Source of the DNA: a virus
Reading direction: 5' to 3' (one strand)
Virus record (IMG/VR): IMGVR_UViG_3300037493_004064
Location: 23,737 to 87,736 of that record
DNA length: 64,000 bases
In this document: positions 1 to 64,000 of the stretch, one piece after another
Layout: each line of letters starts with the position of its first letter
Numbering within the stretch: the stretch's first letter is position 1
Made by a program: the position numbers and the translations under genes
The notes under the pieces: generated by a model
What the model saw: only the letters and a program-made list of their open reading frames with translations
Database searches by the model: none
What the model was told of the DNA's origin: nothing

Positions 1-583
1 CGTGGTCTTTATTGAACACCCCACTTTCTAAATCACCCTGCCAGTGAGACTTGCCAACGCAGAAGAATGTGTTATTTTGGTCAATTTTATAGTGTTGAAA
101 CGGTGGGAAGTTTACCTTTACATGAACCATGTCATCTACTTCTGCTTTGGTCACGTTGTCTTCCAGATCAGCAAACTTCTCATCAGGGTCAGCCTCTTCA
201 AACTCAAATATGTCCTTGGCCGTTTTCTTTTTTACCGTTTTCCTGGGTTGTTTTGGTGCCACTGGGACATGGGTCCAAGTCATCACCCTAAATACTAAGT
301 CAGTCGTTAGAATATCTGCTGCCTTGACTGAATCTTTGACTCCGGCTTCCTGGCTCAGACGGATTGCCCGGTTTTCTTTGGCCAACTGAATACTTTCGGG
401 ACGAAACGCATACGCCAAACTTTCATCAAGTGGCGCCTGGGGCATATCCACAATCATATCATACCGATGGACTTCCGGGTCCGTGAAGTGACAGTAGGTG
501 TTTTTGCTGGTATGTATTTCTTTCAGAATATCACGATTATTCAGATAATTGACTGGTTTCCTTGGTGCTGGTAGTAGTGACAT
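1..583 (-). CDS. gp55: T4 gp55-like late-transcription sigma factor (5' part; runs off the left edge, not in ORF track)
   Basis: Hand translation from ATG at 583: MSLLPAPRKPVNYLNNRDILKEIHTSKNTYC...DLVFRVMTWTHVP...KVNFPPFQHY...VGKSHWQG...FNKDH, with no stop to position 1. NYLNN.DIL.EI resembles the gp55 N-terminal motif. AAGGA Shine-Dalgarno upstream. TAAATA late promoters occur throughout the window. Confidence 0.72.
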   Translation of the reverse strand, partial: MSLLPAPRKPVNYLNNRDILKEIHTSKNTYCHFTDPEVHRYDMIVDMPQAPLDESLAYAFRPESIQLAKENRAIRLSQEAGVKDSVKAADILTTDLVFRVMTWTHVPVAPKQPRKTVKKKTAKDIFEFEEADPDEKFADLEDNVTKAEVDDMVHVKVNFPPFQHYKIDQNNTFFCVGKSHWQGDLESGVFNKDH

Positions 584-609
584 AGTTTTCCTTATTATTA
601 TGCCATGTT

Positions 610-638
610 ATTATAGCATACTCCAAACCAGAAAGCAA
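610..638 (-). promoter_or_regulatory. sigma70-type promoter for the gp55-like gene
   Basis: Minus strand reads TTGCTT (638-633), a 17-nt spacer, then TATAAT (615-610) with an extended -10 TGn. Confidence 0.75.
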
Positions 639-669
639 GCCTTCAGTAAAAATAGTGGTATTTTCCGCT

Positions 670-677
670 GATAAATA
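670..677 (+). promoter_or_regulatory. T4-like late promoter (GATAAATA)
   Basis: Intergenic, followed by AGGA and the ATG at 696; heads the baseplate operon. Confidence 0.75.
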
Positions 678-695
678 CTAATAGGAAACATTATC

Positions 696-2402
696 ATGGC
701 AACCGCACCGACAATCCAACTAACATCATTGCCGTTCCCGCAGCAAGTAGTCATAGCTACAAACGGCACTTTGACCACGTTCGGAGTAACGCCAACTGCT
801 AAGACTGCATTTATAAATGCCGCTATCGACCGGTTTAACGCAATGATATCTTCATTTTCAGTTCTCACCGCAGCCGGAATAAGTTTTGATTCCACTATAA
901 ACGCTGAAACAGCGGCATCAATCCTCAAGTATCTACCCCCGGGGTATTCGGTTAATACTGCTACTTATCGGCAGGTCCTTGAGGTATCACAACAAGTTTT
1001 GGTAAACCTACAGCAGTATAAGGCAAATCCGGCATCAATACCCAATCTGGTCACGGTCACTGCTGTGCCTGCTCCCACTTTCGTGGCAGTATCAGCGCCG
1101 GCGCCAGTATCATCTAACAACACTCTGTCAACCGTATTGGGAGTCGGAGCAGCAGCACTCGGCGCTATAGCATTAGTTAAAGCCTTTACCCCGCAGGCGG
1201 CGCCTGCAGAAGTTGCTCCAGCATCTGATCCGGCAGTTAATCAGTATATTCCGGTTGACAATGAAGATATACCAATAGATCAAGCACAAGCAGAAGATTT
1301 CGGCGGAACTGATGAAGCAATAGCGGAACAAGAGCGAATTCAATCTTTTGAACCAGCGCCCACAGACGAAGAAATACAAGCGGCAGATATAGCGATGGAT
1401 GAGGCAATTCAGGCCCAACAGGAAGCAGATCAAGATTATGCCTTCAGCACTGGATACGATAACGTCCAAGATCAAAAAGATGCCGAGAATCAACGGGCCC
1501 TTGACCAAATAGAAGCGGAACAGATTGCAGCGGATGAACAGGCTGTTAGAGAAGCCGATTCGGAATTGCTCAGAGAAAGTCGTCGTGGCCTAACATCTGA
1601 AAAGGCCGAAACTCAGGCAACTGCCAATGCACAAGATGCCACTAACTTCCAAGCAAAAGAAGACTGGCGAGTTCGGTTGAGTTTATCACCCGGCGCCAAC
1701 TATCTTTATAAGGCAAAGGGTGCCGAAGGAATTCTGTTACCGCTTGTTGCCACTGACGGTGTCATCTTCCCGTATACTCCTAATATTGTAGTGGTGTACG
1801 CCGCCCACTACGAGCCGACTACGCTGACTCACTCCAACTATAAGATATTCCAATATGGTTCAAGTAGTGTGGATAATGTGACGATCACTGCGGAATTTAC
1901 TGCTCAAGATACATTTGAGGCAAACTATCTACTGGCAGTCATTCACTTTTTCAGGTCAGTGACTAAGATGTTCTACGGTAATGATACGGATCCGCTGAAT
2001 GGCACACCACCTCCGCTTTGTTATCTATCAGGTTTAGGTGAATATCAATTTGATGCCCACCCGTTGGTCATTACATCTTTCAACTACACCCTGCCGACTG
2101 ACGTTGATTATGTAAGAGCGGGTGTTGGTAGTGCCGCATCGCCGGCTAAAGTCAACAATATATCAGCATCAACTACTCGCCTTGGTCCGAACCTAACTCC
2201 CGGTGGGCTTTCTGCCCCACCTGCATTTAGTTCATCAACTCCTTATACCAAGCCAACTTATGTCCCGACTAAAATGCAAATATCTATTTCGGCATACCCA
2301 GTCGTAACACGAAGCGACATCAGCAATAACTTTAGCCTGACGAAATATGCCACAGGCGAGTTGCTACAAGGAACAAAACGTAAAGGTGGAGGTATTTGGT
2401 AA
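696..2402 (+). CDS. baseplate/tail-tube initiator-like protein (gp48/gp54-like C-terminal domain) with long low-complexity N-terminus
   Basis: C-terminal DWRVRLSL...GVIFPYTP...THSNY...PPPLCYLSGLG...PLVITSFNYTLP resembles tube-fold baseplate proteins; lies just before the gp53/gp27/gp5-like genes. Confidence 0.55.
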   Translation: MATAPTIQLTSLPFPQQVVIATNGTLTTFGVTPTAKTAFINAAIDRFNAMISSFSVLTAAGISFDSTINAETAASILKYLPPGYSVNTATYRQVLEVSQQVLVNLQQYKANPASIPNLVTVTAVPAPTFVAVSAPAPVSSNNTLSTVLGVGAAALGAIALVKAFTPQAAPAEVAPASDPAVNQYIPVDNEDIPIDQAQAEDFGGTDEAIAEQERIQSFEPAPTDEEIQAADIAMDEAIQAQQEADQDYAFSTGYDNVQDQKDAENQRALDQIEAEQIAADEQAVREADSELLRESRRGLTSEKAETQATANAQDATNFQAKEDWRVRLSLSPGANYLYKAKGAEGILLPLVATDGVIFPYTPNIVVVYAAHYEPTTLTHSNYKIFQYGSSSVDNVTITAEFTAQDTFEANYLLAVIHFFRSVTKMFYGNDTDPLNGTPPPLCYLSGLGEYQFDAHPLVITSFNYTLPTDVDYVRAGVGSAASPAKVNNISASTTRLGPNLTPGGLSAPPAFSSSTPYTKPTYVPTKMQISISAYPVVTRSDISNNFSLTKYATGELLQGTKRKGGGIW

Positions 2403-2701
2403 TGTCATATCCAGCAACAAGCCCGTATTATCTCACTGATGTAACTAATGGCAACTATTTAGATGTCATGCAGAATCGTCCGATACCAAGTCAACCAGGA
2501 GATGTATACTGGGAGATTACTCCGGTTTATAATTTGCGTCCTGATCTGCTGGCATATGACCTATACACAGATTCCAGACTATGGTGGGTATTTGGAAGCA
2601 GAAATCCAAATAGACTTGCCGATCCGTTTTTTGATTTTGTCACTGGAGTTGGCATCTATCTACCAACCTCTACTACACTCCAGACTGCATTAGGATTCTA
2701 A
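2402..2701 (+). CDS. baseplate wedge protein, gp53/LysM-like
   Basis: RPDLLAYDLY.DSRLWWVF..RN motif. Start placed at ATG 2402 (TAATG overlap) rather than TTG 2396. Confidence 0.75.
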   Translation: MSYPATSPYYLTDVTNGNYLDVMQNRPIPSQPGDVYWEITPVYNLRPDLLAYDLYTDSRLWWVFGSRNPNRLADPFFDFVTGVGIYLPTSTTLQTALGF

Positions 2702-2702
2702 A

Positions 2703-4958
2703 ATGCCTGACCAACTTATCGGTGCAGCAGACGGAGATAAAGGTGGAGATAAAGGCGGAAGTGCATTTACCACCAATGTAACTCCTGTAACCAGCACAAC
2801 TACGTTTGCCCCGGTGACTATTGTAGGCAAGCGACTACCTAAACGACCTAATAATCCACTTAGTAATTTCTCAAGTTCAACGTATCACCTGACTTTATAC
2901 ATGGTGTCACCGGACGCATATAATGCCTTCGTTCAATCCGGCCGAAAGAATATAAATGCCAAGACGCCCGGGGCATATATCATTGCCCAGAGCGGTGGCA
3001 CACCAAAATCAGACCCATCAACTAGAGCATCCGGATTTGAATTAGATTTCTACCTGGACAACCTAAAAATAACCACAGTGCTTCCTGCAGCAAGCCCGAC
3101 TACAACCGCTCTATCATTCAGCATCACAGAACCGTATGGGTTCTCGTTCATCACCAAATTAAATCAGGCACTGGCCACGATACGAAATGTTTCAACAATA
3201 CCAGGATACAGCACATCAACTGCCACATTCAATCCGACTCGGCAGTTTTTCATCCTGACAGTTGGTTTCAGGGGATACAATTCCAATGGTAAGGTAATGA
3301 CCAATTCAGATATTGCCAGTCAAAACGCATTGACTACTGAATCAGGGGCTGTGTTCGATCACTTCTATGAGATAATTATTACTTCAATGAAGTTTAAGTT
3401 GGACGGCAAAGAGACAAAGTATGATATAACCGCAGCAACTCTGGCGCCTACAACATCGTTTGGTATCAACAGGGGAACAGTGGCCGAAGATATCACCGTT
3501 GTTGCCGAGTATGTTGCTGATGCCATTGGTGGGAATATAGATTCAGATAATGATCCACCAGGAATCCATGGGTTGCTGACACAGATCAATGATGCTCAGA
3601 AAAAACTGCTTAATCCACCAGTTGATGTGAAAAACAATAAGTCAGACGCCTCAAAACCTAAACTAACTTACCCTAATATTTACAAAGTTAAATGGGCCGG
3701 TAGCGACACTGATCAGGCAACATTCAAAAAAGCCACACTGAAAAGCCCAGCCGATACATCTAAAGAAAATTCACCCGGAGTCACAATTAGTAACTCATCG
3801 GGGTCAACTGAGAAAGCAGCACAAAAAGCCGCACTGAATGTCAATGTTAAGAACGTCATGATCAGAAGTGGAACCTCTATTATTGCTGCAATAACGCAGA
3901 TTATGAAGTTCAGTTCTTGGGTTGAAGATTCGTTAAAGATTATACAAGCAAGCAAGCCGGAACAAGATTCTGAAACTGAAAATGCCGAAACAATCACTGC
4001 AAAAGCAGAGTATAAGTGGTTTAACATAAGTTCCGACGTTGAAATAATCGGATGGAATGATCAGCAGAATGACTTCGCCTATAAAATAACTTACACCATC
4101 GGGCCGTACGCCATTCCAGCAACGGCGACATCATTCTCTAAAGCACCTAAAAAATATTACGGGGCCTACAAAAGATATGACTATTGGCTCACCGGAAAAA
4201 ATTCCGAAGTGATAAAAATTGAACAGCAATTTGACAATGCTTATTTTAACACTATGTTTATGGGCGAGGGTGGCAACGACGGTGTCAGTAATAATCCAAA
4301 CTTTAAAACTAATGTGGAGCAACAGGGACGAGAGGGAGTCGGAACCGTAAACGTAGATGCCACTATAACCAGGCTGAGAGACCCTAATGCCTACACCAAA
4401 ACAAAGATACAAATTCTTGGCGACCCTGATTATCTGATGCCTGATTCATCCCAGTCCTCTGGTTACTATACTGAGGATGGCTACACCCTAAACCCATCGG
4501 GTGGTCAGCAGTTCATTGAGATTTCGTATAAAGAGGCGCAAGATTATATGAACAGCACAGGAACTTTGAAAGTTAACGGCAATATTGAATTTTTCCCATA
4601 CTCAAAAGCCGTTCGTGATGAACTCAAAGGAGCAATGAGTTACATGTTAGTGAGTGTTGTAAGCACCTTTAGTAAAGGTTCTTTCACGCAGGATCTAACC
4701 ACCGCAATTAATACATTTCCTAACTACGCTTCTGCTGCCCTTACGACACCTGAACGCGGAGCAAGTTCTGAGGGGGACACTGGAGGAGAAGCAGCAGCAA
4801 AAGCCAACATGACCGGAACCACATTAAATAGTGCATTGACGAGTAATGTGCAAGCAGTAGTTGATAAAGTTTCCTCGGTGACAATACCTACACAGACTGG
4901 TCAGGTCGCGGACGATGATGCGGCCCCGTCACAGGCAGACAATGCCGGAGCATATTAA
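2703..4958 (+). CDS. baseplate hub protein (gp27-like)
   Basis: 751 aa between the gp53-like and gp5-like genes; C-terminal I.ILGDPDYL...Y....V.STFSKGSFTQ.L is typical of hub proteins. Confidence 0.55.
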   Translation: MPDQLIGAADGDKGGDKGGSAFTTNVTPVTSTTTFAPVTIVGKRLPKRPNNPLSNFSSSTYHLTLYMVSPDAYNAFVQSGRKNINAKTPGAYIIAQSGGTPKSDPSTRASGFELDFYLDNLKITTVLPAASPTTTALSFSITEPYGFSFITKLNQALATIRNVSTIPGYSTSTATFNPTRQFFILTVGFRGYNSNGKVMTNSDIASQNALTTESGAVFDHFYEIIITSMKFKLDGKETKYDITAATLAPTTSFGINRGTVAEDITVVAEYVADAIGGNIDSDNDPPGIHGLLTQINDAQKKLLNPPVDVKNNKSDASKPKLTYPNIYKVKWAGSDTDQATFKKATLKSPADTSKENSPGVTISNSSGSTEKAAQKAALNVNVKNVMIRSGTSIIAAITQIMKFSSWVEDSLKIIQASKPEQDSETENAETITAKAEYKWFNISSDVEIIGWNDQQNDFAYKITYTIGPYAIPATATSFSKAPKKYYGAYKRYDYWLTGKNSEVIKIEQQFDNAYFNTMFMGEGGNDGVSNNPNFKTNVEQQGREGVGTVNVDATITRLRDPNAYTKTKIQILGDPDYLMPDSSQSSGYYTEDGYTLNPSGGQQFIEISYKEAQDYMNSTGTLKVNGNIEFFPYSKAVRDELKGAMSYMLVSVVSTFSKGSFTQDLTTAINTFPNYASAALTTPERGASSEGDTGGEAAAKANMTGTTLNSALTSNVQAVVDKVSSVTIPTQTGQVADDDAAPSQADNAGAY

Positions 4959-6461
4959 ATGGCAACTAACATAATTAAACCACAGGGCGTCCCAAAAGCC
5001 TTTACACCAGAAGCAGGCGGCGCCAACCCACGCATGGCCCCGTTGATCGGCATTGTAAAGGACAACATTGATCCTATACGCGCAGGAAGAATATGGGTTT
5101 ACCTATCTGAGTTCGGTGGCAAAGATCCAAACGACAGCAGGTCCTGGACTCCAGTAAGTTACATGAGTCCCTTCTACGGACTTACGAAGGCTACTGGCCC
5201 ATCCTCTCCGGAGTCATATGGAGACTACAAAAAGAATCCGGTGTCGTATGGTATGTGGACCAGCCCACCTGATATCGGAACTCAAGTAATTTGTCTTTTC
5301 ATCAAGGGCGACCCGAACTATGGCTACTACATTGGGTGTATTCCAGAGGCAGAGGCTCTACACATGGTTCCTGCTATTGGTGGCAGCACTAAAGTCACGA
5401 TGAATCCTGGTGAGGCAAAGAGTTACGGCGGCGCCACTGTGCTACCGGTGACTAATATGAATACAAATAACTTGACAAAGTCAAATTCATCTGAGTTCCT
5501 CAAGACACCAAAACCCGTTCATAGTTACGTTGCTGCTGCTCTTGCACAACAGGGACTAATAAGAGACCCTATCCGCGGCGTCATAGGAAGTTCATCTCAG
5601 CGAGAATCCCCATCGAGGGTGGGTTGGGGAGTTAGCACTCCTGGCAGACCAATTTATCAAGGTGGATTCACTGATGAATCAATTCTAAGTTCTGCTGCAA
5701 CCGCACAGGACACTGATCTTGCAGTCGTTTCTCGTCGGGCAGGACACACCCTGGTCATGGACGATGGTGACATTCAAGGAAGAGACCAACTCATCAGAAT
5801 ACGAACCTCACTTGGTCATCAGATATTGATGAGCGATGACGGTCAGTGCCTTTTCATTGCCCATGCCAATGGGCAGACATGGATTGAGTTAGGCAAAGAA
5901 GGCACCATTGATATGTATGCCAGCAACAGCGTAAACATCAGAACACAGGGTGATTTGAATCTTCATGCTGACAACAACATAAACATAAATGCCGCCAAAG
6001 GATTAAATGTATCGGCTGAAACAATCAGGGTTGAATCATCCAAAGAAACTACACAAAAAGTAGGAACAGATTTTAGTTTTTACTCCACTGGTAAATATAC
6101 CGTAAAGGTAGGAGCCGGAATGAGTATGGCCTCGTCCGGTGAGGCATCATATCTTAGTAACTCAACTACTTACATCAATGGCTCCAATGTCAATCTAAAT
6201 ACTGGCGCCGCCGGACTTGTCCCGCAAGATGTAAAACCCATAAAAATACTGGCACATACTGATACCCTATATGATGATGCCAAAGGATTTGCTGCGGCTC
6301 CTGGTAAACTAAAGAGCATTGTATCTCGGGCACCTGCTCATTCACCATGGGCAAGTGCAGGACAAGGGGTCGATGTTAAAGTTAACTTCAGTTCCGGTGA
6401 TTCTCTCCCTGGCGAACCATCTCCGGCGACAGTAGATGCGAATAAGGCGGCAGGACTATGA
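4959..6461 (+). CDS. baseplate spike gp5-like (OB-fold plus beta-helix)
   Basis: GIVKDNIDPIRAGRIWV...PPDIGTQVIC.F..GDPN.GYYIG (gp5/VgrG OB-fold); GHTLVMDD, GHQILMSD and beta-helix repeats. Confidence 0.8.
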   Translation: MATNIIKPQGVPKAFTPEAGGANPRMAPLIGIVKDNIDPIRAGRIWVYLSEFGGKDPNDSRSWTPVSYMSPFYGLTKATGPSSPESYGDYKKNPVSYGMWTSPPDIGTQVICLFIKGDPNYGYYIGCIPEAEALHMVPAIGGSTKVTMNPGEAKSYGGATVLPVTNMNTNNLTKSNSSEFLKTPKPVHSYVAAALAQQGLIRDPIRGVIGSSSQRESPSRVGWGVSTPGRPIYQGGFTDESILSSAATAQDTDLAVVSRRAGHTLVMDDGDIQGRDQLIRIRTSLGHQILMSDDGQCLFIAHANGQTWIELGKEGTIDMYASNSVNIRTQGDLNLHADNNININAAKGLNVSAETIRVESSKETTQKVGTDFSFYSTGKYTVKVGAGMSMASSGEASYLSNSTTYINGSNVNLNTGAAGLVPQDVKPIKILAHTDTLYDDAKGFAAAPGKLKSIVSRAPAHSPWASAGQGVDVKVNFSSGDSLPGEPSPATVDANKAAGL

Positions 6462-7156
6462 CCCGTGTAACAACTGCTGTAATTGCCACTGCACCATCAT
6501 TGGAGCCGGTGAGTGACTCCATTGACCGAAATACCACCTCAGCATTAGTGGCGTCTGTATCTACTATCATCGGGCAAAATCCGCTCCTTACTACTCAATA
6601 TCCAAACTGGCAGAATCTTGGATATCAAACTATCTCTCTAAATGGATCGGGCAGTGCCCCATATACCGTAGTTGTTGGTAAGTTCGGACTGAGTCCGGCC
6701 CAACTTGAAAATGCCGGTATACTAAAGTTCGGGTCAGCCGCTCTTATTATAAAGTTGGTGAATGCCGGAAAAGCAGTTGACAAAGTAATGACACCCAACA
6801 TGTTCACTGGAAAGGGCGGGGTGCATTCCCTTCTGGCTCTGGTAAATAGTATATCAGCACAAACTATGGTTATGGTTGCAAACCTTAGACAGTCTCAGTC
6901 AGCACTCGCATCTGCTGGAGTATTAACTGGGGGAGAAGACCCGACTCAAATATCCGGTCTGGTAATGTCCGGTGCCACAGTTGGTGTTGCTGCCACAGTT
7001 GATTTCGTCAAGAACTCCACTAAACCATCTGCTCTTGCAACGATAACGCAGACACTCGGGCAGACGATTAATAGAAATCTACTCGCTACTTTTCCGAGCA
7101 CTGGGCGAGCATTTGGTGGAACATCTTCTACTGGAATAGGGAGTAACTCAGGATAA
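6458..7156 (+). CDS. gp5-associated virion protein, possibly a degenerate lysozyme-like domain
   Basis: ATGA-coupled to gp5; contains VGKFGLSPAQLENAG...FTGKGGVHSL. Confidence 0.45.
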   Translation: MTRVTTAVIATAPSLEPVSDSIDRNTTSALVASVSTIIGQNPLLTTQYPNWQNLGYQTISLNGSGSAPYTVVVGKFGLSPAQLENAGILKFGSAALIIKLVNAGKAVDKVMTPNMFTGKGGVHSLLALVNSISAQTMVMVANLRQSQSALASAGVLTGGEDPTQISGLVMSGATVGVAATVDFVKNSTKPSALATITQTLGQTINRNLLATFPSTGRAFGGTSSTGIGSNSG

Positions 7157-8358
7157 TGCCAACTATGCCCACACTTAACTCATTAGTCGGTAGCGCAGCC
7201 ACCGCAATCTCTTCTGGTTCATACGCAGGCGTCACGGCAGCGGTTGTCACAGGTGGAGTTGGTTCCATTGCCGCAGGCGTTGGTGCCCTTAGTTCTTCGC
7301 TGAAAATACCATCACTACCAGGATTACCGTCCATGCCAGGTTTGCCAACGCTGCCAGGATTACCATCTTTGCCGAGTATACCCGGCCTGCCATCTATGCC
7401 ATCTCTTGATCTAAAGCAGGGAGTAACCGGTGCTGCATTTTCATCAATTTTAACTAATTGGGGAGAGTTTAAACCTGGAGTAGTCCAAGATTTAGAGAAA
7501 ATTGCAGCCGATAAGACAGCGGCTATGACAAAAGCCGATGGGTCCCTCTCTGGTGCCGCAGGGGGATTGGTCGGATCAGTTACTGGTGCAGTCAGCGGTG
7601 CAGTTAAATCAGTGACAGGCGCCATTAGTGGAATTGCTTCTAAAGTAACAGGTGCCGCAACAGCATCTGGTTCGTTTGCGTCAGGTATTGCCAGTGGAAT
7701 AAATGCTATCCCTGGTGGTCAAAAAGCCATTTCAATCTCGGTAAACAATGCCGTGGGTGCTCTGAATAACATTCCTGGGACAGCCGGAATAACTGCTGCC
7801 ATTGGAAATCCTACTGCCACTGCTGACCTGTTGGCAAGTGTTAAGGCAAGCGGCAGCACATTATCAGCAGCGGCTCTAACTGGAAAATTTTCTTTACCAA
7901 CTCTTCCTAACCTATCGCAGGGTCTACCACAGGGCATGTCAGCATCAGCCATGACAGCATTAACGGCGTCTTTTGGTAGTTCAGGTTTAATTGGGTTGCC
8001 AAAGACTGCATTTGACACCGCCGCAACTAGAGGAGCCATAGCGGCCGCTATGGGAGGTCAGTTAGGACCGGGCATTCAAGTGCCTAACTACTCTGGCAAT
8101 CCAGCAACATTCATGAAAATGCCGTCCGATGAGGAAGCCAAGAAGTATAACGAGAACAAAGAACTCATTGCCCAGGCAACTGATGAGGCGTTTGCTCAGG
8201 CCGTGGTGATGCGTAATGCTCTTGCTGCATACGAAAAGGCAAAGAATGAACTCCCTCAGGGAGATGCACAAATTGATGCAGATAAGGCAACTTGGCTTGC
8301 GGAAATGGCAAAACTAACTGCCCTTGAGAAGAAGGTTGCTGATTTACGAGCAGCATAA
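7156..8358 (+). CDS. Ala/Gly/Ser-rich putative virion protein with Pro-x-Leu repeat and helical C-terminus
   Basis: 400-aa ORF, TAATG-coupled, located between gp5 and gp25. Confidence 0.55.
   Translation: MPTMPTLNSLVGSAATAISSGSYAGVTAAVVTGGVGSIAAGVGALSSSLKIPSLPGLPSMPGLPTLPGLPSLPSIPGLPSMPSLDLKQGVTGAAFSSILTNWGEFKPGVVQDLEKIAADKTAAMTKADGSLSGAAGGLVGSVTGAVSGAVKSVTGAISGIASKVTGAATASGSFASGIASGINAIPGGQKAISISVNNAVGALNNIPGTAGITAAIGNPTATADLLASVKASGSTLSAAALTGKFSLPTLPNLSQGLPQGMSASAMTALTASFGSSGLIGLPKTAFDTAATRGAIAAAMGGQLGPGIQVPNYSGNPATFMKMPSDEEAKKYNENKELIAQATDEAFAQAVVMRNALAAYEKAKNELPQGDAQIDADKATWLAEMAKLTALEKKVADLRAA
7306..7407 (+). repeat. coding tripeptide repeat (P-[S/G/T]-[L/M/I]) x11
   Basis: IPSLPGLPSMPGLPTLPGLPSLPSIPGLPSMPSL. 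Confidence 0.85.
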
Positions 8359-8361
8359 ATA
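8354..8361 (+). promoter_or_regulatory. late promoter (CATAAATA), 4 nt before the gp25 ATG
   Basis: CATAAATA-CCAT-ATG; overlaps the stop codon of the upstream gene. Confidence 0.7.
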
Positions 8362-8365
8362 CCAT

Positions 8366-8815
8366 ATGCCTACATTCATTGGATTTTCTACTATCAACGC
8401 CAACAAACCGCGTTCAACATATCTTCAACCAGGTCCCGCTGGTGGTACTGGTAGTGTTGTGGCGCCAATAATCTATGGCAAAAAGACCACTCTGGTAGAT
8501 GAAAAACTAGTCATCCAAGATTTTGTAAATGCGCTAAATATACCTCAGGGACAAAAAGTAGGTAATCCTGCGTATGGAACCACTCTTTGGACGTTTGTGT
8601 TTGAACCCAATACCGCTGATGTTCAGTTTCAACTTGAGAACGAATTGCGCCGTGTGGCAAACCTTGACTCTCGGCTCATCTTAAATTCCATAAATGCTTA
8701 CACTCAGGAAAACGGTATTCTACTTGAAGTAGAACTTGCTGTGGCGCCCTTTAATAATGCTCAGTCAGTGAGTATTTTCTTCAACAATTTCGACAACACG
8801 GCCTCAATTCAATAA
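8366..8815 (+). CDS. gp25: baseplate wedge/sheath initiator gp25-like
   Basis: LNIPQGQKVGNPAYGTTLWTFVFEP...D.RL is the GPW/gp25 signature; start reassigned to ATG 8366. Confidence 0.85.
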   Translation: MPTFIGFSTINANKPRSTYLQPGPAGGTGSVVAPIIYGKKTTLVDEKLVIQDFVNALNIPQGQKVGNPAYGTTLWTFVFEPNTADVQFQLENELRRVANLDSRLILNSINAYTQENGILLEVELAVAPFNNAQSVSIFFNNFDNTASIQ

Positions 8816-8834
8816 CCAAACGGGGTTTTTGGTT
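8814..8834 (+). terminator. weak hairpin after gp25 (possible terminator or processing site)
   Basis: AACCAAA-CGGGGTT-TTTGGTT inverted repeat; AT-rich stem and no long U-tract. Confidence 0.3.
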
Positions 8835-8837
8835 TAG

Positions 8838-8845
8838 TATAAATA
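8838..8845 (+). promoter_or_regulatory. late promoter, perfect T4 consensus TATAAATA
   Basis: Intergenic, upstream of gp6. Confidence 0.8.
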
Positions 8846-8849
8846 CTCT

Positions 8850-8978
8850 ATTACAAGAGAAAACTTCAATATAGGACCACAATCATCCGCTATTTGTCCG
8901 TATTGTGAAAAAGAAGGTGGAGTATCAAACATGAAACGATATCATTTCAATAACTGCAAGCAGAAAGTAGGAGTATAA
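8850..8978 (+). pseudogene. remnant of a free-standing homing endonuclease gene (C-terminal Cys/His motif only)
   Basis: Frame reads ITRENFNIGPQSSAICPYCEKEGGVSNMKRYHFNNCKQKVGV*. CPxCxKxG..NMKRYHFxNCK is the tail motif seen on phage GIY-YIG/HNH endonucleases. Its stop overlaps the gp6 ATG. Confidence 0.7.
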
Positions 8979-11900
8979 TGGCGACCTCCAGCAGACAATC
9001 CTCATTATTCGGTGTAAATGACTGGAAGGCCATTTACCAGACGTTTCGTGAAGCAGATTTTCGTTCGTATGATTACGAAACGCTGCGTAAGAGTTTCATT
9101 GACTATCTTCGCGCTTATTATCCGGAGACATTCAACGACTATATTGAGAGTTCTGAGTTCATTGCCCTACTTGATGTCATGGCATTCATGGGTCAAGGGC
9201 TGGCATTTAGAAACGATCTGAACACCCGTGAAAATTTCATTGATACTGCGGAACGCCGAGATTCAGTTGTCAAGCTGGCCAATCTTGTAAGTTACACCTC
9301 CAAGAGAAATCTAGCCGGTCAAGGCTACCTAAAGGTCACCAGCATAAAGACCACACAGAACATCAATGACCTCAATGGATTGAACCTGTCAAATCTTCCT
9401 ATTCTATGGAACGATCCTGCTAACCCTAACTGGCTTGCACAATACAACACAGTTGTTAACGCCGCGCTGACAAATACTCAGCGTGTTGGTCACCCTGGTA
9501 ACTCGGCGCAACTTCTTGGAATTAAGACCGATGAGTATGCCATCAGCATCCCGTCAACTACACAACCAGTCGTCCCGTTCACATCCTCAATCAACGGCAC
9601 CACGATGAACTTTGAGTTATGTAGTGTGACCAGTGTAGGAACTGACTATGTGTATGAACTACCACCTGGACCAACCAGCCAGTTCAACATGCTCTATCGC
9701 AACGACAAGTTAGGATACGGCAGCCCTAACACCGGCTTCTTCTTCTACTTCAAGCAGGGTCAACTACAGAACTACACGTTCAATCTGGCCCAACAGATTT
9801 CCAACCAGGTTGTTGACATTGACATTCAGGGCATCAACAATACTGATACATGGCTATATCAACTTAGTTCTTCAAACGGTGCTCCGACTCTATGGAAGCA
9901 AGTTGAGAATGTATATGCCGATGCCTATCTCCAGACAGAATCAAGCATCCGGAGGATCTTCTCTGTAGTTTCCAGATTCAATGATCAGGTAAGTTACACA
10001 TTTGGTGACGGAGTATTCTCGGTCATCCCAGTTGGCACCTTCCGCGCGTATGTTCGTGCAGGTAATGCCCTGACGTACACCATTGACCCTACTGAGATGC
10101 AGGGCATCAGCGTCAATATTCCATACACAAGTCGCGTTGGTCGACAAGAAACGTTGACGATGACCTTGGCGCTTACGTCACCGGTTTCAAACGCCCTTGC
10201 CAGAGAATCTATTGCTGATATCAAGCAACGTGCCCCGACTCGTTACTATACACAGAACCGTATGGTCAACGGCGAAGATTACAACAACTTCCCGTATACC
10301 CTTTATAGTTCCATTATCAAGAGTAAGGCAGTGAACCGCAGTTCAGTTGGTGTCTCCAGGAACTTTGACTTATTGGATCCTACTGGTAAGTATTCCAGCA
10401 CCAACTCATTTGCCAATGACGGCGGCATATATCAGAACGGTGCTGACGGAACTGAACTGCTAAGAGTATCAAACAGTGGTGACATTCGCGCCTTCCTTTC
10501 AAATAAACTAACAGTTATCCTCGGTGGTAACAGAGCCACACAATACTATCTACAGAATTTTCCGAGATATAGCATCAACTCTGCATCCGGTGATGGCACC
10601 GTATATTGGCAAGGATGCACTGTGGACGCAAATAGTTTAACTGGATATTTCTATAACATCAATATAAGCGGAAACGTTCCAATTGCCACCGGTGTGTTCT
10701 CCACTCATAACATCAAGTATCTGACTAAGGGCGCCATGATAAAGTTTGAGGCGCCACCTGGCAAATACTTTGACAAGAATAACCGCCTTGTTTCAGGGAT
10801 TGCCTCCCCGTCAGACACCACGCTTATTTGGATTACCGTGTTAAATGTAATCGGAGATGGATACAATAATGGCGACGGGGCATTTACCAATGGCACCGGT
10901 CCGATCACTCTTAATGGATACGTGCCCACTGGTGCTGTCCTCACCCAAGTTATACCGTCGTTTGACAATACACTGCCGGATTCCTTGATTCAAGAATGTG
11001 TGACCAGAATGGAACTTCAACAGAACTTCTCTCTGTTATTCAACAACGCCCTGACCATTGCACAAGACCGTTGGAGCATAGATACATATGACGCCACTGG
11101 ATGGTTCGTAAACTTCCAGGCTAAGTCGGGTACCAATGAATACACCATATATTATCACAGCCTGGCATATTTCTTTGGTAGTGTCGCAGATACTCGATTC
11201 TCCTTTGAAACCGGTAAACTTGTGTTTGATCCGGTAAGCGGACGAATTCTTCAGGACTTTGTTAAGGTGCTTACCTCAAATACACAACCAACTTCTAACT
11301 ATCCACTGAGTGCTGATATCATGGCAAGTATCATTGGTCAGACTGTTGAGGCCGATGGATATGTAAATGACTTTCAAGTTGAGATTGCAAGCATCGATGT
11401 CAATGACAGAACCGTGGTGACCAATCCGGATTTCTTTAATGTAATCACCGGATATCAAGTTGGTAATACAAATATTGGTGTGTATGCCTTCTTCATAACA
11501 ATTGAAGATGCCATTAAACTCACCAGAGAACAACTGATTGCTTCTTCCTCAGTTAGTTATCAATACGCCACATCAAATCAAATAGAAGTGGTGAAATATG
11601 ATTACCCAGTGGGGCAGTTATTCTATGCCTATTCGGATAATAAGTTTTATGCATCAGTGCAGGATCATACCGTGCTTACTCCGTACTATACTTTAGTGGA
11701 GCAACCACAATACTCAATGAAGGCAGGTCGACAGGGTCTGGCTTTCCAGTATAGACATAACTCTAACAACACCACCCGTATTGACCCAGCGACTACGAAC
11801 ATCATTGATTTGTATGTGGTTACACAAGCATACTATACTGCTTATCGTAATTGGATTCAGGATACAACAAATACGGTGATCAAACCGAATCGACCAACAA

Positions 11901-12352
11901 TAAACGAGTTGAATCAGGCATATAGCAAAGTGCAGGACTATAAGATGTTGAGTGATTCAGTCATTCTAAATAGTGTGACGTTTAAGCCATTGTTCGGTAA
12001 TAAAGCGGATCCGGCTCTTCGCGCCACTATCAAAGTTATCAAGGCGCAAAAGACTGACGCCAGCGACAGCGAAATAAGAAGCGCCACACTGACAGCAATG
12101 AATACCTATTTTGACATCAATAACTGGAACTTCGGAGATACTTTTTACTTCTCCGAACTTAGCGCATACCTACACGATCAGGTGGGTGAACTCGTCAGTT
12201 CAGTTGTATTGGTACCAAACGATCCTACAATGTCGTTCGGTGATCTGTACGAAATAAAATCGTCTCCATATGAAATATTTGTTAACGGAGCCACAGCATC
12301 TAATATTGTTGTGATTGCAGCGTTGACACCGGTCGAACTACAAATAAGATGA
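8978..12352 (+). CDS. gp6: baseplate wedge protein gp6-like
   Basis: DF.SYDYETLRKSFIDYLR, ENFIDTAERRDSV..LA, FGDG.F..IP, ESI.DIK.RAP..Y.TQNRMV..EDY motifs; follows gp25. Confidence 0.88.
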   Translation: MATSSRQSSLFGVNDWKAIYQTFREADFRSYDYETLRKSFIDYLRAYYPETFNDYIESSEFIALLDVMAFMGQGLAFRNDLNTRENFIDTAERRDSVVKLANLVSYTSKRNLAGQGYLKVTSIKTTQNINDLNGLNLSNLPILWNDPANPNWLAQYNTVVNAALTNTQRVGHPGNSAQLLGIKTDEYAISIPSTTQPVVPFTSSINGTTMNFELCSVTSVGTDYVYELPPGPTSQFNMLYRNDKLGYGSPNTGFFFYFKQGQLQNYTFNLAQQISNQVVDIDIQGINNTDTWLYQLSSSNGAPTLWKQVENVYADAYLQTESSIRRIFSVVSRFNDQVSYTFGDGVFSVIPVGTFRAYVRAGNALTYTIDPTEMQGISVNIPYTSRVGRQETLTMTLALTSPVSNALARESIADIKQRAPTRYYTQNRMVNGEDYNNFPYTLYSSIIKSKAVNRSSVGVSRNFDLLDPTGKYSSTNSFANDGGIYQNGADGTELLRVSNSGDIRAFLSNKLTVILGGNRATQYYLQNFPRYSINSASGDGTVYWQGCTVDANSLTGYFYNINISGNVPIATGVFSTHNIKYLTKGAMIKFEAPPGKYFDKNNRLVSGIASPSDTTLIWITVLNVIGDGYNNGDGAFTNGTGPITLNGYVPTGAVLTQVIPSFDNTLPDSLIQECVTRMELQQNFSLLFNNALTIAQDRWSIDTYDATGWFVNFQAKSGTNEYTIYYHSLAYFFGSVADTRFSFETGKLVFDPVSGRILQDFVKVLTSNTQPTSNYPLSADIMASIIGQTVEADGYVNDFQVEIASIDVNDRTVVTNPDFFNVITGYQVGNTNIGVYAFFITIEDAIKLTREQLIASSSVSYQYATSNQIEVVKYDYPVGQLFYAYSDNKFYASVQDHTVLTPYYTLVEQPQYSMKAGRQGLAFQYRHNSNNTTRIDPATTNIIDLYVVTQAYYTAYRNWIQDTTNTVIKPNRPTINELNQAYSKVQDYKMLSDSVILNSVTFKPLFGNKADPALRATIKVIKAQKTDASDSEIRSATLTAMNTYFDINNWNFGDTFYFSELSAYLHDQVGELVSSVVLVPNDPTMSFGDLYEIKSSPYEIFVNGATASNIVVIAALTPVELQIR

Positions 12353-12359
12353 GATAAAC

Positions 12360-15300
12360 ATGGCACCAAGAATCAGGACATTAAACTTTCTTCCGGATAT
12401 TTTCAGAACACCGACGAACTCGCAATTCCTACGCGCAACATTGGATCAGGTTGTTGACCAACCTAACATTCAACGAGTTGAAGGATACATAGGTAGCAAG
12501 TTGGGATACGGTATTAATGCCAAGGACAAGTATGTAACGGAACCAACTAAGGTTCGCACAGATTATCAACTGGCACCTGGCGTCACCTTCCTGAAAAATA
12601 ACACTAGCACTGCTCAGGACTTCATCAGTTATCCTGGTATCATTGATGCAATCAAAGTGGAAGGAGGGCTAACCAATGACAACTCACGATTATTCACCGG
12701 TGAGTTTTATTCATGGGACTCTTTCACAAATCTTGACAAGATCATAAACTTCAATCAATATTACTGGTTGCCAACTGGTCCGCAGGCCGTGATCATTGAT
12801 GCTGCCACAGTATATTCCGCCACAGACTACATTGTTGACAGTGTGGTAAATGGGTATAACATTTATTCCGGTACTGGCTCGCATGGAGCAACAAATCCAA
12901 CTCTTACCCTGTTGCGCGGTGGCACTTACACTTTTGCTGTAAATCAGAATAGTCAGTTCTGGATTCAGGGCGAACCTGGTATTACTGGCTTCTCGCACAC
13001 ACAACCTAATATGCAGACAAGAGATGTATATGGTGTGTCAAACAATGGAGCCGAGACTGGTGTTGTCACCTTTACTGTCCCGAGTAAAACGGCTCAGGAC
13101 TACTACAACTTTCCAGGAAATAACCTTGTTGATGTGGTATCTACATTAGGATTTGGGCAGGTCAACGGTCGCCGTCTATCTGAGATAGGCGGGAGCATAG
13201 ACGGCATCACCTCATTGGATGGGCTGACATTGATGTTCTATAATGGTCTGTCAGACGAGATTGCTAATTTCGGTGCATACGATGTACAGGAATTTGATCA
13301 AAACAATATTTGGATGAATGTAAGTTTTGATGATGATGGAATGATTTACCAACCAGTGAGTAGTTGGTTCTTTCAAATTCACTTCCTGTCGAACCCAGAA
13401 AATCCAAGTGATCCAATTATTCAACTTGTTCCTGTGTCGTCTATTCCTACTGACGAAAAGATTACTGCAACGTATGGAACTCAATGGGTAAATAGGAACT
13501 TCTTCAGAGACACATACGGATACATTGAATTGATCCCTTATATCAGTGCTCCGTTGAACACACTCTACTACCAAGACGGCACCACCGGCAATAAGGTCGG
13601 TGTCATCAAATTGATTGAGAGCAACACCACAAATACTCTTAACATATTGGATATTATAGGTAAAAAGACCTACACTTCGCCGAGCGGCGTGGTGTTCACC
13701 AATGGACTAAAGGTTATGTTCCAAGGTGCCATATACCCGACCAGTTACAAGAACAATGAATACTATGTTGAGGGAGTTGGAACTGCCATTGAATTAATAC
13801 TGGTGAATGACCTTGTGGTCCCGGAATTGTTCTCTGCTGGATCGTATATTCCGTATGATTCAACTGCGTATGACATTGGTAACTTTGACAGTCAACTATA
13901 CGTGCCTGTTGACCAAGACTATATTACAATCTCACGAAACGCCATTAACAAGAATGCATGGTCCAGAAGCAACAGGTGGTTCCACATTGATGTGATTAAT
14001 GCCACAGCAGTTTACAACAATGATCCTGCTTTGGCAAATGTTGCCACACACGAAAACAAAGCGAAACGCCCGATCATCGAGTTCTATCCTAACCTTGCCA
14101 TGTTTGATGCCGGCACATTTGGAAAGAACCCAATTGATTTCTTTGACTTCAGAACAACGGATGCTCTCACTTATGTCTCCGGACAACAACAATACTATCC
14201 TGACGTTGAAGTATACACGGACTATACTGGTGTAATTGCAGCAGTTACTGGAACATCAACTACTATTACGTTGGATAATAGTGCAATTCACGGAACCTTA
14301 GTCATTGGGCAATATGTTGCCGATTCAGAATCTGTTCTTCCTGAAAATACGCAGATTTCTTTAGTCGAAGTGTTAGGCCCAACAACAACAATCACATTGG
14401 AATGGGAGACATCAACTACCGTTTTGACAACATCCGGTGTCTCTCTAATTGCGACCACTACCACGGTGGATAACTACGCTCTATTCGACGGAGCCCGAGT
14501 GGTGTTCGCCGCCGATACAAACTTGACAGTGAGAAATAAGATTTTCGTGGCAAACTTCTCAACTGTCTCCGGAACTACCCCAGTTATTACTTTGACTGAG
14601 GCAGAAGACGGTGCCGTGATCGCCAGTGAACAAACTGTGGCATATCGTGGATACAATTATGCCGGGGAAACGTTCTTCTTCAATGGCCTCTCTTGGGAAT
14701 ACGGTCAGCAGAAGATAAGCGTCAATCAACCACCATTGTTTGATGTGTTCGATGGGAATGACCTTAGTTTTTCCGATCAAACAATTTATCTTGGGTCGTC
14801 GTTCAAGGGTTCTAAGTTATTTTCTTATAGGCTTGGATCCGGACTCAACGACTCTGTATTGGGCTTCCCAGTAAGATATAGTTCAGTTGATAACATCGGT
14901 GATATAAGTTTTGATGTGAGCATCAATCTTGATTCCTTTTCGTATGTTGCCGGAACCACACCTGAAACAAAGAAAGTTAATACAGGGTATGTGTTTAACT
15001 ACTCATCACCATCTGCACATGTTCGCCAGTTAGGTTGGCATACTGCCATTGCACCGAGCGTTCAATATCAGGCGTTTGAGTTTGCTTACTCTGCCCAGAC
15101 ACCAACTACCACATACATTTGCGACATACCAATGACAGCACAGACTGCCAACTCGTGGCCGTCGATACAAGTATATCTGAACAATGTTTTCCAAGTTGAT
15201 TCGGCTTACTCGGTCGTGGTGACGGATGTTACCACTGTTACTTTTGTAAACCCTGAACCATTGATTGACAACGTAATCCAGATTCTGCTGCTGAGTGATC

Positions 15301-18300
15301 AAGTAAGTGCCAATGCCTACTACACTCTTCCTATCAATCTAAGCAACAATCCGCTGAACGCAGATGTTACCGTGGTAAACATCGGTGACATTCGTGGTCA
15401 ATATCAGAGTATCTTCTACAATGCCCCGGGCCTTACTGGCTTAGTATTCGGATCTAACAACTACCGAGACTCCGGAGATTTAGTTCCATACGGTTCCTCT
15501 ATTATTCAGAATAGCGCGTCACTGGTGCTCCCAGGAACGTTCCTTCGTAAGCAGAATCATAATCTATTCCATGCGTTGATGTTCAACAGCCGAGAGTATA
15601 TCACTTACAAAACACTATTAGTTGATACCATTAACAATACAGAATATTCTGTGTTCCAATCAGCGGCCGCGATGCTCGATGACGCATTTGATCAGATCAC
15701 CGCAGTTAAGTCCGGAACCGATACTTTCTTCTGGAGCGATATGCTTCCGGCGAAGGCATCCTATATATCAAACACTTATCTCTTTGCAAACTCACTTGAT
15801 GTAAGTATCTACCCTCTGAGCAGGATCTATGACTTTACCAAGGCCAACTACTACGGTGTTCTTGTCTACCTGAAAAGGACCATCGGCGGGTTCCTACAGA
15901 CAATTCAGTTAATTAAGGGGACTGATTATTCAGTGTCAACAGATACACCGTCATTAACTATAACTCTGGACCTGGCACCAGGTGACGAGATTGTAATCAA
16001 AGAATACACACAAACATATGGCAGTTATGTTCCTAATACTCCAACTAAGTTGGGGCTGTATCCTGCCACTATTCCGACAGTTTATTTGGATACCTCATAT
16101 ACCACGCCGACATACTTCATCGTCGGTCACGACGGATCTTACAATAAGTTATACGGTGACTATGACGAAAACACCGGTCGTCTGATTGATTTCAGAGACC
16201 AGGTTCTATTGGAGTTTGAGAAGCGCATCTATAACAACCTGAAACTGAGCAATGTCATACCTATTCAGGAATATGAGGTCTTGCCTGGATTCTTCCGTGA
16301 TACCGGATATAGTTACTCGGAAATCCTACAGATTTACTCAGAGAGTTTCCTAAACTGGGTCGGTCAAAACAGGATCGATTACAAAACTCAGCACTACATG
16401 GCCAACGATGAGTTCACGTATAACTACCGTAACTCCGGCAACAAGATAAACAATGCTCCGATTGAGCAAGGTTTTTGGCGCGGGGCTTATGAGTATTTTT
16501 ACGACACAAGTTCTCCTGAGTTAACTCCTTGGGAAATGCTCGGCTTCACCAGCCAACCATCATGGTGGGAAACTCGCTATGGCCCGATGCCATACACCAG
16601 CGACAATTTGGTTCTATGGGGCGACCTTGCCCAAGGTATAAACTGGAACAACGGCGACCCAGTAGTGATTCCTCAGGCAGTGCGTCCTGAGTTACTACAG
16701 GTTCTGCCAGTTGACACTGCTGGCAATCTTGTTTCTCCATTTGTCTCATTAGTTGGTAACTACACTAACCAGACGTTCATTCACGATTGGGCAGTTGGTG
16801 ATGTTGGGCCGGCAGAGTTTAGTTATCGCCGTAGTAGTTCATGGCCGTTTGATCTGATGCGTATTCTGGCCCTGACAAAACCGGCAGCGTTCTTCAATCT
16901 TGCTGTGGACGTTGACAACTACAAATACAATGCAGAATTCGACCAGTATCTGGTCAATGATCGTAGTCACCTTGTAATCAGTGACGTTGAAATATATGGA
17001 TCCGGTACACCAAAAACAAGTTATATCAACTGGGTCGTTGATTATGAGAAGCAACTTGGAATAGACGCCACTCAACAAATCACTGACCTGTTGAGCAATC
17101 TTGATGTCAGGTTGGTCTATCGTGTCGCCGGATTCAGTGATAAGAACATGTTGAAGTTCTATGTGGAGAAGGGAACACCGAATAGCAACAATAGTTCATT
17201 GTTGATCCCTGATGAAAGTTACGCTGTGCTGCTTTACGACAACCAACCGTTCAATCGGGTTGTTTACAGTAGCGTGGCCATCCAGATTATACCACGCGGT
17301 GGATACAAGATTTTTGGTAACTCCCAGACAAACGCATACTTCAGCGTGATCAAACCTAAGATCAATGGGAACTACGAACAGGTTCAGATTGACAATCTTA
17401 GTGTTCAAGTGGCAAACGACTATTATGACACAGAAATGGTAATACCTTACGGCACAGAGTTTTACTCTGTCCAAGAGGTTGCCCAGTTCCTTGCAAGTTA
17501 TGGACGATATCTCCAATCTCAGGGTATGGTCTTCGACAAGATTGAAAATGGACTGGAGATCACCTGGGTTCAGATGGTTTCCGAGTTTCTATACTGGGCA
17601 CAAACTGGTTGGGAAGCCGGCAGCATCATCAACGTCAATCCAGCTGCTAAACTTCTGACCATTAATAAGGACAGTAATATTGTTCAGCCGCTTACTCTGC
17701 AACAACAGAACTTTGTGTTGAATCAAAATCTGTATCCAATCCAGTCAATTGATCTGGCTGTGGTGCGAGACGGGACTCTGTTCTCTGCTGAACCATTGAA
17801 CGAGGGCGATACCATCTCCTATGGCACCTTCAACATCAGCAACATTGAACATGGCATTGTATTTGATAATGTAACAGTGTTTAATGATGTCATCTATAAT
17901 CTGACAACTGGACTGCGACAAGACCGAATCATAGTTCGTGGTAGCAAGACCGCCGACTGGACCGGTGTAATCGACGCCCAAGGCTTCATACTCAATCAGG
18001 ACAACATCGCTGATTGGAGCAATACAACTAAGTATACTACTGGATCTATTGTAAAATACAAGAACAAATACTGGATTGCCATTGAGATTGTTCAGGCACA
18101 AGAGAAGTTTGACGAAACGCAATGGAAGCGCACTGACTACAATGAGATTCAGAAGGGCCTGCTGCCTAACTCCAGCACACGCTCATATGAGAGCACCCTG
18201 TATTACAATATCAACGTTGCCAATCTGGAAAAAGATGCCGATTTACTGAGTTTCTCCCTCATTGGGTTCCGACCACGTGACTATCTGGCAGTGGCTGATC

Positions 18301-21300
18301 TAACTGATATTACACAGATCAATGTTTACAGAAACATGATCAAGAACAAGGGCACCAGAAATGCCGTGAATGCCTTTAAGGGTGCCACGCTGTCACAAGG
18401 TGGTATTGACTATAACATCTATGAAAACTGGGCCATTAAATCTGCTGAATACGGCGGCACCCTCAATAGCAACTTCATTGAACTACGATTGAATGAAGGT
18501 GACCTTACTGGTAATCCAAGTATTGTTGGGCTGACCCGTGGCACTCCAACTGTTGGTGTCCAACAAGAAGTTCAAACATATTCACTGTTCAACTACGGCA
18601 GAGCAATCACCTCCCCTGATGTTCTACCACTGCTTGATAGTAATACACCATCAACACTTTACCCGGACGCAGGATATGCCAACTTCAATGATGTGAAGAT
18701 GTCATCTTACTTCTACTCTGGTATGTCAACGGCGGTTGATTCCTCAGGAGTCATTGTTCCTTTGAACGAACTGTATGTCAGAGATTATGTGTGGATTGCC
18801 AATCAGTTAGGCACCTGGCAGACATATACTCCGGTATCACTGGGTCAGATTACGAATGCCGCTAACAATCGCAATGGCACAGTAACAATAACCTTCAATC
18901 AACTACATGGTTTGACCAAGTATCAGTCCCTGGCTATTACTAACTTCAATGCCGATGTTGACGGTTACTATATTGCCACAACTATCGTTGACCCGTTCAG
19001 AATCACTATCAATCTGATGCTGAATCCTACGATTGCTAATATCAGCGGTATCGGTATCGGGTTCCGTTTCCAATCTCAGCGGGTAGATCAACCAAGCGAC
19101 ATCATCAACCTGCCACTGCTTGATAGTGAATTCACCAAGAACACTGTATGGGTTGACACTAATACCGACGGTGAGTGGGCCGTATATCGCAAAGGCATCA
19201 ACTACACTCATGCCCCTGAAATCACAAAAGACGGTTCACTGTCCTTTGGATCAGCAGTGGCATACACCGACGCATTGGGCTATCTGATTGGTGATGCTGA
19301 CGCCGGAGTAGCATACAGATACATCTACAATGCTCTCAGTAAGGACTATGTGTTGAATCAGACCATCACCAATGGTGTATCGTTCGGCTCCACTATATCT
19401 CATGCCGATAACATCTTTGTTGTATCGCAACCAACTGGCACTTTTTACACAGACAGAAAAGTTTATGTGTATGAACTGGTCACTACTATTCTTACCAATG
19501 AACTTCAATTGATACAAACTATAGTGGCACCAAGTGATGGCATAACATCCTGGGCCAGCGCCACTACTATATCAGGTGATAAGAATTGGCTGTATGTATC
19601 TGATATTGCCAATAATATAGTTTATGTATATCAGTGGTCTCCTGTAACTTCTCAATATGAATACGCCACTATCATAAATGGTTGGGATTACATTGTCACT
19701 GGAGCCGACGATCACTTCAGTTACTCTCTGTCAACTGATTACTATGGTGATACGTTGGTTGTCGGCGCACCTGATCAAAACTATGGTCCGCTTGAGAATT
19801 GGGGTTATTCTTATGTATTCGTTCGAGGCACTCAAAACTGGGAAGCAACTTATACCAGCTTATCTGCACAACAACAGTTGTTCACTTCGGCATGGACTAT
19901 ATCTCCTGGCACATCTACTAACGTTGTGTCAACCTCAGCAATAACAAATTATCTGACAACCTTTGTGGGTGATGAGCCTTTGGATCCGGGACAAGTCGGA
20001 GATCCGGTAATATTCTCCGGTTCATTATTCGGTAACCTTTCTCCAAATGTCGTCTATTATATTCAGTCGGTAGTTGGCGATCATACTTTTACAATTTCTA
20101 CTTCTCGTGGCGGAGCAGTAATGCCTCTGCTAACTGGCTCCGGTTCAATGACATGTAACTTCCAAACTCCATTGTATGTAAGTGTAAACGGAACTCTTGT
20201 GGATGACAGCAACTATGCCGCGATCGGCACTTCTTTGGTGTATGTCGGTGGACTATCTGCTGGTGACATTGTAAACGTCGGATCGTCTGATTTTATTCTG
20301 GAACAGACACTAACCACTGAAACAACACCGAGAATCGGCGTGAAGTTTGGTAACTCAAATGACACCACAAGATATGCCAGCGAAATTATAGTTGGCGCTC
20401 CGTTTGAACTTGACACGCAACAGATTGAAGGTGCCGTGTTCAGATTCACTAATGCCGGATGCAAATACGGTATGATCATCGGAACCGAAGACTGCATCAT
20501 CGCTTCTCCTGTGACTATTCTGCTAAACGGGTATGCTGTCACTCTACCAGTCGGTGATGCCACAACAGCAGCGGCTGCAATAAATGGTGCCGGTATTACA
20601 AATATTCAGGCAGCAGCAGCCAGCAACAAACTGATCATTCAATTGATCAATCAGTCACTGGCTATTCCGAACAATAAACTTACGCTGACTGCAAATGACT
20701 CCGGAGTTCTACCTCAAACTGGTATTCAAGTATACACTCAAACTCAGTTGATCATGGCTCCTCATACAGAGAAAACATGTCAGTTCGGTTCCACAGTTAA
20801 GTTTAATGAATTCGGTTCATTTGTGGCGTCTGCACCGTCTGGAACCCGATATGAAGCAACAACGTTTGACTTCACTGATGATGAAAACGATAACGATACG
20901 GTGTTTGACAACAACACAACTCAGTGGGTTGACACATTTGCCAACGCCGGTGCTGTATACATGTTTGATTACCTTGGTAACTATGATGAAAGTCTGTCAA
21001 ATATTGGTAACTTTGTATATGCACAAAGCGTCAATGATACCAATGTTGAGTATGGTGCTCAGCCAATGTATGGGCATGCTCTTGCCTTTAACAACAATGT
21101 AGTCATAGTCGGCACTCCGGGATTCAATCCAGGCTTTGTGAACGGTCAAGTAACTAAATATACCACTACTCTCGGAACAGATTGGTCGGTTCATAGACAA
21201 TCAGGGCCTATAGTTGATGTGGATCGTATACAGGACATTCAGTTGTTCAGTGCGCTTACTAATACCACACTGGACAATCTTGACTTTATGGATCCGCTGC

Positions 21301-24300
21301 AGGGTAAGTTACTCGGTGCCATCAGAGAAAATATTGATGTCGTTTCAAATGTTGACCCTGCTGGATATTCACGTGGTGGATTGGTGTGGGGTTCAGACAA
21401 AGTTGGACAACTTTGGTTTGACACCACGAATACTCGCTTTGTGAACTATCACCAAGATGATGTAGTTTACGACAGTAGATATTGGGGAACATTGTTCCCT
21501 GGTAGCAATGTATCCATCTATAGCTGGGTTGTAAGTAATTATCTACCAAGTCAATATCCGGGACCTGGTGCGCCGTATGACATCAACTCATACACCACAG
21601 AACAGATTCTAAATCCTGCAGGCGTATTAGTGCCGCAATACTTCTATTGGGTGCGTAACACAAATGTGGTGTTCACCGCAATTGGAAAAACTCTTTCTGA
21701 TACCGTGCTTGAGTCATACATTACCTACCCACAGAACACCGGTATAAGTTACTTTGCTCCTGTGCGTCAGAATGTGTTTGCCATGTATAACTCCAGTGAG
21801 AATATAAACGCCAATGATTCGGTACTTCACATTGGGTATCTAACAGGAAGCAATGATGATGTATCACATTCATTATTCAACCTGATCAGAACTGATTATG
21901 CCGATGACTTCTTGCCAGGACTACCGAATACATCATCTATTGCTATACCAGAATCTTTGTATAATAAGATGCTTGATAGCATGTGTGGTGTTGATGATGC
22001 AGGCTCAGTAGTTCCTGATCCGTATCTGCCTTTGATGGTTCAAACCGGTATTCAATCGCGTCCTCGTCAAAGTTTCTTCTTCAACCGATTCGGTGCTTTG
22101 AAAAACTATCTGACGTATGCAAATGAAGTACTGGCACAGTATCCTATTGCTGAATCTCGCCCGGCATTCTTCCTTAAGACAGTCGGAGATGTGAACCCGT
22201 CTACTCTTAGCAATCCTGCATGGATTGGCGCTTCAGAGATATTCTTTGATACCATGAAATATTGGGAGTTCATCAACTGGTGGGCACCTGGGTATGATGA
22301 CAACACCAAGGCGGCAATCCAGGTTCCTGTGTATGCTGATTTATTTGCTATAAACGCAGCAGTCGGACTAATCGTATCTGTCCAGACTAATGGTGTTGGC
22401 AAGTCCGAGACATATGTGTATACTTCCCTTGGAACATGGGAAAGAATAGGTCTGCAAAGCGGGACGATTGCCTTCAAGGCTGCACTTTGGGATTATGAAA
22501 CATACCGTCTTGGTTTTGGAGATAACTTCTTTGATACTTCGGTGTTTGATCTTTACCCGTCAGAGGAAACCCGTCAAATTATTCGTGCGCTGAATGAAGA
22601 AATATATTCTAATGAATTGCTCATTCACCGTAATAAGAGCCTGGTCCTGTTGTTTGAGTATATTCAGAGTGAGACCGGTGAAACTCAAAACTATCTTCCA
22701 TGGTTGAACAAGACATCCTTAATTGATGTTGACCATACGATTCGTGAACTGCTTCCTATATCCGTTTTCCAATCAGATAATCAAGAATTCCTCACTGGGT
22801 ATCTCAATGAGACTAAACCATATCACGTGGTAATCAAGGAATTTGTGTTCAAGTACACTGGATCAGAAGTTTACGGTGGAAACATCTCCGACTTTGATAT
22901 CCCTGCTCAATGGACACCGTCTTTAAACCAGTTCATCTCTCCTGAATTAGTTTACTCAAACGCCAGTGGTGAAAGTGAGTATGTTCTCGGCGATCCAATC
23001 TGGCAAACGCAACCATATGCTGCCTGGTATCAAAACCGTGGCGTAAGTCTGACTGGTATTGACAATTATCAGATAACTTTCACCACTTCATATATTGCAT
23101 TGAATTCAACCTCATTCGCAGTCAACAATCCATTTGGTTTCCCAGTATCTGGTGTTGTCAGAATTGGTACAGAGTTGATTGGCTACTCAAACGTGAACAA
23201 GTCACTGAGTACCCTTAATGGTCTGACACGCGGCGCAAACGGTACTGACATTTCTACACATCTTCCGGATGAGCAGGTATACATTGATCTACCGGCGGTG
23301 TTGTTGCTTGATGCTGGAAGAGCGTATGGTAACCCACCAAGAATTACAGCAGTCATAGACACTACTCTTTATCCACCGCCTATTCGTGAGGCAGTATTAG
23401 TTCCGGTGATGAGCCTTGATACTATTCAGAGTGTCACTGTGGTTGATCCTGGTGAGGGATATATGGTTCTGCCTGATATCGTCATTGAACCATCTATTGT
23501 AGTTACATTTGCATCAACAAGTGTGAATACTCTGACAAGCACCATTGAACTTTCAATGCCATTGCTTGTCACTGGTGATCTAATCAAGTTCAACGCAGTA
23601 GTTGGCACCACGGTACCAGGTGGAATTGATGATAATCAATACTACTACGTTGGTGTATTACAAACAGTGCCAACTTTCATTGTGGCACTATACACAAACT
23701 ATTCAAACTCTCTCACTGATACCGACAGAGTATCCATTTACTCTACTGGCGCCGGTGATAGTTATCTTAATGTTACTGCCCGGGCATCATGTGTTTCTAC
23801 TGCTTCTCCGATAAGAGAAAATCAGATATCCATCAAGTTTGACCGTACGAGTTATGGGTCAAAGGTCGTAGACTGGAAAGAGTCAGCATTCTATGGGTCA
23901 TTCTTCGCAGGCGACTATGGTAGCGGACCGATACTGGCAAGTTCATCCCTGTTACTTGACAGTGAGTTCCCGGTCATTGATTCGGTATTGGCCAGTGCCA
24001 CTGGCGCTGCATTTGAGTTAGAATCCTTTCGCGGAACAGACACGCTGACATGGTCAGGCCGAACCAGAAACGTAATATCTACCTCCGCTACTGGAAACAC
24101 AGTAACTATTATCCCATCTGATGGCGGTGCAGAGGTGACGCCATTATTTGGACCAACCCTCGGGTTCTACGTTGGTATGCCAGTCCGTTTTGACGGGGCA
24201 GTTGGAACCTCGGGACTTGTGAACGAAACTATTTACTATGTAGATTCCATTATCAACGACACTGACTTCACTCTTGTAGATGGCAATGGTGTTCCAGTGG

Positions 24301-27300
24301 TGCTATCTGACTTGACAATAAGCGTGGCTGGATTGCTATGCTATATTGGCCAAGTTGTATACAGAACGTTCGTGACCATTGATTATCCTGGTATTTCAAC
24401 GGTAACTAACTCTGCTGCCATCACCAACTATCTTACAATCCCGATGACTCCGAGTGGTAACGCCGGAACCACTGGGTTCTATCCAGGACTACCGATCTTC
24501 TTTGTCGGAACAATGATAGGTGGCATCATTGAAAATGAGCCATACTATATTACAACGGTTGTTGATAATCAGACCATCACCGTCTCAAAGAGTGCTGCGC
24601 CAACAATACTTAACATTACCTCAGTTAACTCCGGTACAAGTCAGGTTACTGGTGACGGCACATGGGCACTGACAGTCGGTGATCCAGTCATCTTCAATGA
24701 TATGGTTTCATTCGGTGTTCCTGCGAATGTGTTCGGGAATATCGTTTCGGGTGTCACCTATTATATTCATTCCATTGATGATTACAATCTTTTCACCTTA
24801 ATGACCGTTCCTTACGGAGCAGTATTTGACCCGGGTAATGACACAGGATCATGTCACATGACTAATCAGAGAGATGTCGTTCAACTCACCACTGACAGTG
24901 GAGCCATGACAATTAATGTTGGTCTGCCGATTAGCCCAGGACAAGTCAACGGCCAGTTGGTCTCATTCTACCCAACATCAGCACAAAAACCAGGTCTGTC
25001 TCCATCATCAATAGGTAATCTGGTGACGAGTATTGTTCGTGCTGCTGTTTACCAGGATACTGACGGTAATGATGTAAATCAACTGTCTATCTGGGCTGAC
25101 AGCAGATGGTTATCAGACACGTATATCAATATGCCGGTGAGTTTATTGGATACTTACGGTGGATTGACAGCCGGTGTCACTTATTACGTTTCAGAGATTG
25201 GCACTGTAAACACAATAGTTACCGCAACTGGCCCAACTGGCTTCACCTGCAATAGTACCGCTGGGTTCTATGATGGGATGCCAGTCACCTTTAGCGGATC
25301 ATCATTGGGTGGCACTCAGTTAAATATTACCTATTACGTTGATACCACCATACCTCTTACTCAGACTACGTTCAACGTACTTGGGTTCACCCCGTCCGTT
25401 GCATCTGGACTGACAACTATGACGGCCACAGGAGAAGCATACATTAAGGTAACAGATTTAATCGGCAACCCTGTGCTGACTCTATCGGATGATACGGCGC
25501 AGACGACTGTTACGCAAGTTGCTGACCCAGCATCCGCAGCACGATTCGACGTAAGCTGGATTCGCGGTGGATATCGCACAATGATAACCAATGGTGGAAC
25601 AGGATTCGCTGTCGGCAATACCCTAACAATACCTGGCACTGACTTAGACGGCGTATCTCCTGATAATGATCTGGTGCTCACAGTAAATAACATAAGCGTC
25701 ATAGTAAATGCTACTGCGTCTACTGCTACTGGAAACATAATAACATGTAACACTACTACTGGGTTGGCCAATAATGATCCAGTGGTATTCAGCGGAACAT
25801 CATTCGGTACAATTGTACCAGGACAAATATACTACGTCACCGTAGTAAATGGAGTTTCTATAACCATATCAGAAACATATGGCGGGCTAACCCTTCCGTT
25901 GACAGATGATACAGGATATATGACTGTGACTGACACCGGTGTTGGTGAGTTGTACATGGCTGCTGCATCAGGAACACCAGACGAAATCGTCACCCAATAC
26001 TACTTAAAGGTAGTGGCAGCAACTGAGTGCGAAATTTTCACTGACCCATTGATGACACAACCAGTGAACGTGGCATCTTTCATATACAAGGGCATTACAT
26101 CTGCTACGTTAGTTAGCACTACGGCGCCATTTACCTTGTCCTTCACTGATCTTAGTGGATTCAGCGACAATGATCCGATCTTGTTTACAGGAGATGTATT
26201 CGGTGGAATAGAAGTCGGAAAAGTTTATTACATATACAACATAAACCATGGTCTGAACACCCTAAATATACTTACATCTATCAACACCCCTGGTTCAATA
26301 GTTGCGGTATCAGATGATATCGGCTCATGCACCATGGCTAAGGTAGGTGACTACATTGTTCTCCCTGAACCGTTCTACTTTGATCAGAGCATTGTCAGAT
26401 ATAATCATCAACTTTATCAATGTATCATCAGCAATAATGACCCGACGTTTGTCTTTGGTAAGTGGGAACTTCTACTGAGTGAGAACATAAAGATCAACGC
26501 CTTGGATCGTATATTTGGTTACTATCAGCCAACGGTGAATATGCCAGGGCTTGACTTCACACAACTGGTCAACGGTGTCACGTATCCTAACGGCACATAC
26601 TATGGTAATGCGTTTGATCCTAATGATGAATTTACTCTGGATACGATCCTGCAGGACCAACCGTTCACCACGTTGGGATCCGCTGAGTATGTTATTCAAG
26701 GCGACACGTTCACATCTGGTTATGGACCGGAAGAACTTGTTCCTGGGGTAATCAGTGATAACCTGTCTATGGTTGTGACTACACGACCAGGAACAAGTTG
26801 GTCTGCACAACAATATGCACATGTAGGGTACAACGTTGTATCCAATGAACTGGTTCCGACTACAGCATTGCAAACTTCATATAGTTTTGTTAATGTTGTT
26901 CAGGTTCCTGCTCAGGTTTCGCTTGCCATCATCAATCGTGCCACCGGTCTTGCAACCTCGCTCTACTCCATGGATTACTCAGTAGACTGGATCAATAAGA
27001 TCGTCGTGCTGAACACTCCATTGACGTATGGTGCAGAAAGTCTACGTCTTGATGTGTATGAAGTGGGCAACGGTGATCAACTTGAAAAGTCAAACACCCA
27101 GATTGATCCACTAATGATTAACACTCTAACTGGCTTCAATGAAGTTGTGCTGAACTGTAACTATTCTGCACCTATAGCCGCTGGGTCCGGAGTAATCATG
27201 CCGGGGTCAGATCCAATTCAAGTGTTGGCAACTGCGACTGATGCAAGCCCGGACAACACCATTACATGTACTGGCATTGAGAAGTTTATTCTAAACGGGC

Positions 27301-29792
27301 CTGTGACTTTCCAAGGCGCTGTGTTCGGGGGAGTTGCTGAGGATACCACGTATTATGTGAAGACCATTAGTTTGGTCACACACAAGATTACGATATCCGC
27401 TTCTCAAGTATCGGGCATAGCAGGATCAACATTTGTTCTGACTGCTGACATAGGAAGCATGAGCGTCATCATCCAAATAGGAGAAGGCACTCCATGGACG
27501 ACACCTATTGTCCATTGCAACGGAACACCATTGTTATTCGGCTCCTACAGCACAGTTACACAGACTAAGGCATCAAACAATGCCGTGACATGTAATACCA
27601 CCGCGGGTATGGTGGCTGGTTGCTCTGTGGTATTTGATGATAGTATATTCGGTGGTGTGATTGACCCACATACTGTTTATGCCGTGCTTAGTATATTTGA
27701 TGCCAATGAGTTCACTCTTGAGGATCCGCTTAACCCTGGCTTTGAATTGCCATTAACAAATGCATGGGGTGGTGCTCTGGTCATTGTGAATGATTACGCC
27801 TTCGGCATTGCCGACAATGGAATATCAGCCAAGATAATCTTTGCTGCTCCGTACGATCAAACAGATTATCTGACATACACTGTATTCGGTGAAACGACTC
27901 CGGCTCAGTATGGGTACACTCTACCAGATACTCAAACTTTCTATGGTGATAACGTGTCATTGGTATTCCCGATAAGCGGATACGTTGATGGGGATAACCC
28001 AACGAATGCCATAGTTGAAATGAACGGACTCCGATTGGAAAGTGGATATACCATTGATCCTGCACTTAATACAATCACGTTCTCGGGGGCACCGGCTGAT
28101 ACCGATCTGATTGCCATAACTACTTACAATCTGACTGATCGCCAGTATCTATATACTGACTATGGTATCGTTAGTAAGATTGTTGCAGGGCTTACCAATG
28201 TCAGCAATACTATTGCGCTGCCGATGGCCAGAACTAATGTAATCTCAACTGCCGTCGGTACCAATTTGATAACATGTGATAGCACCGCCGGATTCATTGC
28301 TGACCAAACAGTTATCTTCCAGGTGGTTGCTGGTGGACCGACTATAGGTAACATTGATGTCACTGGGACTGTTTATTACGTGAAGAACGTTGCATCCATT
28401 AACACGTTCACCATATCTGACACCTTGGGTGGTGCTGTGTTTGCATTATCAAATAGCGCAACACCAATGGTTGCCACAGTCGGCGGAACTCCTGCAGTAA
28501 GAATCACCACTGGTATCCCACACGGCTTTGCTGATAACGACAGTGTTATGATAGACGGTACCATTGGATCACTTCAACTGAATAACAATGTATTCTATGC
28601 CAAGAAAATTACTGATGTGTCGTTTGATCTGTATTCTGACTGGTATTACCCTGAGTTCGGCGCAACAAATTACCCGGTAACCGACGTTAACACATGGAGC
28701 GGCGGTGGATACACATGGCTCAACGAAACTTTCACCATGATAAACACACTCGTTACTAACACTTACTCCAGTGGTCTCATCAAGTGCAACAGTGTTGATG
28801 GATTGGTTGTTGACACCCCTATTGTATTCACTGGCAACACCATTGGTACAATAGAAGCCGGAGTAACTTACTACATTCTAGTGATCAGTACTGGAACATC
28901 TGAAATCACAATTTCTGAGACATACCAGGGTGCTGAGTTTGCCCCAACAACAGATTCTGGAAGCATGGGTCTTACGCAATGGGAACAGACGAATGTGGAT
29001 CGTCTATGGGTAACTGTGAATGGATATAGAGTATCGTCGTCCTCGCTCCGTATCAATCCTGCAAACAACCTAAGCATATTGACAGAGATTAACCCGTTAG
29101 ATACAGTGACCATCACCAGAATGATGCCAAGTGCAACACCAAGTGAACTTGTGTATATTCAGAATGTCACCAAGTCTGGTGTCGGGTCAGCATTTAGGGC
29201 AGGACCCGAGACACGGACCTGGTTAGTTGAACCACTTGCATTCACCAATGAAGTCATTTACGTAGATGATCTATCTAAGATCACCAACACCATTGTGCAA
29301 AATGTCACGGCACCTGCCATTGGTTTAGATGGTAATAGGGCTATTGGTTTACTTGCAGACAAGCGCATCATTTCCCAGGTCATCGTGTACAATAATACAA
29401 CCAGTGCAGCACTGGATCCGACAAGTTACTTCGTGGGAACTGTAGATACTGCCCCAGTCGTTAATATTACTGCTGAGGTGTCTACCGGCGACTCATTAAC
29501 CATCACAACGATTGAGGGAAATCTGATTTATGTGTTCGGTGAGCAAATCAGGTTCACCATAGTAGATTTCGGCGCAAATTCTATCAGCGGACTTCAAAGA
29601 GGCACCAATGGCACCGGTGTTCGCACCCTGATTCCTAAGTATACAGAAGTTTACGGTGTGCTTTCTGAGAATAGAATGGCAACTCCTATATACGACAGTG
29701 CATGGAACTTCGTATCCGGTGAGCCGGCGTTACCACTGCAAATCAGCGATACAACCGGAGCCGTTTTCCTAAGAACGAGTAATAACCAATGA
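12360..29792 (+). CDS. giant (5810 aa) baseplate wedge/structural protein, gp7-like position, with repeated beta domains
   Basis: Uninterrupted ORF after gp6; N-terminal LP.IFRT..N..FL; KPYHVVIKEF motif; FG-GAP-like propeller motifs; about 14 copies of G....P(V/I).F.G...G......YY(V/I). Confidence 0.75.
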   Translation: MAPRIRTLNFLPDIFRTPTNSQFLRATLDQVVDQPNIQRVEGYIGSKLGYGINAKDKYVTEPTKVRTDYQLAPGVTFLKNNTSTAQDFISYPGIIDAIKVEGGLTNDNSRLFTGEFYSWDSFTNLDKIINFNQYYWLPTGPQAVIIDAATVYSATDYIVDSVVNGYNIYSGTGSHGATNPTLTLLRGGTYTFAVNQNSQFWIQGEPGITGFSHTQPNMQTRDVYGVSNNGAETGVVTFTVPSKTAQDYYNFPGNNLVDVVSTLGFGQVNGRRLSEIGGSIDGITSLDGLTLMFYNGLSDEIANFGAYDVQEFDQNNIWMNVSFDDDGMIYQPVSSWFFQIHFLSNPENPSDPIIQLVPVSSIPTDEKITATYGTQWVNRNFFRDTYGYIELIPYISAPLNTLYYQDGTTGNKVGVIKLIESNTTNTLNILDIIGKKTYTSPSGVVFTNGLKVMFQGAIYPTSYKNNEYYVEGVGTAIELILVNDLVVPELFSAGSYIPYDSTAYDIGNFDSQLYVPVDQDYITISRNAINKNAWSRSNRWFHIDVINATAVYNNDPALANVATHENKAKRPIIEFYPNLAMFDAGTFGKNPIDFFDFRTTDALTYVSGQQQYYPDVEVYTDYTGVIAAVTGTSTTITLDNSAIHGTLVIGQYVADSESVLPENTQISLVEVLGPTTTITLEWETSTTVLTTSGVSLIATTTTVDNYALFDGARVVFAADTNLTVRNKIFVANFSTVSGTTPVITLTEAEDGAVIASEQTVAYRGYNYAGETFFFNGLSWEYGQQKISVNQPPLFDVFDGNDLSFSDQTIYLGSSFKGSKLFSYRLGSGLNDSVLGFPVRYSSVDNIGDISFDVSINLDSFSYVAGTTPETKKVNTGYVFNYSSPSAHVRQLGWHTAIAPSVQYQAFEFAYSAQTPTTTYICDIPMTAQTANSWPSIQVYLNNVFQVDSAYSVVVTDVTTVTFVNPEPLIDNVIQILLLSDQVSANAYYTLPINLSNNPLNADVTVVNIGDIRGQYQSIFYNAPGLTGLVFGSNNYRDSGDLVPYGSSIIQNSASLVLPGTFLRKQNHNLFHALMFNSREYITYKTLLVDTINNTEYSVFQSAAAMLDDAFDQITAVKSGTDTFFWSDMLPAKASYISNTYLFANSLDVSIYPLSRIYDFTKANYYGVLVYLKRTIGGFLQTIQLIKGTDYSVSTDTPSLTITLDLAPGDEIVIKEYTQTYGSYVPNTPTKLGLYPATIPTVYLDTSYTTPTYFIVGHDGSYNKLYGDYDENTGRLIDFRDQVLLEFEKRIYNNLKLSNVIPIQEYEVLPGFFRDTGYSYSEILQIYSESFLNWVGQNRIDYKTQHYMANDEFTYNYRNSGNKINNAPIEQGFWRGAYEYFYDTSSPELTPWEMLGFTSQPSWWETRYGPMPYTSDNLVLWGDLAQGINWNNGDPVVIPQAVRPELLQVLPVDTAGNLVSPFVSLVGNYTNQTFIHDWAVGDVGPAEFSYRRSSSWPFDLMRILALTKPAAFFNLAVDVDNYKYNAEFDQYLVNDRSHLVISDVEIYGSGTPKTSYINWVVDYEKQLGIDATQQITDLLSNLDVRLVYRVAGFSDKNMLKFYVEKGTPNSNNSSLLIPDESYAVLLYDNQPFNRVVYSSVAIQIIPRGGYKIFGNSQTNAYFSVIKPKINGNYEQVQIDNLSVQVANDYYDTEMVIPYGTEFYSVQEVAQFLASYGRYLQSQGMVFDKIENGLEITWVQMVSEFLYWAQTGWEAGSIINVNPAAKLLTINKDSNIVQPLTLQQQNFVLNQNLYPIQSIDLAVVRDGTLFSAEPLNEGDTISYGTFNISNIEHGIVFDNVTVFNDVIYNLTTGLRQDRIIVRGSKTADWTGVIDAQGFILNQDNIADWSNTTKYTTGSIVKYKNKYWIAIEIVQAQEKFDETQWKRTDYNEIQKGLLPNSSTRSYESTLYYNINVANLEKDADLLSFSLIGFRPRDYLAVADLTDITQINVYRNMIKNKGTRNAVNAFKGATLSQGGIDYNIYENWAIKSAEYGGTLNSNFIELRLNEGDLTGNPSIVGLTRGTPTVGVQQEVQTYSLFNYGRAITSPDVLPLLDSNTPSTLYPDAGYANFNDVKMSSYFYSGMSTAVDSSGVIVPLNELYVRDYVWIANQLGTWQTYTPVSLGQITNAANNRNGTVTITFNQLHGLTKYQSLAITNFNADVDGYYIATTIVDPFRITINLMLNPTIANISGIGIGFRFQSQRVDQPSDIINLPLLDSEFTKNTVWVDTNTDGEWAVYRKGINYTHAPEITKDGSLSFGSAVAYTDALGYLIGDADAGVAYRYIYNALSKDYVLNQTITNGVSFGSTISHADNIFVVSQPTGTFYTDRKVYVYELVTTILTNELQLIQTIVAPSDGITSWASATTISGDKNWLYVSDIANNIVYVYQWSPVTSQYEYATIINGWDYIVTGADDHFSYSLSTDYYGDTLVVGAPDQNYGPLENWGYSYVFVRGTQNWEATYTSLSAQQQLFTSAWTISPGTSTNVVSTSAITNYLTTFVGDEPLDPGQVGDPVIFSGSLFGNLSPNVVYYIQSVVGDHTFTISTSRGGAVMPLLTGSGSMTCNFQTPLYVSVNGTLVDDSNYAAIGTSLVYVGGLSAGDIVNVGSSDFILEQTLTTETTPRIGVKFGNSNDTTRYASEIIVGAPFELDTQQIEGAVFRFTNAGCKYGMIIGTEDCIIASPVTILLNGYAVTLPVGDATTAAAAINGAGITNIQAAAASNKLIIQLINQSLAIPNNKLTLTANDSGVLPQTGIQVYTQTQLIMAPHTEKTCQFGSTVKFNEFGSFVASAPSGTRYEATTFDFTDDENDNDTVFDNNTTQWVDTFANAGAVYMFDYLGNYDESLSNIGNFVYAQSVNDTNVEYGAQPMYGHALAFNNNVVIVGTPGFNPGFVNGQVTKYTTTLGTDWSVHRQSGPIVDVDRIQDIQLFSALTNTTLDNLDFMDPLQGKLLGAIRENIDVVSNVDPAGYSRGGLVWGSDKVGQLWFDTTNTRFVNYHQDDVVYDSRYWGTLFPGSNVSIYSWVVSNYLPSQYPGPGAPYDINSYTTEQILNPAGVLVPQYFYWVRNTNVVFTAIGKTLSDTVLESYITYPQNTGISYFAPVRQNVFAMYNSSENINANDSVLHIGYLTGSNDDVSHSLFNLIRTDYADDFLPGLPNTSSIAIPESLYNKMLDSMCGVDDAGSVVPDPYLPLMVQTGIQSRPRQSFFFNRFGALKNYLTYANEVLAQYPIAESRPAFFLKTVGDVNPSTLSNPAWIGASEIFFDTMKYWEFINWWAPGYDDNTKAAIQVPVYADLFAINAAVGLIVSVQTNGVGKSETYVYTSLGTWERIGLQSGTIAFKAALWDYETYRLGFGDNFFDTSVFDLYPSEETRQIIRALNEEIYSNELLIHRNKSLVLLFEYIQSETGETQNYLPWLNKTSLIDVDHTIRELLPISVFQSDNQEFLTGYLNETKPYHVVIKEFVFKYTGSEVYGGNISDFDIPAQWTPSLNQFISPELVYSNASGESEYVLGDPIWQTQPYAAWYQNRGVSLTGIDNYQITFTTSYIALNSTSFAVNNPFGFPVSGVVRIGTELIGYSNVNKSLSTLNGLTRGANGTDISTHLPDEQVYIDLPAVLLLDAGRAYGNPPRITAVIDTTLYPPPIREAVLVPVMSLDTIQSVTVVDPGEGYMVLPDIVIEPSIVVTFASTSVNTLTSTIELSMPLLVTGDLIKFNAVVGTTVPGGIDDNQYYYVGVLQTVPTFIVALYTNYSNSLTDTDRVSIYSTGAGDSYLNVTARASCVSTASPIRENQISIKFDRTSYGSKVVDWKESAFYGSFFAGDYGSGPILASSSLLLDSEFPVIDSVLASATGAAFELESFRGTDTLTWSGRTRNVISTSATGNTVTIIPSDGGAEVTPLFGPTLGFYVGMPVRFDGAVGTSGLVNETIYYVDSIINDTDFTLVDGNGVPVVLSDLTISVAGLLCYIGQVVYRTFVTIDYPGISTVTNSAAITNYLTIPMTPSGNAGTTGFYPGLPIFFVGTMIGGIIENEPYYITTVVDNQTITVSKSAAPTILNITSVNSGTSQVTGDGTWALTVGDPVIFNDMVSFGVPANVFGNIVSGVTYYIHSIDDYNLFTLMTVPYGAVFDPGNDTGSCHMTNQRDVVQLTTDSGAMTINVGLPISPGQVNGQLVSFYPTSAQKPGLSPSSIGNLVTSIVRAAVYQDTDGNDVNQLSIWADSRWLSDTYINMPVSLLDTYGGLTAGVTYYVSEIGTVNTIVTATGPTGFTCNSTAGFYDGMPVTFSGSSLGGTQLNITYYVDTTIPLTQTTFNVLGFTPSVASGLTTMTATGEAYIKVTDLIGNPVLTLSDDTAQTTVTQVADPASAARFDVSWIRGGYRTMITNGGTGFAVGNTLTIPGTDLDGVSPDNDLVLTVNNISVIVNATASTATGNIITCNTTTGLANNDPVVFSGTSFGTIVPGQIYYVTVVNGVSITISETYGGLTLPLTDDTGYMTVTDTGVGELYMAAASGTPDEIVTQYYLKVVAATECEIFTDPLMTQPVNVASFIYKGITSATLVSTTAPFTLSFTDLSGFSDNDPILFTGDVFGGIEVGKVYYIYNINHGLNTLNILTSINTPGSIVAVSDDIGSCTMAKVGDYIVLPEPFYFDQSIVRYNHQLYQCIISNNDPTFVFGKWELLLSENIKINALDRIFGYYQPTVNMPGLDFTQLVNGVTYPNGTYYGNAFDPNDEFTLDTILQDQPFTTLGSAEYVIQGDTFTSGYGPEELVPGVISDNLSMVVTTRPGTSWSAQQYAHVGYNVVSNELVPTTALQTSYSFVNVVQVPAQVSLAIINRATGLATSLYSMDYSVDWINKIVVLNTPLTYGAESLRLDVYEVGNGDQLEKSNTQIDPLMINTLTGFNEVVLNCNYSAPIAAGSGVIMPGSDPIQVLATATDASPDNTITCTGIEKFILNGPVTFQGAVFGGVAEDTTYYVKTISLVTHKITISASQVSGIAGSTFVLTADIGSMSVIIQIGEGTPWTTPIVHCNGTPLLFGSYSTVTQTKASNNAVTCNTTAGMVAGCSVVFDDSIFGGVIDPHTVYAVLSIFDANEFTLEDPLNPGFELPLTNAWGGALVIVNDYAFGIADNGISAKIIFAAPYDQTDYLTYTVFGETTPAQYGYTLPDTQTFYGDNVSLVFPISGYVDGDNPTNAIVEMNGLRLESGYTIDPALNTITFSGAPADTDLIAITTYNLTDRQYLYTDYGIVSKIVAGLTNVSNTIALPMARTNVISTAVGTNLITCDSTAGFIADQTVIFQVVAGGPTIGNIDVTGTVYYVKNVASINTFTISDTLGGAVFALSNSATPMVATVGGTPAVRITTGIPHGFADNDSVMIDGTIGSLQLNNNVFYAKKITDVSFDLYSDWYYPEFGATNYPVTDVNTWSGGGYTWLNETFTMINTLVTNTYSSGLIKCNSVDGLVVDTPIVFTGNTIGTIEAGVTYYILVISTGTSEITISETYQGAEFAPTTDSGSMGLTQWEQTNVDRLWVTVNGYRVSSSSLRINPANNLSILTEINPLDTVTITRMMPSATPSELVYIQNVTKSGVGSAFRAGPETRTWLVEPLAFTNEVIYVDDLSKITNTIVQNVTAPAIGLDGNRAIGLLADKRIISQVIVYNNTTSAALDPTSYFVGTVDTAPVVNITAEVSTGDSLTITTIEGNLIYVFGEQIRFTIVDFGANSISGLQRGTNGTGVRTLIPKYTEVYGVLSENRMATPIYDSAWNFVSGEPALPLQISDTTGAVFLRTSNNQ

Positions 29793-29798
29793 TAAATA
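29791..29798 (+). promoter_or_regulatory. late promoter (GATAAATA), 5 nt before ATG 29804
   Basis: GATAAATA-AAGAT-ATG. Confidence 0.7.
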
Positions 29799-29803
29799 AA
29801 GAT

Positions 29804-29935
29804 ATGAACACGGATGAGCCTAAAGAGCAGCCAGAAGTGACCCCGGATGAATACGGCGGGTTTTACTTTTCGTCTTTTCTGAAGATAACTGATCCTGAAA
29901 CCAAAGAAATTTTAGTACAAACACGGGGCGATTAA
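29804..29935 (+). CDS. small 43-aa putative virion protein (below ORF-track cutoff)
   Basis: MNTDEPKEQPEVTPDEYGGFYFSSFLKITDPETKEILVQTRGD*; late promoter upstream and TAATG overlap with the next gene. Confidence 0.75.
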   Translation: MNTDEPKEQPEVTPDEYGGFYFSSFLKITDPETKEILVQTRGD

Positions 29936-30549
29936 TGATAACTTTAACATATTCAATAGAAGGCTTTATTAAAATATATGACCCCAATACCGGTGAAGTT
30001 TTTGAGGAAAAGAAGAATGCCATCAACTACGAAACCATGTCTGAGGCTCTGGCAGATACACTTAGTAGCCGTGGTTACGGAGAAATCTATCAAATGGCAT
30101 TCGGTAACGGCGGAGCGTCAGTGGCAGAAACGGGCGTCATTACATATCTGCCCCCGAATACCACTGGCCAAAACGCCGCTCTTTACAATCAGACATATGA
30201 AAAAATCGTAGACGACACCAGCGTTTTCAACCTGGATCCTACTAGAAACAAAATGACAGTGACACACACCACAAGCAAGGTGTACACTGACATTCTGGTT
30301 CAATGTCTGTTAGATTATGGTGAACCGTCGGGACAGGCAGCGTTTGATAACAGCACCCAGACCGATTCCACGTATGTTTTTGATGAATTGGGGCTTCTGG
30401 CGAACTACGGCACAGATTCCAGCGGTAACATCATAACCCGGCTACTCACTCACGTTATTTTTCACCCTGTTCAAAAGAGTTTGAATAGACAAATCCAGAT
30501 AGATTATACTGTGCGTATCCAGGCGTTAACTAATATGGTTACTATCTAG
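29935..30549 (+). CDS. conserved baseplate/virion structural protein
   Basis: MAFGNGG...FDELGL...LLTHVIFHPVQKSLNR.IQIDYTVRI; fibre-attachment-like position. Confidence 0.6.
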   Translation: MITLTYSIEGFIKIYDPNTGEVFEEKKNAINYETMSEALADTLSSRGYGEIYQMAFGNGGASVAETGVITYLPPNTTGQNAALYNQTYEKIVDDTSVFNLDPTRNKMTVTHTTSKVYTDILVQCLLDYGEPSGQAAFDNSTQTDSTYVFDELGLLANYGTDSSGNIITRLLTHVIFHPVQKSLNRQIQIDYTVRIQALTNMVTI

Positions 30550-30556
30550 ATAAATA
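30549..30556 (+). promoter_or_regulatory. late promoter (GATAAATA)
   Basis: At the gene junction, about 20 nt before ATG 30576. Confidence 0.7.
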
Positions 30557-30575
30557 CAATATCGGAAAGAATAAA

Positions 30576-31778
30576 ATGGCATATACAATTGTTAAAAGTG
30601 ACGGAACAGTACTGACTACTATCGCAGATGGTACTATTAACACCACTAGCACAACTCAGGGACTTCCGGGTAGAAATTATGCAGGTTACGGGGCTACATT
30701 GGACACGAACATTGTCCACCAACTTGAAAATTTTGCCTACACATCACCTCCGGCAAACCCAATTCGCGGTCAACTATGGTATAACACAAACGCCAATGCG
30801 CTATGTGTCTGCCCTGCTGACGGAACAACCAACCCGGCATCATGGTTGACTCTGGCTCAATCTGGCAGTTCAGGGACAACAACATTCGGTGCAGTTACAG
30901 TAACCGGTGATCTTCAGGCAAATAACGTCATTGCCACTAACAACGTATCTGGTGCCAATGGCACCTTTACTAATTTATCGGTGACCGCAGTAGCAACTAT
31001 TGCCACTGCAAATGTCACCACGCTCAACGTAGGAACTGCAAATACACGAATTATTACAACTGGCGCCGCAGGAACAACTGGGGCCATGACAGGAACATGG
31101 ACAGTCACAGGAACAGGAAATGCGTTTACTGTTGCCGGTGGTAACCTTAGCACAGTTGGTATCAGAACTGACAACTATTTCTATGCAAACGGAGACCCTG
31201 TGTCGTTCGCCGGAACGTATGATGATGCGAATGTGGGCGCGTATCTACCAACTTATACTGGTACAGTCGGTGCTGCATCGGGTGTAGTCATCTTCCGTGG
31301 AGGAAACTTAACATCTGGTGGCACAGCCAACGTGGGCGCCATTACTGGTAACTGGACATTAACTGCAGGCTCAAAATTTAATGCAACTTACGCTGACTTG
31401 GCTGAAAGATTTGCCGCTGATGCTGAATATGAAGCAGGAACCGTTGTGGAAATCGGTGGTTCAGCAGAGATTACCGCAGTGAAGGATGCATTGAGTGAAA
31501 ATGTGCTCGGTGTCATCAGTACAAATGCTGCATATCTAATGAACGCTGGGGCCGGTGATGACAAAACTCATCCGGCTGTGGCGATTGGTGGACGGGTGCC
31601 AGTTAAGGTATTGGGTCTGGTAAGAAAAGGTGACAGATTAGTAAGTGCCGGAGATGGTGTTGCGATGGCAGCCGGGCAAGGCGAGGCATCTGCGTTTAAT
31701 ACAATTGGACGATCACTTGAAGATAAGTATACAACTGATTTAGGCACTGTCGTAGCAATCGTAACAATTAAAGGATAA
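30576..31778 (+). CDS. tail fibre/spike protein with C-terminal intramolecular chaperone-like domain
   Basis: N-terminal GRNYAGYG...LENFA...P.NP..GQLWY attachment motif; Thr/Gly-rich shaft; C-terminal YADLAERF...GTVV.IGG...GRVPVKV.G...KGDRLVS. Confidence 0.72.
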   Translation: MAYTIVKSDGTVLTTIADGTINTTSTTQGLPGRNYAGYGATLDTNIVHQLENFAYTSPPANPIRGQLWYNTNANALCVCPADGTTNPASWLTLAQSGSSGTTTFGAVTVTGDLQANNVIATNNVSGANGTFTNLSVTAVATIATANVTTLNVGTANTRIITTGAAGTTGAMTGTWTVTGTGNAFTVAGGNLSTVGIRTDNYFYANGDPVSFAGTYDDANVGAYLPTYTGTVGAASGVVIFRGGNLTSGGTANVGAITGNWTLTAGSKFNATYADLAERFAADAEYEAGTVVEIGGSAEITAVKDALSENVLGVISTNAAYLMNAGAGDDKTHPAVAIGGRVPVKVLGLVRKGDRLVSAGDGVAMAAGQGEASAFNTIGRSLEDKYTTDLGTVVAIVTIKG

Positions 31779-31781
31779 AAA

Positions 31782-32735
31782 ATGACTTGGGCACAATATG
31801 GATTAGTACAATCTACCGACTTTAATACAATGGTTGGTGGTAACCCAACAACTACGGCCAACGTGCTAAACACAGTCTGGGCAACAGGTGGGACAAAGAA
31901 TGGTTACGGACAAACTGCAATCGCAAACGTGGCTGTTGGTCAATCAGTCGGTGCCACTGAGTGGAGCAACCTAACTGGTAAAACATCCAACTGTGGCTCA
32001 CACCAAGGTTCTTCGTTGAGCAGCATTACGACTCCGGTTGTCGGTGGGACAGTTACTTATCAGGCTAACATTCAGACCAACTTAAATACAATTTATTCCA
32101 ACAAATTAAACGCCGCCACACAAGGAACTACCTCTTCTAACACCGCAACATACGCAAGTACTTGGGTAAATGCAATTACTTTCGTTCATACAGCGACATT
32201 TGCCAACGGCGATGCTGCTCGGTATTTCTTTAATTCAGGTGGCCAACTCTCACTGACATGTTCACACCCAGCTGGTACCGGGATAAACCTGTTACTAAAT
32301 GGTTTGGCATCTAATATCGGCACACTTACTATGAGCGCACCCACTTCTGAAACTATCACTGTGGTTGGTGGCTCGTACACAGGCCTAACTAGAGTCGGCG
32401 GTGGTGGCACTTCTCCGACAGTGTATGTCACTGGATCCGGATACTTCGCTCAGACAATTACGAATGCCAACGTATACTTCCAGACGGCTTCGACTGGCCC
32501 TGGAGCATATCTCGGCACGTTCATTAACCTACTGACTAAGTCCAATGGTACCCAAGGTGGTAACGGAGATGCCGGAAGTATTATTACCTTCTATACTGTT
32601 TGGGATGAAATTCCAAACGGCCTTACTGTGTCAGCCGGCTCAGCGACAACCCTCACAGTGAAACCACCGGAACTAACATATCTGGCAAACACCTGGGGTA
32701 CAATTACCCTAGCTGGTTCAGTTTCGGGTAGTTAA
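31782..32735 (+). CDS. Thr/Gly-rich virion structural protein
   Basis: F.....ARYFFNSGG motif; beta-rich composition; follows the fibre gene. Confidence 0.55.
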   Translation: MTWAQYGLVQSTDFNTMVGGNPTTTANVLNTVWATGGTKNGYGQTAIANVAVGQSVGATEWSNLTGKTSNCGSHQGSSLSSITTPVVGGTVTYQANIQTNLNTIYSNKLNAATQGTTSSNTATYASTWVNAITFVHTATFANGDAARYFFNSGGQLSLTCSHPAGTGINLLLNGLASNIGTLTMSAPTSETITVVGGSYTGLTRVGGGGTSPTVYVTGSGYFAQTITNANVYFQTASTGPGAYLGTFINLLTKSNGTQGGNGDAGSIITFYTVWDEIPNGLTVSAGSATTLTVKPPELTYLANTWGTITLAGSVSGS

Positions 32736-32760
32736 TTAATTTCGCCCCCCTCAAATCCAT

Positions 32761-32767
32761 CTAAATA
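32761..32767 (+). promoter_or_regulatory. late promoter (CTAAATA) heading the glyco-enzyme cluster
   Basis: Intergenic, followed by AGGAG Shine-Dalgarno and ATG 32784. Confidence 0.65.
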
Positions 32768-32783
32768 CTCATAGGAGTGATAG

Positions 32784-33101
32784 ATGGATACCACACAATT
32801 AATCGCCGATGTGAAGGCGCGTTTCGCCCACAACTCAGCCAAAGCCTATCTCAAAGACAAATACGCCAGCAAACTAATAGTTGCCGAACAGGGTGGTCTT
32901 TGGACTGCTGGCCCCGAGTTAATAGCATTTCTTGCCGCCCAGAGTGACTTCACCATAGACGACACCGTAATTCTTATTGACAATTTTGATAATCCGGTAC
33001 AGGTTAATGGCCCATCTCTATTGGCCATTCTTCAGAAAACGTATAACACGGTGATGAACGCCTGGTACGCCGAGTGGAAAGAACTTGAGAGCAAGAGATG
33101 A
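32784..33101 (+). CDS. hypothetical protein (105 aa)
   Basis: Good Shine-Dalgarno; ATGA-coupled to the next gene. Confidence 0.7.
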   Translation: MDTTQLIADVKARFAHNSAKAYLKDKYASKLIVAEQGGLWTAGPELIAFLAAQSDFTIDDTVILIDNFDNPVQVNGPSLLAILQKTYNTVMNAWYAEWKELESKR

Positions 33102-33895
33102 GTCGAGGAGTACTGCTTTTTGCGTTTAACAACGAAAAGTTCAACTACTATGACATGGCCGTGGCAACGGCGAAGCGTGTAAATCACTTTCTTAATCTGC
33201 CTGTTACCATAGTAACGGATACAGAGTCATCGCGCCGGTGCATTCCGGTTTTTGATCAGACATTATTGGTACCGGCCGACAAGAGTAACCGACGAGACTA
33301 TTCAACCTGGATTAATAAGGGTCGCTATCGTGCATATGCTCTTAGTCCGTATGATGAAACGATCCTGTTGGATACTGACTACATGATCAACTCCGATACT
33401 CTGTTGAAAACATTTGACTTCTGTGATGATTTCTGTTGCCACGATACCACCAGTTTTTTGATGCACCCGGGTGTTCCTCAGGAAGTTCTCAGTGCCTATT
33501 CCCTTAACACTCTGTGGGCAACTGTGGTAACCTTTAGGAAAACAAGAAGGGCCGAACAAATATTTGGTTGTCTGGAAATGGTTCAGAAGAACTACGACCA
33601 TTACGCAAACATTCATAACTTCGTCGGCGGGGTATTTCGTAATGACTATGCCCTGACTCTGGCCCTACGGATAGTTAACGGACACTCCGAAAATAAGCAA
33701 GATATCATCCCTTGGAATCTTGTTCATGTTGGCAAGAACACTTCAATATTTAGAAATTCCGATGATGAACTCAACACTGAATATACTGTTATTTTTGACA
33801 GCTGGAAACGAGCCAAGATAAAGAAGGAGTATATCACTCTGAAGGATATGGACTTTCATTGTATGAACAAGGCTAACTTTATGGAGTTGATATGA
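33098..33895 (+). CDS. GT-A fold glycosyltransferase-like protein
   Basis: RGVLLFA...SPYDETILLDTDY (DxD motif)...WATVVTFRK...FRNDYA. Confidence 0.65.
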   Translation: MSRGVLLFAFNNEKFNYYDMAVATAKRVNHFLNLPVTIVTDTESSRRCIPVFDQTLLVPADKSNRRDYSTWINKGRYRAYALSPYDETILLDTDYMINSDTLLKTFDFCDDFCCHDTTSFLMHPGVPQEVLSAYSLNTLWATVVTFRKTRRAEQIFGCLEMVQKNYDHYANIHNFVGGVFRNDYALTLALRIVNGHSENKQDIIPWNLVHVGKNTSIFRNSDDELNTEYTVIFDSWKRAKIKKEYITLKDMDFHCMNKANFMELI

Positions 33896-34677
33896 CCCGC
33901 GGCTTTGTAATCCTGGCAGTTGATGCCGGCGGCACTGACTATCTGAAGTGCGCCCGAACGTTGGCCAAGTCAATTAGAACTTGTATGCCGAATGAATCTA
34001 TTACTCTCATATCTGATCATACTGAACCCGATGAATTGTTTGATACCGTTGTCCAATTACCACATGGTGACCTTGCCCCAAAGAGCGCATGGAAACTCAT
34101 CAACGATTGGCAAGTGTATGAAGCCAGCCCGTATGATTACACCATAAAACTTGAAGCCGACATGATTATCCCACGGTCCATTGAATACTGGTGGGACGTT
34201 TTATGTGGGCGTGACCTTGTTGTGAGTTCCACCATTAGAAACTTCAAAGGAGAGATATCAGATTGCAGGGTATACAGACGATTCATTGATGACAATAAGT
34301 TACCTGATGCATATAACTCCATAACCTATTTTAAAAAATCAGATGTGGCCAAGAAGTTCTTTGAAATTGTCCGTGATATATTTGAAAACTGGACGGACTA
34401 TCGCGCCTTGATGAAATGTTCCTCACAGGAAGAAGCCACTACTGACTGGGTGTATGCCATTGCCTGCCACATAATGGGCATGGAGAAAACAATGTTACCA
34501 ACCTTCACAGAAATGAGCATGGTTCATATGAAGCAATATGTTAACGGACTGCCACACGAAGACTGGACTAAGGTGTTGGTCACTGAGTTTCGCCCTATGC
34601 GTGTCAACTCATACATTCAGTTGCACCCGTTCCACTATCATCAGAAGTCATTTTCTGATACAATAGATCATGGATGA
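33892..34677 (+). CDS. GT-A fold glycosyltransferase-like protein (paralog of the previous gene)
   Basis: RGFVILA...SPYDYTIKLEADM (ExD)...YFKKS...TDWVYA...PFHYH.K. Confidence 0.62.
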   Translation: MTRGFVILAVDAGGTDYLKCARTLAKSIRTCMPNESITLISDHTEPDELFDTVVQLPHGDLAPKSAWKLINDWQVYEASPYDYTIKLEADMIIPRSIEYWWDVLCGRDLVVSSTIRNFKGEISDCRVYRRFIDDNKLPDAYNSITYFKKSDVAKKFFEIVRDIFENWTDYRALMKCSSQEEATTDWVYAIACHIMGMEKTMLPTFTEMSMVHMKQYVNGLPHEDWTKVLVTEFRPMRVNSYIQLHPFHYHQKSFSDTIDHG

Positions 34678-35008
34678 AAATAACTTTACTATAATCTGGG
34701 AAGCACCTAAAATCGTAAAACCCGAGTTTCGTTTATACTACGATGAAGCCGGTAAGGTGATTTGTTATACATGCGACACCACGTTGCCCGGTAACTTTGT
34801 CGTGGTAGATTCCTCAACTTTTGCCCAAAGTCGCCCTGATCTAAGAGTAGTCAATGGTAAACTAGTAGAGGGCATCTCGGCAGTTGTCGTCTCCAGATTA
34901 GTTCCGGGCCCGGGTATTAGGTGTGCCGCAGAAGATTTTAACATCGTCGTTGGTGATGATTACCAAGGCGAAACAATAACATGGAAATTACAAACGTATG
35001 AACTCTGA
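34670..35008 (+). CDS. hypothetical protein (112 aa)
   Basis: Overlap-coupled ORF; FRLYYDE.G..ICY. Confidence 0.65.
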   Translation: MDENNFTIIWEAPKIVKPEFRLYYDEAGKVICYTCDTTLPGNFVVVDSSTFAQSRPDLRVVNGKLVEGISAVVVSRLVPGPGIRCAAEDFNIVVGDDYQGETITWKLQTYEL

Positions 35009-35951
35009 TATAGTTGATGTTGCTGATTTAGATTGCGTATACCTAAGTTATGACGAGCCGCAGAAAGAAGAATTCTGGCTGAGAATTAAGAATATGGTGC
35101 CGTGGGCAAAGAGAGTTGATAATGTCAAAGGCTCTGATGCAGCACACAAGGCAGCAGGGGAAGCAAGCGACACAGAACGATTCATCCTGATCGACGGTGA
35201 CAACATGCCCGACGAGTCCTTCTTCAACATTCAACTGGATTTCACTGGTAAGGATGACACGTTTAAACTTGGGCAATTCCGTTGGAAAGCCATCAATAGC
35301 ATCAACGGGCTGCGTTACGGCAACGGGGGCATGTCCTCTTGGACAAAGACGTATGTACGCGAGATGAAAACTCACGAACATCAGGATGAGGGTGATGTAT
35401 CCAGGATTGCTGATTTCTGTCTGGACAGCAAAGACAATCTTTACTGGGCCATGAACGACTGCTACTCCACAACATACCCGAACCACACCCCGTTTCAGGC
35501 ATGGCGTGCCGGCTTCAGAGAAGGTGTCAAGATGTGTCTGGTCAAAGGCGCCCGTCCTACAGTAGACGAATTTAAGGATAACGTGGCCAGTCGCAACCTG
35601 AACAATTTGACTATTTGGCATAACGTCGGTGCAGATGTGGAGAACGGTTACTATGCGATGTACGGGGCACAGTATGGGACATACATGACTTTGCTCACCA
35701 ATTGGAATCCGCATGATGTGCAATGGTTTGATAATTACCCCATACTATGGGAAGATTTCCAGAAAACCAAATACAACGATGAATTTTTGTATCAGATGAG
35801 TGAGTCACTGAAAGATAAACTTGGACTGCCCATATGCACTTTGAATCCGGAGCAAAGCAAATTCTTTAAGCGACACTATAATGCTGATAAGTACAACATG
35901 GGTCCTCTGGTCAGAGAGATGGACGTAATAAGAAAGCACGAAGGTTGGTAA
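34998..35951 (+). CDS. glycosyltransferase-like protein (DGDN motif)
   Basis: YLSYDEP...VKGSDAAHKAA...F.LIDGDN...NGL.YGNGG...AWRAGFREGVK. Confidence 0.6.
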   Translation: MNSDIVDVADLDCVYLSYDEPQKEEFWLRIKNMVPWAKRVDNVKGSDAAHKAAGEASDTERFILIDGDNMPDESFFNIQLDFTGKDDTFKLGQFRWKAINSINGLRYGNGGMSSWTKTYVREMKTHEHQDEGDVSRIADFCLDSKDNLYWAMNDCYSTTYPNHTPFQAWRAGFREGVKMCLVKGARPTVDEFKDNVASRNLNNLTIWHNVGADVENGYYAMYGAQYGTYMTLLTNWNPHDVQWFDNYPILWEDFQKTKYNDEFLYQMSESLKDKLGLPICTLNPEQSKFFKRHYNADKYNMGPLVREMDVIRKHEGW

Positions 35952-37534
35952 TGCAAAAACAAGTAAAAGACATAATTTGGTTAACAGATATCGGGTCAGA
36001 TAGGATTCAGAATAACCCGGTAAATATTGACAAGGCAAAAGACCTACTGAATAGCACCGGCCCTGGATTTTGTCTGGCAAAGTTTACACAGGTAACGATG
36101 CACCTGGGCACTGGTATGACTCATGCGTGTCACCATCCTAGTCCACATGCTATTCCTCTTGAAGAAATAGAAAATAACCCTGCGGCTTTGTTTAACACGA
36201 AGCATTTGAAACAAGCAAGGAAGGAAATGCTTGCTGGTGGGAAACCGGCAGAGTGTGATTACTGTTGGCGGATTGAAAATAATAAGAGCCCTAGTGACCG
36301 ATACTTTAAAAGTCTGGAGCCATGGGCACTGTCAAAGCACGACGAGATTCAAGCCAGTGACCCTGAATCGGACTTTTTCCCAACGTATCTTGAGGTAGAT
36401 TTCAGTAATGTATGTAACTTCAAATGTGTGTACTGTGGACCTGAGTATAGCACCAAGTGGGTTGAGGATCTGAAACAGCATGGTCCAATAAAGTTGTTGG
36501 AGAACACACACCATGTTCAATGGGCACAGGGTTACCAAAAAAATCTTGATGATCTTGCATATAAGAACAGCGAGTTTAATCCTTACCTTGATGCATTCTG
36601 GAAATGGTTTCCTGAGGCATATAAACATCTCAAGGTGTATCGTATAACTGGTGGAGAACCGCTGCTGACTAAAGAAACATTTAGGAGTATGGATTGGTTC
36701 ATTGAGAACCCTAATAAGGATCTGGAATTCAACATCAATACTAACCTAAGCGCCCCTGATAAACTATGGGATGCATTTGTCAGCAAGATAAAGGTGATAT
36801 CAAGTAACCAATGTGTAAAGAAATTTACTGTTTTCACTAGTGTAGATGGATGGGGGAAGCGCGCCGAATATGCCAGACCCGGGTTAGATTTTGGGGTGTT
36901 GCAGGACCGCGTCGAGCAACTGTTGAAAATCGGTAACATTCGCGTTACCATAATGTGTACGTTTAACATTTTTAGCATTTCCAGTATTAAGGAATTATTG
37001 GAATGGCAAGTAGGACTAAAGAGACAATACAACAACAATGCACAGGGCGCAGATTGGGAAGTGGAAATGGGATTCAATTTAAATGGCACCGGTGATCCCT
37101 TTGCCATACGAAAGATGAAAAATCCTGACCATTACGCAACTGTTGGTATAGACACACCATACTTACGTAGCCCGACATGCCTTGATGCCCAGTACATCGA
37201 CCACAGTATCATACAAAAGTATCTGATACCGGCAATGAATTATGTAGCTGAAAACACAGCAACGCATACATGGAATAGCCATCAAGGATTTGAAGATTAC
37301 GAACTGGAAAAGTTCAAACGAATATGCCTACAGATAATGGGACACGATAAAAATAATGTGCAGAACGGAGACACCCGGGACACCATAGTAAACCGTGCTA
37401 AGTTCTTTGACTTCGTAAACGAGATTGACCGTCGCCACGGCACTGATTTCTTAGTGACTTTTCCTGAAATGACAGACTTCTATGAGTTGTGTGAACGAAT
37501 GAACAAAGAAGTCCGGGAAGGAAAACATGTCTGA
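35951..37534 (+). CDS. radical SAM protein with N-terminal auxiliary Cys cluster (twitch/SPASM-like)
   Basis: CNFKCVYC and GGEPLL; N-terminal C..K...CHHP...CDYCW; start at ATG 35951 (TAATG overlap). Confidence 0.85.
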   Translation: MQKQVKDIIWLTDIGSDRIQNNPVNIDKAKDLLNSTGPGFCLAKFTQVTMHLGTGMTHACHHPSPHAIPLEEIENNPAALFNTKHLKQARKEMLAGGKPAECDYCWRIENNKSPSDRYFKSLEPWALSKHDEIQASDPESDFFPTYLEVDFSNVCNFKCVYCGPEYSTKWVEDLKQHGPIKLLENTHHVQWAQGYQKNLDDLAYKNSEFNPYLDAFWKWFPEAYKHLKVYRITGGEPLLTKETFRSMDWFIENPNKDLEFNINTNLSAPDKLWDAFVSKIKVISSNQCVKKFTVFTSVDGWGKRAEYARPGLDFGVLQDRVEQLLKIGNIRVTIMCTFNIFSISSIKELLEWQVGLKRQYNNNAQGADWEVEMGFNLNGTGDPFAIRKMKNPDHYATVGIDTPYLRSPTCLDAQYIDHSIIQKYLIPAMNYVAENTATHTWNSHQGFEDYELEKFKRICLQIMGHDKNNVQNGDTRDTIVNRAKFFDFVNEIDRRHGTDFLVTFPEMTDFYELCERMNKEVREGKHV

Positions 37535-38960
37535 ACATCTAATAACCTGGAGAGATGAGCAACTTAACACCATAAGCAAAAGTTTCTGTCCGGCTAAATG
37601 GTATAATGCAAGTATCTACTTGGGTTTTGGATACACTGGCTCATGCCACCATCCCCTGCCACACCCAATTAACAAGGAAGAAATTTTAATCAATCCCAAG
37701 GCCATTCACAATACTGCACACAAGAAGGAAGTCAGAAAGATGATGCTTGAGGGTATCCGGCCCGCAGAATGCGCCTATTGCTGGAAAGTAGAAGGCATGG
37801 GAAGAAATAACGTCAGTGACCGAGTGTACAAGAGCATAATTTATGATAACAATGATATAAAGGCCATTAAGGATATGCCATGGGATGCCGACGTTGAACT
37901 TAAAACGTTGGAGATTAGTTTTGATCGCCAATGCAACTTTGCATGTAGCTATTGCAATGCCGGCTATAGTTCAACATGGTCTCAGGACTTACAGACAAAT
38001 GGAGCATATCAAAACTTCATTGCTCCTGGTGGCGGTGGCGGTGCATATCAAACTGATGGAAGCTGGGCAGAAGCAAATGGTAGACATCTTGACGATAATC
38101 CATACACAGATGCCTTTTTTAAATGGTGGCCTGAGTTGTCAAAGAGTTTAGATGAAATCCGGATTACCGGCGGTGAAGCCACTGTCAGTCAAAACTTCTG
38201 GCGGTTCGTTGATATTATGCACCAATCCGAGTCACCAAATATGCGCTTTGCTGTCAATTCTAATTTAGGGATGAGTGAAAAGGCCCTTGAGAAACTTATT
38301 AAAATTACCCACACCTTACCAGTAAAGGAGTTTGACTTATTTACCAGCAATGAATGTTACGGGGCACATGCTGAATATGTGCGAGATGGTCTTAATTACA
38401 AGCAGTGGAGAACCAATATGGTGACCTTCATGGATAATGCCAAATTTAGATCACTGACTATTATGATGACTATAAACAATCTTACGCTGTTCAGTTTAAC
38501 TGATTTCATTGATGATATGATTGAGTTAAAGAAGAAATACGGAGTAGGTAGGCCTCTGATGGATTTGAACATTCTGCGATGGCCCAATTATATGAGCGTC
38601 CTTGTTCTCCCTGATGACATTAAGAGTGAATGCCATGCACAGATTAAGAATTGGTTTGCCGATGAGCAAAATACCAAGTACCTGGAGCCGAACGAAAGGG
38701 CCAGTATTCAACGATTAATCGATTATATTGAGGTAGTCGATAAGGCACACATAAATACCACTGATGACAAGTCTCTGTTATTTCATGATTTTAAAAGTTT
38801 TTATACCCAGTATGACACCCGCAGAAGTAAAAATCTAATGGAGACTTTTCCTAGGTTAGCCGATTGGTATGAGAAAATAGAACTGAAAAAGATATTTGAA
38901 ATAAAACCGTTAAACCAGACTGGAATAACACAGTATGAATTAGGAGAGTACAAGGGATGA
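37527..38960 (+). CDS. radical SAM protein, paralog of the previous gene
   Basis: CNFACSYC and TGGEA; N-terminal CPAKW...CHHP...CAYCW; C-terminal D.RR......FP. Confidence 0.85.
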   Translation: MSEHLITWRDEQLNTISKSFCPAKWYNASIYLGFGYTGSCHHPLPHPINKEEILINPKAIHNTAHKKEVRKMMLEGIRPAECAYCWKVEGMGRNNVSDRVYKSIIYDNNDIKAIKDMPWDADVELKTLEISFDRQCNFACSYCNAGYSSTWSQDLQTNGAYQNFIAPGGGGGAYQTDGSWAEANGRHLDDNPYTDAFFKWWPELSKSLDEIRITGGEATVSQNFWRFVDIMHQSESPNMRFAVNSNLGMSEKALEKLIKITHTLPVKEFDLFTSNECYGAHAEYVRDGLNYKQWRTNMVTFMDNAKFRSLTIMMTINNLTLFSLTDFIDDMIELKKKYGVGRPLMDLNILRWPNYMSVLVLPDDIKSECHAQIKNWFADEQNTKYLEPNERASIQRLIDYIEVVDKAHINTTDDKSLLFHDFKSFYTQYDTRRSKNLMETFPRLADWYEKIELKKIFEIKPLNQTGITQYELGEYKG

Positions 38961-39616
38961 TTGAAAAAGTAGTTGGATATGGGTGCAGTTTTATGCAAGG
39001 AGACTCAGTTGCTCCGGAACTGACATGGGCTGCATTACTGGCAAAGAAATTTAAAGTCCCATTGCGGAATAGAGGCCAAAATGCAGGGTCAAACAAATTG
39101 GCCATGATTTACCTATTTGAGGATATATGCAAGGGCGATTACAGCAATACTCTGGTATTGTTTTCATGGACAGGAATACAACGGTCTACTTTTTGGTGCG
39201 AACAAAAAGATTACAAGAAATGGATTCCGGTATTACCGGGGCATGAATCACCTGACAAGATCATTGCAAACATGAACTCGGCATACTATGCTGATCTGTA
39301 TTCGGATTATGAGGCGCTGCACACCTCTTATATGCAAAAGTTGTCAGTTCAGGCTTTGCTGAAGGCAAAGAACATACCATATATGTTTGTAAATTCATTT
39401 ACCGAAGATTTTATCCTTTACAATGATGATACCATGAAATCCTTTGCTGAAAACTTAGACACAGACAACTTTTTATTTGGGTACGAGGATTCGATTTACC
39501 AGCACGTTTGTTTAAATCTGAAGATGGTTGCTGAGGATAATTTCCATCCAAGTATTATGGGCCATGAATATGTGGCAGATGCAGCGCATAAGTTCCTACT
39601 TAGGAAAAAAAGATGA
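38957..39616 (+). CDS. SGNH/GDSL-like protein (GCS variant)
   Basis: GYGCSFMQG...G..AGSN...SWT...R...NFHPS..GH. Confidence 0.62.
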   Translation: MIEKVVGYGCSFMQGDSVAPELTWAALLAKKFKVPLRNRGQNAGSNKLAMIYLFEDICKGDYSNTLVLFSWTGIQRSTFWCEQKDYKKWIPVLPGHESPDKIIANMNSAYYADLYSDYEALHTSYMQKLSVQALLKAKNIPYMFVNSFTEDFILYNDDTMKSFAENLDTDNFLFGYEDSIYQHVCLNLKMVAEDNFHPSIMGHEYVADAAHKFLLRKKR

Positions 39617-40428
39617 AACGATTTTTTGCTTTCGGGTGCAGTCTGACCAGGTATGCTTATGCAACTTGGGCAGATTTGGCCGCCGCCAACTTTGACGAGT
39701 ACTATAATTACGCCAAGGGCGGTGGTTCTAATACATTGATGATGGGCAGGCTGATAGAGGCTGATAATTATTTTGATTTTAATAAAGATACTGATACTGT
39801 TTACGTGATGCTCTCCGGAATAGGAAGATATAGTTATTACACATACGATAGGGGATGGATTACCAATGGTGATTTATATTCTTACCTGAGCAAAAACAAC
39901 AATAAGGATATGGAATTTTTAGTAAAAAATATCTATAACGATAAGGGGGCAATTTACCAATCCTGGTTAGCGGCACACCTAATGAAGAAGTTGCTTGTCT
40001 CAAAAGGTATACCACATAAGATATTATATGGAATTAATAACAGTAACTATTTGGTTCAGAATGAATTCAACGATGAAGAATCTATTAGGAAAGTTATGGA
40101 CATTGAGTCAATAGTAGATATAAAAACACCATTCAATGATTGGTTTAGATGTCCCGAGAACCTAAGGGCCGGGCCAGTTACTCCTAATTACACCGATGCT
40201 AATACTTTTGACGGGCACCCTTCACAGTTATTGCACTATAAGTTTCTGAAGAATTTTCTGCCTGAGTTTGACACTGAAATTACCAACAAGTTATTCACGT
40301 ATGTTGAATCTATTTTTGATGGTAGGAGTCAACATAAGCAGGAAACAACCTATAGGAATAAATTCTATAAAAAATTCAACAGGGCATTTACACACCCGCT
40401 TTTCGGACAGGAACATGAATTATGGTAA
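39613..40428 (+). CDS. SGNH/GDSL-like protein (GCS variant)
   Basis: FAFGCSLT...TWAD...AKGGGSN...DGHPS..LH. Confidence 0.62.
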   Translation: MKRFFAFGCSLTRYAYATWADLAAANFDEYYNYAKGGGSNTLMMGRLIEADNYFDFNKDTDTVYVMLSGIGRYSYYTYDRGWITNGDLYSYLSKNNNKDMEFLVKNIYNDKGAIYQSWLAAHLMKKLLVSKGIPHKILYGINNSNYLVQNEFNDEESIRKVMDIESIVDIKTPFNDWFRCPENLRAGPVTPNYTDANTFDGHPSQLLHYKFLKNFLPEFDTEITNKLFTYVESIFDGRSQHKQETTYRNKFYKKFNRAFTHPLFGQEHELW

Positions 40429-42725
40429 AACATTTAATAACAGGTGGATGTAGTTTCAGCAACGGAGGAGAATTCGGTGGTTGGACTGGTTACCTCTCTA
40501 ATTACCTAAAAACGCTTAACCCCGAGATGACGTGTGACCATACCGGATTTCTGAGTCAAGGCCAAGAGTTGATCCAAAAGAAAGTTATGCTGGCTATCTC
40601 TGAGGCATTGGCGCGTGGTTGTTCCAATGAAGATATTCTTGTAGTGGTTATGTGGAGTGGTACTTATAGAAAAGCATGGTACATCGACAACCCCGACATA
40701 GTAGATGATATCGTTAAGGGGATGCCAAACTTTAATGGTGGAATGTGCAAGGAGTTTCTAGATTTAAAAGACCAAATACCAGGGGAGCCTGCCTTCTTTG
40801 AGACTGCCAATGGAAGTAGATTTGAGTATAACCCCAATGGGGGATGGTACTTCACAGTTAATGGCAGTGAATGTAAGTTAGATTTTGTGAAGCAACATTA
40901 TCTGCTGGATAGGGTACTGTCTGGTGTTGGTAAGGTCAGCACCAGTTTGGAAAATATTATTACTCTACAGAATTTCTGTGCCCTAAATAAAGTTCAACTG
41001 ATACAGCAGTTTTTTATGGATTCAGTCTATCAAGACATTGATGATAACAAAAACCACCAGATTATCAATTATCTATATAAGCAGTTGGATTTTCCTAATA
41101 TCATAAAAGATGGCATGTTTGAGTATATGCATAAACCACTAGGAGTTAGCAGGGCCGACGCCATTAATTTATCTCATACTGAGCGACTACGGTTACAGGG
41201 GGACTCCAAATACTTCTATGTCGATGGATTCCATCCAGGTGAACTAGGGGTCAATCACTGGTGTGAAGAAGTATTGATTCCTTTTGTAGAGCCCAGAATT
41301 AAAAAAGTGAAATTTCAGCTACCGTTATTGTATGATGTTATTTTGCCCAATTACATCATGCCTAATGCCATTCTGACAGAATTGGGTATGGTGAATTACC
41401 TTCATAGCCTTCACTCAACCAGATGTGAAAGAGGTAATTCATTCTTTGAGCAGCAGTTAAATGCTGAAAATGATTTATATACTCCGATGACTTTTATTTT
41501 TGATAGAAGTATGGGTACCTTCCCCAACTCAGTTGGCGGCGGTGGAAACCTTAATACCGGAATGTATGACCAGTTAGCAGATCGTAACGTGAATTCGTTA
41601 TGTATTGGTCGTCGTGCCGGAAAGAAGTACATTTATCCCATTACTATTTCTCCACATATTGATGAGTTTTCGGGGCTGACACGAAAGGGCAGTAAGTTAA
41701 ATGGTGAGTATTTTTGGAAGCACATGTCTGCCCAAGCCCTAGCTGATGTTAAGTCCCGTCGCGCCCTAATATTTTTGGACTATGCCCAAGAAAACTACAT
41801 TGAAAAGAGTATGTATGAACGGCTGCATTATGGCATTGAAATTAGCGGTATACCCAGAGAACAGATCGTCCTGGCATTCAATAGTTTCAACGCGCAAGAA
41901 CTGTATGAGTCCTGGTTTCCCATTGAACAACGGAGGCTTGAAGTTAAGAATTGGCCATATGTTTTGGCAAATACTTCATACTATTACAACTCAGTACCAG
42001 ATTCCAGAATTGAACCTCTCAAAATTATTTCCACCAGGACCAAAATTAGAAAAAACTATTTTGTTTTCAAGATCCGCAGACCAAGACCCCATAGACAGGC
42101 CCTGTTATTTAAACTTTGCACGGATGATTTATTAAACAAGGGCGATTGGTCCTGGTTAGAAAACACCACGTATGATGATGCATGGATGTACGGACTCGCT
42201 CAACAATTTAATTTTGAGTTTAATACAGAGAAAATAAAGAAACTACATGAACAGTTCCCGCACTCGTTACAAGATGAACAAGGGACGTTCACCAGCATAA
42301 GTTCCTGGACAGATAATAAAACTGTGACTTATGAGAATGCATATTTTTATATTTGCACAGAAACATATACCCATGGTGAGCATAAGTCAATCACTGAAAA
42401 AGTGTGTAAGCCAATGGTTAATTTTCTGCCATTTTTGTTTGTGTCCTTTCCAGGAGCACTCGCGTTGCTACGGCACCTTGGTTTTAAAACGTTCTCACCA
42501 TTTATTGACGAAAGATACGATGATGAGCCGGACGAGGGTAAACGAGTTTCCATGGTGTACAATGAGATAAAAAGAATGTGTTCAATGTCCAAGCGAGAAC
42601 TACATGATTGGTATTGGCAAATGGAAGATATCCTGCATCATAACAGAAAACATTTTTTAAATTACTACAAAGACGACAGCCACGCAATTAAATTAATTGA
42701 ATACCTCCACGATAGGGTAAAATAA
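40422..42725 (+). CDS. fusion of an SGNH-like N-domain and a GT-B-like 'TEK..KP' domain
   Basis: N-terminal TGGCSFS...DGFHPG; C-terminal R.PR.HR...ETY...ITEKVCKP...PF...LRHLGFKTF..FIDE.YD. Confidence 0.6.
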   Translation: MVKHLITGGCSFSNGGEFGGWTGYLSNYLKTLNPEMTCDHTGFLSQGQELIQKKVMLAISEALARGCSNEDILVVVMWSGTYRKAWYIDNPDIVDDIVKGMPNFNGGMCKEFLDLKDQIPGEPAFFETANGSRFEYNPNGGWYFTVNGSECKLDFVKQHYLLDRVLSGVGKVSTSLENIITLQNFCALNKVQLIQQFFMDSVYQDIDDNKNHQIINYLYKQLDFPNIIKDGMFEYMHKPLGVSRADAINLSHTERLRLQGDSKYFYVDGFHPGELGVNHWCEEVLIPFVEPRIKKVKFQLPLLYDVILPNYIMPNAILTELGMVNYLHSLHSTRCERGNSFFEQQLNAENDLYTPMTFIFDRSMGTFPNSVGGGGNLNTGMYDQLADRNVNSLCIGRRAGKKYIYPITISPHIDEFSGLTRKGSKLNGEYFWKHMSAQALADVKSRRALIFLDYAQENYIEKSMYERLHYGIEISGIPREQIVLAFNSFNAQELYESWFPIEQRRLEVKNWPYVLANTSYYYNSVPDSRIEPLKIISTRTKIRKNYFVFKIRRPRPHRQALLFKLCTDDLLNKGDWSWLENTTYDDAWMYGLAQQFNFEFNTEKIKKLHEQFPHSLQDEQGTFTSISSWTDNKTVTYENAYFYICTETYTHGEHKSITEKVCKPMVNFLPFLFVSFPGALALLRHLGFKTFSPFIDERYDDEPDEGKRVSMVYNEIKRMCSMSKRELHDWYWQMEDILHHNRKHFLNYYKDDSHAIKLIEYLHDRVK

Positions 42726-43330
42726 TGTACGATAAATCCATTTTAGGATTCATGAAAGAATCTGAATTAAAGATCATAGAACAGTTGGCGACCGAGGTAC
42801 CAAAAAATGGCGTCATAGTTGAGATAGGGTCTTGCTTTGGCAGAAGTTCTGTTTGTTGGGCAAAGTCAGCACCTACGGCAACAGTATACTGCATTGACAC
42901 TTTTTCTGATCAAGATTGGGTGTGTGATGCCCAATATACTAACGGGTATGATGTTGAGCATGGGTGCCCGCGTTCAGGCGTAACTTATAACACAAAATCT
43001 GAATTTATTCGTAACACCAAGAGTATTTCAAATATTGTTATGATAGAGGGCAACAGCCCTCATGTCATCTATCCTGGTGGTGACATTGACTTATTCTTCA
43101 TTGATGCCCTGCATATGAATCCGAATGATTGGGAAAATCTATGCCATTGGATCCCGCAATGCAAACCAAATGCAGTTGTTTGTGGTCATGATATGGTAGA
43201 TGATTTCCCTGATGTACAACAAAATGTAAGACGACTAGAAAAGATACTAAATAAAGCAGTTACGTTGTACCCAAGTGGAACAATATGGAGTTTTAAACTA
43301 GATCGTGGTGTTTCAAGGAATGAGTTATGA
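42725..43330 (+). CDS. class I SAM-dependent methyltransferase (Methyltransf_24-like)
   Basis: VEIGSCFGRSS, YCIDTF, DLFFIDALH, CGHD. Confidence 0.8.
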   Translation: MYDKSILGFMKESELKIIEQLATEVPKNGVIVEIGSCFGRSSVCWAKSAPTATVYCIDTFSDQDWVCDAQYTNGYDVEHGCPRSGVTYNTKSEFIRNTKSISNIVMIEGNSPHVIYPGGDIDLFFIDALHMNPNDWENLCHWIPQCKPNAVVCGHDMVDDFPDVQQNVRRLEKILNKAVTLYPSGTIWSFKLDRGVSRNEL

Positions 43331-43959
43331 GTGATATTAACCTACAGTGGGTAAACAAAGTATTTAACTTTGACCCTATAACTATGTTTGACATAGGCTG
43401 TGCCGACATGCAGGACACCATTAACTTTAAGCATATCAGTGCCGACTCCTTGATCTACGCATTTGACTGTAATGATTTCTGGTTTAAACAAAATACAAAA
43501 CTGGCCATTGACAATGGTATCCATTATTTTCACTGTGCGTTTGCTGACAGAGATGGTGAGATAGAATTTACGCCGTCTTTGATGCAAGGAAAACTGCTGC
43601 ATCCATTCTCTGGTAGCATCTATGCCCCTATTAATCTACATGGAAAAGTATATGGCGAACCAATGAAGGTTCAATGTACAACATTTGATACCTTTTGTAA
43701 GAATTTTAACATCAGCCCTGATTTCCTGCATATTGATACCGAGGGCGCCGAGTTTATCATTTTTCAGCATATGAAAGAATTTAAGCCCAAATTGATATGG
43801 TCCGAAACATGCGGAATGTATGAGTATGACACAAAGAAAACAGGGCATGAGTTATCTGCGCTGATTGTGTCACTTGGGTACACTGAAATTTATACCGGAC
43901 CGGGCGACTCCTTGTTTCGGAGAAATGATTTCGAAACTATCCCATACGTACCGTTATGA
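43327..43959 (+). CDS. FkbM-family methyltransferase
   Basis: FDIGCA...TTFDTFC...PDFLHIDTEGAEF. Confidence 0.78.
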   Translation: MSDINLQWVNKVFNFDPITMFDIGCADMQDTINFKHISADSLIYAFDCNDFWFKQNTKLAIDNGIHYFHCAFADRDGEIEFTPSLMQGKLLHPFSGSIYAPINLHGKVYGEPMKVQCTTFDTFCKNFNISPDFLHIDTEGAEFIIFQHMKEFKPKLIWSETCGMYEYDTKKTGHELSALIVSLGYTEIYTGPGDSLFRRNDFETIPYVPL

Positions 43960-44501
43960 ACTATAAAAACCAGTCTTGGGAAAGCGTAAACGTTTCCTTC
44001 CTGAAAACATTCGGGCAGTCTATCCCTGTTTACTCCCCGTCGGTGTTCCGAGAATTCAGAGGAGAGATATTTACTACATACCACTCTGATACGCATCCAG
44101 TTAACACCTTGCTACCAGCAGGGTGCGTAGTACATAGCAGATTTTCTAAGTCATATAAGAATGTGCTGCGCGGCCTTCATTACGATGACAAGACCTATAA
44201 ACTGGTCCAGGCATTAGTCGGTGAAATTTACTTAGTTGTACTTGATGTACGCGAGGGTTCTGATACGTTTGGTAAATGGGAATCCTATCTTCTCTCAGAG
44301 AAAACTAGAGACCAGATTTTAATTCCACCGGGGTTCGCCAATGGTCATTACGCTTTGACTGACTGCATTTTCCATTACAACTTATTTTACTGCGGTGGGT
44401 ACGTCGATGAAAACAAGCAAGGCGTAATTAAATGGAATGACCCAAAATTCAATATGGAATGGCCAACCGCAACCCCAACATTACAACAAAGAGACCGATG
44501 A
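43956..44501 (+). CDS. rmlC: NDP-4-keto-6-deoxyhexose 3,5-epimerase (RmlC family)
   Basis: RGEIF...S.SYKNVLRGLHY...KLVQ...G.IY.V.LDVR.GS.TFGKW...IPPGFANGH. Confidence 0.85.
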   Translation: MNYKNQSWESVNVSFLKTFGQSIPVYSPSVFREFRGEIFTTYHSDTHPVNTLLPAGCVVHSRFSKSYKNVLRGLHYDDKTYKLVQALVGEIYLVVLDVREGSDTFGKWESYLLSEKTRDQILIPPGFANGHYALTDCIFHYNLFYCGGYVDENKQGVIKWNDPKFNMEWPTATPTLQQRDR

Positions 44502-45124
44502 TTAACTTAGAACAATATAGTAAGGTACGGGAAATAGATTTTTCGCCCCAGGACCTAATCGATTTTGAACAAAAGATCGTTGACCACTGGGAAAATGCAA
44601 AAATTACTGGACCAGTGCATTTGTCAAATGGGAACGAAGAGCCACTGATTGAAGTATTCAAACGAATTAAAACAACAGACTGGGTATTCAGCACGTGGCG
44701 ATCACACTATCATGCCTTACTTAAAGGAATCGATCCGATGTTTATTGAGAACGAAATACTAGCAGGAAGATCGATAACTATTTGCAACCTGGACCAGAGA
44801 TTTTATTCGTCCGCCATCGTAGGTGGGACACTATCCATTGCTTTGGGTGTGGCACAAGCAATCAAACGAGATGGTAGCCCCGACAGAGTGTGGTGCTTTA
44901 TAGGCGACATGAGTTTTGAGAGTGGTTTATTCTATGAAATCCATAAGTACGCCAGGAACTTTGATTTGCCATTACACTTCATAGTTGAGGATAATGGAAA
45001 GTCCACATACACTCCAACTACTGCTACATGGGGGGTCAAAAGAGAAATACCCGACGATGTAGTATATTACGCATATACGTCTAAATTTCCACATTATGGG
45101 ACAGGTAAATGGATCGCATTTTAA
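44498..45124 (+). CDS. TPP-dependent dehydrogenase E1 alpha-like subunit (short, 208 aa)
   Basis: HLSNGNE, STWRSHYHAL, AIVGG, and GDM...G...E......LP..FIVEDN TPP-binding motif; ATGA overlap with rmlC. Confidence 0.82.
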   Translation: MINLEQYSKVREIDFSPQDLIDFEQKIVDHWENAKITGPVHLSNGNEEPLIEVFKRIKTTDWVFSTWRSHYHALLKGIDPMFIENEILAGRSITICNLDQRFYSSAIVGGTLSIALGVAQAIKRDGSPDRVWCFIGDMSFESGLFYEIHKYARNFDLPLHFIVEDNGKSTYTPTTATWGVKREIPDDVVYYAYTSKFPHYGTGKWIAF

Positions 45125-46545
45125 AACTAGTTTATTCTCATCAGTACGAAAAATTTGAAAAACCGCAGTTCGTACACAACGGCATTCACCCGGCGTTTTC
45201 AAATTATCTTGTGTCAAAATCACAGGAAATGGGCAATCAGTTCAATCTTGACCAAGAAATAAATAAGGTAGTTCAGACTAACACAGCCCAAGATTGGTGC
45301 TTTACAACCCACAGTAATTTTATCTTTTACATCATCAGGTATTATGGTGGGAGTTACGGGGACTCAACTAACACAATCCACATGAATGACATCATTGACG
45401 ATGATGCCATTTACTTGTATCCAGTTGAAATTCGAACGACAATTAACGAATTTACAAAAGACCTCACCTTCCAATTGGAGGGGAAAACATATGAGTATAC
45501 GTTTCTTGATACAATCCCGAATCAGGTCTTGCAACACCTGAGGACCGGTAAAGTCAAGTTGATCATAAATGTAATTCATGACCCCGGTGCTCATTCGCTT
45601 CAGATGAGGAAGATTGAAAAAATGCTGAACTCCATTGGAATAGATGGCAGCAACATAATCTTTATTTGGGGGAATAATTACCAAAAATACTATGAGGAGC
45701 AACCCGAGAGCAAAATTAAGTTGACGTACGGGCTGCTTCCGTTGCAGCAAGTTGCTGCCAGTTCCAAACAATATCCGAGAGTAACGTCACTTGGGTATAC
45801 CTCTGACCTGGTCCGAGAAGAAGACTTGGAAAGAAATAAAACCACATATCGGAAAAGATTTCTATGTTACAACAGAACTCTGAAAAAACACCGATATATG
45901 CTGGCTTATCTGGCACTAAAACATGACCTGCTGCAGGACAATGTCTTTAGTTTTCTGAATTTAGTCGGAGACGAACAGCACGTTGTCCACTCAATTTATG
46001 AGTACACAAACGACCTGCCAGAATCTAAGATATGTGCCAAGAAAATAGTGGATATGATTCCGTATGAGATTGACACTCAACACCTGGATTCCGAGGCAAT
46101 TCGCTCATTTGGATCAGATAACAATCTTAAAGAAGTATTTCTTGGTACCTATATCCATTTAATATCAGAAACTCTGTTTGAAGAGGGAGACCCCAAGAAC
46201 CCATTCTTCTCTGAAAAGACGTTCAGACCAATACAAAATCTACAGCCATTCTTGTTCGCGGGGAACGCATACTCACTCAAGTTACTAAAAGAGTTAGGTT
46301 TTAAAACTTTTGCGCCCTTTATTGATGAACGATACGATGAGGTAGAGGACCATGTCCAGAGAATGAAAATGCTTGAGGGTGAGATATTACGATTAAAAAA
46401 TATGGATTTGGCCGAGATACACGCCTGGTATTATTCAATTACGGATATCCTACTTTGGAACCAGAACCATCTTTTGACCTTTGCAAAGAGTAATCCTTTT
46501 GATCAGGTTGTTTCCGACATAAATAAGTTCTATGAAATTCAATAA
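45109..46545 (+). CDS. GT-B-like 'SEKT.RP' domain protein (putative glycosyltransferase)
   Basis: FLCYNR..K.HR...ISET...FSEKTFRP...PF...LKELGFKTF..FIDE.YD; paralog of the 40422 C-domain. Confidence 0.55.
   Translation: MDRILKLVYSHQYEKFEKPQFVHNGIHPAFSNYLVSKSQEMGNQFNLDQEINKVVQTNTAQDWCFTTHSNFIFYIIRYYGGSYGDSTNTIHMNDIIDDDAIYLYPVEIRTTINEFTKDLTFQLEGKTYEYTFLDTIPNQVLQHLRTGKVKLIINVIHDPGAHSLQMRKIEKMLNSIGIDGSNIIFIWGNNYQKYYEEQPESKIKLTYGLLPLQQVAASSKQYPRVTSLGYTSDLVREEDLERNKTTYRKRFLCYNRTLKKHRYMLAYLALKHDLLQDNVFSFLNLVGDEQHVVHSIYEYTNDLPESKICAKKIVDMIPYEIDTQHLDSEAIRSFGSDNNLKEVFLGTYIHLISETLFEEGDPKNPFFSEKTFRPIQNLQPFLFAGNAYSLKLLKELGFKTFAPFIDERYDEVEDHVQRMKMLEGEILRLKNMDLAEIHAWYYSITDILLWNQNHLLTFAKSNPFDQVVSDINKFYEIQ
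46518..46525 (+). promoter_or_regulatory. possible late promoter (CATAAATA), 6 nt before ATG 46532
   Basis: CATAAATA-AGTTCT-ATG, inside the 3' end of the upstream gene. Confidence 0.5.
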
Positions 46546-47524
46546 CAAAACCGTGCTAGTTACAGGGGCCAATGGCCTAGTTGGTTTACCAACAGTTGAG
46601 AAATGTGTCTTAGAGGGCGCCACGAAAGTGTATGCAGTTGACATCGTGTTAGGTGATAAACTTGTCAACCTTCAGCACAAATACCCGGATAACATTGTCC
46701 TTCTGAAGGTTGACCTTACTTACTTGCATAACTGTGAGGCCATTTTCGCAGAAAATGAAATTAATATTGTCTTGCATATCGCAGGAATTAAAGGTTCTCC
46801 GGCAAGATCAAGCAAGCGACCGTGTGATTACTTATTTCCAATGCTGATGTTCAACACTAATATGATTAAGGCGGCATTTGATGCCAAGGTTGACTGGTTT
46901 GTTTATCTGAGCAGCGTTGGTGTATATCAACCAGCAGAGATGATGCACGAAGATGATGTATGGAAAACTACGCCTAGTCAGAATGACTGGTACCCCGGGT
47001 GGTCTAAGCGAATGGGCGAAGCCACTCTGGAATCATTGCAGGTACAGTATGGTTGGGATAATTGGACAGTTATCAGACCATCAAATATCTATGGCTTAAA
47101 CGATAATTTTGCCCAAGACGCCACCGTAGTCAGTTCGAACATTTGGAAGTTACTCAACGTAGAAGGCGATGATATTGTTTGTTGGGGGAATGGATCAGCC
47201 AGACGAGATTTTGTGTTCGGTGATGACGTTGCTCAGGCAAGCATTGATGTTGTCAAAAAGGAAGTCAAGGACATTATAAACTTTGGGTGTGGAGTTGCAG
47301 TTTCAATTAAGGAAACGATTGAGGCTATCGTTGACTCGTATGAGGAAATTTCAGGAATCAGAAAGAATATAGTATGGGATGAGTCCAAAACAAATGGTGA
47401 TCCGGTCCGATGCCTAAATTCCGACAGACAAACTAAGTATCAAATTCTACCATCAACTTCTTTGAAAGATGGTATAAAGCAGACAATAATATCTTATCAA
47501 TCAGACCATGTAAATGTCAAATGA
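46532..47524 (+). CDS. NAD-dependent epimerase/dehydratase (GDP-fucose synthase-like SDR)
   Basis: LVTGANGLVG, LSSVGVY, RPSNIYG..DNF, WGNGSARRDFVF..DVA. Confidence 0.85.
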   Translation: MKFNNKTVLVTGANGLVGLPTVEKCVLEGATKVYAVDIVLGDKLVNLQHKYPDNIVLLKVDLTYLHNCEAIFAENEINIVLHIAGIKGSPARSSKRPCDYLFPMLMFNTNMIKAAFDAKVDWFVYLSSVGVYQPAEMMHEDDVWKTTPSQNDWYPGWSKRMGEATLESLQVQYGWDNWTVIRPSNIYGLNDNFAQDATVVSSNIWKLLNVEGDDIVCWGNGSARRDFVFGDDVAQASIDVVKKEVKDIINFGCGVAVSIKETIEAIVDSYEEISGIRKNIVWDESKTNGDPVRCLNSDRQTKYQILPSTSLKDGIKQTIISYQSDHVNVK

Positions 47525-48662
47525 TGCACTTAAACGGTTTGCTGCGAAGCGTTACCCTAATCCTAATAGTGGTATAGAGTCTGATGGTTTCATAAGACCA
47601 CCCGACATCCATATACCTGAGCAGGAAGAGCCGACGGCGAAACTGGCTCCAAGTTCTCCCCCGTCACAAAAAAACGTGAGAATTGCCGTATGTTTCCATG
47701 GGCAATTGCGTAATGCGTGTCATGCCGCACCTGCCATTAAGGCTTATTTAGGTGATTTATGGGAAAATTGCGATTTTTTCATACATACTTGGAATATTAA
47801 CACGTACACCAGTCCCTGTGAATCATTTAAAGATTATATCTATGCATTAACTGGCACAGAAATAGATTTAAATCTTACTGGTCCCCCTGTCAAAAAATCG
47901 GTTACCTATGATGAGGTAGAATTTGTAAAATTTTTTTATCAACCTAAATTTTTTAAAGTTGAATCATATGAAAAATGGGCCGAAGAACATTCCTCGTCAA
48001 TAAAGAAAGCCCTGGAATTAATAATTCCAGCACATTGTCCACCCTATTATTACAGTTTTTTTTCTAGTATACAGGGTAAAAAGTCTTTTGAAAATGAAAA
48101 CGGATTTATTTATGATGCTGTTGTAAAATTACGACCTGATGTTTCTTTTTTAGTAAATAAAATGCCTATCTATAAAGATAAGAAATGTCATCTGTCTAGT
48201 AAATGCACAACTGATGTTTATACGTCTTATTTGTGTCATGACCTAATAACTTTTTATAAAGACACAACTTCTTTTTATAAAGTAGGCGAAGAATTGTGGA
48301 TTTCTACTAGTTTGTTAATGGATAGAGTTAGCAATATTTGGCAAGATTTTAAATTTGGAAATACAGAAAATCTATCCATAGCAGAATATCTTACAAAACA
48401 TCATATCCAGCAAAAAACGACCCACACAGTGAACGTTGCTTTTCATCGGGCTATCTGTCAGATTGTGCCGTCAACTGATTGGCCGTTAGTTCATTTATTG
48501 TCAGTTTTAACTGATCAAGTGGGTCTAACTAATATAGTTGTTATCATTGAGGATGATGTGAAAAATCGGTTAATCAATTATATTAAAAGTGACGACTTTT
48601 TAGATATGTTGCAACAAACATATGAGTCATACAATAGAAGAAAATTATCTTATCAATCATGA
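47514..48662 (+). CDS. putative glycosyltransferase ('IAVCFxGQLR...HTW...LRPD' family)
   Basis: RIAVCFHGQLR...DFFIHTW...YDAVVKLRPDV. Confidence 0.55.
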   Translation: MSNDALKRFAAKRYPNPNSGIESDGFIRPPDIHIPEQEEPTAKLAPSSPPSQKNVRIAVCFHGQLRNACHAAPAIKAYLGDLWENCDFFIHTWNINTYTSPCESFKDYIYALTGTEIDLNLTGPPVKKSVTYDEVEFVKFFYQPKFFKVESYEKWAEEHSSSIKKALELIIPAHCPPYYYSFFSSIQGKKSFENENGFIYDAVVKLRPDVSFLVNKMPIYKDKKCHLSSKCTTDVYTSYLCHDLITFYKDTTSFYKVGEELWISTSLLMDRVSNIWQDFKFGNTENLSIAEYLTKHHIQQKTTHTVNVAFHRAICQIVPSTDWPLVHLLSVLTDQVGLTNIVVIIEDDVKNRLINYIKSDDFLDMLQQTYESYNRRKLSYQS

Positions 48663-49612
48663 GAATTGCTGTATGTTTTAGTGGACAATTAAGAACCGGT
48701 GTATGGGCAATACCCGCTATAAAATCGTTTATAGGTGATCTTTGGGGAAATTGTGATTTCTTTTTGCATACCTGGGATTCTCAAAATAATAAAAATTATA
48801 GCAACGAAGTGATAAAAAAGTTAAATAGTTTAATGTCAATTGACATTAACTATACAAATCCAAATCGTCCAATTTATGGTCCTATAGGAAACGAGGATCT
48901 TAATAGATTTTTAACCATTTATAATCCAAAATTATTTTTGATTGAAAACTACAAAACTACACACAACAATATAGTAAATTATCGTGATAGTGTTGCTGCA
49001 CAACAAAATTTATCATATAATCCTGCAGATTTTCCCCCGGAACTGTATTATTCATATTATCGTAGTGTAGAGATGGTAAAACAATATGAACAACAATGGG
49101 GGTTTACTTATGATATTATAATTAAATTACGACCTGATGTTATTTTTCCCATGCATGATGGGCATCCAATATACCGTCATAAACGGGCTGATTTAAAAAA
49201 TGACATTGAAAAAGTATTAAATAATACAAATACTTTGTATAAATCTGACGATGTGTATTGGATATCAACCGGCGACATAATTAAAAAGGTAAATTTATTT
49301 TGGGAAGAAAGTTTAAAAACACCCAAAATAACATTGTGGAATTATGCTTCTACCCTGGGTATTGATATAGAATCATCAGAGAATAATAAGTATACCTTGT
49401 TGAGAAATTTGTGGAAACGGTTGCTAATTGACGATTTTTTTATGATAAACGCCCTCGAACGGTTGTTTGTGGATTTGCCAATTGAAACTGAGGCTGTTTT
49501 AAGCCCTCGTGTAGATTTTTATATACAGCATTCTAACGAATTAAAATCGTACATACGCAACTATAGTATTATCAAGGAGTTATGCGATGAAACAAATTGC
49601 ACAATCAACTAA
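48659..49612 (+). CDS. putative glycosyltransferase, tandem paralog of the previous gene
   Basis: RIAVCFSGQLR...DFFLHTW...YDIIIKLRPDV. Confidence 0.55.
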   Translation: MRIAVCFSGQLRTGVWAIPAIKSFIGDLWGNCDFFLHTWDSQNNKNYSNEVIKKLNSLMSIDINYTNPNRPIYGPIGNEDLNRFLTIYNPKLFLIENYKTTHNNIVNYRDSVAAQQNLSYNPADFPPELYYSYYRSVEMVKQYEQQWGFTYDIIIKLRPDVIFPMHDGHPIYRHKRADLKNDIEKVLNNTNTLYKSDDVYWISTGDIIKKVNLFWEESLKTPKITLWNYASTLGIDIESSENNKYTLLRNLWKRLLIDDFFMINALERLFVDLPIETEAVLSPRVDFYIQHSNELKSYIRNYSIIKELCDETNCTIN

Positions 49613-50981
49613 CAAATTAGTGATATTTGATTTAGATGGAGTACTTATTGAAAGTAGAGAACTTCATTACCATAGTCTTAATGATTCATTACGCAGTATT
49701 GATGCAAAATATGTTATTGATAGGGACGAGCACTTGTCAATATATGATGGATTAAATACAACCCGTAAATTAGAATTGTTATCTGAAACAAAAGGATTAC
49801 CCACCGAGTTTCACGATATAGTATGGCAACGTAAACAATTGGCAACTTTTAATCTTATTAAACAGTTTACAGTTGATACTAAGTTAGTTGATATATTTCT
49901 AAAACTTAAATCTTCCGGATATATGATTGCCGTTGCAAGTAACAGTATTAGAGAAACGGTTAAACTTAGTTTATTAAAAATTGGAGTAATGGAATATGTG
50001 GATTATTATGTAAGTAATCAAGATGTACAACGCCCCAAACCGTATCCAGAAATGTATTGGAAATGCATGTCTGCCCTAAGGGCATTACCACACGATACAT
50101 TAATTATTGAAGATAGTCATATCGGAAGGCGTGGCGCATTAGATAGTGGCGCTGTATTATTAGCAGTTGAAGATTCGCATGATATTACTTGGGATAAAAT
50201 TAATACACGATTACAACAAATGAACTCACAGATGACAACAAACAACATACCTTGGAAAGACAGCAGACTTAACGTATTAGTACCCATGGCAGGTGCAGGC
50301 AGTAGATTTGCACAGCAAGGATACACTTTCCCTAAACCGTTAATCGAAGTAAACGGTAAGCCTATGATCCAGGTCGTTGTGGAAAACTTAAACATCGAAG
50401 CACATTACATCTTCATCGTACAACAAGAACACTACGAAAAATACAATCTAAAATATTTGCTCAATCTAATTGCTCCGGGCTGTGACATCGTTCAAGTCAG
50501 CGGCGTCACTGAAGGCGCCGCTTGTTCTACGTTGCTTGCTAAAGATTACATCAACAATGATTCTCCGTTAGTTATGGCTAACAGTGATCAGTATGTTGAA
50601 TGGAATAGCAATGAGTGTATGTATGCGTTCACTGCTGATAGCATAGACGGTGCCATTCTAACGTTCGAATCAAGCCACCCTAAATGGAGTTATGCAAAGA
50701 TCGGCAACAACGGATTTGTAAGTGAAGTAGCAGAAAAGAAAGTTATCAGCAATGAAGCCACTGTGGGTGTTTACTACTGGAAGAAAGGTAGTGACTACGT
50801 TAAGTATGCTGAAGAAATGATTGCTAAGAATATTCGTGTTAATAATGAATTTTATGTATGTCCAGTGTTTAACCAAGCAATTGCGGACGGCAAGAAAATA
50901 AAAGTTAAGCGCGTCAATAATATGTGGGGGATAGGCACACCCGAAGATTTAAATCAATTCTTATTGAATTACAAACTATGA
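49587..50981 (+). CDS. HAD phosphatase / sugar nucleotidyltransferase fusion
   Basis: N-terminal FDLDGVL, ASN, KPYPE, IEDS; C-terminal PMAGAGSRF...PKPLI, ANSDQ, EKK, GIGTPEDL. Confidence 0.85.
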   Translation: MKQIAQSTNKLVIFDLDGVLIESRELHYHSLNDSLRSIDAKYVIDRDEHLSIYDGLNTTRKLELLSETKGLPTEFHDIVWQRKQLATFNLIKQFTVDTKLVDIFLKLKSSGYMIAVASNSIRETVKLSLLKIGVMEYVDYYVSNQDVQRPKPYPEMYWKCMSALRALPHDTLIIEDSHIGRRGALDSGAVLLAVEDSHDITWDKINTRLQQMNSQMTTNNIPWKDSRLNVLVPMAGAGSRFAQQGYTFPKPLIEVNGKPMIQVVVENLNIEAHYIFIVQQEHYEKYNLKYLLNLIAPGCDIVQVSGVTEGAACSTLLAKDYINNDSPLVMANSDQYVEWNSNECMYAFTADSIDGAILTFESSHPKWSYAKIGNNGFVSEVAEKKVISNEATVGVYYWKKGSDYVKYAEEMIAKNIRVNNEFYVCPVFNQAIADGKKIKVKRVNNMWGIGTPEDLNQFLLNYKL

Positions 50982-51463
50982 AATTAATTGCACACCGAGG
51001 ACTAGTTAATGGCCCTGATAGTAATTTAGAAAATCTACCTGGGCAAATATTGTTAAGTTTACAAGCAGGATATGATTGTGAAATTGATGTTAGGTATATT
51101 AATGGCAAATGGATGCTAGGACACGACGATCCAGATTTTGAAGTACCGTTTGAATTTCTCAAACAACCTGGATTGTGGATACATGCTAAAAATTTAGAAG
51201 CACTTTATGTACTGGGTGCTGAAAAAAGTTTAAATTATTTTTGGCATCAAGAAGATGATTTCACATTAACTAGTCATGGATATATTTGGACATATCCGGG
51301 AAAAGAATTAACTCATAATAGCATCATGGTATTACCCGAATTGAATGATCCTAAGTTTGAAAACTTACCAATAAATTGTTATGGTGTGTGTACTGCCTAT
51401 ATAGAAGATGGTATAAACAGACAATATTGTCTTATCAATCCAACCGCGCAGGGGGTCAAATGA
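50978..51463 (+). CDS. glycerophosphodiester phosphodiesterase-like protein (minimal)
   Basis: MKLIAHRG...EN...EIDV...LGHD...WIHAKN; start at ATG 50978 (ATGA overlap). Confidence 0.75.
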   Translation: MKLIAHRGLVNGPDSNLENLPGQILLSLQAGYDCEIDVRYINGKWMLGHDDPDFEVPFEFLKQPGLWIHAKNLEALYVLGAEKSLNYFWHQEDDFTLTSHGYIWTYPGKELTHNSIMVLPELNDPKFENLPINCYGVCTAYIEDGINRQYCLINPTAQGVK

Positions 51464-52566
51464 AGATCGGCATAAAATATAAAACTGATTTGGAAGAGAT
51501 TGCTGTTCTAGTGTGGTCATTGAGAGATTCAGCAATCAAAGCCGATCTTCGTGCCGATGGAATCTTTGAAGAAAGGTATAACGGTAAGGTATTTGAACTC
51601 ACTCTCGGTGAAAACTGCTTTCGGTTCTCAACGGTTGATGAGGCTTTATTGGAATGTGATAAAAAGGTTAGAGTTTCTCACCATTCTTTTGACGATGTTG
51701 ATCCTCGGTATGATAAAGAAATTTGTATACTGCATGACGCAATACGGGACGAATTTACTGAGGATCTTATAAGGGAATTTTTAGATAAAGGTAACATTCT
51801 CATATCGGTGTCAACCGCGAATTTCTCACATGAGAACTTGATTTATGATCCTTTACTTGGTCTAGTGACTATTTACTTAGACTTGGGTCTACACTTCCTT
51901 AATTATTATCAAGCACCTAAGAATTTTAAGAGACTATTGGGTGTCTACCACAAACCACTTCATATAGGTGGTGCACCAAACAACCGGCGTAATGAACTTT
52001 ACGATAAGGTGAGGGCTCAGTTGGGCGACGACTTCGGCGCATATAAATCATGTGATTCATCTTTCTTTGACCTGATAAATTCGTATAGATATTTTGGGCG
52101 ATGGGGGAATAATCATATTACTGGTTATACTGATTACGTCACTAGTGTATGCAATATAGTTTTTGAGACATACGATTCTGTGGGCTCAAACGTTTTTCAG
52201 GGCAGAACACTTTTAACGGAAAAAACAACAAAGGCGATAATTTTCTGCGAGGAGAATATCTTCTTTATTTGGTATGGTCGGGAAGATTTTTATAAAGTGT
52301 TGCGAGAGTATGGGTTTTGGTTTCTTAACTCGGAATTTTATGATGCGACTACGGAAATACAGGACCAAACTGCAATGTGTCAGTCAGTATTTAATGCCAC
52401 GACTTACCTACAAAAACTCAAGCACTCACTTGGCACAAACGAGAGAGTATACTCCCATTTAATGGAGAAGTATGGTCACCATCTGAAAGAGAATGTGAGA
52501 TTATTCAAGCACTTGGAACAAAATTGTCCAGTGAAGGATACACTCATAAATACAATTTTAAAATAA
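51460..52566 (+). CDS. divergent 'TEKT.K' domain protein (putative glycosyltransferase)
   Basis: IVFETY...LTEKTTKAI...LREYGF; start at ATG 51460. Confidence 0.45.
   Translation: MKIGIKYKTDLEEIAVLVWSLRDSAIKADLRADGIFEERYNGKVFELTLGENCFRFSTVDEALLECDKKVRVSHHSFDDVDPRYDKEICILHDAIRDEFTEDLIREFLDKGNILISVSTANFSHENLIYDPLLGLVTIYLDLGLHFLNYYQAPKNFKRLLGVYHKPLHIGGAPNNRRNELYDKVRAQLGDDFGAYKSCDSSFFDLINSYRYFGRWGNNHITGYTDYVTSVCNIVFETYDSVGSNVFQGRTLLTEKTTKAIIFCEENIFFIWYGREDFYKVLREYGFWFLNSEFYDATTEIQDQTAMCQSVFNATTYLQKLKHSLGTNERVYSHLMEKYGHHLKENVRLFKHLEQNCPVKDTLINTILK
52545..52552 (+). promoter_or_regulatory. possible late promoter (CATAAATA)
   Basis: 22 nt before ATG 52575, with an AAGG Shine-Dalgarno-like sequence in between. 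Confidence 0.5.
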
Positions 52567-52574
52567 AGGTCAGT

Positions 52575-53567
52575 ATGAAAAAAACAGATAGAATCTTAGT
52601 TACCGGAGCCAGTGGCTTCATCGGCTCGCACGTTTTGCGTACTCTTTTTGAAAAGGGCTACAAGAATCTTCGCTCCACTACTTACAGTAGAACTCTCCGT
52701 AAGGACTTTTATGGATGGGAAACAGTGGAGAATCATCATGGTGATCTTCGTACTGCTGAGTTTTGTGAGAAAATTACGCGAGAAGTGGATGTGGTGATTC
52801 ATTGCGCCGCCAATACATCAAACGCTCTGGATACCAAGTTCAATCCTCTGCTGCATGTGACACCTAACGTTGAGATGAACACTAATCTTATGGAACAGAG
52901 TTGGAAGAACAAGGTGACAAAATTTATGTTCATCTCGTCCAATACCGTTTACCCGGATATGGGCTTGGATTATTGTCGTGAAGAGGCGGATGTGCAGGGC
53001 ACCCCGTTAATTCCGGTGTATAAGGCAGTTGGTGGAATGAAACGATACACCGAAAGTTTATGCGATTTCTTCTCAAATCAGATTCATGAACCGATGCAGT
53101 GTATTATGATTCGCCCAAGCAATGCTTTTGGTCCTAATGATAAGTTTGACTATGAAAAATGTCATGTGACTCCGGCGAGTATTCGCAAGGTTGCCGACGG
53201 GCTGAACCCCATCCCTGTCTGGGGTGATGGTTCAGATGTCCGTGATCTACTTTATGTAGAAGACATGGCCGATGGTATTGTGTTTCTGACTGAGAATGTT
53301 GACACCTACGACAAGTTCAATGTCTGCTATGGGCAAGGCTTCACTGTGAACGAGGTGCTTGCCATGCTCAAAGAAATCGACCACAATGACAACCCTATTG
53401 AGTATGTAAACAACAAGGCATTTATGATTTCAGTTCGCCTGCTGAGTTCTGAGAAAATCAATCAACTCGGCTGGAAACCAAAGTATCAGTTAAGGGAAGC
53501 ATTAGAGAAGGCCATGAATTGGTATAAGGCGAACAAGGGTCAATACAATCCCGAATCAAAGCCCTAA
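52575..53567 (+). CDS. NAD-dependent epimerase/dehydratase (GDP-fucose synthase-like SDR)
   Basis: LVTGASGFIG, ISSNTVY, RPSNAFGP.DKF, HV.P, VWGDGS..RD.LYVED.A. Confidence 0.85.
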   Translation: MKKTDRILVTGASGFIGSHVLRTLFEKGYKNLRSTTYSRTLRKDFYGWETVENHHGDLRTAEFCEKITREVDVVIHCAANTSNALDTKFNPLLHVTPNVEMNTNLMEQSWKNKVTKFMFISSNTVYPDMGLDYCREEADVQGTPLIPVYKAVGGMKRYTESLCDFFSNQIHEPMQCIMIRPSNAFGPNDKFDYEKCHVTPASIRKVADGLNPIPVWGDGSDVRDLLYVEDMADGIVFLTENVDTYDKFNVCYGQGFTVNEVLAMLKEIDHNDNPIEYVNNKAFMISVRLLSSEKINQLGWKPKYQLREALEKAMNWYKANKGQYNPESKP

Positions 53568-54607
53568 TGGAAAAATTTGTCGTGGTAAACCCCTTTGCTG
53601 CGGGGTTTACCAATGTGCAGATGAGTTATGAAATTGCTTTTGCAGTGGCGCATATCACTGGTAGATCCATCGTTCTACCACCAACTTCCTGGTGTGTACT
53701 CATTGACGAGAAGGACTCTCCCAAAGAGACATGGCAGGATATTTGGCAAATCTGCGACAGGGAAAAAGCCAACCAGGAATTCAAGATTTATGACTTATTA
53801 GAGTTTGAAGAACTGGCTCCTTACATTGACAAAAACTCACCCGGTTATTCCTGGTTCTCCGACGACGTTTTGCCTAATTCAAGAACTATTCCGTCGTTCG
53901 CTGACTCGCCCATATGCTTGCACTCCGAACCCACTGACATGCAAGATTTCCTAAAGTTCGTCGGAGACAGGCCGCTCTGTAATATGGAATGCACTGAGAA
54001 GTTTCTGTTGGTCTCAGGGTTTGGAAACTACTGGGCAAACGTTTATGCCAATGGAATCTCAGACCGAAACGAAATGAAGAAGCGCGTTAACGCCGCGTTT
54101 CAGTACCAATCTAAATTTTACGAACTTGCCAGTTCAATGATTACTGGTACCTACAACGCCATTCACGTTAGAAATCCGAAACAACTTATGTTTGACCAGT
54201 ATGCAGATGTGGTGAGTTTTGTCGACAGACCGGATTTACTTTTGCAGCAGGTGAAAAAGTTTTATCCAACGCAAACGCCATTGTACGTGGCAACTGACAT
54301 TCCGCACCGGGGACTCTTTGAAAAGTTAGCATCTGAATATCAACTGATTTTCTACGACGATCTATTTCAGACACCATTTCACCCGCTGGAGAAAATAGCA
54401 ATTGACCAGATTATTTGCAGCCGGGCCGAACTGTTTTATGGAAGTTATTACAGCACCTTCAGCAAGAGAATAAATATCATGCGAGGCTTAGAAGGAAGAC
54501 AGTCAAACGACAATATGGGATTTAATAAAATAATGGATCAATCACCGAACCCGGAGTCATGGCTCTGGTATGCCGACGCATCCCCTCAATGGACCATTGG
54601 AATATGA
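53567..54607 (+). CDS. O-fucosyltransferase-like GT-B protein (POFUT/GT65-GT68-like)
   Basis: GF.N..M..E.....A...GR..VLPP; YNAIHVR; LYVATD; IDQIICSRA..F.GS..STFS..I. Confidence 0.7.
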   Translation: MEKFVVVNPFAAGFTNVQMSYEIAFAVAHITGRSIVLPPTSWCVLIDEKDSPKETWQDIWQICDREKANQEFKIYDLLEFEELAPYIDKNSPGYSWFSDDVLPNSRTIPSFADSPICLHSEPTDMQDFLKFVGDRPLCNMECTEKFLLVSGFGNYWANVYANGISDRNEMKKRVNAAFQYQSKFYELASSMITGTYNAIHVRNPKQLMFDQYADVVSFVDRPDLLLQQVKKFYPTQTPLYVATDIPHRGLFEKLASEYQLIFYDDLFQTPFHPLEKIAIDQIICSRAELFYGSYYSTFSKRINIMRGLEGRQSNDNMGFNKIMDQSPNPESWLWYADASPQWTIGI

Positions 54608-55434
54608 AACCTAAACAACCTACTCAACAACGGAAGGGAATCGCGTTCGGCGGGTGTTCTTTTACATGGGGTCAGGGCCTGCATTATTACAGTAACCTAT
54701 CCACATTAATCTTACCAGAAAATGAGAATATGTATGATGAGGAGTTAGTAAGTTATGCCCATTTTAAGTTCATTGAGACCGTCAGGTATCCAAGATTAGT
54801 AGCACAACACTTTAACACATTTGAATTGGTGCAACCATTTAATGGGGGAGCAACGAGAACTACTGTTGATTTTTGGACCGCTGCCATCAACTCAGAAAAG
54901 AACAGCTTTTCAAAGATAAATTGGAATGTCCCATCATGTGACATCTCAACCTTTGTTTGCCAACTTACTCAATGGAGCAGAATGCAGGTAACAATTGAGG
55001 TTGGTGGTGAAGTTATCGGTCCTGTACAGGTAATGGACTTGGTCAGTGACCGCCGGTTTTCAGAGTGGTTAACTGTCAGCGGGACTACATTTGATGAGGT
55101 CCTTAGTAAGTTTCGTGCCGCCGACCTTAGTTCAATAAAAACTTTCTTGGAAGAACAAGAGAATAAAGGAATTCGTGTAGTAATCGTTTCGTGGCCTGAT
55201 GATTTAGTTAACTTGATTAAATCAGATGACTGGTTAAGCAGACGATTTGTTAATCTTAAATATAAAGGGGCTACTGTTGGTAGCATAGAAGCATTACTAG
55301 ATCTCCACAACCTAAAAATCTCTGCCGATTTTGAATTTTTTAGTGAACCTCCTAAGGACCATCACCCTTCATTAGAATGCCATAAAATAATAGCAGAAAA
55401 TATAATAAGTTTTTTAGAAAGTAGTTATGAATAA
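54604..55434 (+). CDS. SGNH-like protein, GCSFTWGQGL subfamily, copy 1
   Basis: GGCSFTWGQGLHYYSNL...QPFNGG...QLTQWSR...DHHPSLECH. Confidence 0.65.
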   Translation: MKPKQPTQQRKGIAFGGCSFTWGQGLHYYSNLSTLILPENENMYDEELVSYAHFKFIETVRYPRLVAQHFNTFELVQPFNGGATRTTVDFWTAAINSEKNSFSKINWNVPSCDISTFVCQLTQWSRMQVTIEVGGEVIGPVQVMDLVSDRRFSEWLTVSGTTFDEVLSKFRAADLSSIKTFLEEQENKGIRVVIVSWPDDLVNLIKSDDWLSRRFVNLKYKGATVGSIEALLDLHNLKISADFEFFSEPPKDHHPSLECHKIIAENIISFLESSYE

Positions 55435-56365
55435 AGTTCTTATCACCGGCGGAGCCGGATACCTAGGCTCTACTATGGCAGAGCACCTGCTATCTGAGGG
55501 ATATGCCGTGACGGTGCTTGATAACCTGTTATACAAGCAACTCTCTGTTCTACATCTGTTCAAGAAGGAAAACTTCAGATTTGTAAACGGTGATGTCAGA
55601 AACACTGAGTTGTTAACCAAGTTAGTCAACGACCATGATGTAATTATCCCACTGGCAGCAATAGTTGGGATGCCGGCATGCAAGGCGAACCCGCAGTTAA
55701 CAATTGATGTAAACTTTAAGCACATTGAAACTATCGTTAGCCTGCTGAGACCTGACCAGAAGGTAATTCTGCCAAATACCAACAGTCAGTATGGTTCATC
55801 TGATACCATTATCACAGAAGAAAGCCCATTTAAGCCGCTGTCTCTGTATGCCCAAACAAAATGTGATGCCGAAGACCAAGTATTGAAGAATGGCAAGGGC
55901 GTTGTACTGCGACTGGCCACAGTATTCGGTGTTTCGCCTCGTATGCGTCAGGATCTATTAGTCAATGACTTTGTATACCGGTCACTCGTTGATGGATTTT
56001 TGGTTTTGTTTGAGGGCCACTTCAAACGTAACTACATTCATGTACAAGACATTGCCCGCACTTTCCAGTTCATCATAGAACATTACGATCAGTGCCGGGG
56101 ACAGGCATATAACGCCGGACTGTCAACAGCAAACATAAGCAAACTTGAGTTGGCACAGAAAATCAAGGAATATATTCCAGGACTTGTCATCGTCCAGGAT
56201 GAGTTTAAGGAAGATTTTGACAAGAGGAATTACATCGTGTCAAACGAGAAATTGGAAAAGATAGGATGGCGCCCAATTTATGACCTGGATTACGGCATCA
56301 CGCAGTTAATCGAGGCATATCCATTAGTCATAACCCACAACCACAGGAACTTTACAAATTTATGA
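55427..56365 (+). CDS. NAD-dependent epimerase/dehydratase (SDR with canonical YxxxK)
   Basis: ITGGAGYLG, LAAIVG.PAC, YAQTK, LRLATVFG.SPRMR.DLLVNDF. Confidence 0.88.
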   Translation: MNKVLITGGAGYLGSTMAEHLLSEGYAVTVLDNLLYKQLSVLHLFKKENFRFVNGDVRNTELLTKLVNDHDVIIPLAAIVGMPACKANPQLTIDVNFKHIETIVSLLRPDQKVILPNTNSQYGSSDTIITEESPFKPLSLYAQTKCDAEDQVLKNGKGVVLRLATVFGVSPRMRQDLLVNDFVYRSLVDGFLVLFEGHFKRNYIHVQDIARTFQFIIEHYDQCRGQAYNAGLSTANISKLELAQKIKEYIPGLVIVQDEFKEDFDKRNYIVSNEKLEKIGWRPIYDLDYGITQLIEAYPLVITHNHRNFTNL

Positions 56366-56790
56366 AACAACGTAGATATATTCAAACCCTCTCAGAATTA
56401 ATTGACCGTCTTAGCATTGTTCAATTAAAAGAGGTATTCATCACTGAATTTAAGGATGAATATGCCAAAGAAATTAATGACATTGTGCATGACATTCAGT
56501 TAATCCTAGAGGAATCAAACGGGAAGTTGACCGCAGAAACTATTCGTGCCATCGTAGTAGTTAGTCAAATTAATCTTCACATTTGGCACAACGAGTCCAA
56601 CTATCGCAAGGGTATCAAGGATGGTAACAATCTTGAGCTAACCCATGGGTTAAATGGCATTCGCAACACTGCCAAGAATATTATTCAAGAGGCAGTTGGT
56701 GGCCGAAAGGATTACAAGGTAGATTGTTTAGCTGCCGATTTCTCCTCATGGGAAATTAGTTGGGGTGGAAAAGATGAAGATAAGGAATGA
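56362..56790 (+). CDS. helical hypothetical protein of the kind found in sugar-biosynthesis loci
   Basis: TLSELIDRLSIVQLKE...NLHIWHNE...NGIRN..KN.I. Confidence 0.6.
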   Translation: MKQRRYIQTLSELIDRLSIVQLKEVFITEFKDEYAKEINDIVHDIQLILEESNGKLTAETIRAIVVVSQINLHIWHNESNYRKGIKDGNNLELTHGLNGIRNTAKNIIQEAVGGRKDYKVDCLAADFSSWEISWGGKDEDKE

Positions 56791-57616
56791 CATCCAGATT
56801 AGGGGAATAGCCTTTGCTGGATGCTCATTCACTTGGGGTCAAGGACTCTACTACTACAGTAATCTGCCAACTCTTAGTGAGCCTGGCAAGTTTAAGTTCC
56901 AGCCTGAACTATTAACTGCCCCGCAAATAAAGTACATGGAATCGGTGCGCTGGCCAAGGCTAGTTGCCACACATTTTAATTCATTTGAGTTGACCCAGCC
57001 GTTCAACGGTGGAGCAGTTTATACTATTCTTGGTTGGTGGAATACCTGCTTTAAAAATTTTCTGGATGGAGGTTCTCCGAAAAACCCCGAAGTTAGGTGT
57101 GATTATTCTGAGATTTCTCATTTGGTGTTTCAAATGACTCAGTGGCACAGAAGCCAAAAAGTTGTTCAGTTCAACAGCGGCGAACTTCAATGTTCTCATT
57201 TCGAACTATGGACTACCTACAAGGATGAGTTCTTTGTCTGGTTAGATAAGAATGGAATAACGTTAGATGAGTACGTTGATCAGGCCAAGAAAAGAGATGT
57301 GCGAGAAGTATCTACCTGGTTACAGAGTTTAGAACAGCGTGGCATTAAAATCTCAATATTGACTTGGCCCGCCGACCTGGTCCAGTATATTCTGGATGAT
57401 CCATGGTTAGCAGACCGATTTATTAGTTTTGACTACAATGGGTCGTCGTTCGATAGCATAGAAGGAATGATAGAACAAAATAAACACCTGGAAATAATCA
57501 ATGATTATGAATTTTTTGAAGTACCACCAATAGATCATCACCCATCGTTGGCATGCCAGCCGGTGATCGCCGCTGCTGTAATAAAACATATTGAAAAAAA
57601 TGAAATCAAAAAGTAA
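56774..57616 (+). CDS. SGNH-like protein, GCSFTWGQGL subfamily, copy 2
   Basis: AGCSFTWGQGLYYYSNL...QPFNGG...QMTQWHR...DHHPSLAC. Confidence 0.65.
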   Translation: MKIRNDIQIRGIAFAGCSFTWGQGLYYYSNLPTLSEPGKFKFQPELLTAPQIKYMESVRWPRLVATHFNSFELTQPFNGGAVYTILGWWNTCFKNFLDGGSPKNPEVRCDYSEISHLVFQMTQWHRSQKVVQFNSGELQCSHFELWTTYKDEFFVWLDKNGITLDEYVDQAKKRDVREVSTWLQSLEQRGIKISILTWPADLVQYILDDPWLADRFISFDYNGSSFDSIEGMIEQNKHLEIINDYEFFEVPPIDHHPSLACQPVIAAAVIKHIEKNEIKK

Positions 57617-58469
57617 CTGTTGTGTATCCAAGGCCATGGTGTTTGCCGGTTGTTCCTTTACATGGGGTCAGGGGCTGCACTATTATAGCAACCTACCAAA
57701 CATTCAGGAGCCACTACCGTGGCACTACGATTCTAACCTTGTATCTTTTGTTAACTACGAGTTTATAAAATCAGTTAGGTTTCCGAGAATAGTTGCAAAT
57801 CATTTTGGTTCGGTTGAGTTAACCCAACCGTTTAACGGAGGAAGCAACGCATCGATAATGGCCTGGTGGAACTCCTGCTTTGATAATATTGACTCGTATC
57901 AACAAAATGAACTAAGCATAAATTCATCAACTGGTTTGCCTCGGTACAAGTTTGATGAGGTATCACATCTGATCTTTCAGTTAACACAGTGGGACCGGGA
58001 CTTTACTACTATAGAGGTGGATGGTAAGGTATACGGGCCAATATCTTATGCTAATCTCATGTACGACCATCGGGAAGTCTTTCTCCGTTATTTAGAAAAA
58101 AATAACATGACTTTAGACGAGTACGTAGATAATGCAAATCAAAAAAATATGCAGGCTGTGAAAACCTTTTTACAGAAATTTGAAGACCATGGGGTCAAGA
58201 CCTATGTAATATGCTGGCCATTGGAAAGTGTAAAGTATGTCATGGAAGATCATTGGTTGAGCAAAAGATTAATTACACTGCACTTTAAGGAGTTAGAGTT
58301 TCCATCTATTGCCCACCTTATGGGAGCATCGGATCAATACCCAGTGCCTTTCCCGGAGATGAGCATTATGCGGGACGCCAGCAGTTTTGAGGTTACGCCA
58401 TCTGATATGCACCCATCACTTTCTTGCCACAAAGTGATAGCCGAAAGTGTTATTAAGCGGTTACAATGA
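57600..58469 (+). CDS. SGNH-like protein, GCSFTWGQGL subfamily, copy 3
   Basis: AGCSFTWGQGLHYYSNL...QPFNGG...QLTQWDR...DMHPSLSCH. Confidence 0.65.
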   Translation: MKSKSNCCVSKAMVFAGCSFTWGQGLHYYSNLPNIQEPLPWHYDSNLVSFVNYEFIKSVRFPRIVANHFGSVELTQPFNGGSNASIMAWWNSCFDNIDSYQQNELSINSSTGLPRYKFDEVSHLIFQLTQWDRDFTTIEVDGKVYGPISYANLMYDHREVFLRYLEKNNMTLDEYVDNANQKNMQAVKTFLQKFEDHGVKTYVICWPLESVKYVMEDHWLSKRLITLHFKELEFPSIAHLMGASDQYPVPFPEMSIMRDASSFEVTPSDMHPSLSCHKVIAESVIKRLQ

Positions 58470-59383
58470 AAAAAGTATCAATTTCCGATATTGAATCATT
58501 GGTGAATTTTGAAATCAGTGAGGAATGCAAAAAAGCAATCATTGACTATAATTTAGTTTATGAAGATTTATCTTTGCCTGAGCGTGATTCAGTCATATTA
58601 AGCATAATTAATTATCTTCACGGAGAGGTAGAATTCTCAGGACCACATCGGTTAAAACAGTGGGAAAGGGGATGGGAACACTCTCTTGCCTCCTTCAACA
58701 ATAAGAACGACATTGAACAATTAAAACCTGATTACTTCGGTAAATCAAGTATAGTTAGATGGGGCGGAGAATTTGTTCGCGCCAGAACCGAAGGTTTTGA
58801 TTTTAAACTTCTTACTATCTTCGTAGATTCGTATCTTCATAAGTTCGTCGGTTCTTCCTATGATAATCTGATTGAGTTTGGATGCGGCTCATCTTACCAT
58901 TTAGTTCGCTTCGGCGAAAGAAACAGAAATATAAATCTAATCGGCCTTGATTGGGCAAAGGCGTCCCAAGATATTATTAGTAAGATACAACTTACTGGGT
59001 TAAATAACAGATTAACAGGACATAATTTTGATTTTTACTCCCCTTCGTCGGACTTCAATATTCCAGCAGAGAGTGCCATATTTACGTGTGACGCCCTTGA
59101 GCAAGTAGGAGCAAACTTTAAACCATTTATTGATTTTCTACTGGTGCATAAACCCAAACTTTGTATTAATTTTGAACCAATTACTGAACTACTGAATAAA
59201 GATATTTTGGTTGATAAACTGTCATTGATGCATACTGAAAAGAGAAAATACTTAACTGGATATCTGACTTACCTAGAGCAATTGGAACACGAAAATAAAA
59301 TTGAAATTTTAATAAAACGGCGGTTATATTGTGGATCACTTTACTTGGAGCCACATTCTGTTGTAATTTGGAAAATAAAATGA
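58466..59383 (+). CDS. class I SAM-dependent methyltransferase
   Basis: IEFGCGS...GLDWA...FDF...ALEQ...FEPI. Confidence 0.75.
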   Translation: MKKVSISDIESLVNFEISEECKKAIIDYNLVYEDLSLPERDSVILSIINYLHGEVEFSGPHRLKQWERGWEHSLASFNNKNDIEQLKPDYFGKSSIVRWGGEFVRARTEGFDFKLLTIFVDSYLHKFVGSSYDNLIEFGCGSSYHLVRFGERNRNINLIGLDWAKASQDIISKIQLTGLNNRLTGHNFDFYSPSSDFNIPAESAIFTCDALEQVGANFKPFIDFLLVHKPKLCINFEPITELLNKDILVDKLSLMHTEKRKYLTGYLTYLEQLEHENKIEILIKRRLYCGSLYLEPHSVVIWKIK

Positions 59384-59904
59384 GTACATATAAAGATTCA
59401 CTAATTGGAGCCATGACGTTTCTTGGCAGCAAAGATGATACTATTTTCGTTGGTCAACAGATCATCTTCGCCGGTAACCCGATGAGCACCACCTTAGAAA
59501 ATGTTTCCAAGGATAAGATGATAGAACTACCTGTTATGGAAGAAACTCAAATGGGGATGAGCCTAGGGCTGGCAATTGCGGGCAACACGGTAATTACATT
59601 TTATCCACGTTGGGATTTTATACTCTCTGCGACTAATCAATTAGTAAATCATGTAAACACTTTCAGCCTGATGACCGGAAAGAAAGTTAACATGATTATC
59701 AGATTAGGTAAGGGCTCCGATAAGCCACTTGATCCTGGACACCAGCATAAAGGAAACTATCTTTCGGAATTTAAAACCCTTTGCCCAAATATAAAATTTC
59801 ATGATTTGACCAATGGTGCAATGATCGTGGATAGTTACGTCAACGCCTACACGGATGGTGGAGTCCATGTCATGGTTGAATACCCGGAATTGTACTCATC
59901 ATAA
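59380..59904 (+). CDS. TPP-dependent E1 beta/transketolase pyrimidine-binding subunit (short, 174 aa)
   Basis: IFVGQ...ELPVMEETQMGMSLGLA..G...NQLVNH...GHQH; start at ATG 59380. Confidence 0.8.
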   Translation: MSTYKDSLIGAMTFLGSKDDTIFVGQQIIFAGNPMSTTLENVSKDKMIELPVMEETQMGMSLGLAIAGNTVITFYPRWDFILSATNQLVNHVNTFSLMTGKKVNMIIRLGKGSDKPLDPGHQHKGNYLSEFKTLCPNIKFHDLTNGAMIVDSYVNAYTDGGVHVMVEYPELYSS

Positions 59905-59913
59905 GGAGAGAGC

Positions 59914-60012
59914 ATGTTTATTACAAAGTTTATTAAAAAAATGATACGAGAATACAAGTATCGTAAGCGCCTAAAGGAGATGCGAAAGCGCGACCCCTTT
60001 ATTTACAAATGA
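59914..60012 (+). CDS. small basic 32-aa protein coupled to the carbamoyltransferase (below ORF-track cutoff)
   Basis: AGGAG Shine-Dalgarno; MFITKFIKKMIREYKYRKRLKEMRKRDPFIYK*; ATGA overlap with 60009. Confidence 0.7.
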   Translation: MFITKFIKKMIREYKYRKRLKEMRKRDPFIYK

Positions 60013-61493
60013 ACTACATCGGCATCTCCTCAGGGTTCCATGACGCAGCAGTGAGCGTTATCGACCAATCCGGCAATATTCTCTTTGCCGGACACTCCGA
60101 ACGCTACTCAAAGCAGAAGCACGACAAGGAGTTAACTCAGTTGGCCGTGTGTAACGCCCTGGACTACATCACTGATGACTATGAAGTTCATTACTATGAG
60201 AAGCCTTGGTTAAAGTTCCTGCGACAGATACGAGCAGGCGAACCGCTAGATATGCGTACTCTATCCGCACGAAACATGATCGGGCGACTAAATTGGGTAA
60301 CTCTTGATAAACAGCCGATTCACACCCACAGTCATCACCTAAGTCATGCCGCAGCGGGGTTTCAGACAAGCCCGTTCACTGAGGCAACAGTGGTGATCAT
60401 TGACGCCATTGGTGAGTTTGAAACTATCACTATCTGGGATGCATCGTATGATGATCGTGGTCAGGCTCGTTACGAGAAACTCTGGAGCAAGACTTACCCA
60501 GATAGCATTGGTCTATTCTACTCAGCAATGACTAAGCGAGTAGGACTGCGCCCTCTGGACGAGGAATACATTCTGATGGGTATGGCAGCATACGGCACCC
60601 CGGTACATTACGCTGAATTACATGATGAACTTATGGAAGACAGCAGTGATTTATCGTTTGTTCATAATCTTCATACAGGTGTACCTGATTATTTCCTCCA
60701 AGGTGCCAATGACATGGACATTGCTGCATCAAGTCAATTGCTTGTGGAACATCTTATACAGAACGTGATGACCAGAGCCAAAATACTTGGCAGATCAGAC
60801 AATCTGGTATATGGCGGCGGCGTTGCACTGAACTGTCTGGCCAATAGAAACCTACATCAGAAATTCAAAAACATCTGGATCATGCCGAACCCAGGTGATG
60901 CAGGGTCAAGTCTCGGCGCCGCCGCGTTGGGACATGGTGGTAAAATCAACTGGCAGAACGCCTATCTTGGTTTTAACATTGACCGACCGTATCCTGTGAA
61001 CGCCCTACTTAGAGAACTGCTACACGGGAACATCGTTGGTGTAGCCAGCGGCCGGGCAGAGTTCGGTCCAAGAGCACTGGGCAACAGATCATTACTGGCA
61101 GACCCTAGAGGACCCTTGATCAAGGACAAAGTAAATGAAATCAAACGTAGACAGCAGTTCAGACCTTTCGCGCCAGTTATACTGGAGGAATTTGCTGATC
61201 AGTTTTTTGATATGTCTTGCGGCAGCAGTGATAACAGGTACATGCAGTTCATCGCTACTTGTCGGCGTCCTGACTTATTTCCTGCTATCGTTCATCACGA
61301 CGGAACTAGTCGTGTACAGACTGTACCCAAAGATGGCAGCGGAATCAGAGAACTACTTGAAAAATGGTACCTGATGACTGAATGCCCGATGTTGCTGAAC
61401 ACCTCGCTGAACATCCGCGGCGAACCAATGGTCAACACCGTCTCGGATGCTGAACGATTCTCAAAACTTTATGGGGTGCATGTATTCTCTTAA
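60009..61493 (+). CDS. O-carbamoyltransferase (NodU/CmcH/TobZ family)
   Basis: HDAA, HHLSHAA, GGVALNC, GDAG, EFGPRALGNRSLLADP, FRPFAP, NTSLN. Confidence 0.92.
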   Translation: MNYIGISSGFHDAAVSVIDQSGNILFAGHSERYSKQKHDKELTQLAVCNALDYITDDYEVHYYEKPWLKFLRQIRAGEPLDMRTLSARNMIGRLNWVTLDKQPIHTHSHHLSHAAAGFQTSPFTEATVVIIDAIGEFETITIWDASYDDRGQARYEKLWSKTYPDSIGLFYSAMTKRVGLRPLDEEYILMGMAAYGTPVHYAELHDELMEDSSDLSFVHNLHTGVPDYFLQGANDMDIAASSQLLVEHLIQNVMTRAKILGRSDNLVYGGGVALNCLANRNLHQKFKNIWIMPNPGDAGSSLGAAALGHGGKINWQNAYLGFNIDRPYPVNALLRELLHGNIVGVASGRAEFGPRALGNRSLLADPRGPLIKDKVNEIKRRQQFRPFAPVILEEFADQFFDMSCGSSDNRYMQFIATCRRPDLFPAIVHHDGTSRVQTVPKDGSGIRELLEKWYLMTECPMLLNTSLNIRGEPMVNTVSDAERFSKLYGVHVFS

Positions 61494-61496
61494 ATA
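61490..61496 (+). promoter_or_regulatory. late promoter (TTAAATA), 4 nt before ATG 61501
   Basis: TAAATA-GAGG-ATG, overlapping the stop codon of the upstream gene. Confidence 0.6.
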
Positions 61497-61500
61497 GAGG

Positions 61501-64000
61501 ATGCGAGATGTATTCTATTTCAACAAAAAACCAAACGTTCACCCCCGAGAAAAACCAGCTAAGGATTTAACAGATGCTCGGCAACAGGCTGGCACGGAGC
61601 ATTTCTGGATAATTAACGAACTATGTGATTATTCCGGATTTGACTGGGAATGGGACTTTGAGTTTTTACCGGACGAAGAAGTATGGGCCCAAGAACATAA
61701 CAATGTATGGCCGAGTCAACATCAAAAGGATAGTGGTACTTGGTTATGCCCAAAAGAACTAAGTGAAGTTATTATCTATAGGGCAGACGTTCAGCCTATC
61801 ATCAGAAAAAACCATGAGAATGACAATTGGATTCTGACTGACACAATTGACAAGTTTGCGTTTGATTTTAGTTGGCACCCTGATCCAACTGACCCGCCAT
61901 TCATATACGTATGGGGTAACGCATGGTTTCCCGCTGAACTTGGCTCAGTCATTGAGTATCACGTACCAGGTGCCACAGAACGAAAGTACATGACTGAGGT
62001 TGTTAAACTACTTCCAGGAGAAAACTGGATAGAGCAGATACTCATTGACAAATCATTCTTTGATCTTAGTTGGCGTCCTGATCCACGCGAACCGCCGTTT
62101 ATCTATGTGTGGGGTAATAAATGGATATCCGCCGAAGCATTCACCACGTTAGAATATCATTGCCCCGGGGCAACAGAGCGTAAGTACGTAGAATGGAATA
62201 TACCGCTTCTACATCAGATGGATAAGTGGAGAATCACCCAGCCGATTGACAGAACGAAATTCGACCTCACGTGGAGACCCGATCCGAGAGAACCGCCGTT
62301 TATCTATGTATGGGGAAACAAATGGGTATCCGCTGAGTTACAACCGACTCTGGAGTACCACGTACCTGGTGCCATAGAACGCAAGTACATGGACGAACTG
62401 GTAGAAGTGCTACCTGATGGCAACTGGAATGAGGTCCAGCCGATTGACCAGTCATCTTTTGATTTGTCATGGAGACCCGATCCGAGAGAACCGCCGTTTA
62501 TCTATGTATGGGGAAATGTATTTGTCCCTGGTGAAAGAGAAGCAACACTTGAACATCGCGTGCCAGGTGCCACGGAGCGCAAGTACATGGGGATAGTTGA
62601 TCTGGCACCTGAATGGGACCGATGGAAAGAACTTCAACCTGTTGATAAAAAATCATTTGATTTCAGATGGCGACCGGATCCTAATCTTGAGGAACCACCA
62701 TATATTTACGTGTGGGGTAATAAATGGATATCCGCTGAACTACAACCGACACTAGAGTATCACGTACCAGGTGCCACTGAACGCAAGTACATGGAAGAAC
62801 TACCTGTTGTACTAATGGAGTCAGATCGGTGGGTGGAGAGACAGCCGATCGTCCGGTCATTTGATTTAAGTTGGAGACCTGATCCGAGAGAACCACCGTT
62901 TATCTATGTATGGGGAAACAAATGGGTATCCGCTGAACTACAACCGACGCTAGAATATCATACACCCGGCGCCACTGAACGCAAGTACATGGAAGAGATA
63001 GTGGAAGTAGTACAGGATGCCAACTGGAATGAATCTCAGCCGATTGACCAGTCATCTTTTGATCTGTCATGGAGACCTGATCCACGTGAGCCACCATTCA
63101 TCTACGTATGGGGAAACGTATTTGTTCCTGGTGAAAGAGAAGCAACACTAGAATACACGGTGCCAGGTGCCACGGAGCGCAAGTACATGGGGATAGTTGA
63201 TCTGGCACCTGAATGGGACCGATGGAAAGAACTTCAACCTGTTGATAAAAAATCATTTGATTTCAGATGGCGCCCCGATCCTAATCTGGAAGAGCCACCT
63301 TACGTTTATGTATGGGGTAACAAGTGGATACCTGCTGAACTACAACCGACACTAGAGTATCACGTACCAGGTGCTACAGAGCGCAAGTACATGGAAGAAC
63401 TACCTGTTGTACTAATGGAGTCAGATCGGTGGGTGGAGAGACAGCCGATTGACAAGTCATCATTTGACCTCTCATGGAGACCCGATCCGAGAGAACCGCC
63501 GTACATCTATGTATGGGGAAACAAATGGGTATCCGCTGAACTACAACCGACACTAGAGTATCACGTACCAGGTGCCACTGAACGCAAGTACATGGACGAA
63601 CTGGTAGAAGTGCTACCTGATGGCAACTGGAATGAGGTCCAGCCGATCGTCCGGTCATTTGATTTAAGTTGGAGACCTGATCCGAGAGAACCACCGTTTA
63701 TCTATGTATGGGGAAACAAATGGGTATCCGCTGAACTACAACCGACACTAGAGTATCACGTACCAGGTGCCACTGAACGCAAGTACATGGAAGAGATAGT
63801 GGAAGTAGTACAGGATGCCAACTGGAATGAATCTCAGCCGATTGACCAGTCATCTTTTGATCTGTCATGGAGACCTGATCCGAGAGAACCGCCGTACATC
63901 TACGTATGGGGAAATGTATTTGTCCCTGGTGAAAGAGAAGCAACACTAGAATACACGGTGCCAGGTGCCTCTGAACGCAAGTACATGGGGATAGTTGATC
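61501..64000 (+). CDS. Trp/Pro-rich tandem-repeat protein (partial, at least 833 aa; not in ORF track)
   Basis: Hand translation is open from ATG 61501 (MRDVFYFNKKPNVHPREK...) to the window end. Confidence 0.9.
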   Translation, partial: MRDVFYFNKKPNVHPREKPAKDLTDARQQAGTEHFWIINELCDYSGFDWEWDFEFLPDEEVWAQEHNNVWPSQHQKDSGTWLCPKELSEVIIYRADVQPIIRKNHENDNWILTDTIDKFAFDFSWHPDPTDPPFIYVWGNAWFPAELGSVIEYHVPGATERKYMTEVVKLLPGENWIEQILIDKSFFDLSWRPDPREPPFIYVWGNKWISAEAFTTLEYHCPGATERKYVEWNIPLLHQMDKWRITQPIDRTKFDLTWRPDPREPPFIYVWGNKWVSAELQPTLEYHVPGAIERKYMDELVEVLPDGNWNEVQPIDQSSFDLSWRPDPREPPFIYVWGNVFVPGEREATLEHRVPGATERKYMGIVDLAPEWDRWKELQPVDKKSFDFRWRPDPNLEEPPYIYVWGNKWISAELQPTLEYHVPGATERKYMEELPVVLMESDRWVERQPIVRSFDLSWRPDPREPPFIYVWGNKWVSAELQPTLEYHTPGATERKYMEEIVEVVQDANWNESQPIDQSSFDLSWRPDPREPPFIYVWGNVFVPGEREATLEYTVPGATERKYMGIVDLAPEWDRWKELQPVDKKSFDFRWRPDPNLEEPPYVYVWGNKWIPAELQPTLEYHVPGATERKYMEELPVVLMESDRWVERQPIDKSSFDLSWRPDPREPPYIYVWGNKWVSAELQPTLEYHVPGATERKYMDELVEVLPDGNWNEVQPIVRSFDLSWRPDPREPPFIYVWGNKWVSAELQPTLEYHVPGATERKYMEEIVEVVQDANWNESQPIDQSSFDLSWRPDPREPPYIYVWGNVFVPGEREATLEYTVPGASERKYMGIVD
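61873..64000 (+). repeat. in-frame tandem repeat, at least 11 units of 195-207 bp (65-69 aa)
   Basis: W[RH]PDP codons start at 61873, 62071, 62272, 62470, 62668, 62872, 63070, 63268, 63475, 63670 and 63868. Consensus FDLSWRPDPREPPFIYVWGNKWVSAELQPTLEYHVPGATERKYM plus a variable linker. Confidence 0.95.

Follow-up and report, generated by a model that had tools for sequence, protein, structure and literature searches.

Gene content of the island

Between positions 32784 and 63999 of the window (the whole 64,000-nucleotide stretch of viral DNA analysed here) lie 32 + strand ORFs, encoding proteins of 105 to at least 833 aa, the last gene being cut by the contig end. They directly follow genes for baseplate proteins, a 5810-aa virion protein and fibre-like proteins. 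When every gene is taken from its longest-ORF start, neighbours overlap at 29 of the 31 junctions, and the other two leave gaps of 104 nt (before 60009) and 7 nt (before 61501). This layout agrees with the first-pass annotation, which described more than 30 co-oriented, overlap-coupled genes behind the fibre genes of a jumbo phage. The source contig is an 87.7 kb jumbo-phage fragment (CheckV completeness 21%) which encodes T4-type baseplate genes and a gp55-like late sigma, and its T4 gp6-like baseplate wedge protein (window 8978-12352) showed 33% identity with Rak2-like phages. The island resides in the genome of an uncultured freshwater Rak2-like jumbo phage. GC content dips to 0.31 at 48-50 kb, the region of the 47514 and 48659 genes.

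The predicted core of the island is a GDP-heptose-type 4-keto-sugar set, in which a Cj1427-like C4 dehydrogenase and a heptose-type 3,5-epimerase are joined by two GDP-fucose-synthase-like SDRs. All three SDRs noticed earlier were confirmed by profiles: the sugar-nucleotide C4 dehydrogenase type (55427..56365; 72-83% identity across related loci), a GDP-L-fucose-synthase-like protein (46532..47524; profiles and solved relatives) and a GDP-sugar type, also GDP-fucose-synthase-like (52575..53567; Pfam and solved relatives). The epimerase (43956..44501), originally called RmlC, has the RmlC fold by profile (Pfam dTDP_sugar_isom, E 8e-35) but is better read as the GDP-4-keto-heptose type. Its best solved relatives were GDP-4-keto-heptose 3- and 3,5-epimerases (E 1e-38, versus 5e-25 for dTDP RmlC), and its TIGR01221 score of 114.9 bits fell under the cut-off of 155.75. 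Together with SDR 55427 (chain 6vo6, E 1e-97), it matched capsular GDP-heptose enzymes of Campylobacter jejuni (chains 6vo6, 7m14, 8dcl, 8dco and 8db5), presumably those named Cj1427 and Cj1430. The C. jejuni genes belong to a bacterial capsule locus, whereas the present ones are carried by a phage and accompanied by a split ThDP enzyme, radical SAMs and a carbamoyltransferase. Since neither a heptose kinase nor an isomerase was found in the window, the starting sugar is one that we infer.

The nucleotidyltransferase and the TPP alpha/beta pair of the first-pass annotation were also recovered. The former is a fusion of a HAD (beta-phosphoglucomutase-like) domain and a sugar-1-phosphate nucleotidyltransferase (49587..50981; HAD and NTP_transferase profiles), which shares 62-65% identity with proteins from the T4-like cyanophages B3, S-PRM1 and S-CAM9. 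The alpha (PP-binding) half of the minimal ThDP enzyme (44459..45124, 221 aa) matched Pfam E1_dh (43 bits) and positions 2-200 of 405 in phrog_34187; the beta (pyrimidine-binding) half (59329..59904, 191 aa) scored 20 bits for Transket_pyr, below the cut-off, but matched the second half of phrog_34187 (positions 234-401). Here 14 kb separates the halves, whereas cyanophage S-SM2 has them fused. We take this pair to be comparable to E1-type ThDP sugar C-branching enzymes of antibiotic pathways (AviB1/AviB2), which similarly are two-subunit E1 alpha/beta-like enzymes among NDP-sugar genes. However, the island subunits are much shorter, covering E1_dh positions 7-168 of 300 without a transketolase C-terminal domain, and a literature search found no assayed member of this short minimal form.

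About nine glycosyltransferases had been proposed, of which four are supported, one of them as a lead, and five are tentative. The 478-aa protein at 45109..46545 has a predicted GT-B fold (AF2 model, pLDDT 89.8); the model matched GtfA, SdgB and OtsA in Foldseek at E 1e-5 to 1e-3 and, by VIA, EXT1 (Z 11.2), T4 BGT (10.6) and FUT9 (10.5). Such GT-B neighbours act on protein, DNA and glycan alike, and Z values of 9-11 are middling, which counts against the virion glycosylation that we prefer below. The second is a 767-aa fusion (40422..42725) of an SGNH-like N-terminal part (weak DUF6071 match, residues 63-102) with a GT-B C-terminal domain, residues 403-752 being 27% identical to 45109 (BLAST, E 4e-30); related loci encode the two parts in separate genes. 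The third is an O-FucT-family protein (53567..54607; PF10250 60.8 bits, cut-off 31.5). The lead is a GT-A-like protein (34998..35951), found in 25 of 74 related loci, whose Atlas neighbour cluster was auto-named GT2-like (score 0.99) and which is a paralogue of the 61501-family C-terminal domain (hhalign to A4 96.7%, E 3e-10). Among the tentative members, the 396-aa protein at 51376..52566 may be a 45109-type GT-B (over a shared E..EK motif, hhalign to A2 gave 45%, E 2e-4). Two weak paralogues of 265 and 261 aa (33098 and 33892, at 33098..34677; 28% identity over 99 aa, E 3e-5), the second matching phrog_1903, are possibly GT-A/GT8-like, judging by a DxD-type motif recognised by eye. The last two are DUF7796-like paralogues of 382 and 317 aa (47514 and 48659, at 47514..49612; 34% mutual identity), with DUF7796 matched in 10 of 21 family members.

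The T4 beta- and alpha-glucosyltransferases are among the fold neighbours of 45109 (Z 10-10.6), and a range of DNA glycans produced by viral transferases has been published (bioRxiv 10.1101/2023.12.21.572611, available portion). Both would suit DNA hypermodification, in which sugars on modified phage-DNA bases block restriction, but we regard this as highly improbable. A ThyA-fold hydroxymethylase was found in neither the 87.7-kb contig nor the complete cassette-bearing genome of another phage, G003, and the position and promoter motifs of the island point to late, structural functions. The earlier remark that base hydroxymethylase is missing holds for the contig, which as 21% of the genome makes the absence weak evidence. 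Besides, known DNA glycans are, to our knowledge, far simpler than what a branched-sugar pathway of 30 genes with acyl, carbamoyl and methyl tailoring would yield.

Among the tailoring enzymes, the two radical SAMs and the carbamoyltransferase were confirmed. The former are twitch-domain proteins of 529 and 477 aa (35945..38960; 30% mutual identity), both above the NF033640 cut-off of 170 bits (300 and 289 bits; E 3e-89 and 5e-86), and the latter is of NodU/CmcH type (60009..61493; Carbam_trans_N E 5e-38, Carbam_trans_C E 2e-47). Two of three suggested methyltransferases stood by profile (Methyltransf_24 and FkbM type, 42725..43959), and the third (58466..59383) is probably class I, from weak TrmB-type matches under the cut-off (E 0.004-0.02) and a GxGxG motif seen by eye. 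Similarly, two of six SGNH-like proteins have profile backing. These are SGNH/DUF6071-like proteins of 219 and 271 aa (38957 and 39613, at 38957..40428) with GCS and DxHP motifs; 38957 scored 40 bits for DUF6071 (cut-off 27), and the 39613 family is homologous to it (hhalign 95.7%). The 40422 N-terminus matched weakly, and a trio of paralogues, 54559 (54559..55434), 56765 and 57591 (56765..58469), was assigned by motifs, with 38-42% mutual identity and invariant GCSFTWGQG, NGG and DxHP blocks.

Such an enzyme mix (carbamoyltransferase, twitch radical SAMs, E1-type ThDP enzyme, deoxy-sugar SDRs and methyltransferases) is also typical of pathways with another cytoplasmic target, i.e. a decorated oligosaccharide or glycoconjugate off the virion, such as an aminoglycoside- or nucleoside-antibiotic-like small molecule, or non-structural host or phage proteins. 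Further enzymes encoded in related loci (B12 and SPASM radical SAMs, 2OG oxygenases, PhyH, aminotransferases) would fit as well. We nevertheless consider such a target improbable: profile searches recognised no enzyme that would form a cyclitol, nucleoside or peptide scaffold, and the many transferases and recurrent fibre adjacency point to a macromolecular acceptor.

The remaining proteins include one of 105 aa (32784..33101; no family match in Pfam, PHROG or NCBIfam searches), which has an orthologue at 59% identity in the sister phage G005, and one of 112 aa (34670..35008; no family match in profile searches). A 179-aa protein (50924..51463; phrog_34507) is possibly GDPD-like from an HRG motif seen by eye. 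The conserved 142-aa protein at 56362..56790 (65-85% identity in a 15-sequence alignment) has no assigned function, and a search for a solved relative gave none. The last gene (61501..63999, cut by the contig end) encodes a large repeat protein with a 198-bp (66-aa) tandem array; its relatives end in a conserved C-terminal domain homologous to 34998.

We found no hydrophobic 19-mer of at least 1.6 in 31 of the 32 island proteins (40422 is borderline at 1.62), no signal-peptide-like N-terminus in any of them, and no match to flippase, polymerase or initiating-transferase families in profile searches of the 32 genes. The transmembrane and signal-peptide check proposed earlier and the profile searches upheld the reported lack of flippase, polymerase and obvious membrane protein. 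Enzyme profiles, paralogy and GT-B fold support likewise agree with the soluble pathway then envisaged, and the island, with about 31 soluble enzymes, is a gene set that builds and transfers a glycan. The absence of export genes is compatible with use of host export machinery.

TAAATA motifs and timing

TAAATA occurs upstream of four starts in the island, at 32762, 46520, 52547 and 61491, as noticed before. The first TAAATA (32762..32767, + strand; CCATCTAAATAC) lies 22 nt upstream of the first cluster gene's ATG, within the 48-nt gap preceding that gene, and the sister phage G005 has the same CCATCTAAATAC before the orthologue of that gene and TATAAATA before the orthologue of the 61501 gene. 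The others are ATAAATA 12 nt before the ATG of SDR 46532, ATAAATAC 28 nt before ATG 52575 (SDR), and TTAAATA 10 nt before the ATG of the 61501 gene. TAAATA is a 6-mer without overall enrichment (50 sites versus 53.3 +/- 7.2 in shuffles), which counts against glycosylation of the virion, and the full TATAAATA was found once, at 8838 (3.8 expected), and at none of the four island sites. Within 45 nt upstream, TAAATA precedes 12 of the contig's 29 genes outside the cluster and 3 of the 32 cluster genes, where random cluster positions give 0.6 (P(>=3) = 0.022); with ATG 52575 as the SDR start, the tally rises to 4 of 32 (P = 0.0024). TAAATA placement is therefore non-random. Judging from the motifs and gene position, the island would be expressed late.

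Related islands and the host surface

About 12 island genes form a core that was found again in 74 IMG/VR loci. The suggested synteny comparison showed that the sister phage G005 keeps the same gene order behind the structural genes, with an island of 13.7 kb versus 28.7 kb here, and that in the unrelated 335-kb phage G003 the cassette directly follows collagen-like tail fibres. A strain 95-99% similar to this phage diverges past 35953. Homologous enzymes of cyanophage S-SM2 lie at 143.6-163.3 kb, far from fibre genes and beside tRNA, pstS and phoA genes, and flanks in some other loci are DNA ligase and PhoH; these locations count against a virion role.

The closest island type is the 'host recognition cluster' (HRC), already published for pelagimyophages and cyanomyophages by Zaragoza-Solas et al. 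2020 (PMC7029224). According to the accessible text of that paper, the HRC is similarly a large hypervariable island in the structural module, adjoining tail-fibre genes, with many glycosyltransferases, deoxy-sugar genes and radical SAM cassettes, and its content varies among close relatives. HRC phages are T4-like, about 150-200 kb, whereas the present one is a freshwater Rak2-like jumbo phage, and in the same text the ThDP/heptose core, SGNH families and all-soluble character are absent from the description. The island is an expanded, strain-variable member of the glycan islands behind tail-fibre genes of aquatic T4-superfamily phages.

HRC genes were interpreted as modifying the host O-chain, the sole published interpretation of such islands in the text available (PMC7029224; also PMC12801897, in part), which counts against the virion as acceptor. 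Here, the phage would make an unusual GDP-sugar, and its soluble transferases would act on host lipid-linked O-antigen or capsule intermediates, to be delivered by a host flippase, polymerase or ABC exporter. The cell surface would thereby be altered while infection proceeds, with a benefit such as superinfection block or progeny not trapped on debris; that soluble transferases could work in this way is a further point against a virion acceptor. The closest solved enzymes come from capsule heptose pathways, S-SM2 places its related genes beside host-type pstS and phoA and has one annotated 'capsular polysaccharide biosynthesis protein', the 142-aa protein has a homologue in a bacterial polysaccharide locus (L125) with a flippase and an initiating transferase, and island variability fits equally well. 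However, none of the 32 genes is an initiating transferase, flippase, polymerase or membrane protein, and a block inside the structural module behind late-promoter-like motifs would act near lysis, an odd moment to remodel the cell. The fibre-gene link, seen in three lineages (one from the accessible text of PMC7029224), also argues against host-surface remodelling, which we judge rather unlikely.

Possible glycosylation of the virion or its fibres

Our preferred reading, held tentatively, is a soluble late pathway that glycosylates a virion or fibre protein. In its favour are the structural genes directly upstream, an order shared with G005, and the collagen-like tail fibres before the cassette in G003; the gp55-like sigma and the placement and conservation of TAAATA; the lack of clear membrane segments, signal peptides and export families; the GDP-type sugar enzymes and the GT-B fold of 45109; and the variability of the island. 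The contig encodes a collagen-like fibre with 40.6% S+T and GTS-type repeats, which supplies the Ser/Thr-rich candidate acceptor anticipated earlier. In Bacillus anthracis, BclA is a glycosylated collagen-like surface fibre with anthrose; shared with it are a Thr/Ser-rich collagen-like Gly-X-Y candidate acceptor and a dedicated pathway for rare methylated or acylated deoxy-sugars. BclA belongs to a bacterial spore and not to a phage, and the fibre-glycan link here is one that we infer. Virion glycoproteins were reported for jumbo phage XacN1 in a paper that also mentions the giant-virus glycans of PBCV-1 (PMC5852040, in part), and O-glycans are carried by the capsid and tail tube of mycobacteriophages (Freeman et al. 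2023, as cited in the available parts of PMC12619734 and PMC12801897). As in such virus-encoded systems, soluble transferases adjoin structural genes, and the glycan may be a shield or adhesin on the particle. Actinophage systems, as described in these parts, consist of few genes, whereas about 30 genes with their own predicted sugar pathway bring the present island closer in scale to giant viruses.

Five of the nine glycosyltransferase and four of the six SGNH assignments are weak or motif-based, which counts against this reading. From the first-pass interpretation, the soluble gene set, the late-promoter-like motifs and the Ser/Thr-rich candidate acceptor stood; late timing is suggested by motifs and position, and the acceptor is a candidate. 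In virion glycosylation, a GDP-linked sugar would be oxidised at C4 and then epimerised, the ThDP enzyme would add a short carbon branch, and the product would be reduced and then methylated, carbamoylated and (de)acylated. Late in infection, soluble transferases in the cytoplasm would assemble the glycan on a structural protein of the phage. Most plausibly, this acceptor is the collagen-like fibre with its many Ser/Thr residues, or a different fibre or virion protein. The outcome would be a strain-specific sugar coat.

Phage context and expected timing of expression

The source contig was 87.7 kb in length and 21% complete by CheckV, which implies a genome of ~400 kb; the window is its final 64 kb. 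The suggestion that the virus is a jumbo phage was supported by the T4 gp6-like baseplate wedge protein (8978–12352), which was ~33% identical to proteins of the Rak2-like jumbo phages CBB, K64-1, RaK2 and Phosso. Near-identical DNA was found in lake-water and freshwater-sediment metagenomes from 13 studies. Phage records searched by megablast with 19 kb and 12 kb of window sequence gave no match. No tRNA genes were detected in the window. The part of the contig upstream of the window encodes a collagen-like tail fiber of >2038 aa (contig G000:C1:3-6116, locus L078) with SGTSGW-type Gly-X-Y repeats, cut by the contig start, as well as the major head protein, prohead protease, portal, gp46/47-like nucleases and a 301-aa gp55-like late sigma factor (phrog_12791, E 7e-70). 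Besides, a 147-aa ORF located there between the baseplate-hub region and an SbcC-like gene (L079:1811-2254) matched PHROGs of two kinds, “NAD synthetase” and homing endonuclease. Within 1–32735 of the window we found T4-type baseplate proteins (gp53, gp5, gp25 and gp6-like) and a virion protein ORF of 5810 aa (12360–29792), whose first 4000 residues matched PHROG 10938 “virion structural protein” (3324 positions); this ORF had no Pfam match and was 50% identical over 3756 residues to its orthologue in G005, a sister phage record. Three more proteins are encoded in this region, one with weak tail-fiber-like signatures. The cluster had been described as lying directly after the fiber genes; virion genes do adjoin it upstream, but only one of them has a weak fiber signature.

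The cluster itself consisted of 32 ORFs from 32784 to the window end, with 29 of 31 junctions overlapping when longest-ORF starts were used, in agreement with the more than 30 co-oriented, overlapping genes reported in the first-pass annotation. Its products appeared soluble: no hydrophobic 19-mer exceeded the threshold in 31 of the 32 proteins, the one exception being the borderline value of 1.62 in 40422 (genes are named by window start coordinate), and a signal-peptide-like start was found in none of the 32. In profile searches, no flippase or polymerase family was matched among these proteins, as had been stated, nor was an initiating phosphoglycosyl transferase or exporter; the hallmarks of a Wzx/Wzy- or ABC-dependent polysaccharide locus were thus absent among the 32.

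TAAATA was present at all four cluster sites for which it had been reported. The bare 6-mer was not enriched in the window (50 occurrences vs 53 expected), and the full TATAAATA occurred once, outside the cluster, the four cluster sites carrying the TAAATA core only. Placement was more informative. Of the 29 contig genes outside the cluster, 12 had the core no more than 45 nt upstream, among them those for fiber, protease, portal and baseplate, and the head gene had a one-base variant, TATAAAATA, instead. Among cluster genes, it preceded 3 of 32 vs 0.6 expected (P 0.022), or 4 of 32 (P 0.0024) if the SDR gene 52524 starts at ATG 52575, as an alignment of its Rossmann motif suggests. In G005, CCATCTAAATAC was kept before the first cluster gene with different flanking bases, and a perfect TATAAATA preceded the orthologue of 61501, the last gene. 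Because of this placement and conservation, and because a gp55-like sigma factor is encoded, late transcription of the cluster is likely. Between 29 and 48 kb, sigma-70 promoter-like sites (47 vs 48.4 in shuffles) and terminator-like sites (15 vs 15.0) were at chance level. Metatranscriptome contigs from two runs of one study were short and fell on pieces of 29390–31783 and 33338–35953 and a few tiny others; this cover shows no timing, its gaps carry no meaning, and DNA carry-over is possible.

Enzymes of the island and a putative sugar pathway

Profile searches of the cluster ORFs bore out most of the enzymes named previously. They identified three extended SDRs, a HAD–nucleotidyltransferase fusion, a NodU/CmcH-type carbamoyltransferase, two methyltransferases and a weak third, and two radical SAM proteins matching NCBIfam NF033640 “twitch domain-containing radical SAM protein” with 300 and 289 bits (cut-off 170). 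Both halves of the ThDP enzyme, alpha and beta, matched phrog_34187, at positions 2–200 and 234–401 of 405, and in the cyanophages S-SM2 (Synechococcus) and P-TIM68 (Prochlorococcus) this enzyme is encoded by one fused gene. The two halves (44459–45124 and 59329–59904) are 14 kb apart here and 4–6 kb apart in most related loci. The product of 43956, called RmlC before, retained its place in the fold family PF00908 but not the specific name: it scored 114.9 bits with the RmlC equivalog TIGR01221, under the curated cut-off of 155.75, and was closer to GDP-D-glycero-4-keto-D-lyxo-heptose 3-/3,5-epimerase chains (E 1e-36 to 1e-38) than to dTDP RmlC (5e-25).

Also pointing to a GDP-sugar, SDR 55427 matched the solved chain 6vo6 at E 1e-97; its PDB title is “putative sugar-nucleotide epimerase/dehydratase”, and we take it to be the C. 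jejuni GDP-heptose C4 dehydrogenase. SDRs 46532 and 52575 (the gene 52524) resembled GDP-L-fucose synthase and GDP-mannose 3,5-epimerase, and in the 20-kb island of S-SM2 the fused ThDP enzyme has neighbors whose annotations are phosphoheptose isomerase and heptose kinase/adenylyltransferase. From these SDR, epimerase and S-SM2 comparisons we infer a GDP-sugar route, each step past the family assignments being our reconstruction. The starting sugar would be GDP-linked and heptose-type (or mannose-type); it may be oxidized at C4, epimerized, branched by the ThDP enzyme and reduced, and the product would then be methylated, carbamoylated and (de)acylated.

About nine glycosyltransferases had been proposed, of which four were supported (45109, the C-terminal half of 40422, 53567 and 34998) and five are tentative. 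The model of 45109 (pLDDT 89.8) had a two-Rossmann GT-B fold, and Foldseek retrieved GtfA, SdgB and OtsA at E 1e-5 to 1e-3, while VIA gave Z 11.2 to EXT1, 10.6 to T4 BGT and 10.5 to FUT9. Judging from entry titles and known folds, the matches listed are presumably all glycosyltransferases or GT-B relatives apart from two: the Foldseek row 5dxf, the N-terminal domain of a trehalose-6-phosphate phosphatase, and the VIA row 9iqz, an unplaced glycosyltransferase from a phage. The family of 45109 is thus predicted to be a GT-B glycosyltransferase. The C-terminal half of 40422 is related to it by BLAST (E 4e-30), 53567 matched Pfam O-FucT with 60.8 bits, and 34998 is a lead for a GT-A-like protein. 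The tentative five are 51376 (hhalign 45% to the GT-B alignment), 33098 and 33892 (called by motif only), and 47514 and 48659 (DUF7796-like). The stretch 48001–50000, which covers the DUF7796-like pair and the start of the HAD–nucleotidyltransferase gene, has a GC content of 0.31 vs ~0.44 elsewhere. Given this drop, and since the HAD–nucleotidyltransferase gene is 62–65% identical to T4-like cyanophage genes, this part of the island may have been inserted recently.

Support for the six SGNH-like proteins was mixed. To be called SGNH, a protein had to match a profile or show Ser, Gly/Asn and Asp-x-x-His in blocks I, II/III and V. Only 38957 passed a curated profile (Pfam DUF6071, one of six), and 39613 is homologous to it (hhalign 95.7%); the other four calls were weak or motif-based. 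Specifically, the N-terminus of 40422 had a weak DUF6071 match, and the paralogous trio 54559/56765/57591 was assigned from its invariant GCSFTWGQG, NGG and DxHP blocks only. DUF6071 is, we assume, a member of the SGNH clan, and the sole link between them found by searching was a weak Lipase_GDSL_3 match (E 0.0066). In hhalign, similarity to the trio alignment was unsupported for 39613 (1%), the 39613 family alignment (2.5%), 38957 (6%) and the 40422 N-terminus (9%). Profile searches of solved structures with six family alignments (SGNH trio, GT-B, 142-aa protein, 61501 C-terminus, 39613 and DUF7796-like) gave nothing better than E 0.05.

Conserved core and variable content in related loci

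At least 238 unnamed proteins are homologous to the SGNH-trio family, and 74 IMG/VR loci were drawn with its alignment; all of them hold the trio family by construction and several are near-duplicates. We searched these loci with the window proteins by tblastn. SDR 52524 and the ThDP beta half each matched in 69/74 loci, followed by SDR 55427 (68/74), the 40422 type (66/74), the 142-aa protein (62/74), the GT-B 45109 type (60/74), the ThDP alpha half and SDR 46532 (56/74 each), the epimerase (54/74), radical SAMs 35945 (47/74) and 37527 (45/74), the carbamoyltransferase (30/74), 39613 (28/74) and 34998 (25/74); the remaining cluster genes had matches in at most 6/74 loci or in none. Best-match identity reached 73–86% for sugar enzymes and 45–56% for transferases and SGNH proteins. 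When viral contigs were scanned with 54559 or 45109 as single proteins, no hit was confirmed. The related loci also encode GT7–laminin-G fusions, B12/SPASM radical SAMs, 2OG oxygenases, PhyH and aminotransferases, and their flanks differ (cell-wall hydrolase, DNA ligase, PhoH, collagen-like protein). For example, L054, L057, L067, L077 and L032 have one or two GT7 proteins each (beta-4-galactosyltransferase-like N and C domains, ~394–480 aa), adjacent in pairs in L054, L057 and L077, with L077:19626-20810 having the C domain only; a laminin-G/ConA-like domain was fused to GT7 in 6 of 8 scanned. Prolyl-hydroxylase-type 2OG-Fe(II) oxygenases occur in L057, L067 and L032; L054 encodes a PhyH-type dioxygenase.

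The 142-aa protein (56362–56790; followed also in loci L090, L098, L106 and L117) matched no family and no solved relative in profile searches. It was 65–86% identical across phage loci and 65–81% identical to proteins on marine Flavobacteriales and Neomarinimicrobiota chromosomes, where its homologues sit among housekeeping genes (IF-3, ThrRS, RecA, Obg, Adk and SmpB) and not in sugar loci; in other contigs they adjoin GDP-mannose dehydratase-type SDRs. The idea that the cassette is confined to phages was dropped on account of these chromosomal copies. Among binned genomes, more than four window genes were matched in only 2 of 45 loci, L112 (8 genes) and L123 (6). In the scanned contigs, a set without L112, a phage nozzle-like protein is encoded by L124, and L130 has an HNH endonuclease.

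Comparison with closer relatives showed how the island changes. G005 (102 kb, 29% complete) is a sister phage by its baseplate wedge protein (66% identical), and the synteny check proposed at the outset found it colinear from the wedge gene via the giant protein and the three next genes, through the island, to the 61501 orthologue. The island is 28.7 kb here and 13.7 kb in G005, with conserved flanks. In G003, a 335-kb, 100% complete phage of another lineage, the cassette lies downstream of two collagen-like tail fibers and a series of small virion-protein paralogues. Also, a strain 95–99% similar to the window diverges just after 35953. Overall, the island was fiber-linked in three lineages and differed between close relatives.

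The island is followed by 61501 (61501–63999), which has 66-aa tandem repeats of the FDLSWRPDPREPPFIYVWGN-type unit (array 62267–63988, 198-bp period, 8.6 copies). The contig end falls inside this array; relatives terminate in a conserved ~550-aa domain with >2558 homologues. Among the 120 homologues listed, identity was 60–84% except for two identical copies, and lengths ranged from 650 to 1900 aa, which suggests that repeat number varies. The AlphaFold (AF2) model of the conserved C-terminal domain had a pLDDT of 53, and when phage records were searched with the G005 repeat protein by tblastn, one was matched at 13% coverage.

Target of the glycan and relation to known phage islands

The first-pass annotation had proposed that the glycan decorates virion proteins. 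Glycosylation of the virion or its fibers is also the reading we prefer, as a plausible one whose chances fall slightly short of even. Counted in its favor were the position of the island, the promoter motifs, the soluble machinery, the recurrent fiber link and the collagen-like fiber of L078, a candidate acceptor with 40.6% Ser+Thr in GTS-type repeats; other structural proteins also had 17–27% Ser+Thr vs 8–15% in cluster enzymes. Virion glycoproteins have been reported for jumbo phage XacN1 (PMC5852040). The enzymes might instead remodel the host surface, and published islands of this type have been interpreted as changing the host O-chain (PMC7029224, PMC12801897). Soluble transferases could supply host export, related genes are found in cyanophage islands away from fibers, and the GT-B neighbors of 45109 act on protein, DNA and glycans alike; these points count against a virion target. 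We consider host-surface remodeling less probable than the virion reading and, on the whole, rather unlikely. DNA hypermodification is unlikely: PF00303, the ThyA-fold hydroxymethylase family, had no match in the contig (21% of the genome) or in the complete cassette-bearing G003, although there was one match in another genome, G002.

Building on the virion reading, we offer a broader and tentative proposal, somewhat doubtful as a whole. Aquatic jumbo phages may coat their fibers or whole particles with a strain-specific glycan whose heptose-type sugar is C-branched, carbamoylated, methylated and acylated. Cytoplasmic enzymes of the virus would do all of the synthesis, as a phage counterpart of the glycan machinery of giant viruses. 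The swappable island would be a “phage serotype” locus, and sugar chemistry not known to have been assayed would fall to the 142-aa protein, the twitch radical SAMs and the split mini-ThDP enzyme.

An island of this type, the “host recognition cluster” of pelagimyophages and cyanomyophages, has already been reported (PMC7029224). As in that cluster, the island lies inside the structural module adjoining tail-fiber genes (the order is the same in G005, and collagen-like fibers are upstream in G003), contains glycosyltransferases, sugar-nucleotide genes and radical SAM cassettes, and differs in content between close relatives (28.7 vs 13.7 kb, and the strain split after 35953). The host recognition cluster is located between VrlC and gp14 in pelagimyophage and cyanomyophage genomes; the phage here is Rak2-like. 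The island is a large further member of a known island type, in a Rak2-like freshwater jumbo phage, and not a new kind. Our literature search found no description of a ThDP/radical SAM/carbamoyltransferase cassette in phages, and one on sugar enzymes of the twitch radical SAM type brought up no phage and nothing relevant.

The value of the island lies in its core chemistry. Whatever the target, the conserved core, comprising the heptose-type dehydrogenase and epimerase, the split mini-ThDP enzyme, the twitch radical SAMs and the conserved 142-aa protein, is a candidate sugar pathway present in dozens of viral contigs. Were the glycan located on the particle, a variable sugar coat would be a feature of large environmental phages. 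This would bear on host recognition, adsorption to surfaces other than the host, grazing and recognition by antibodies or lectins, and would change the reading of “LPS-like auxiliary genes” in aquatic phages.
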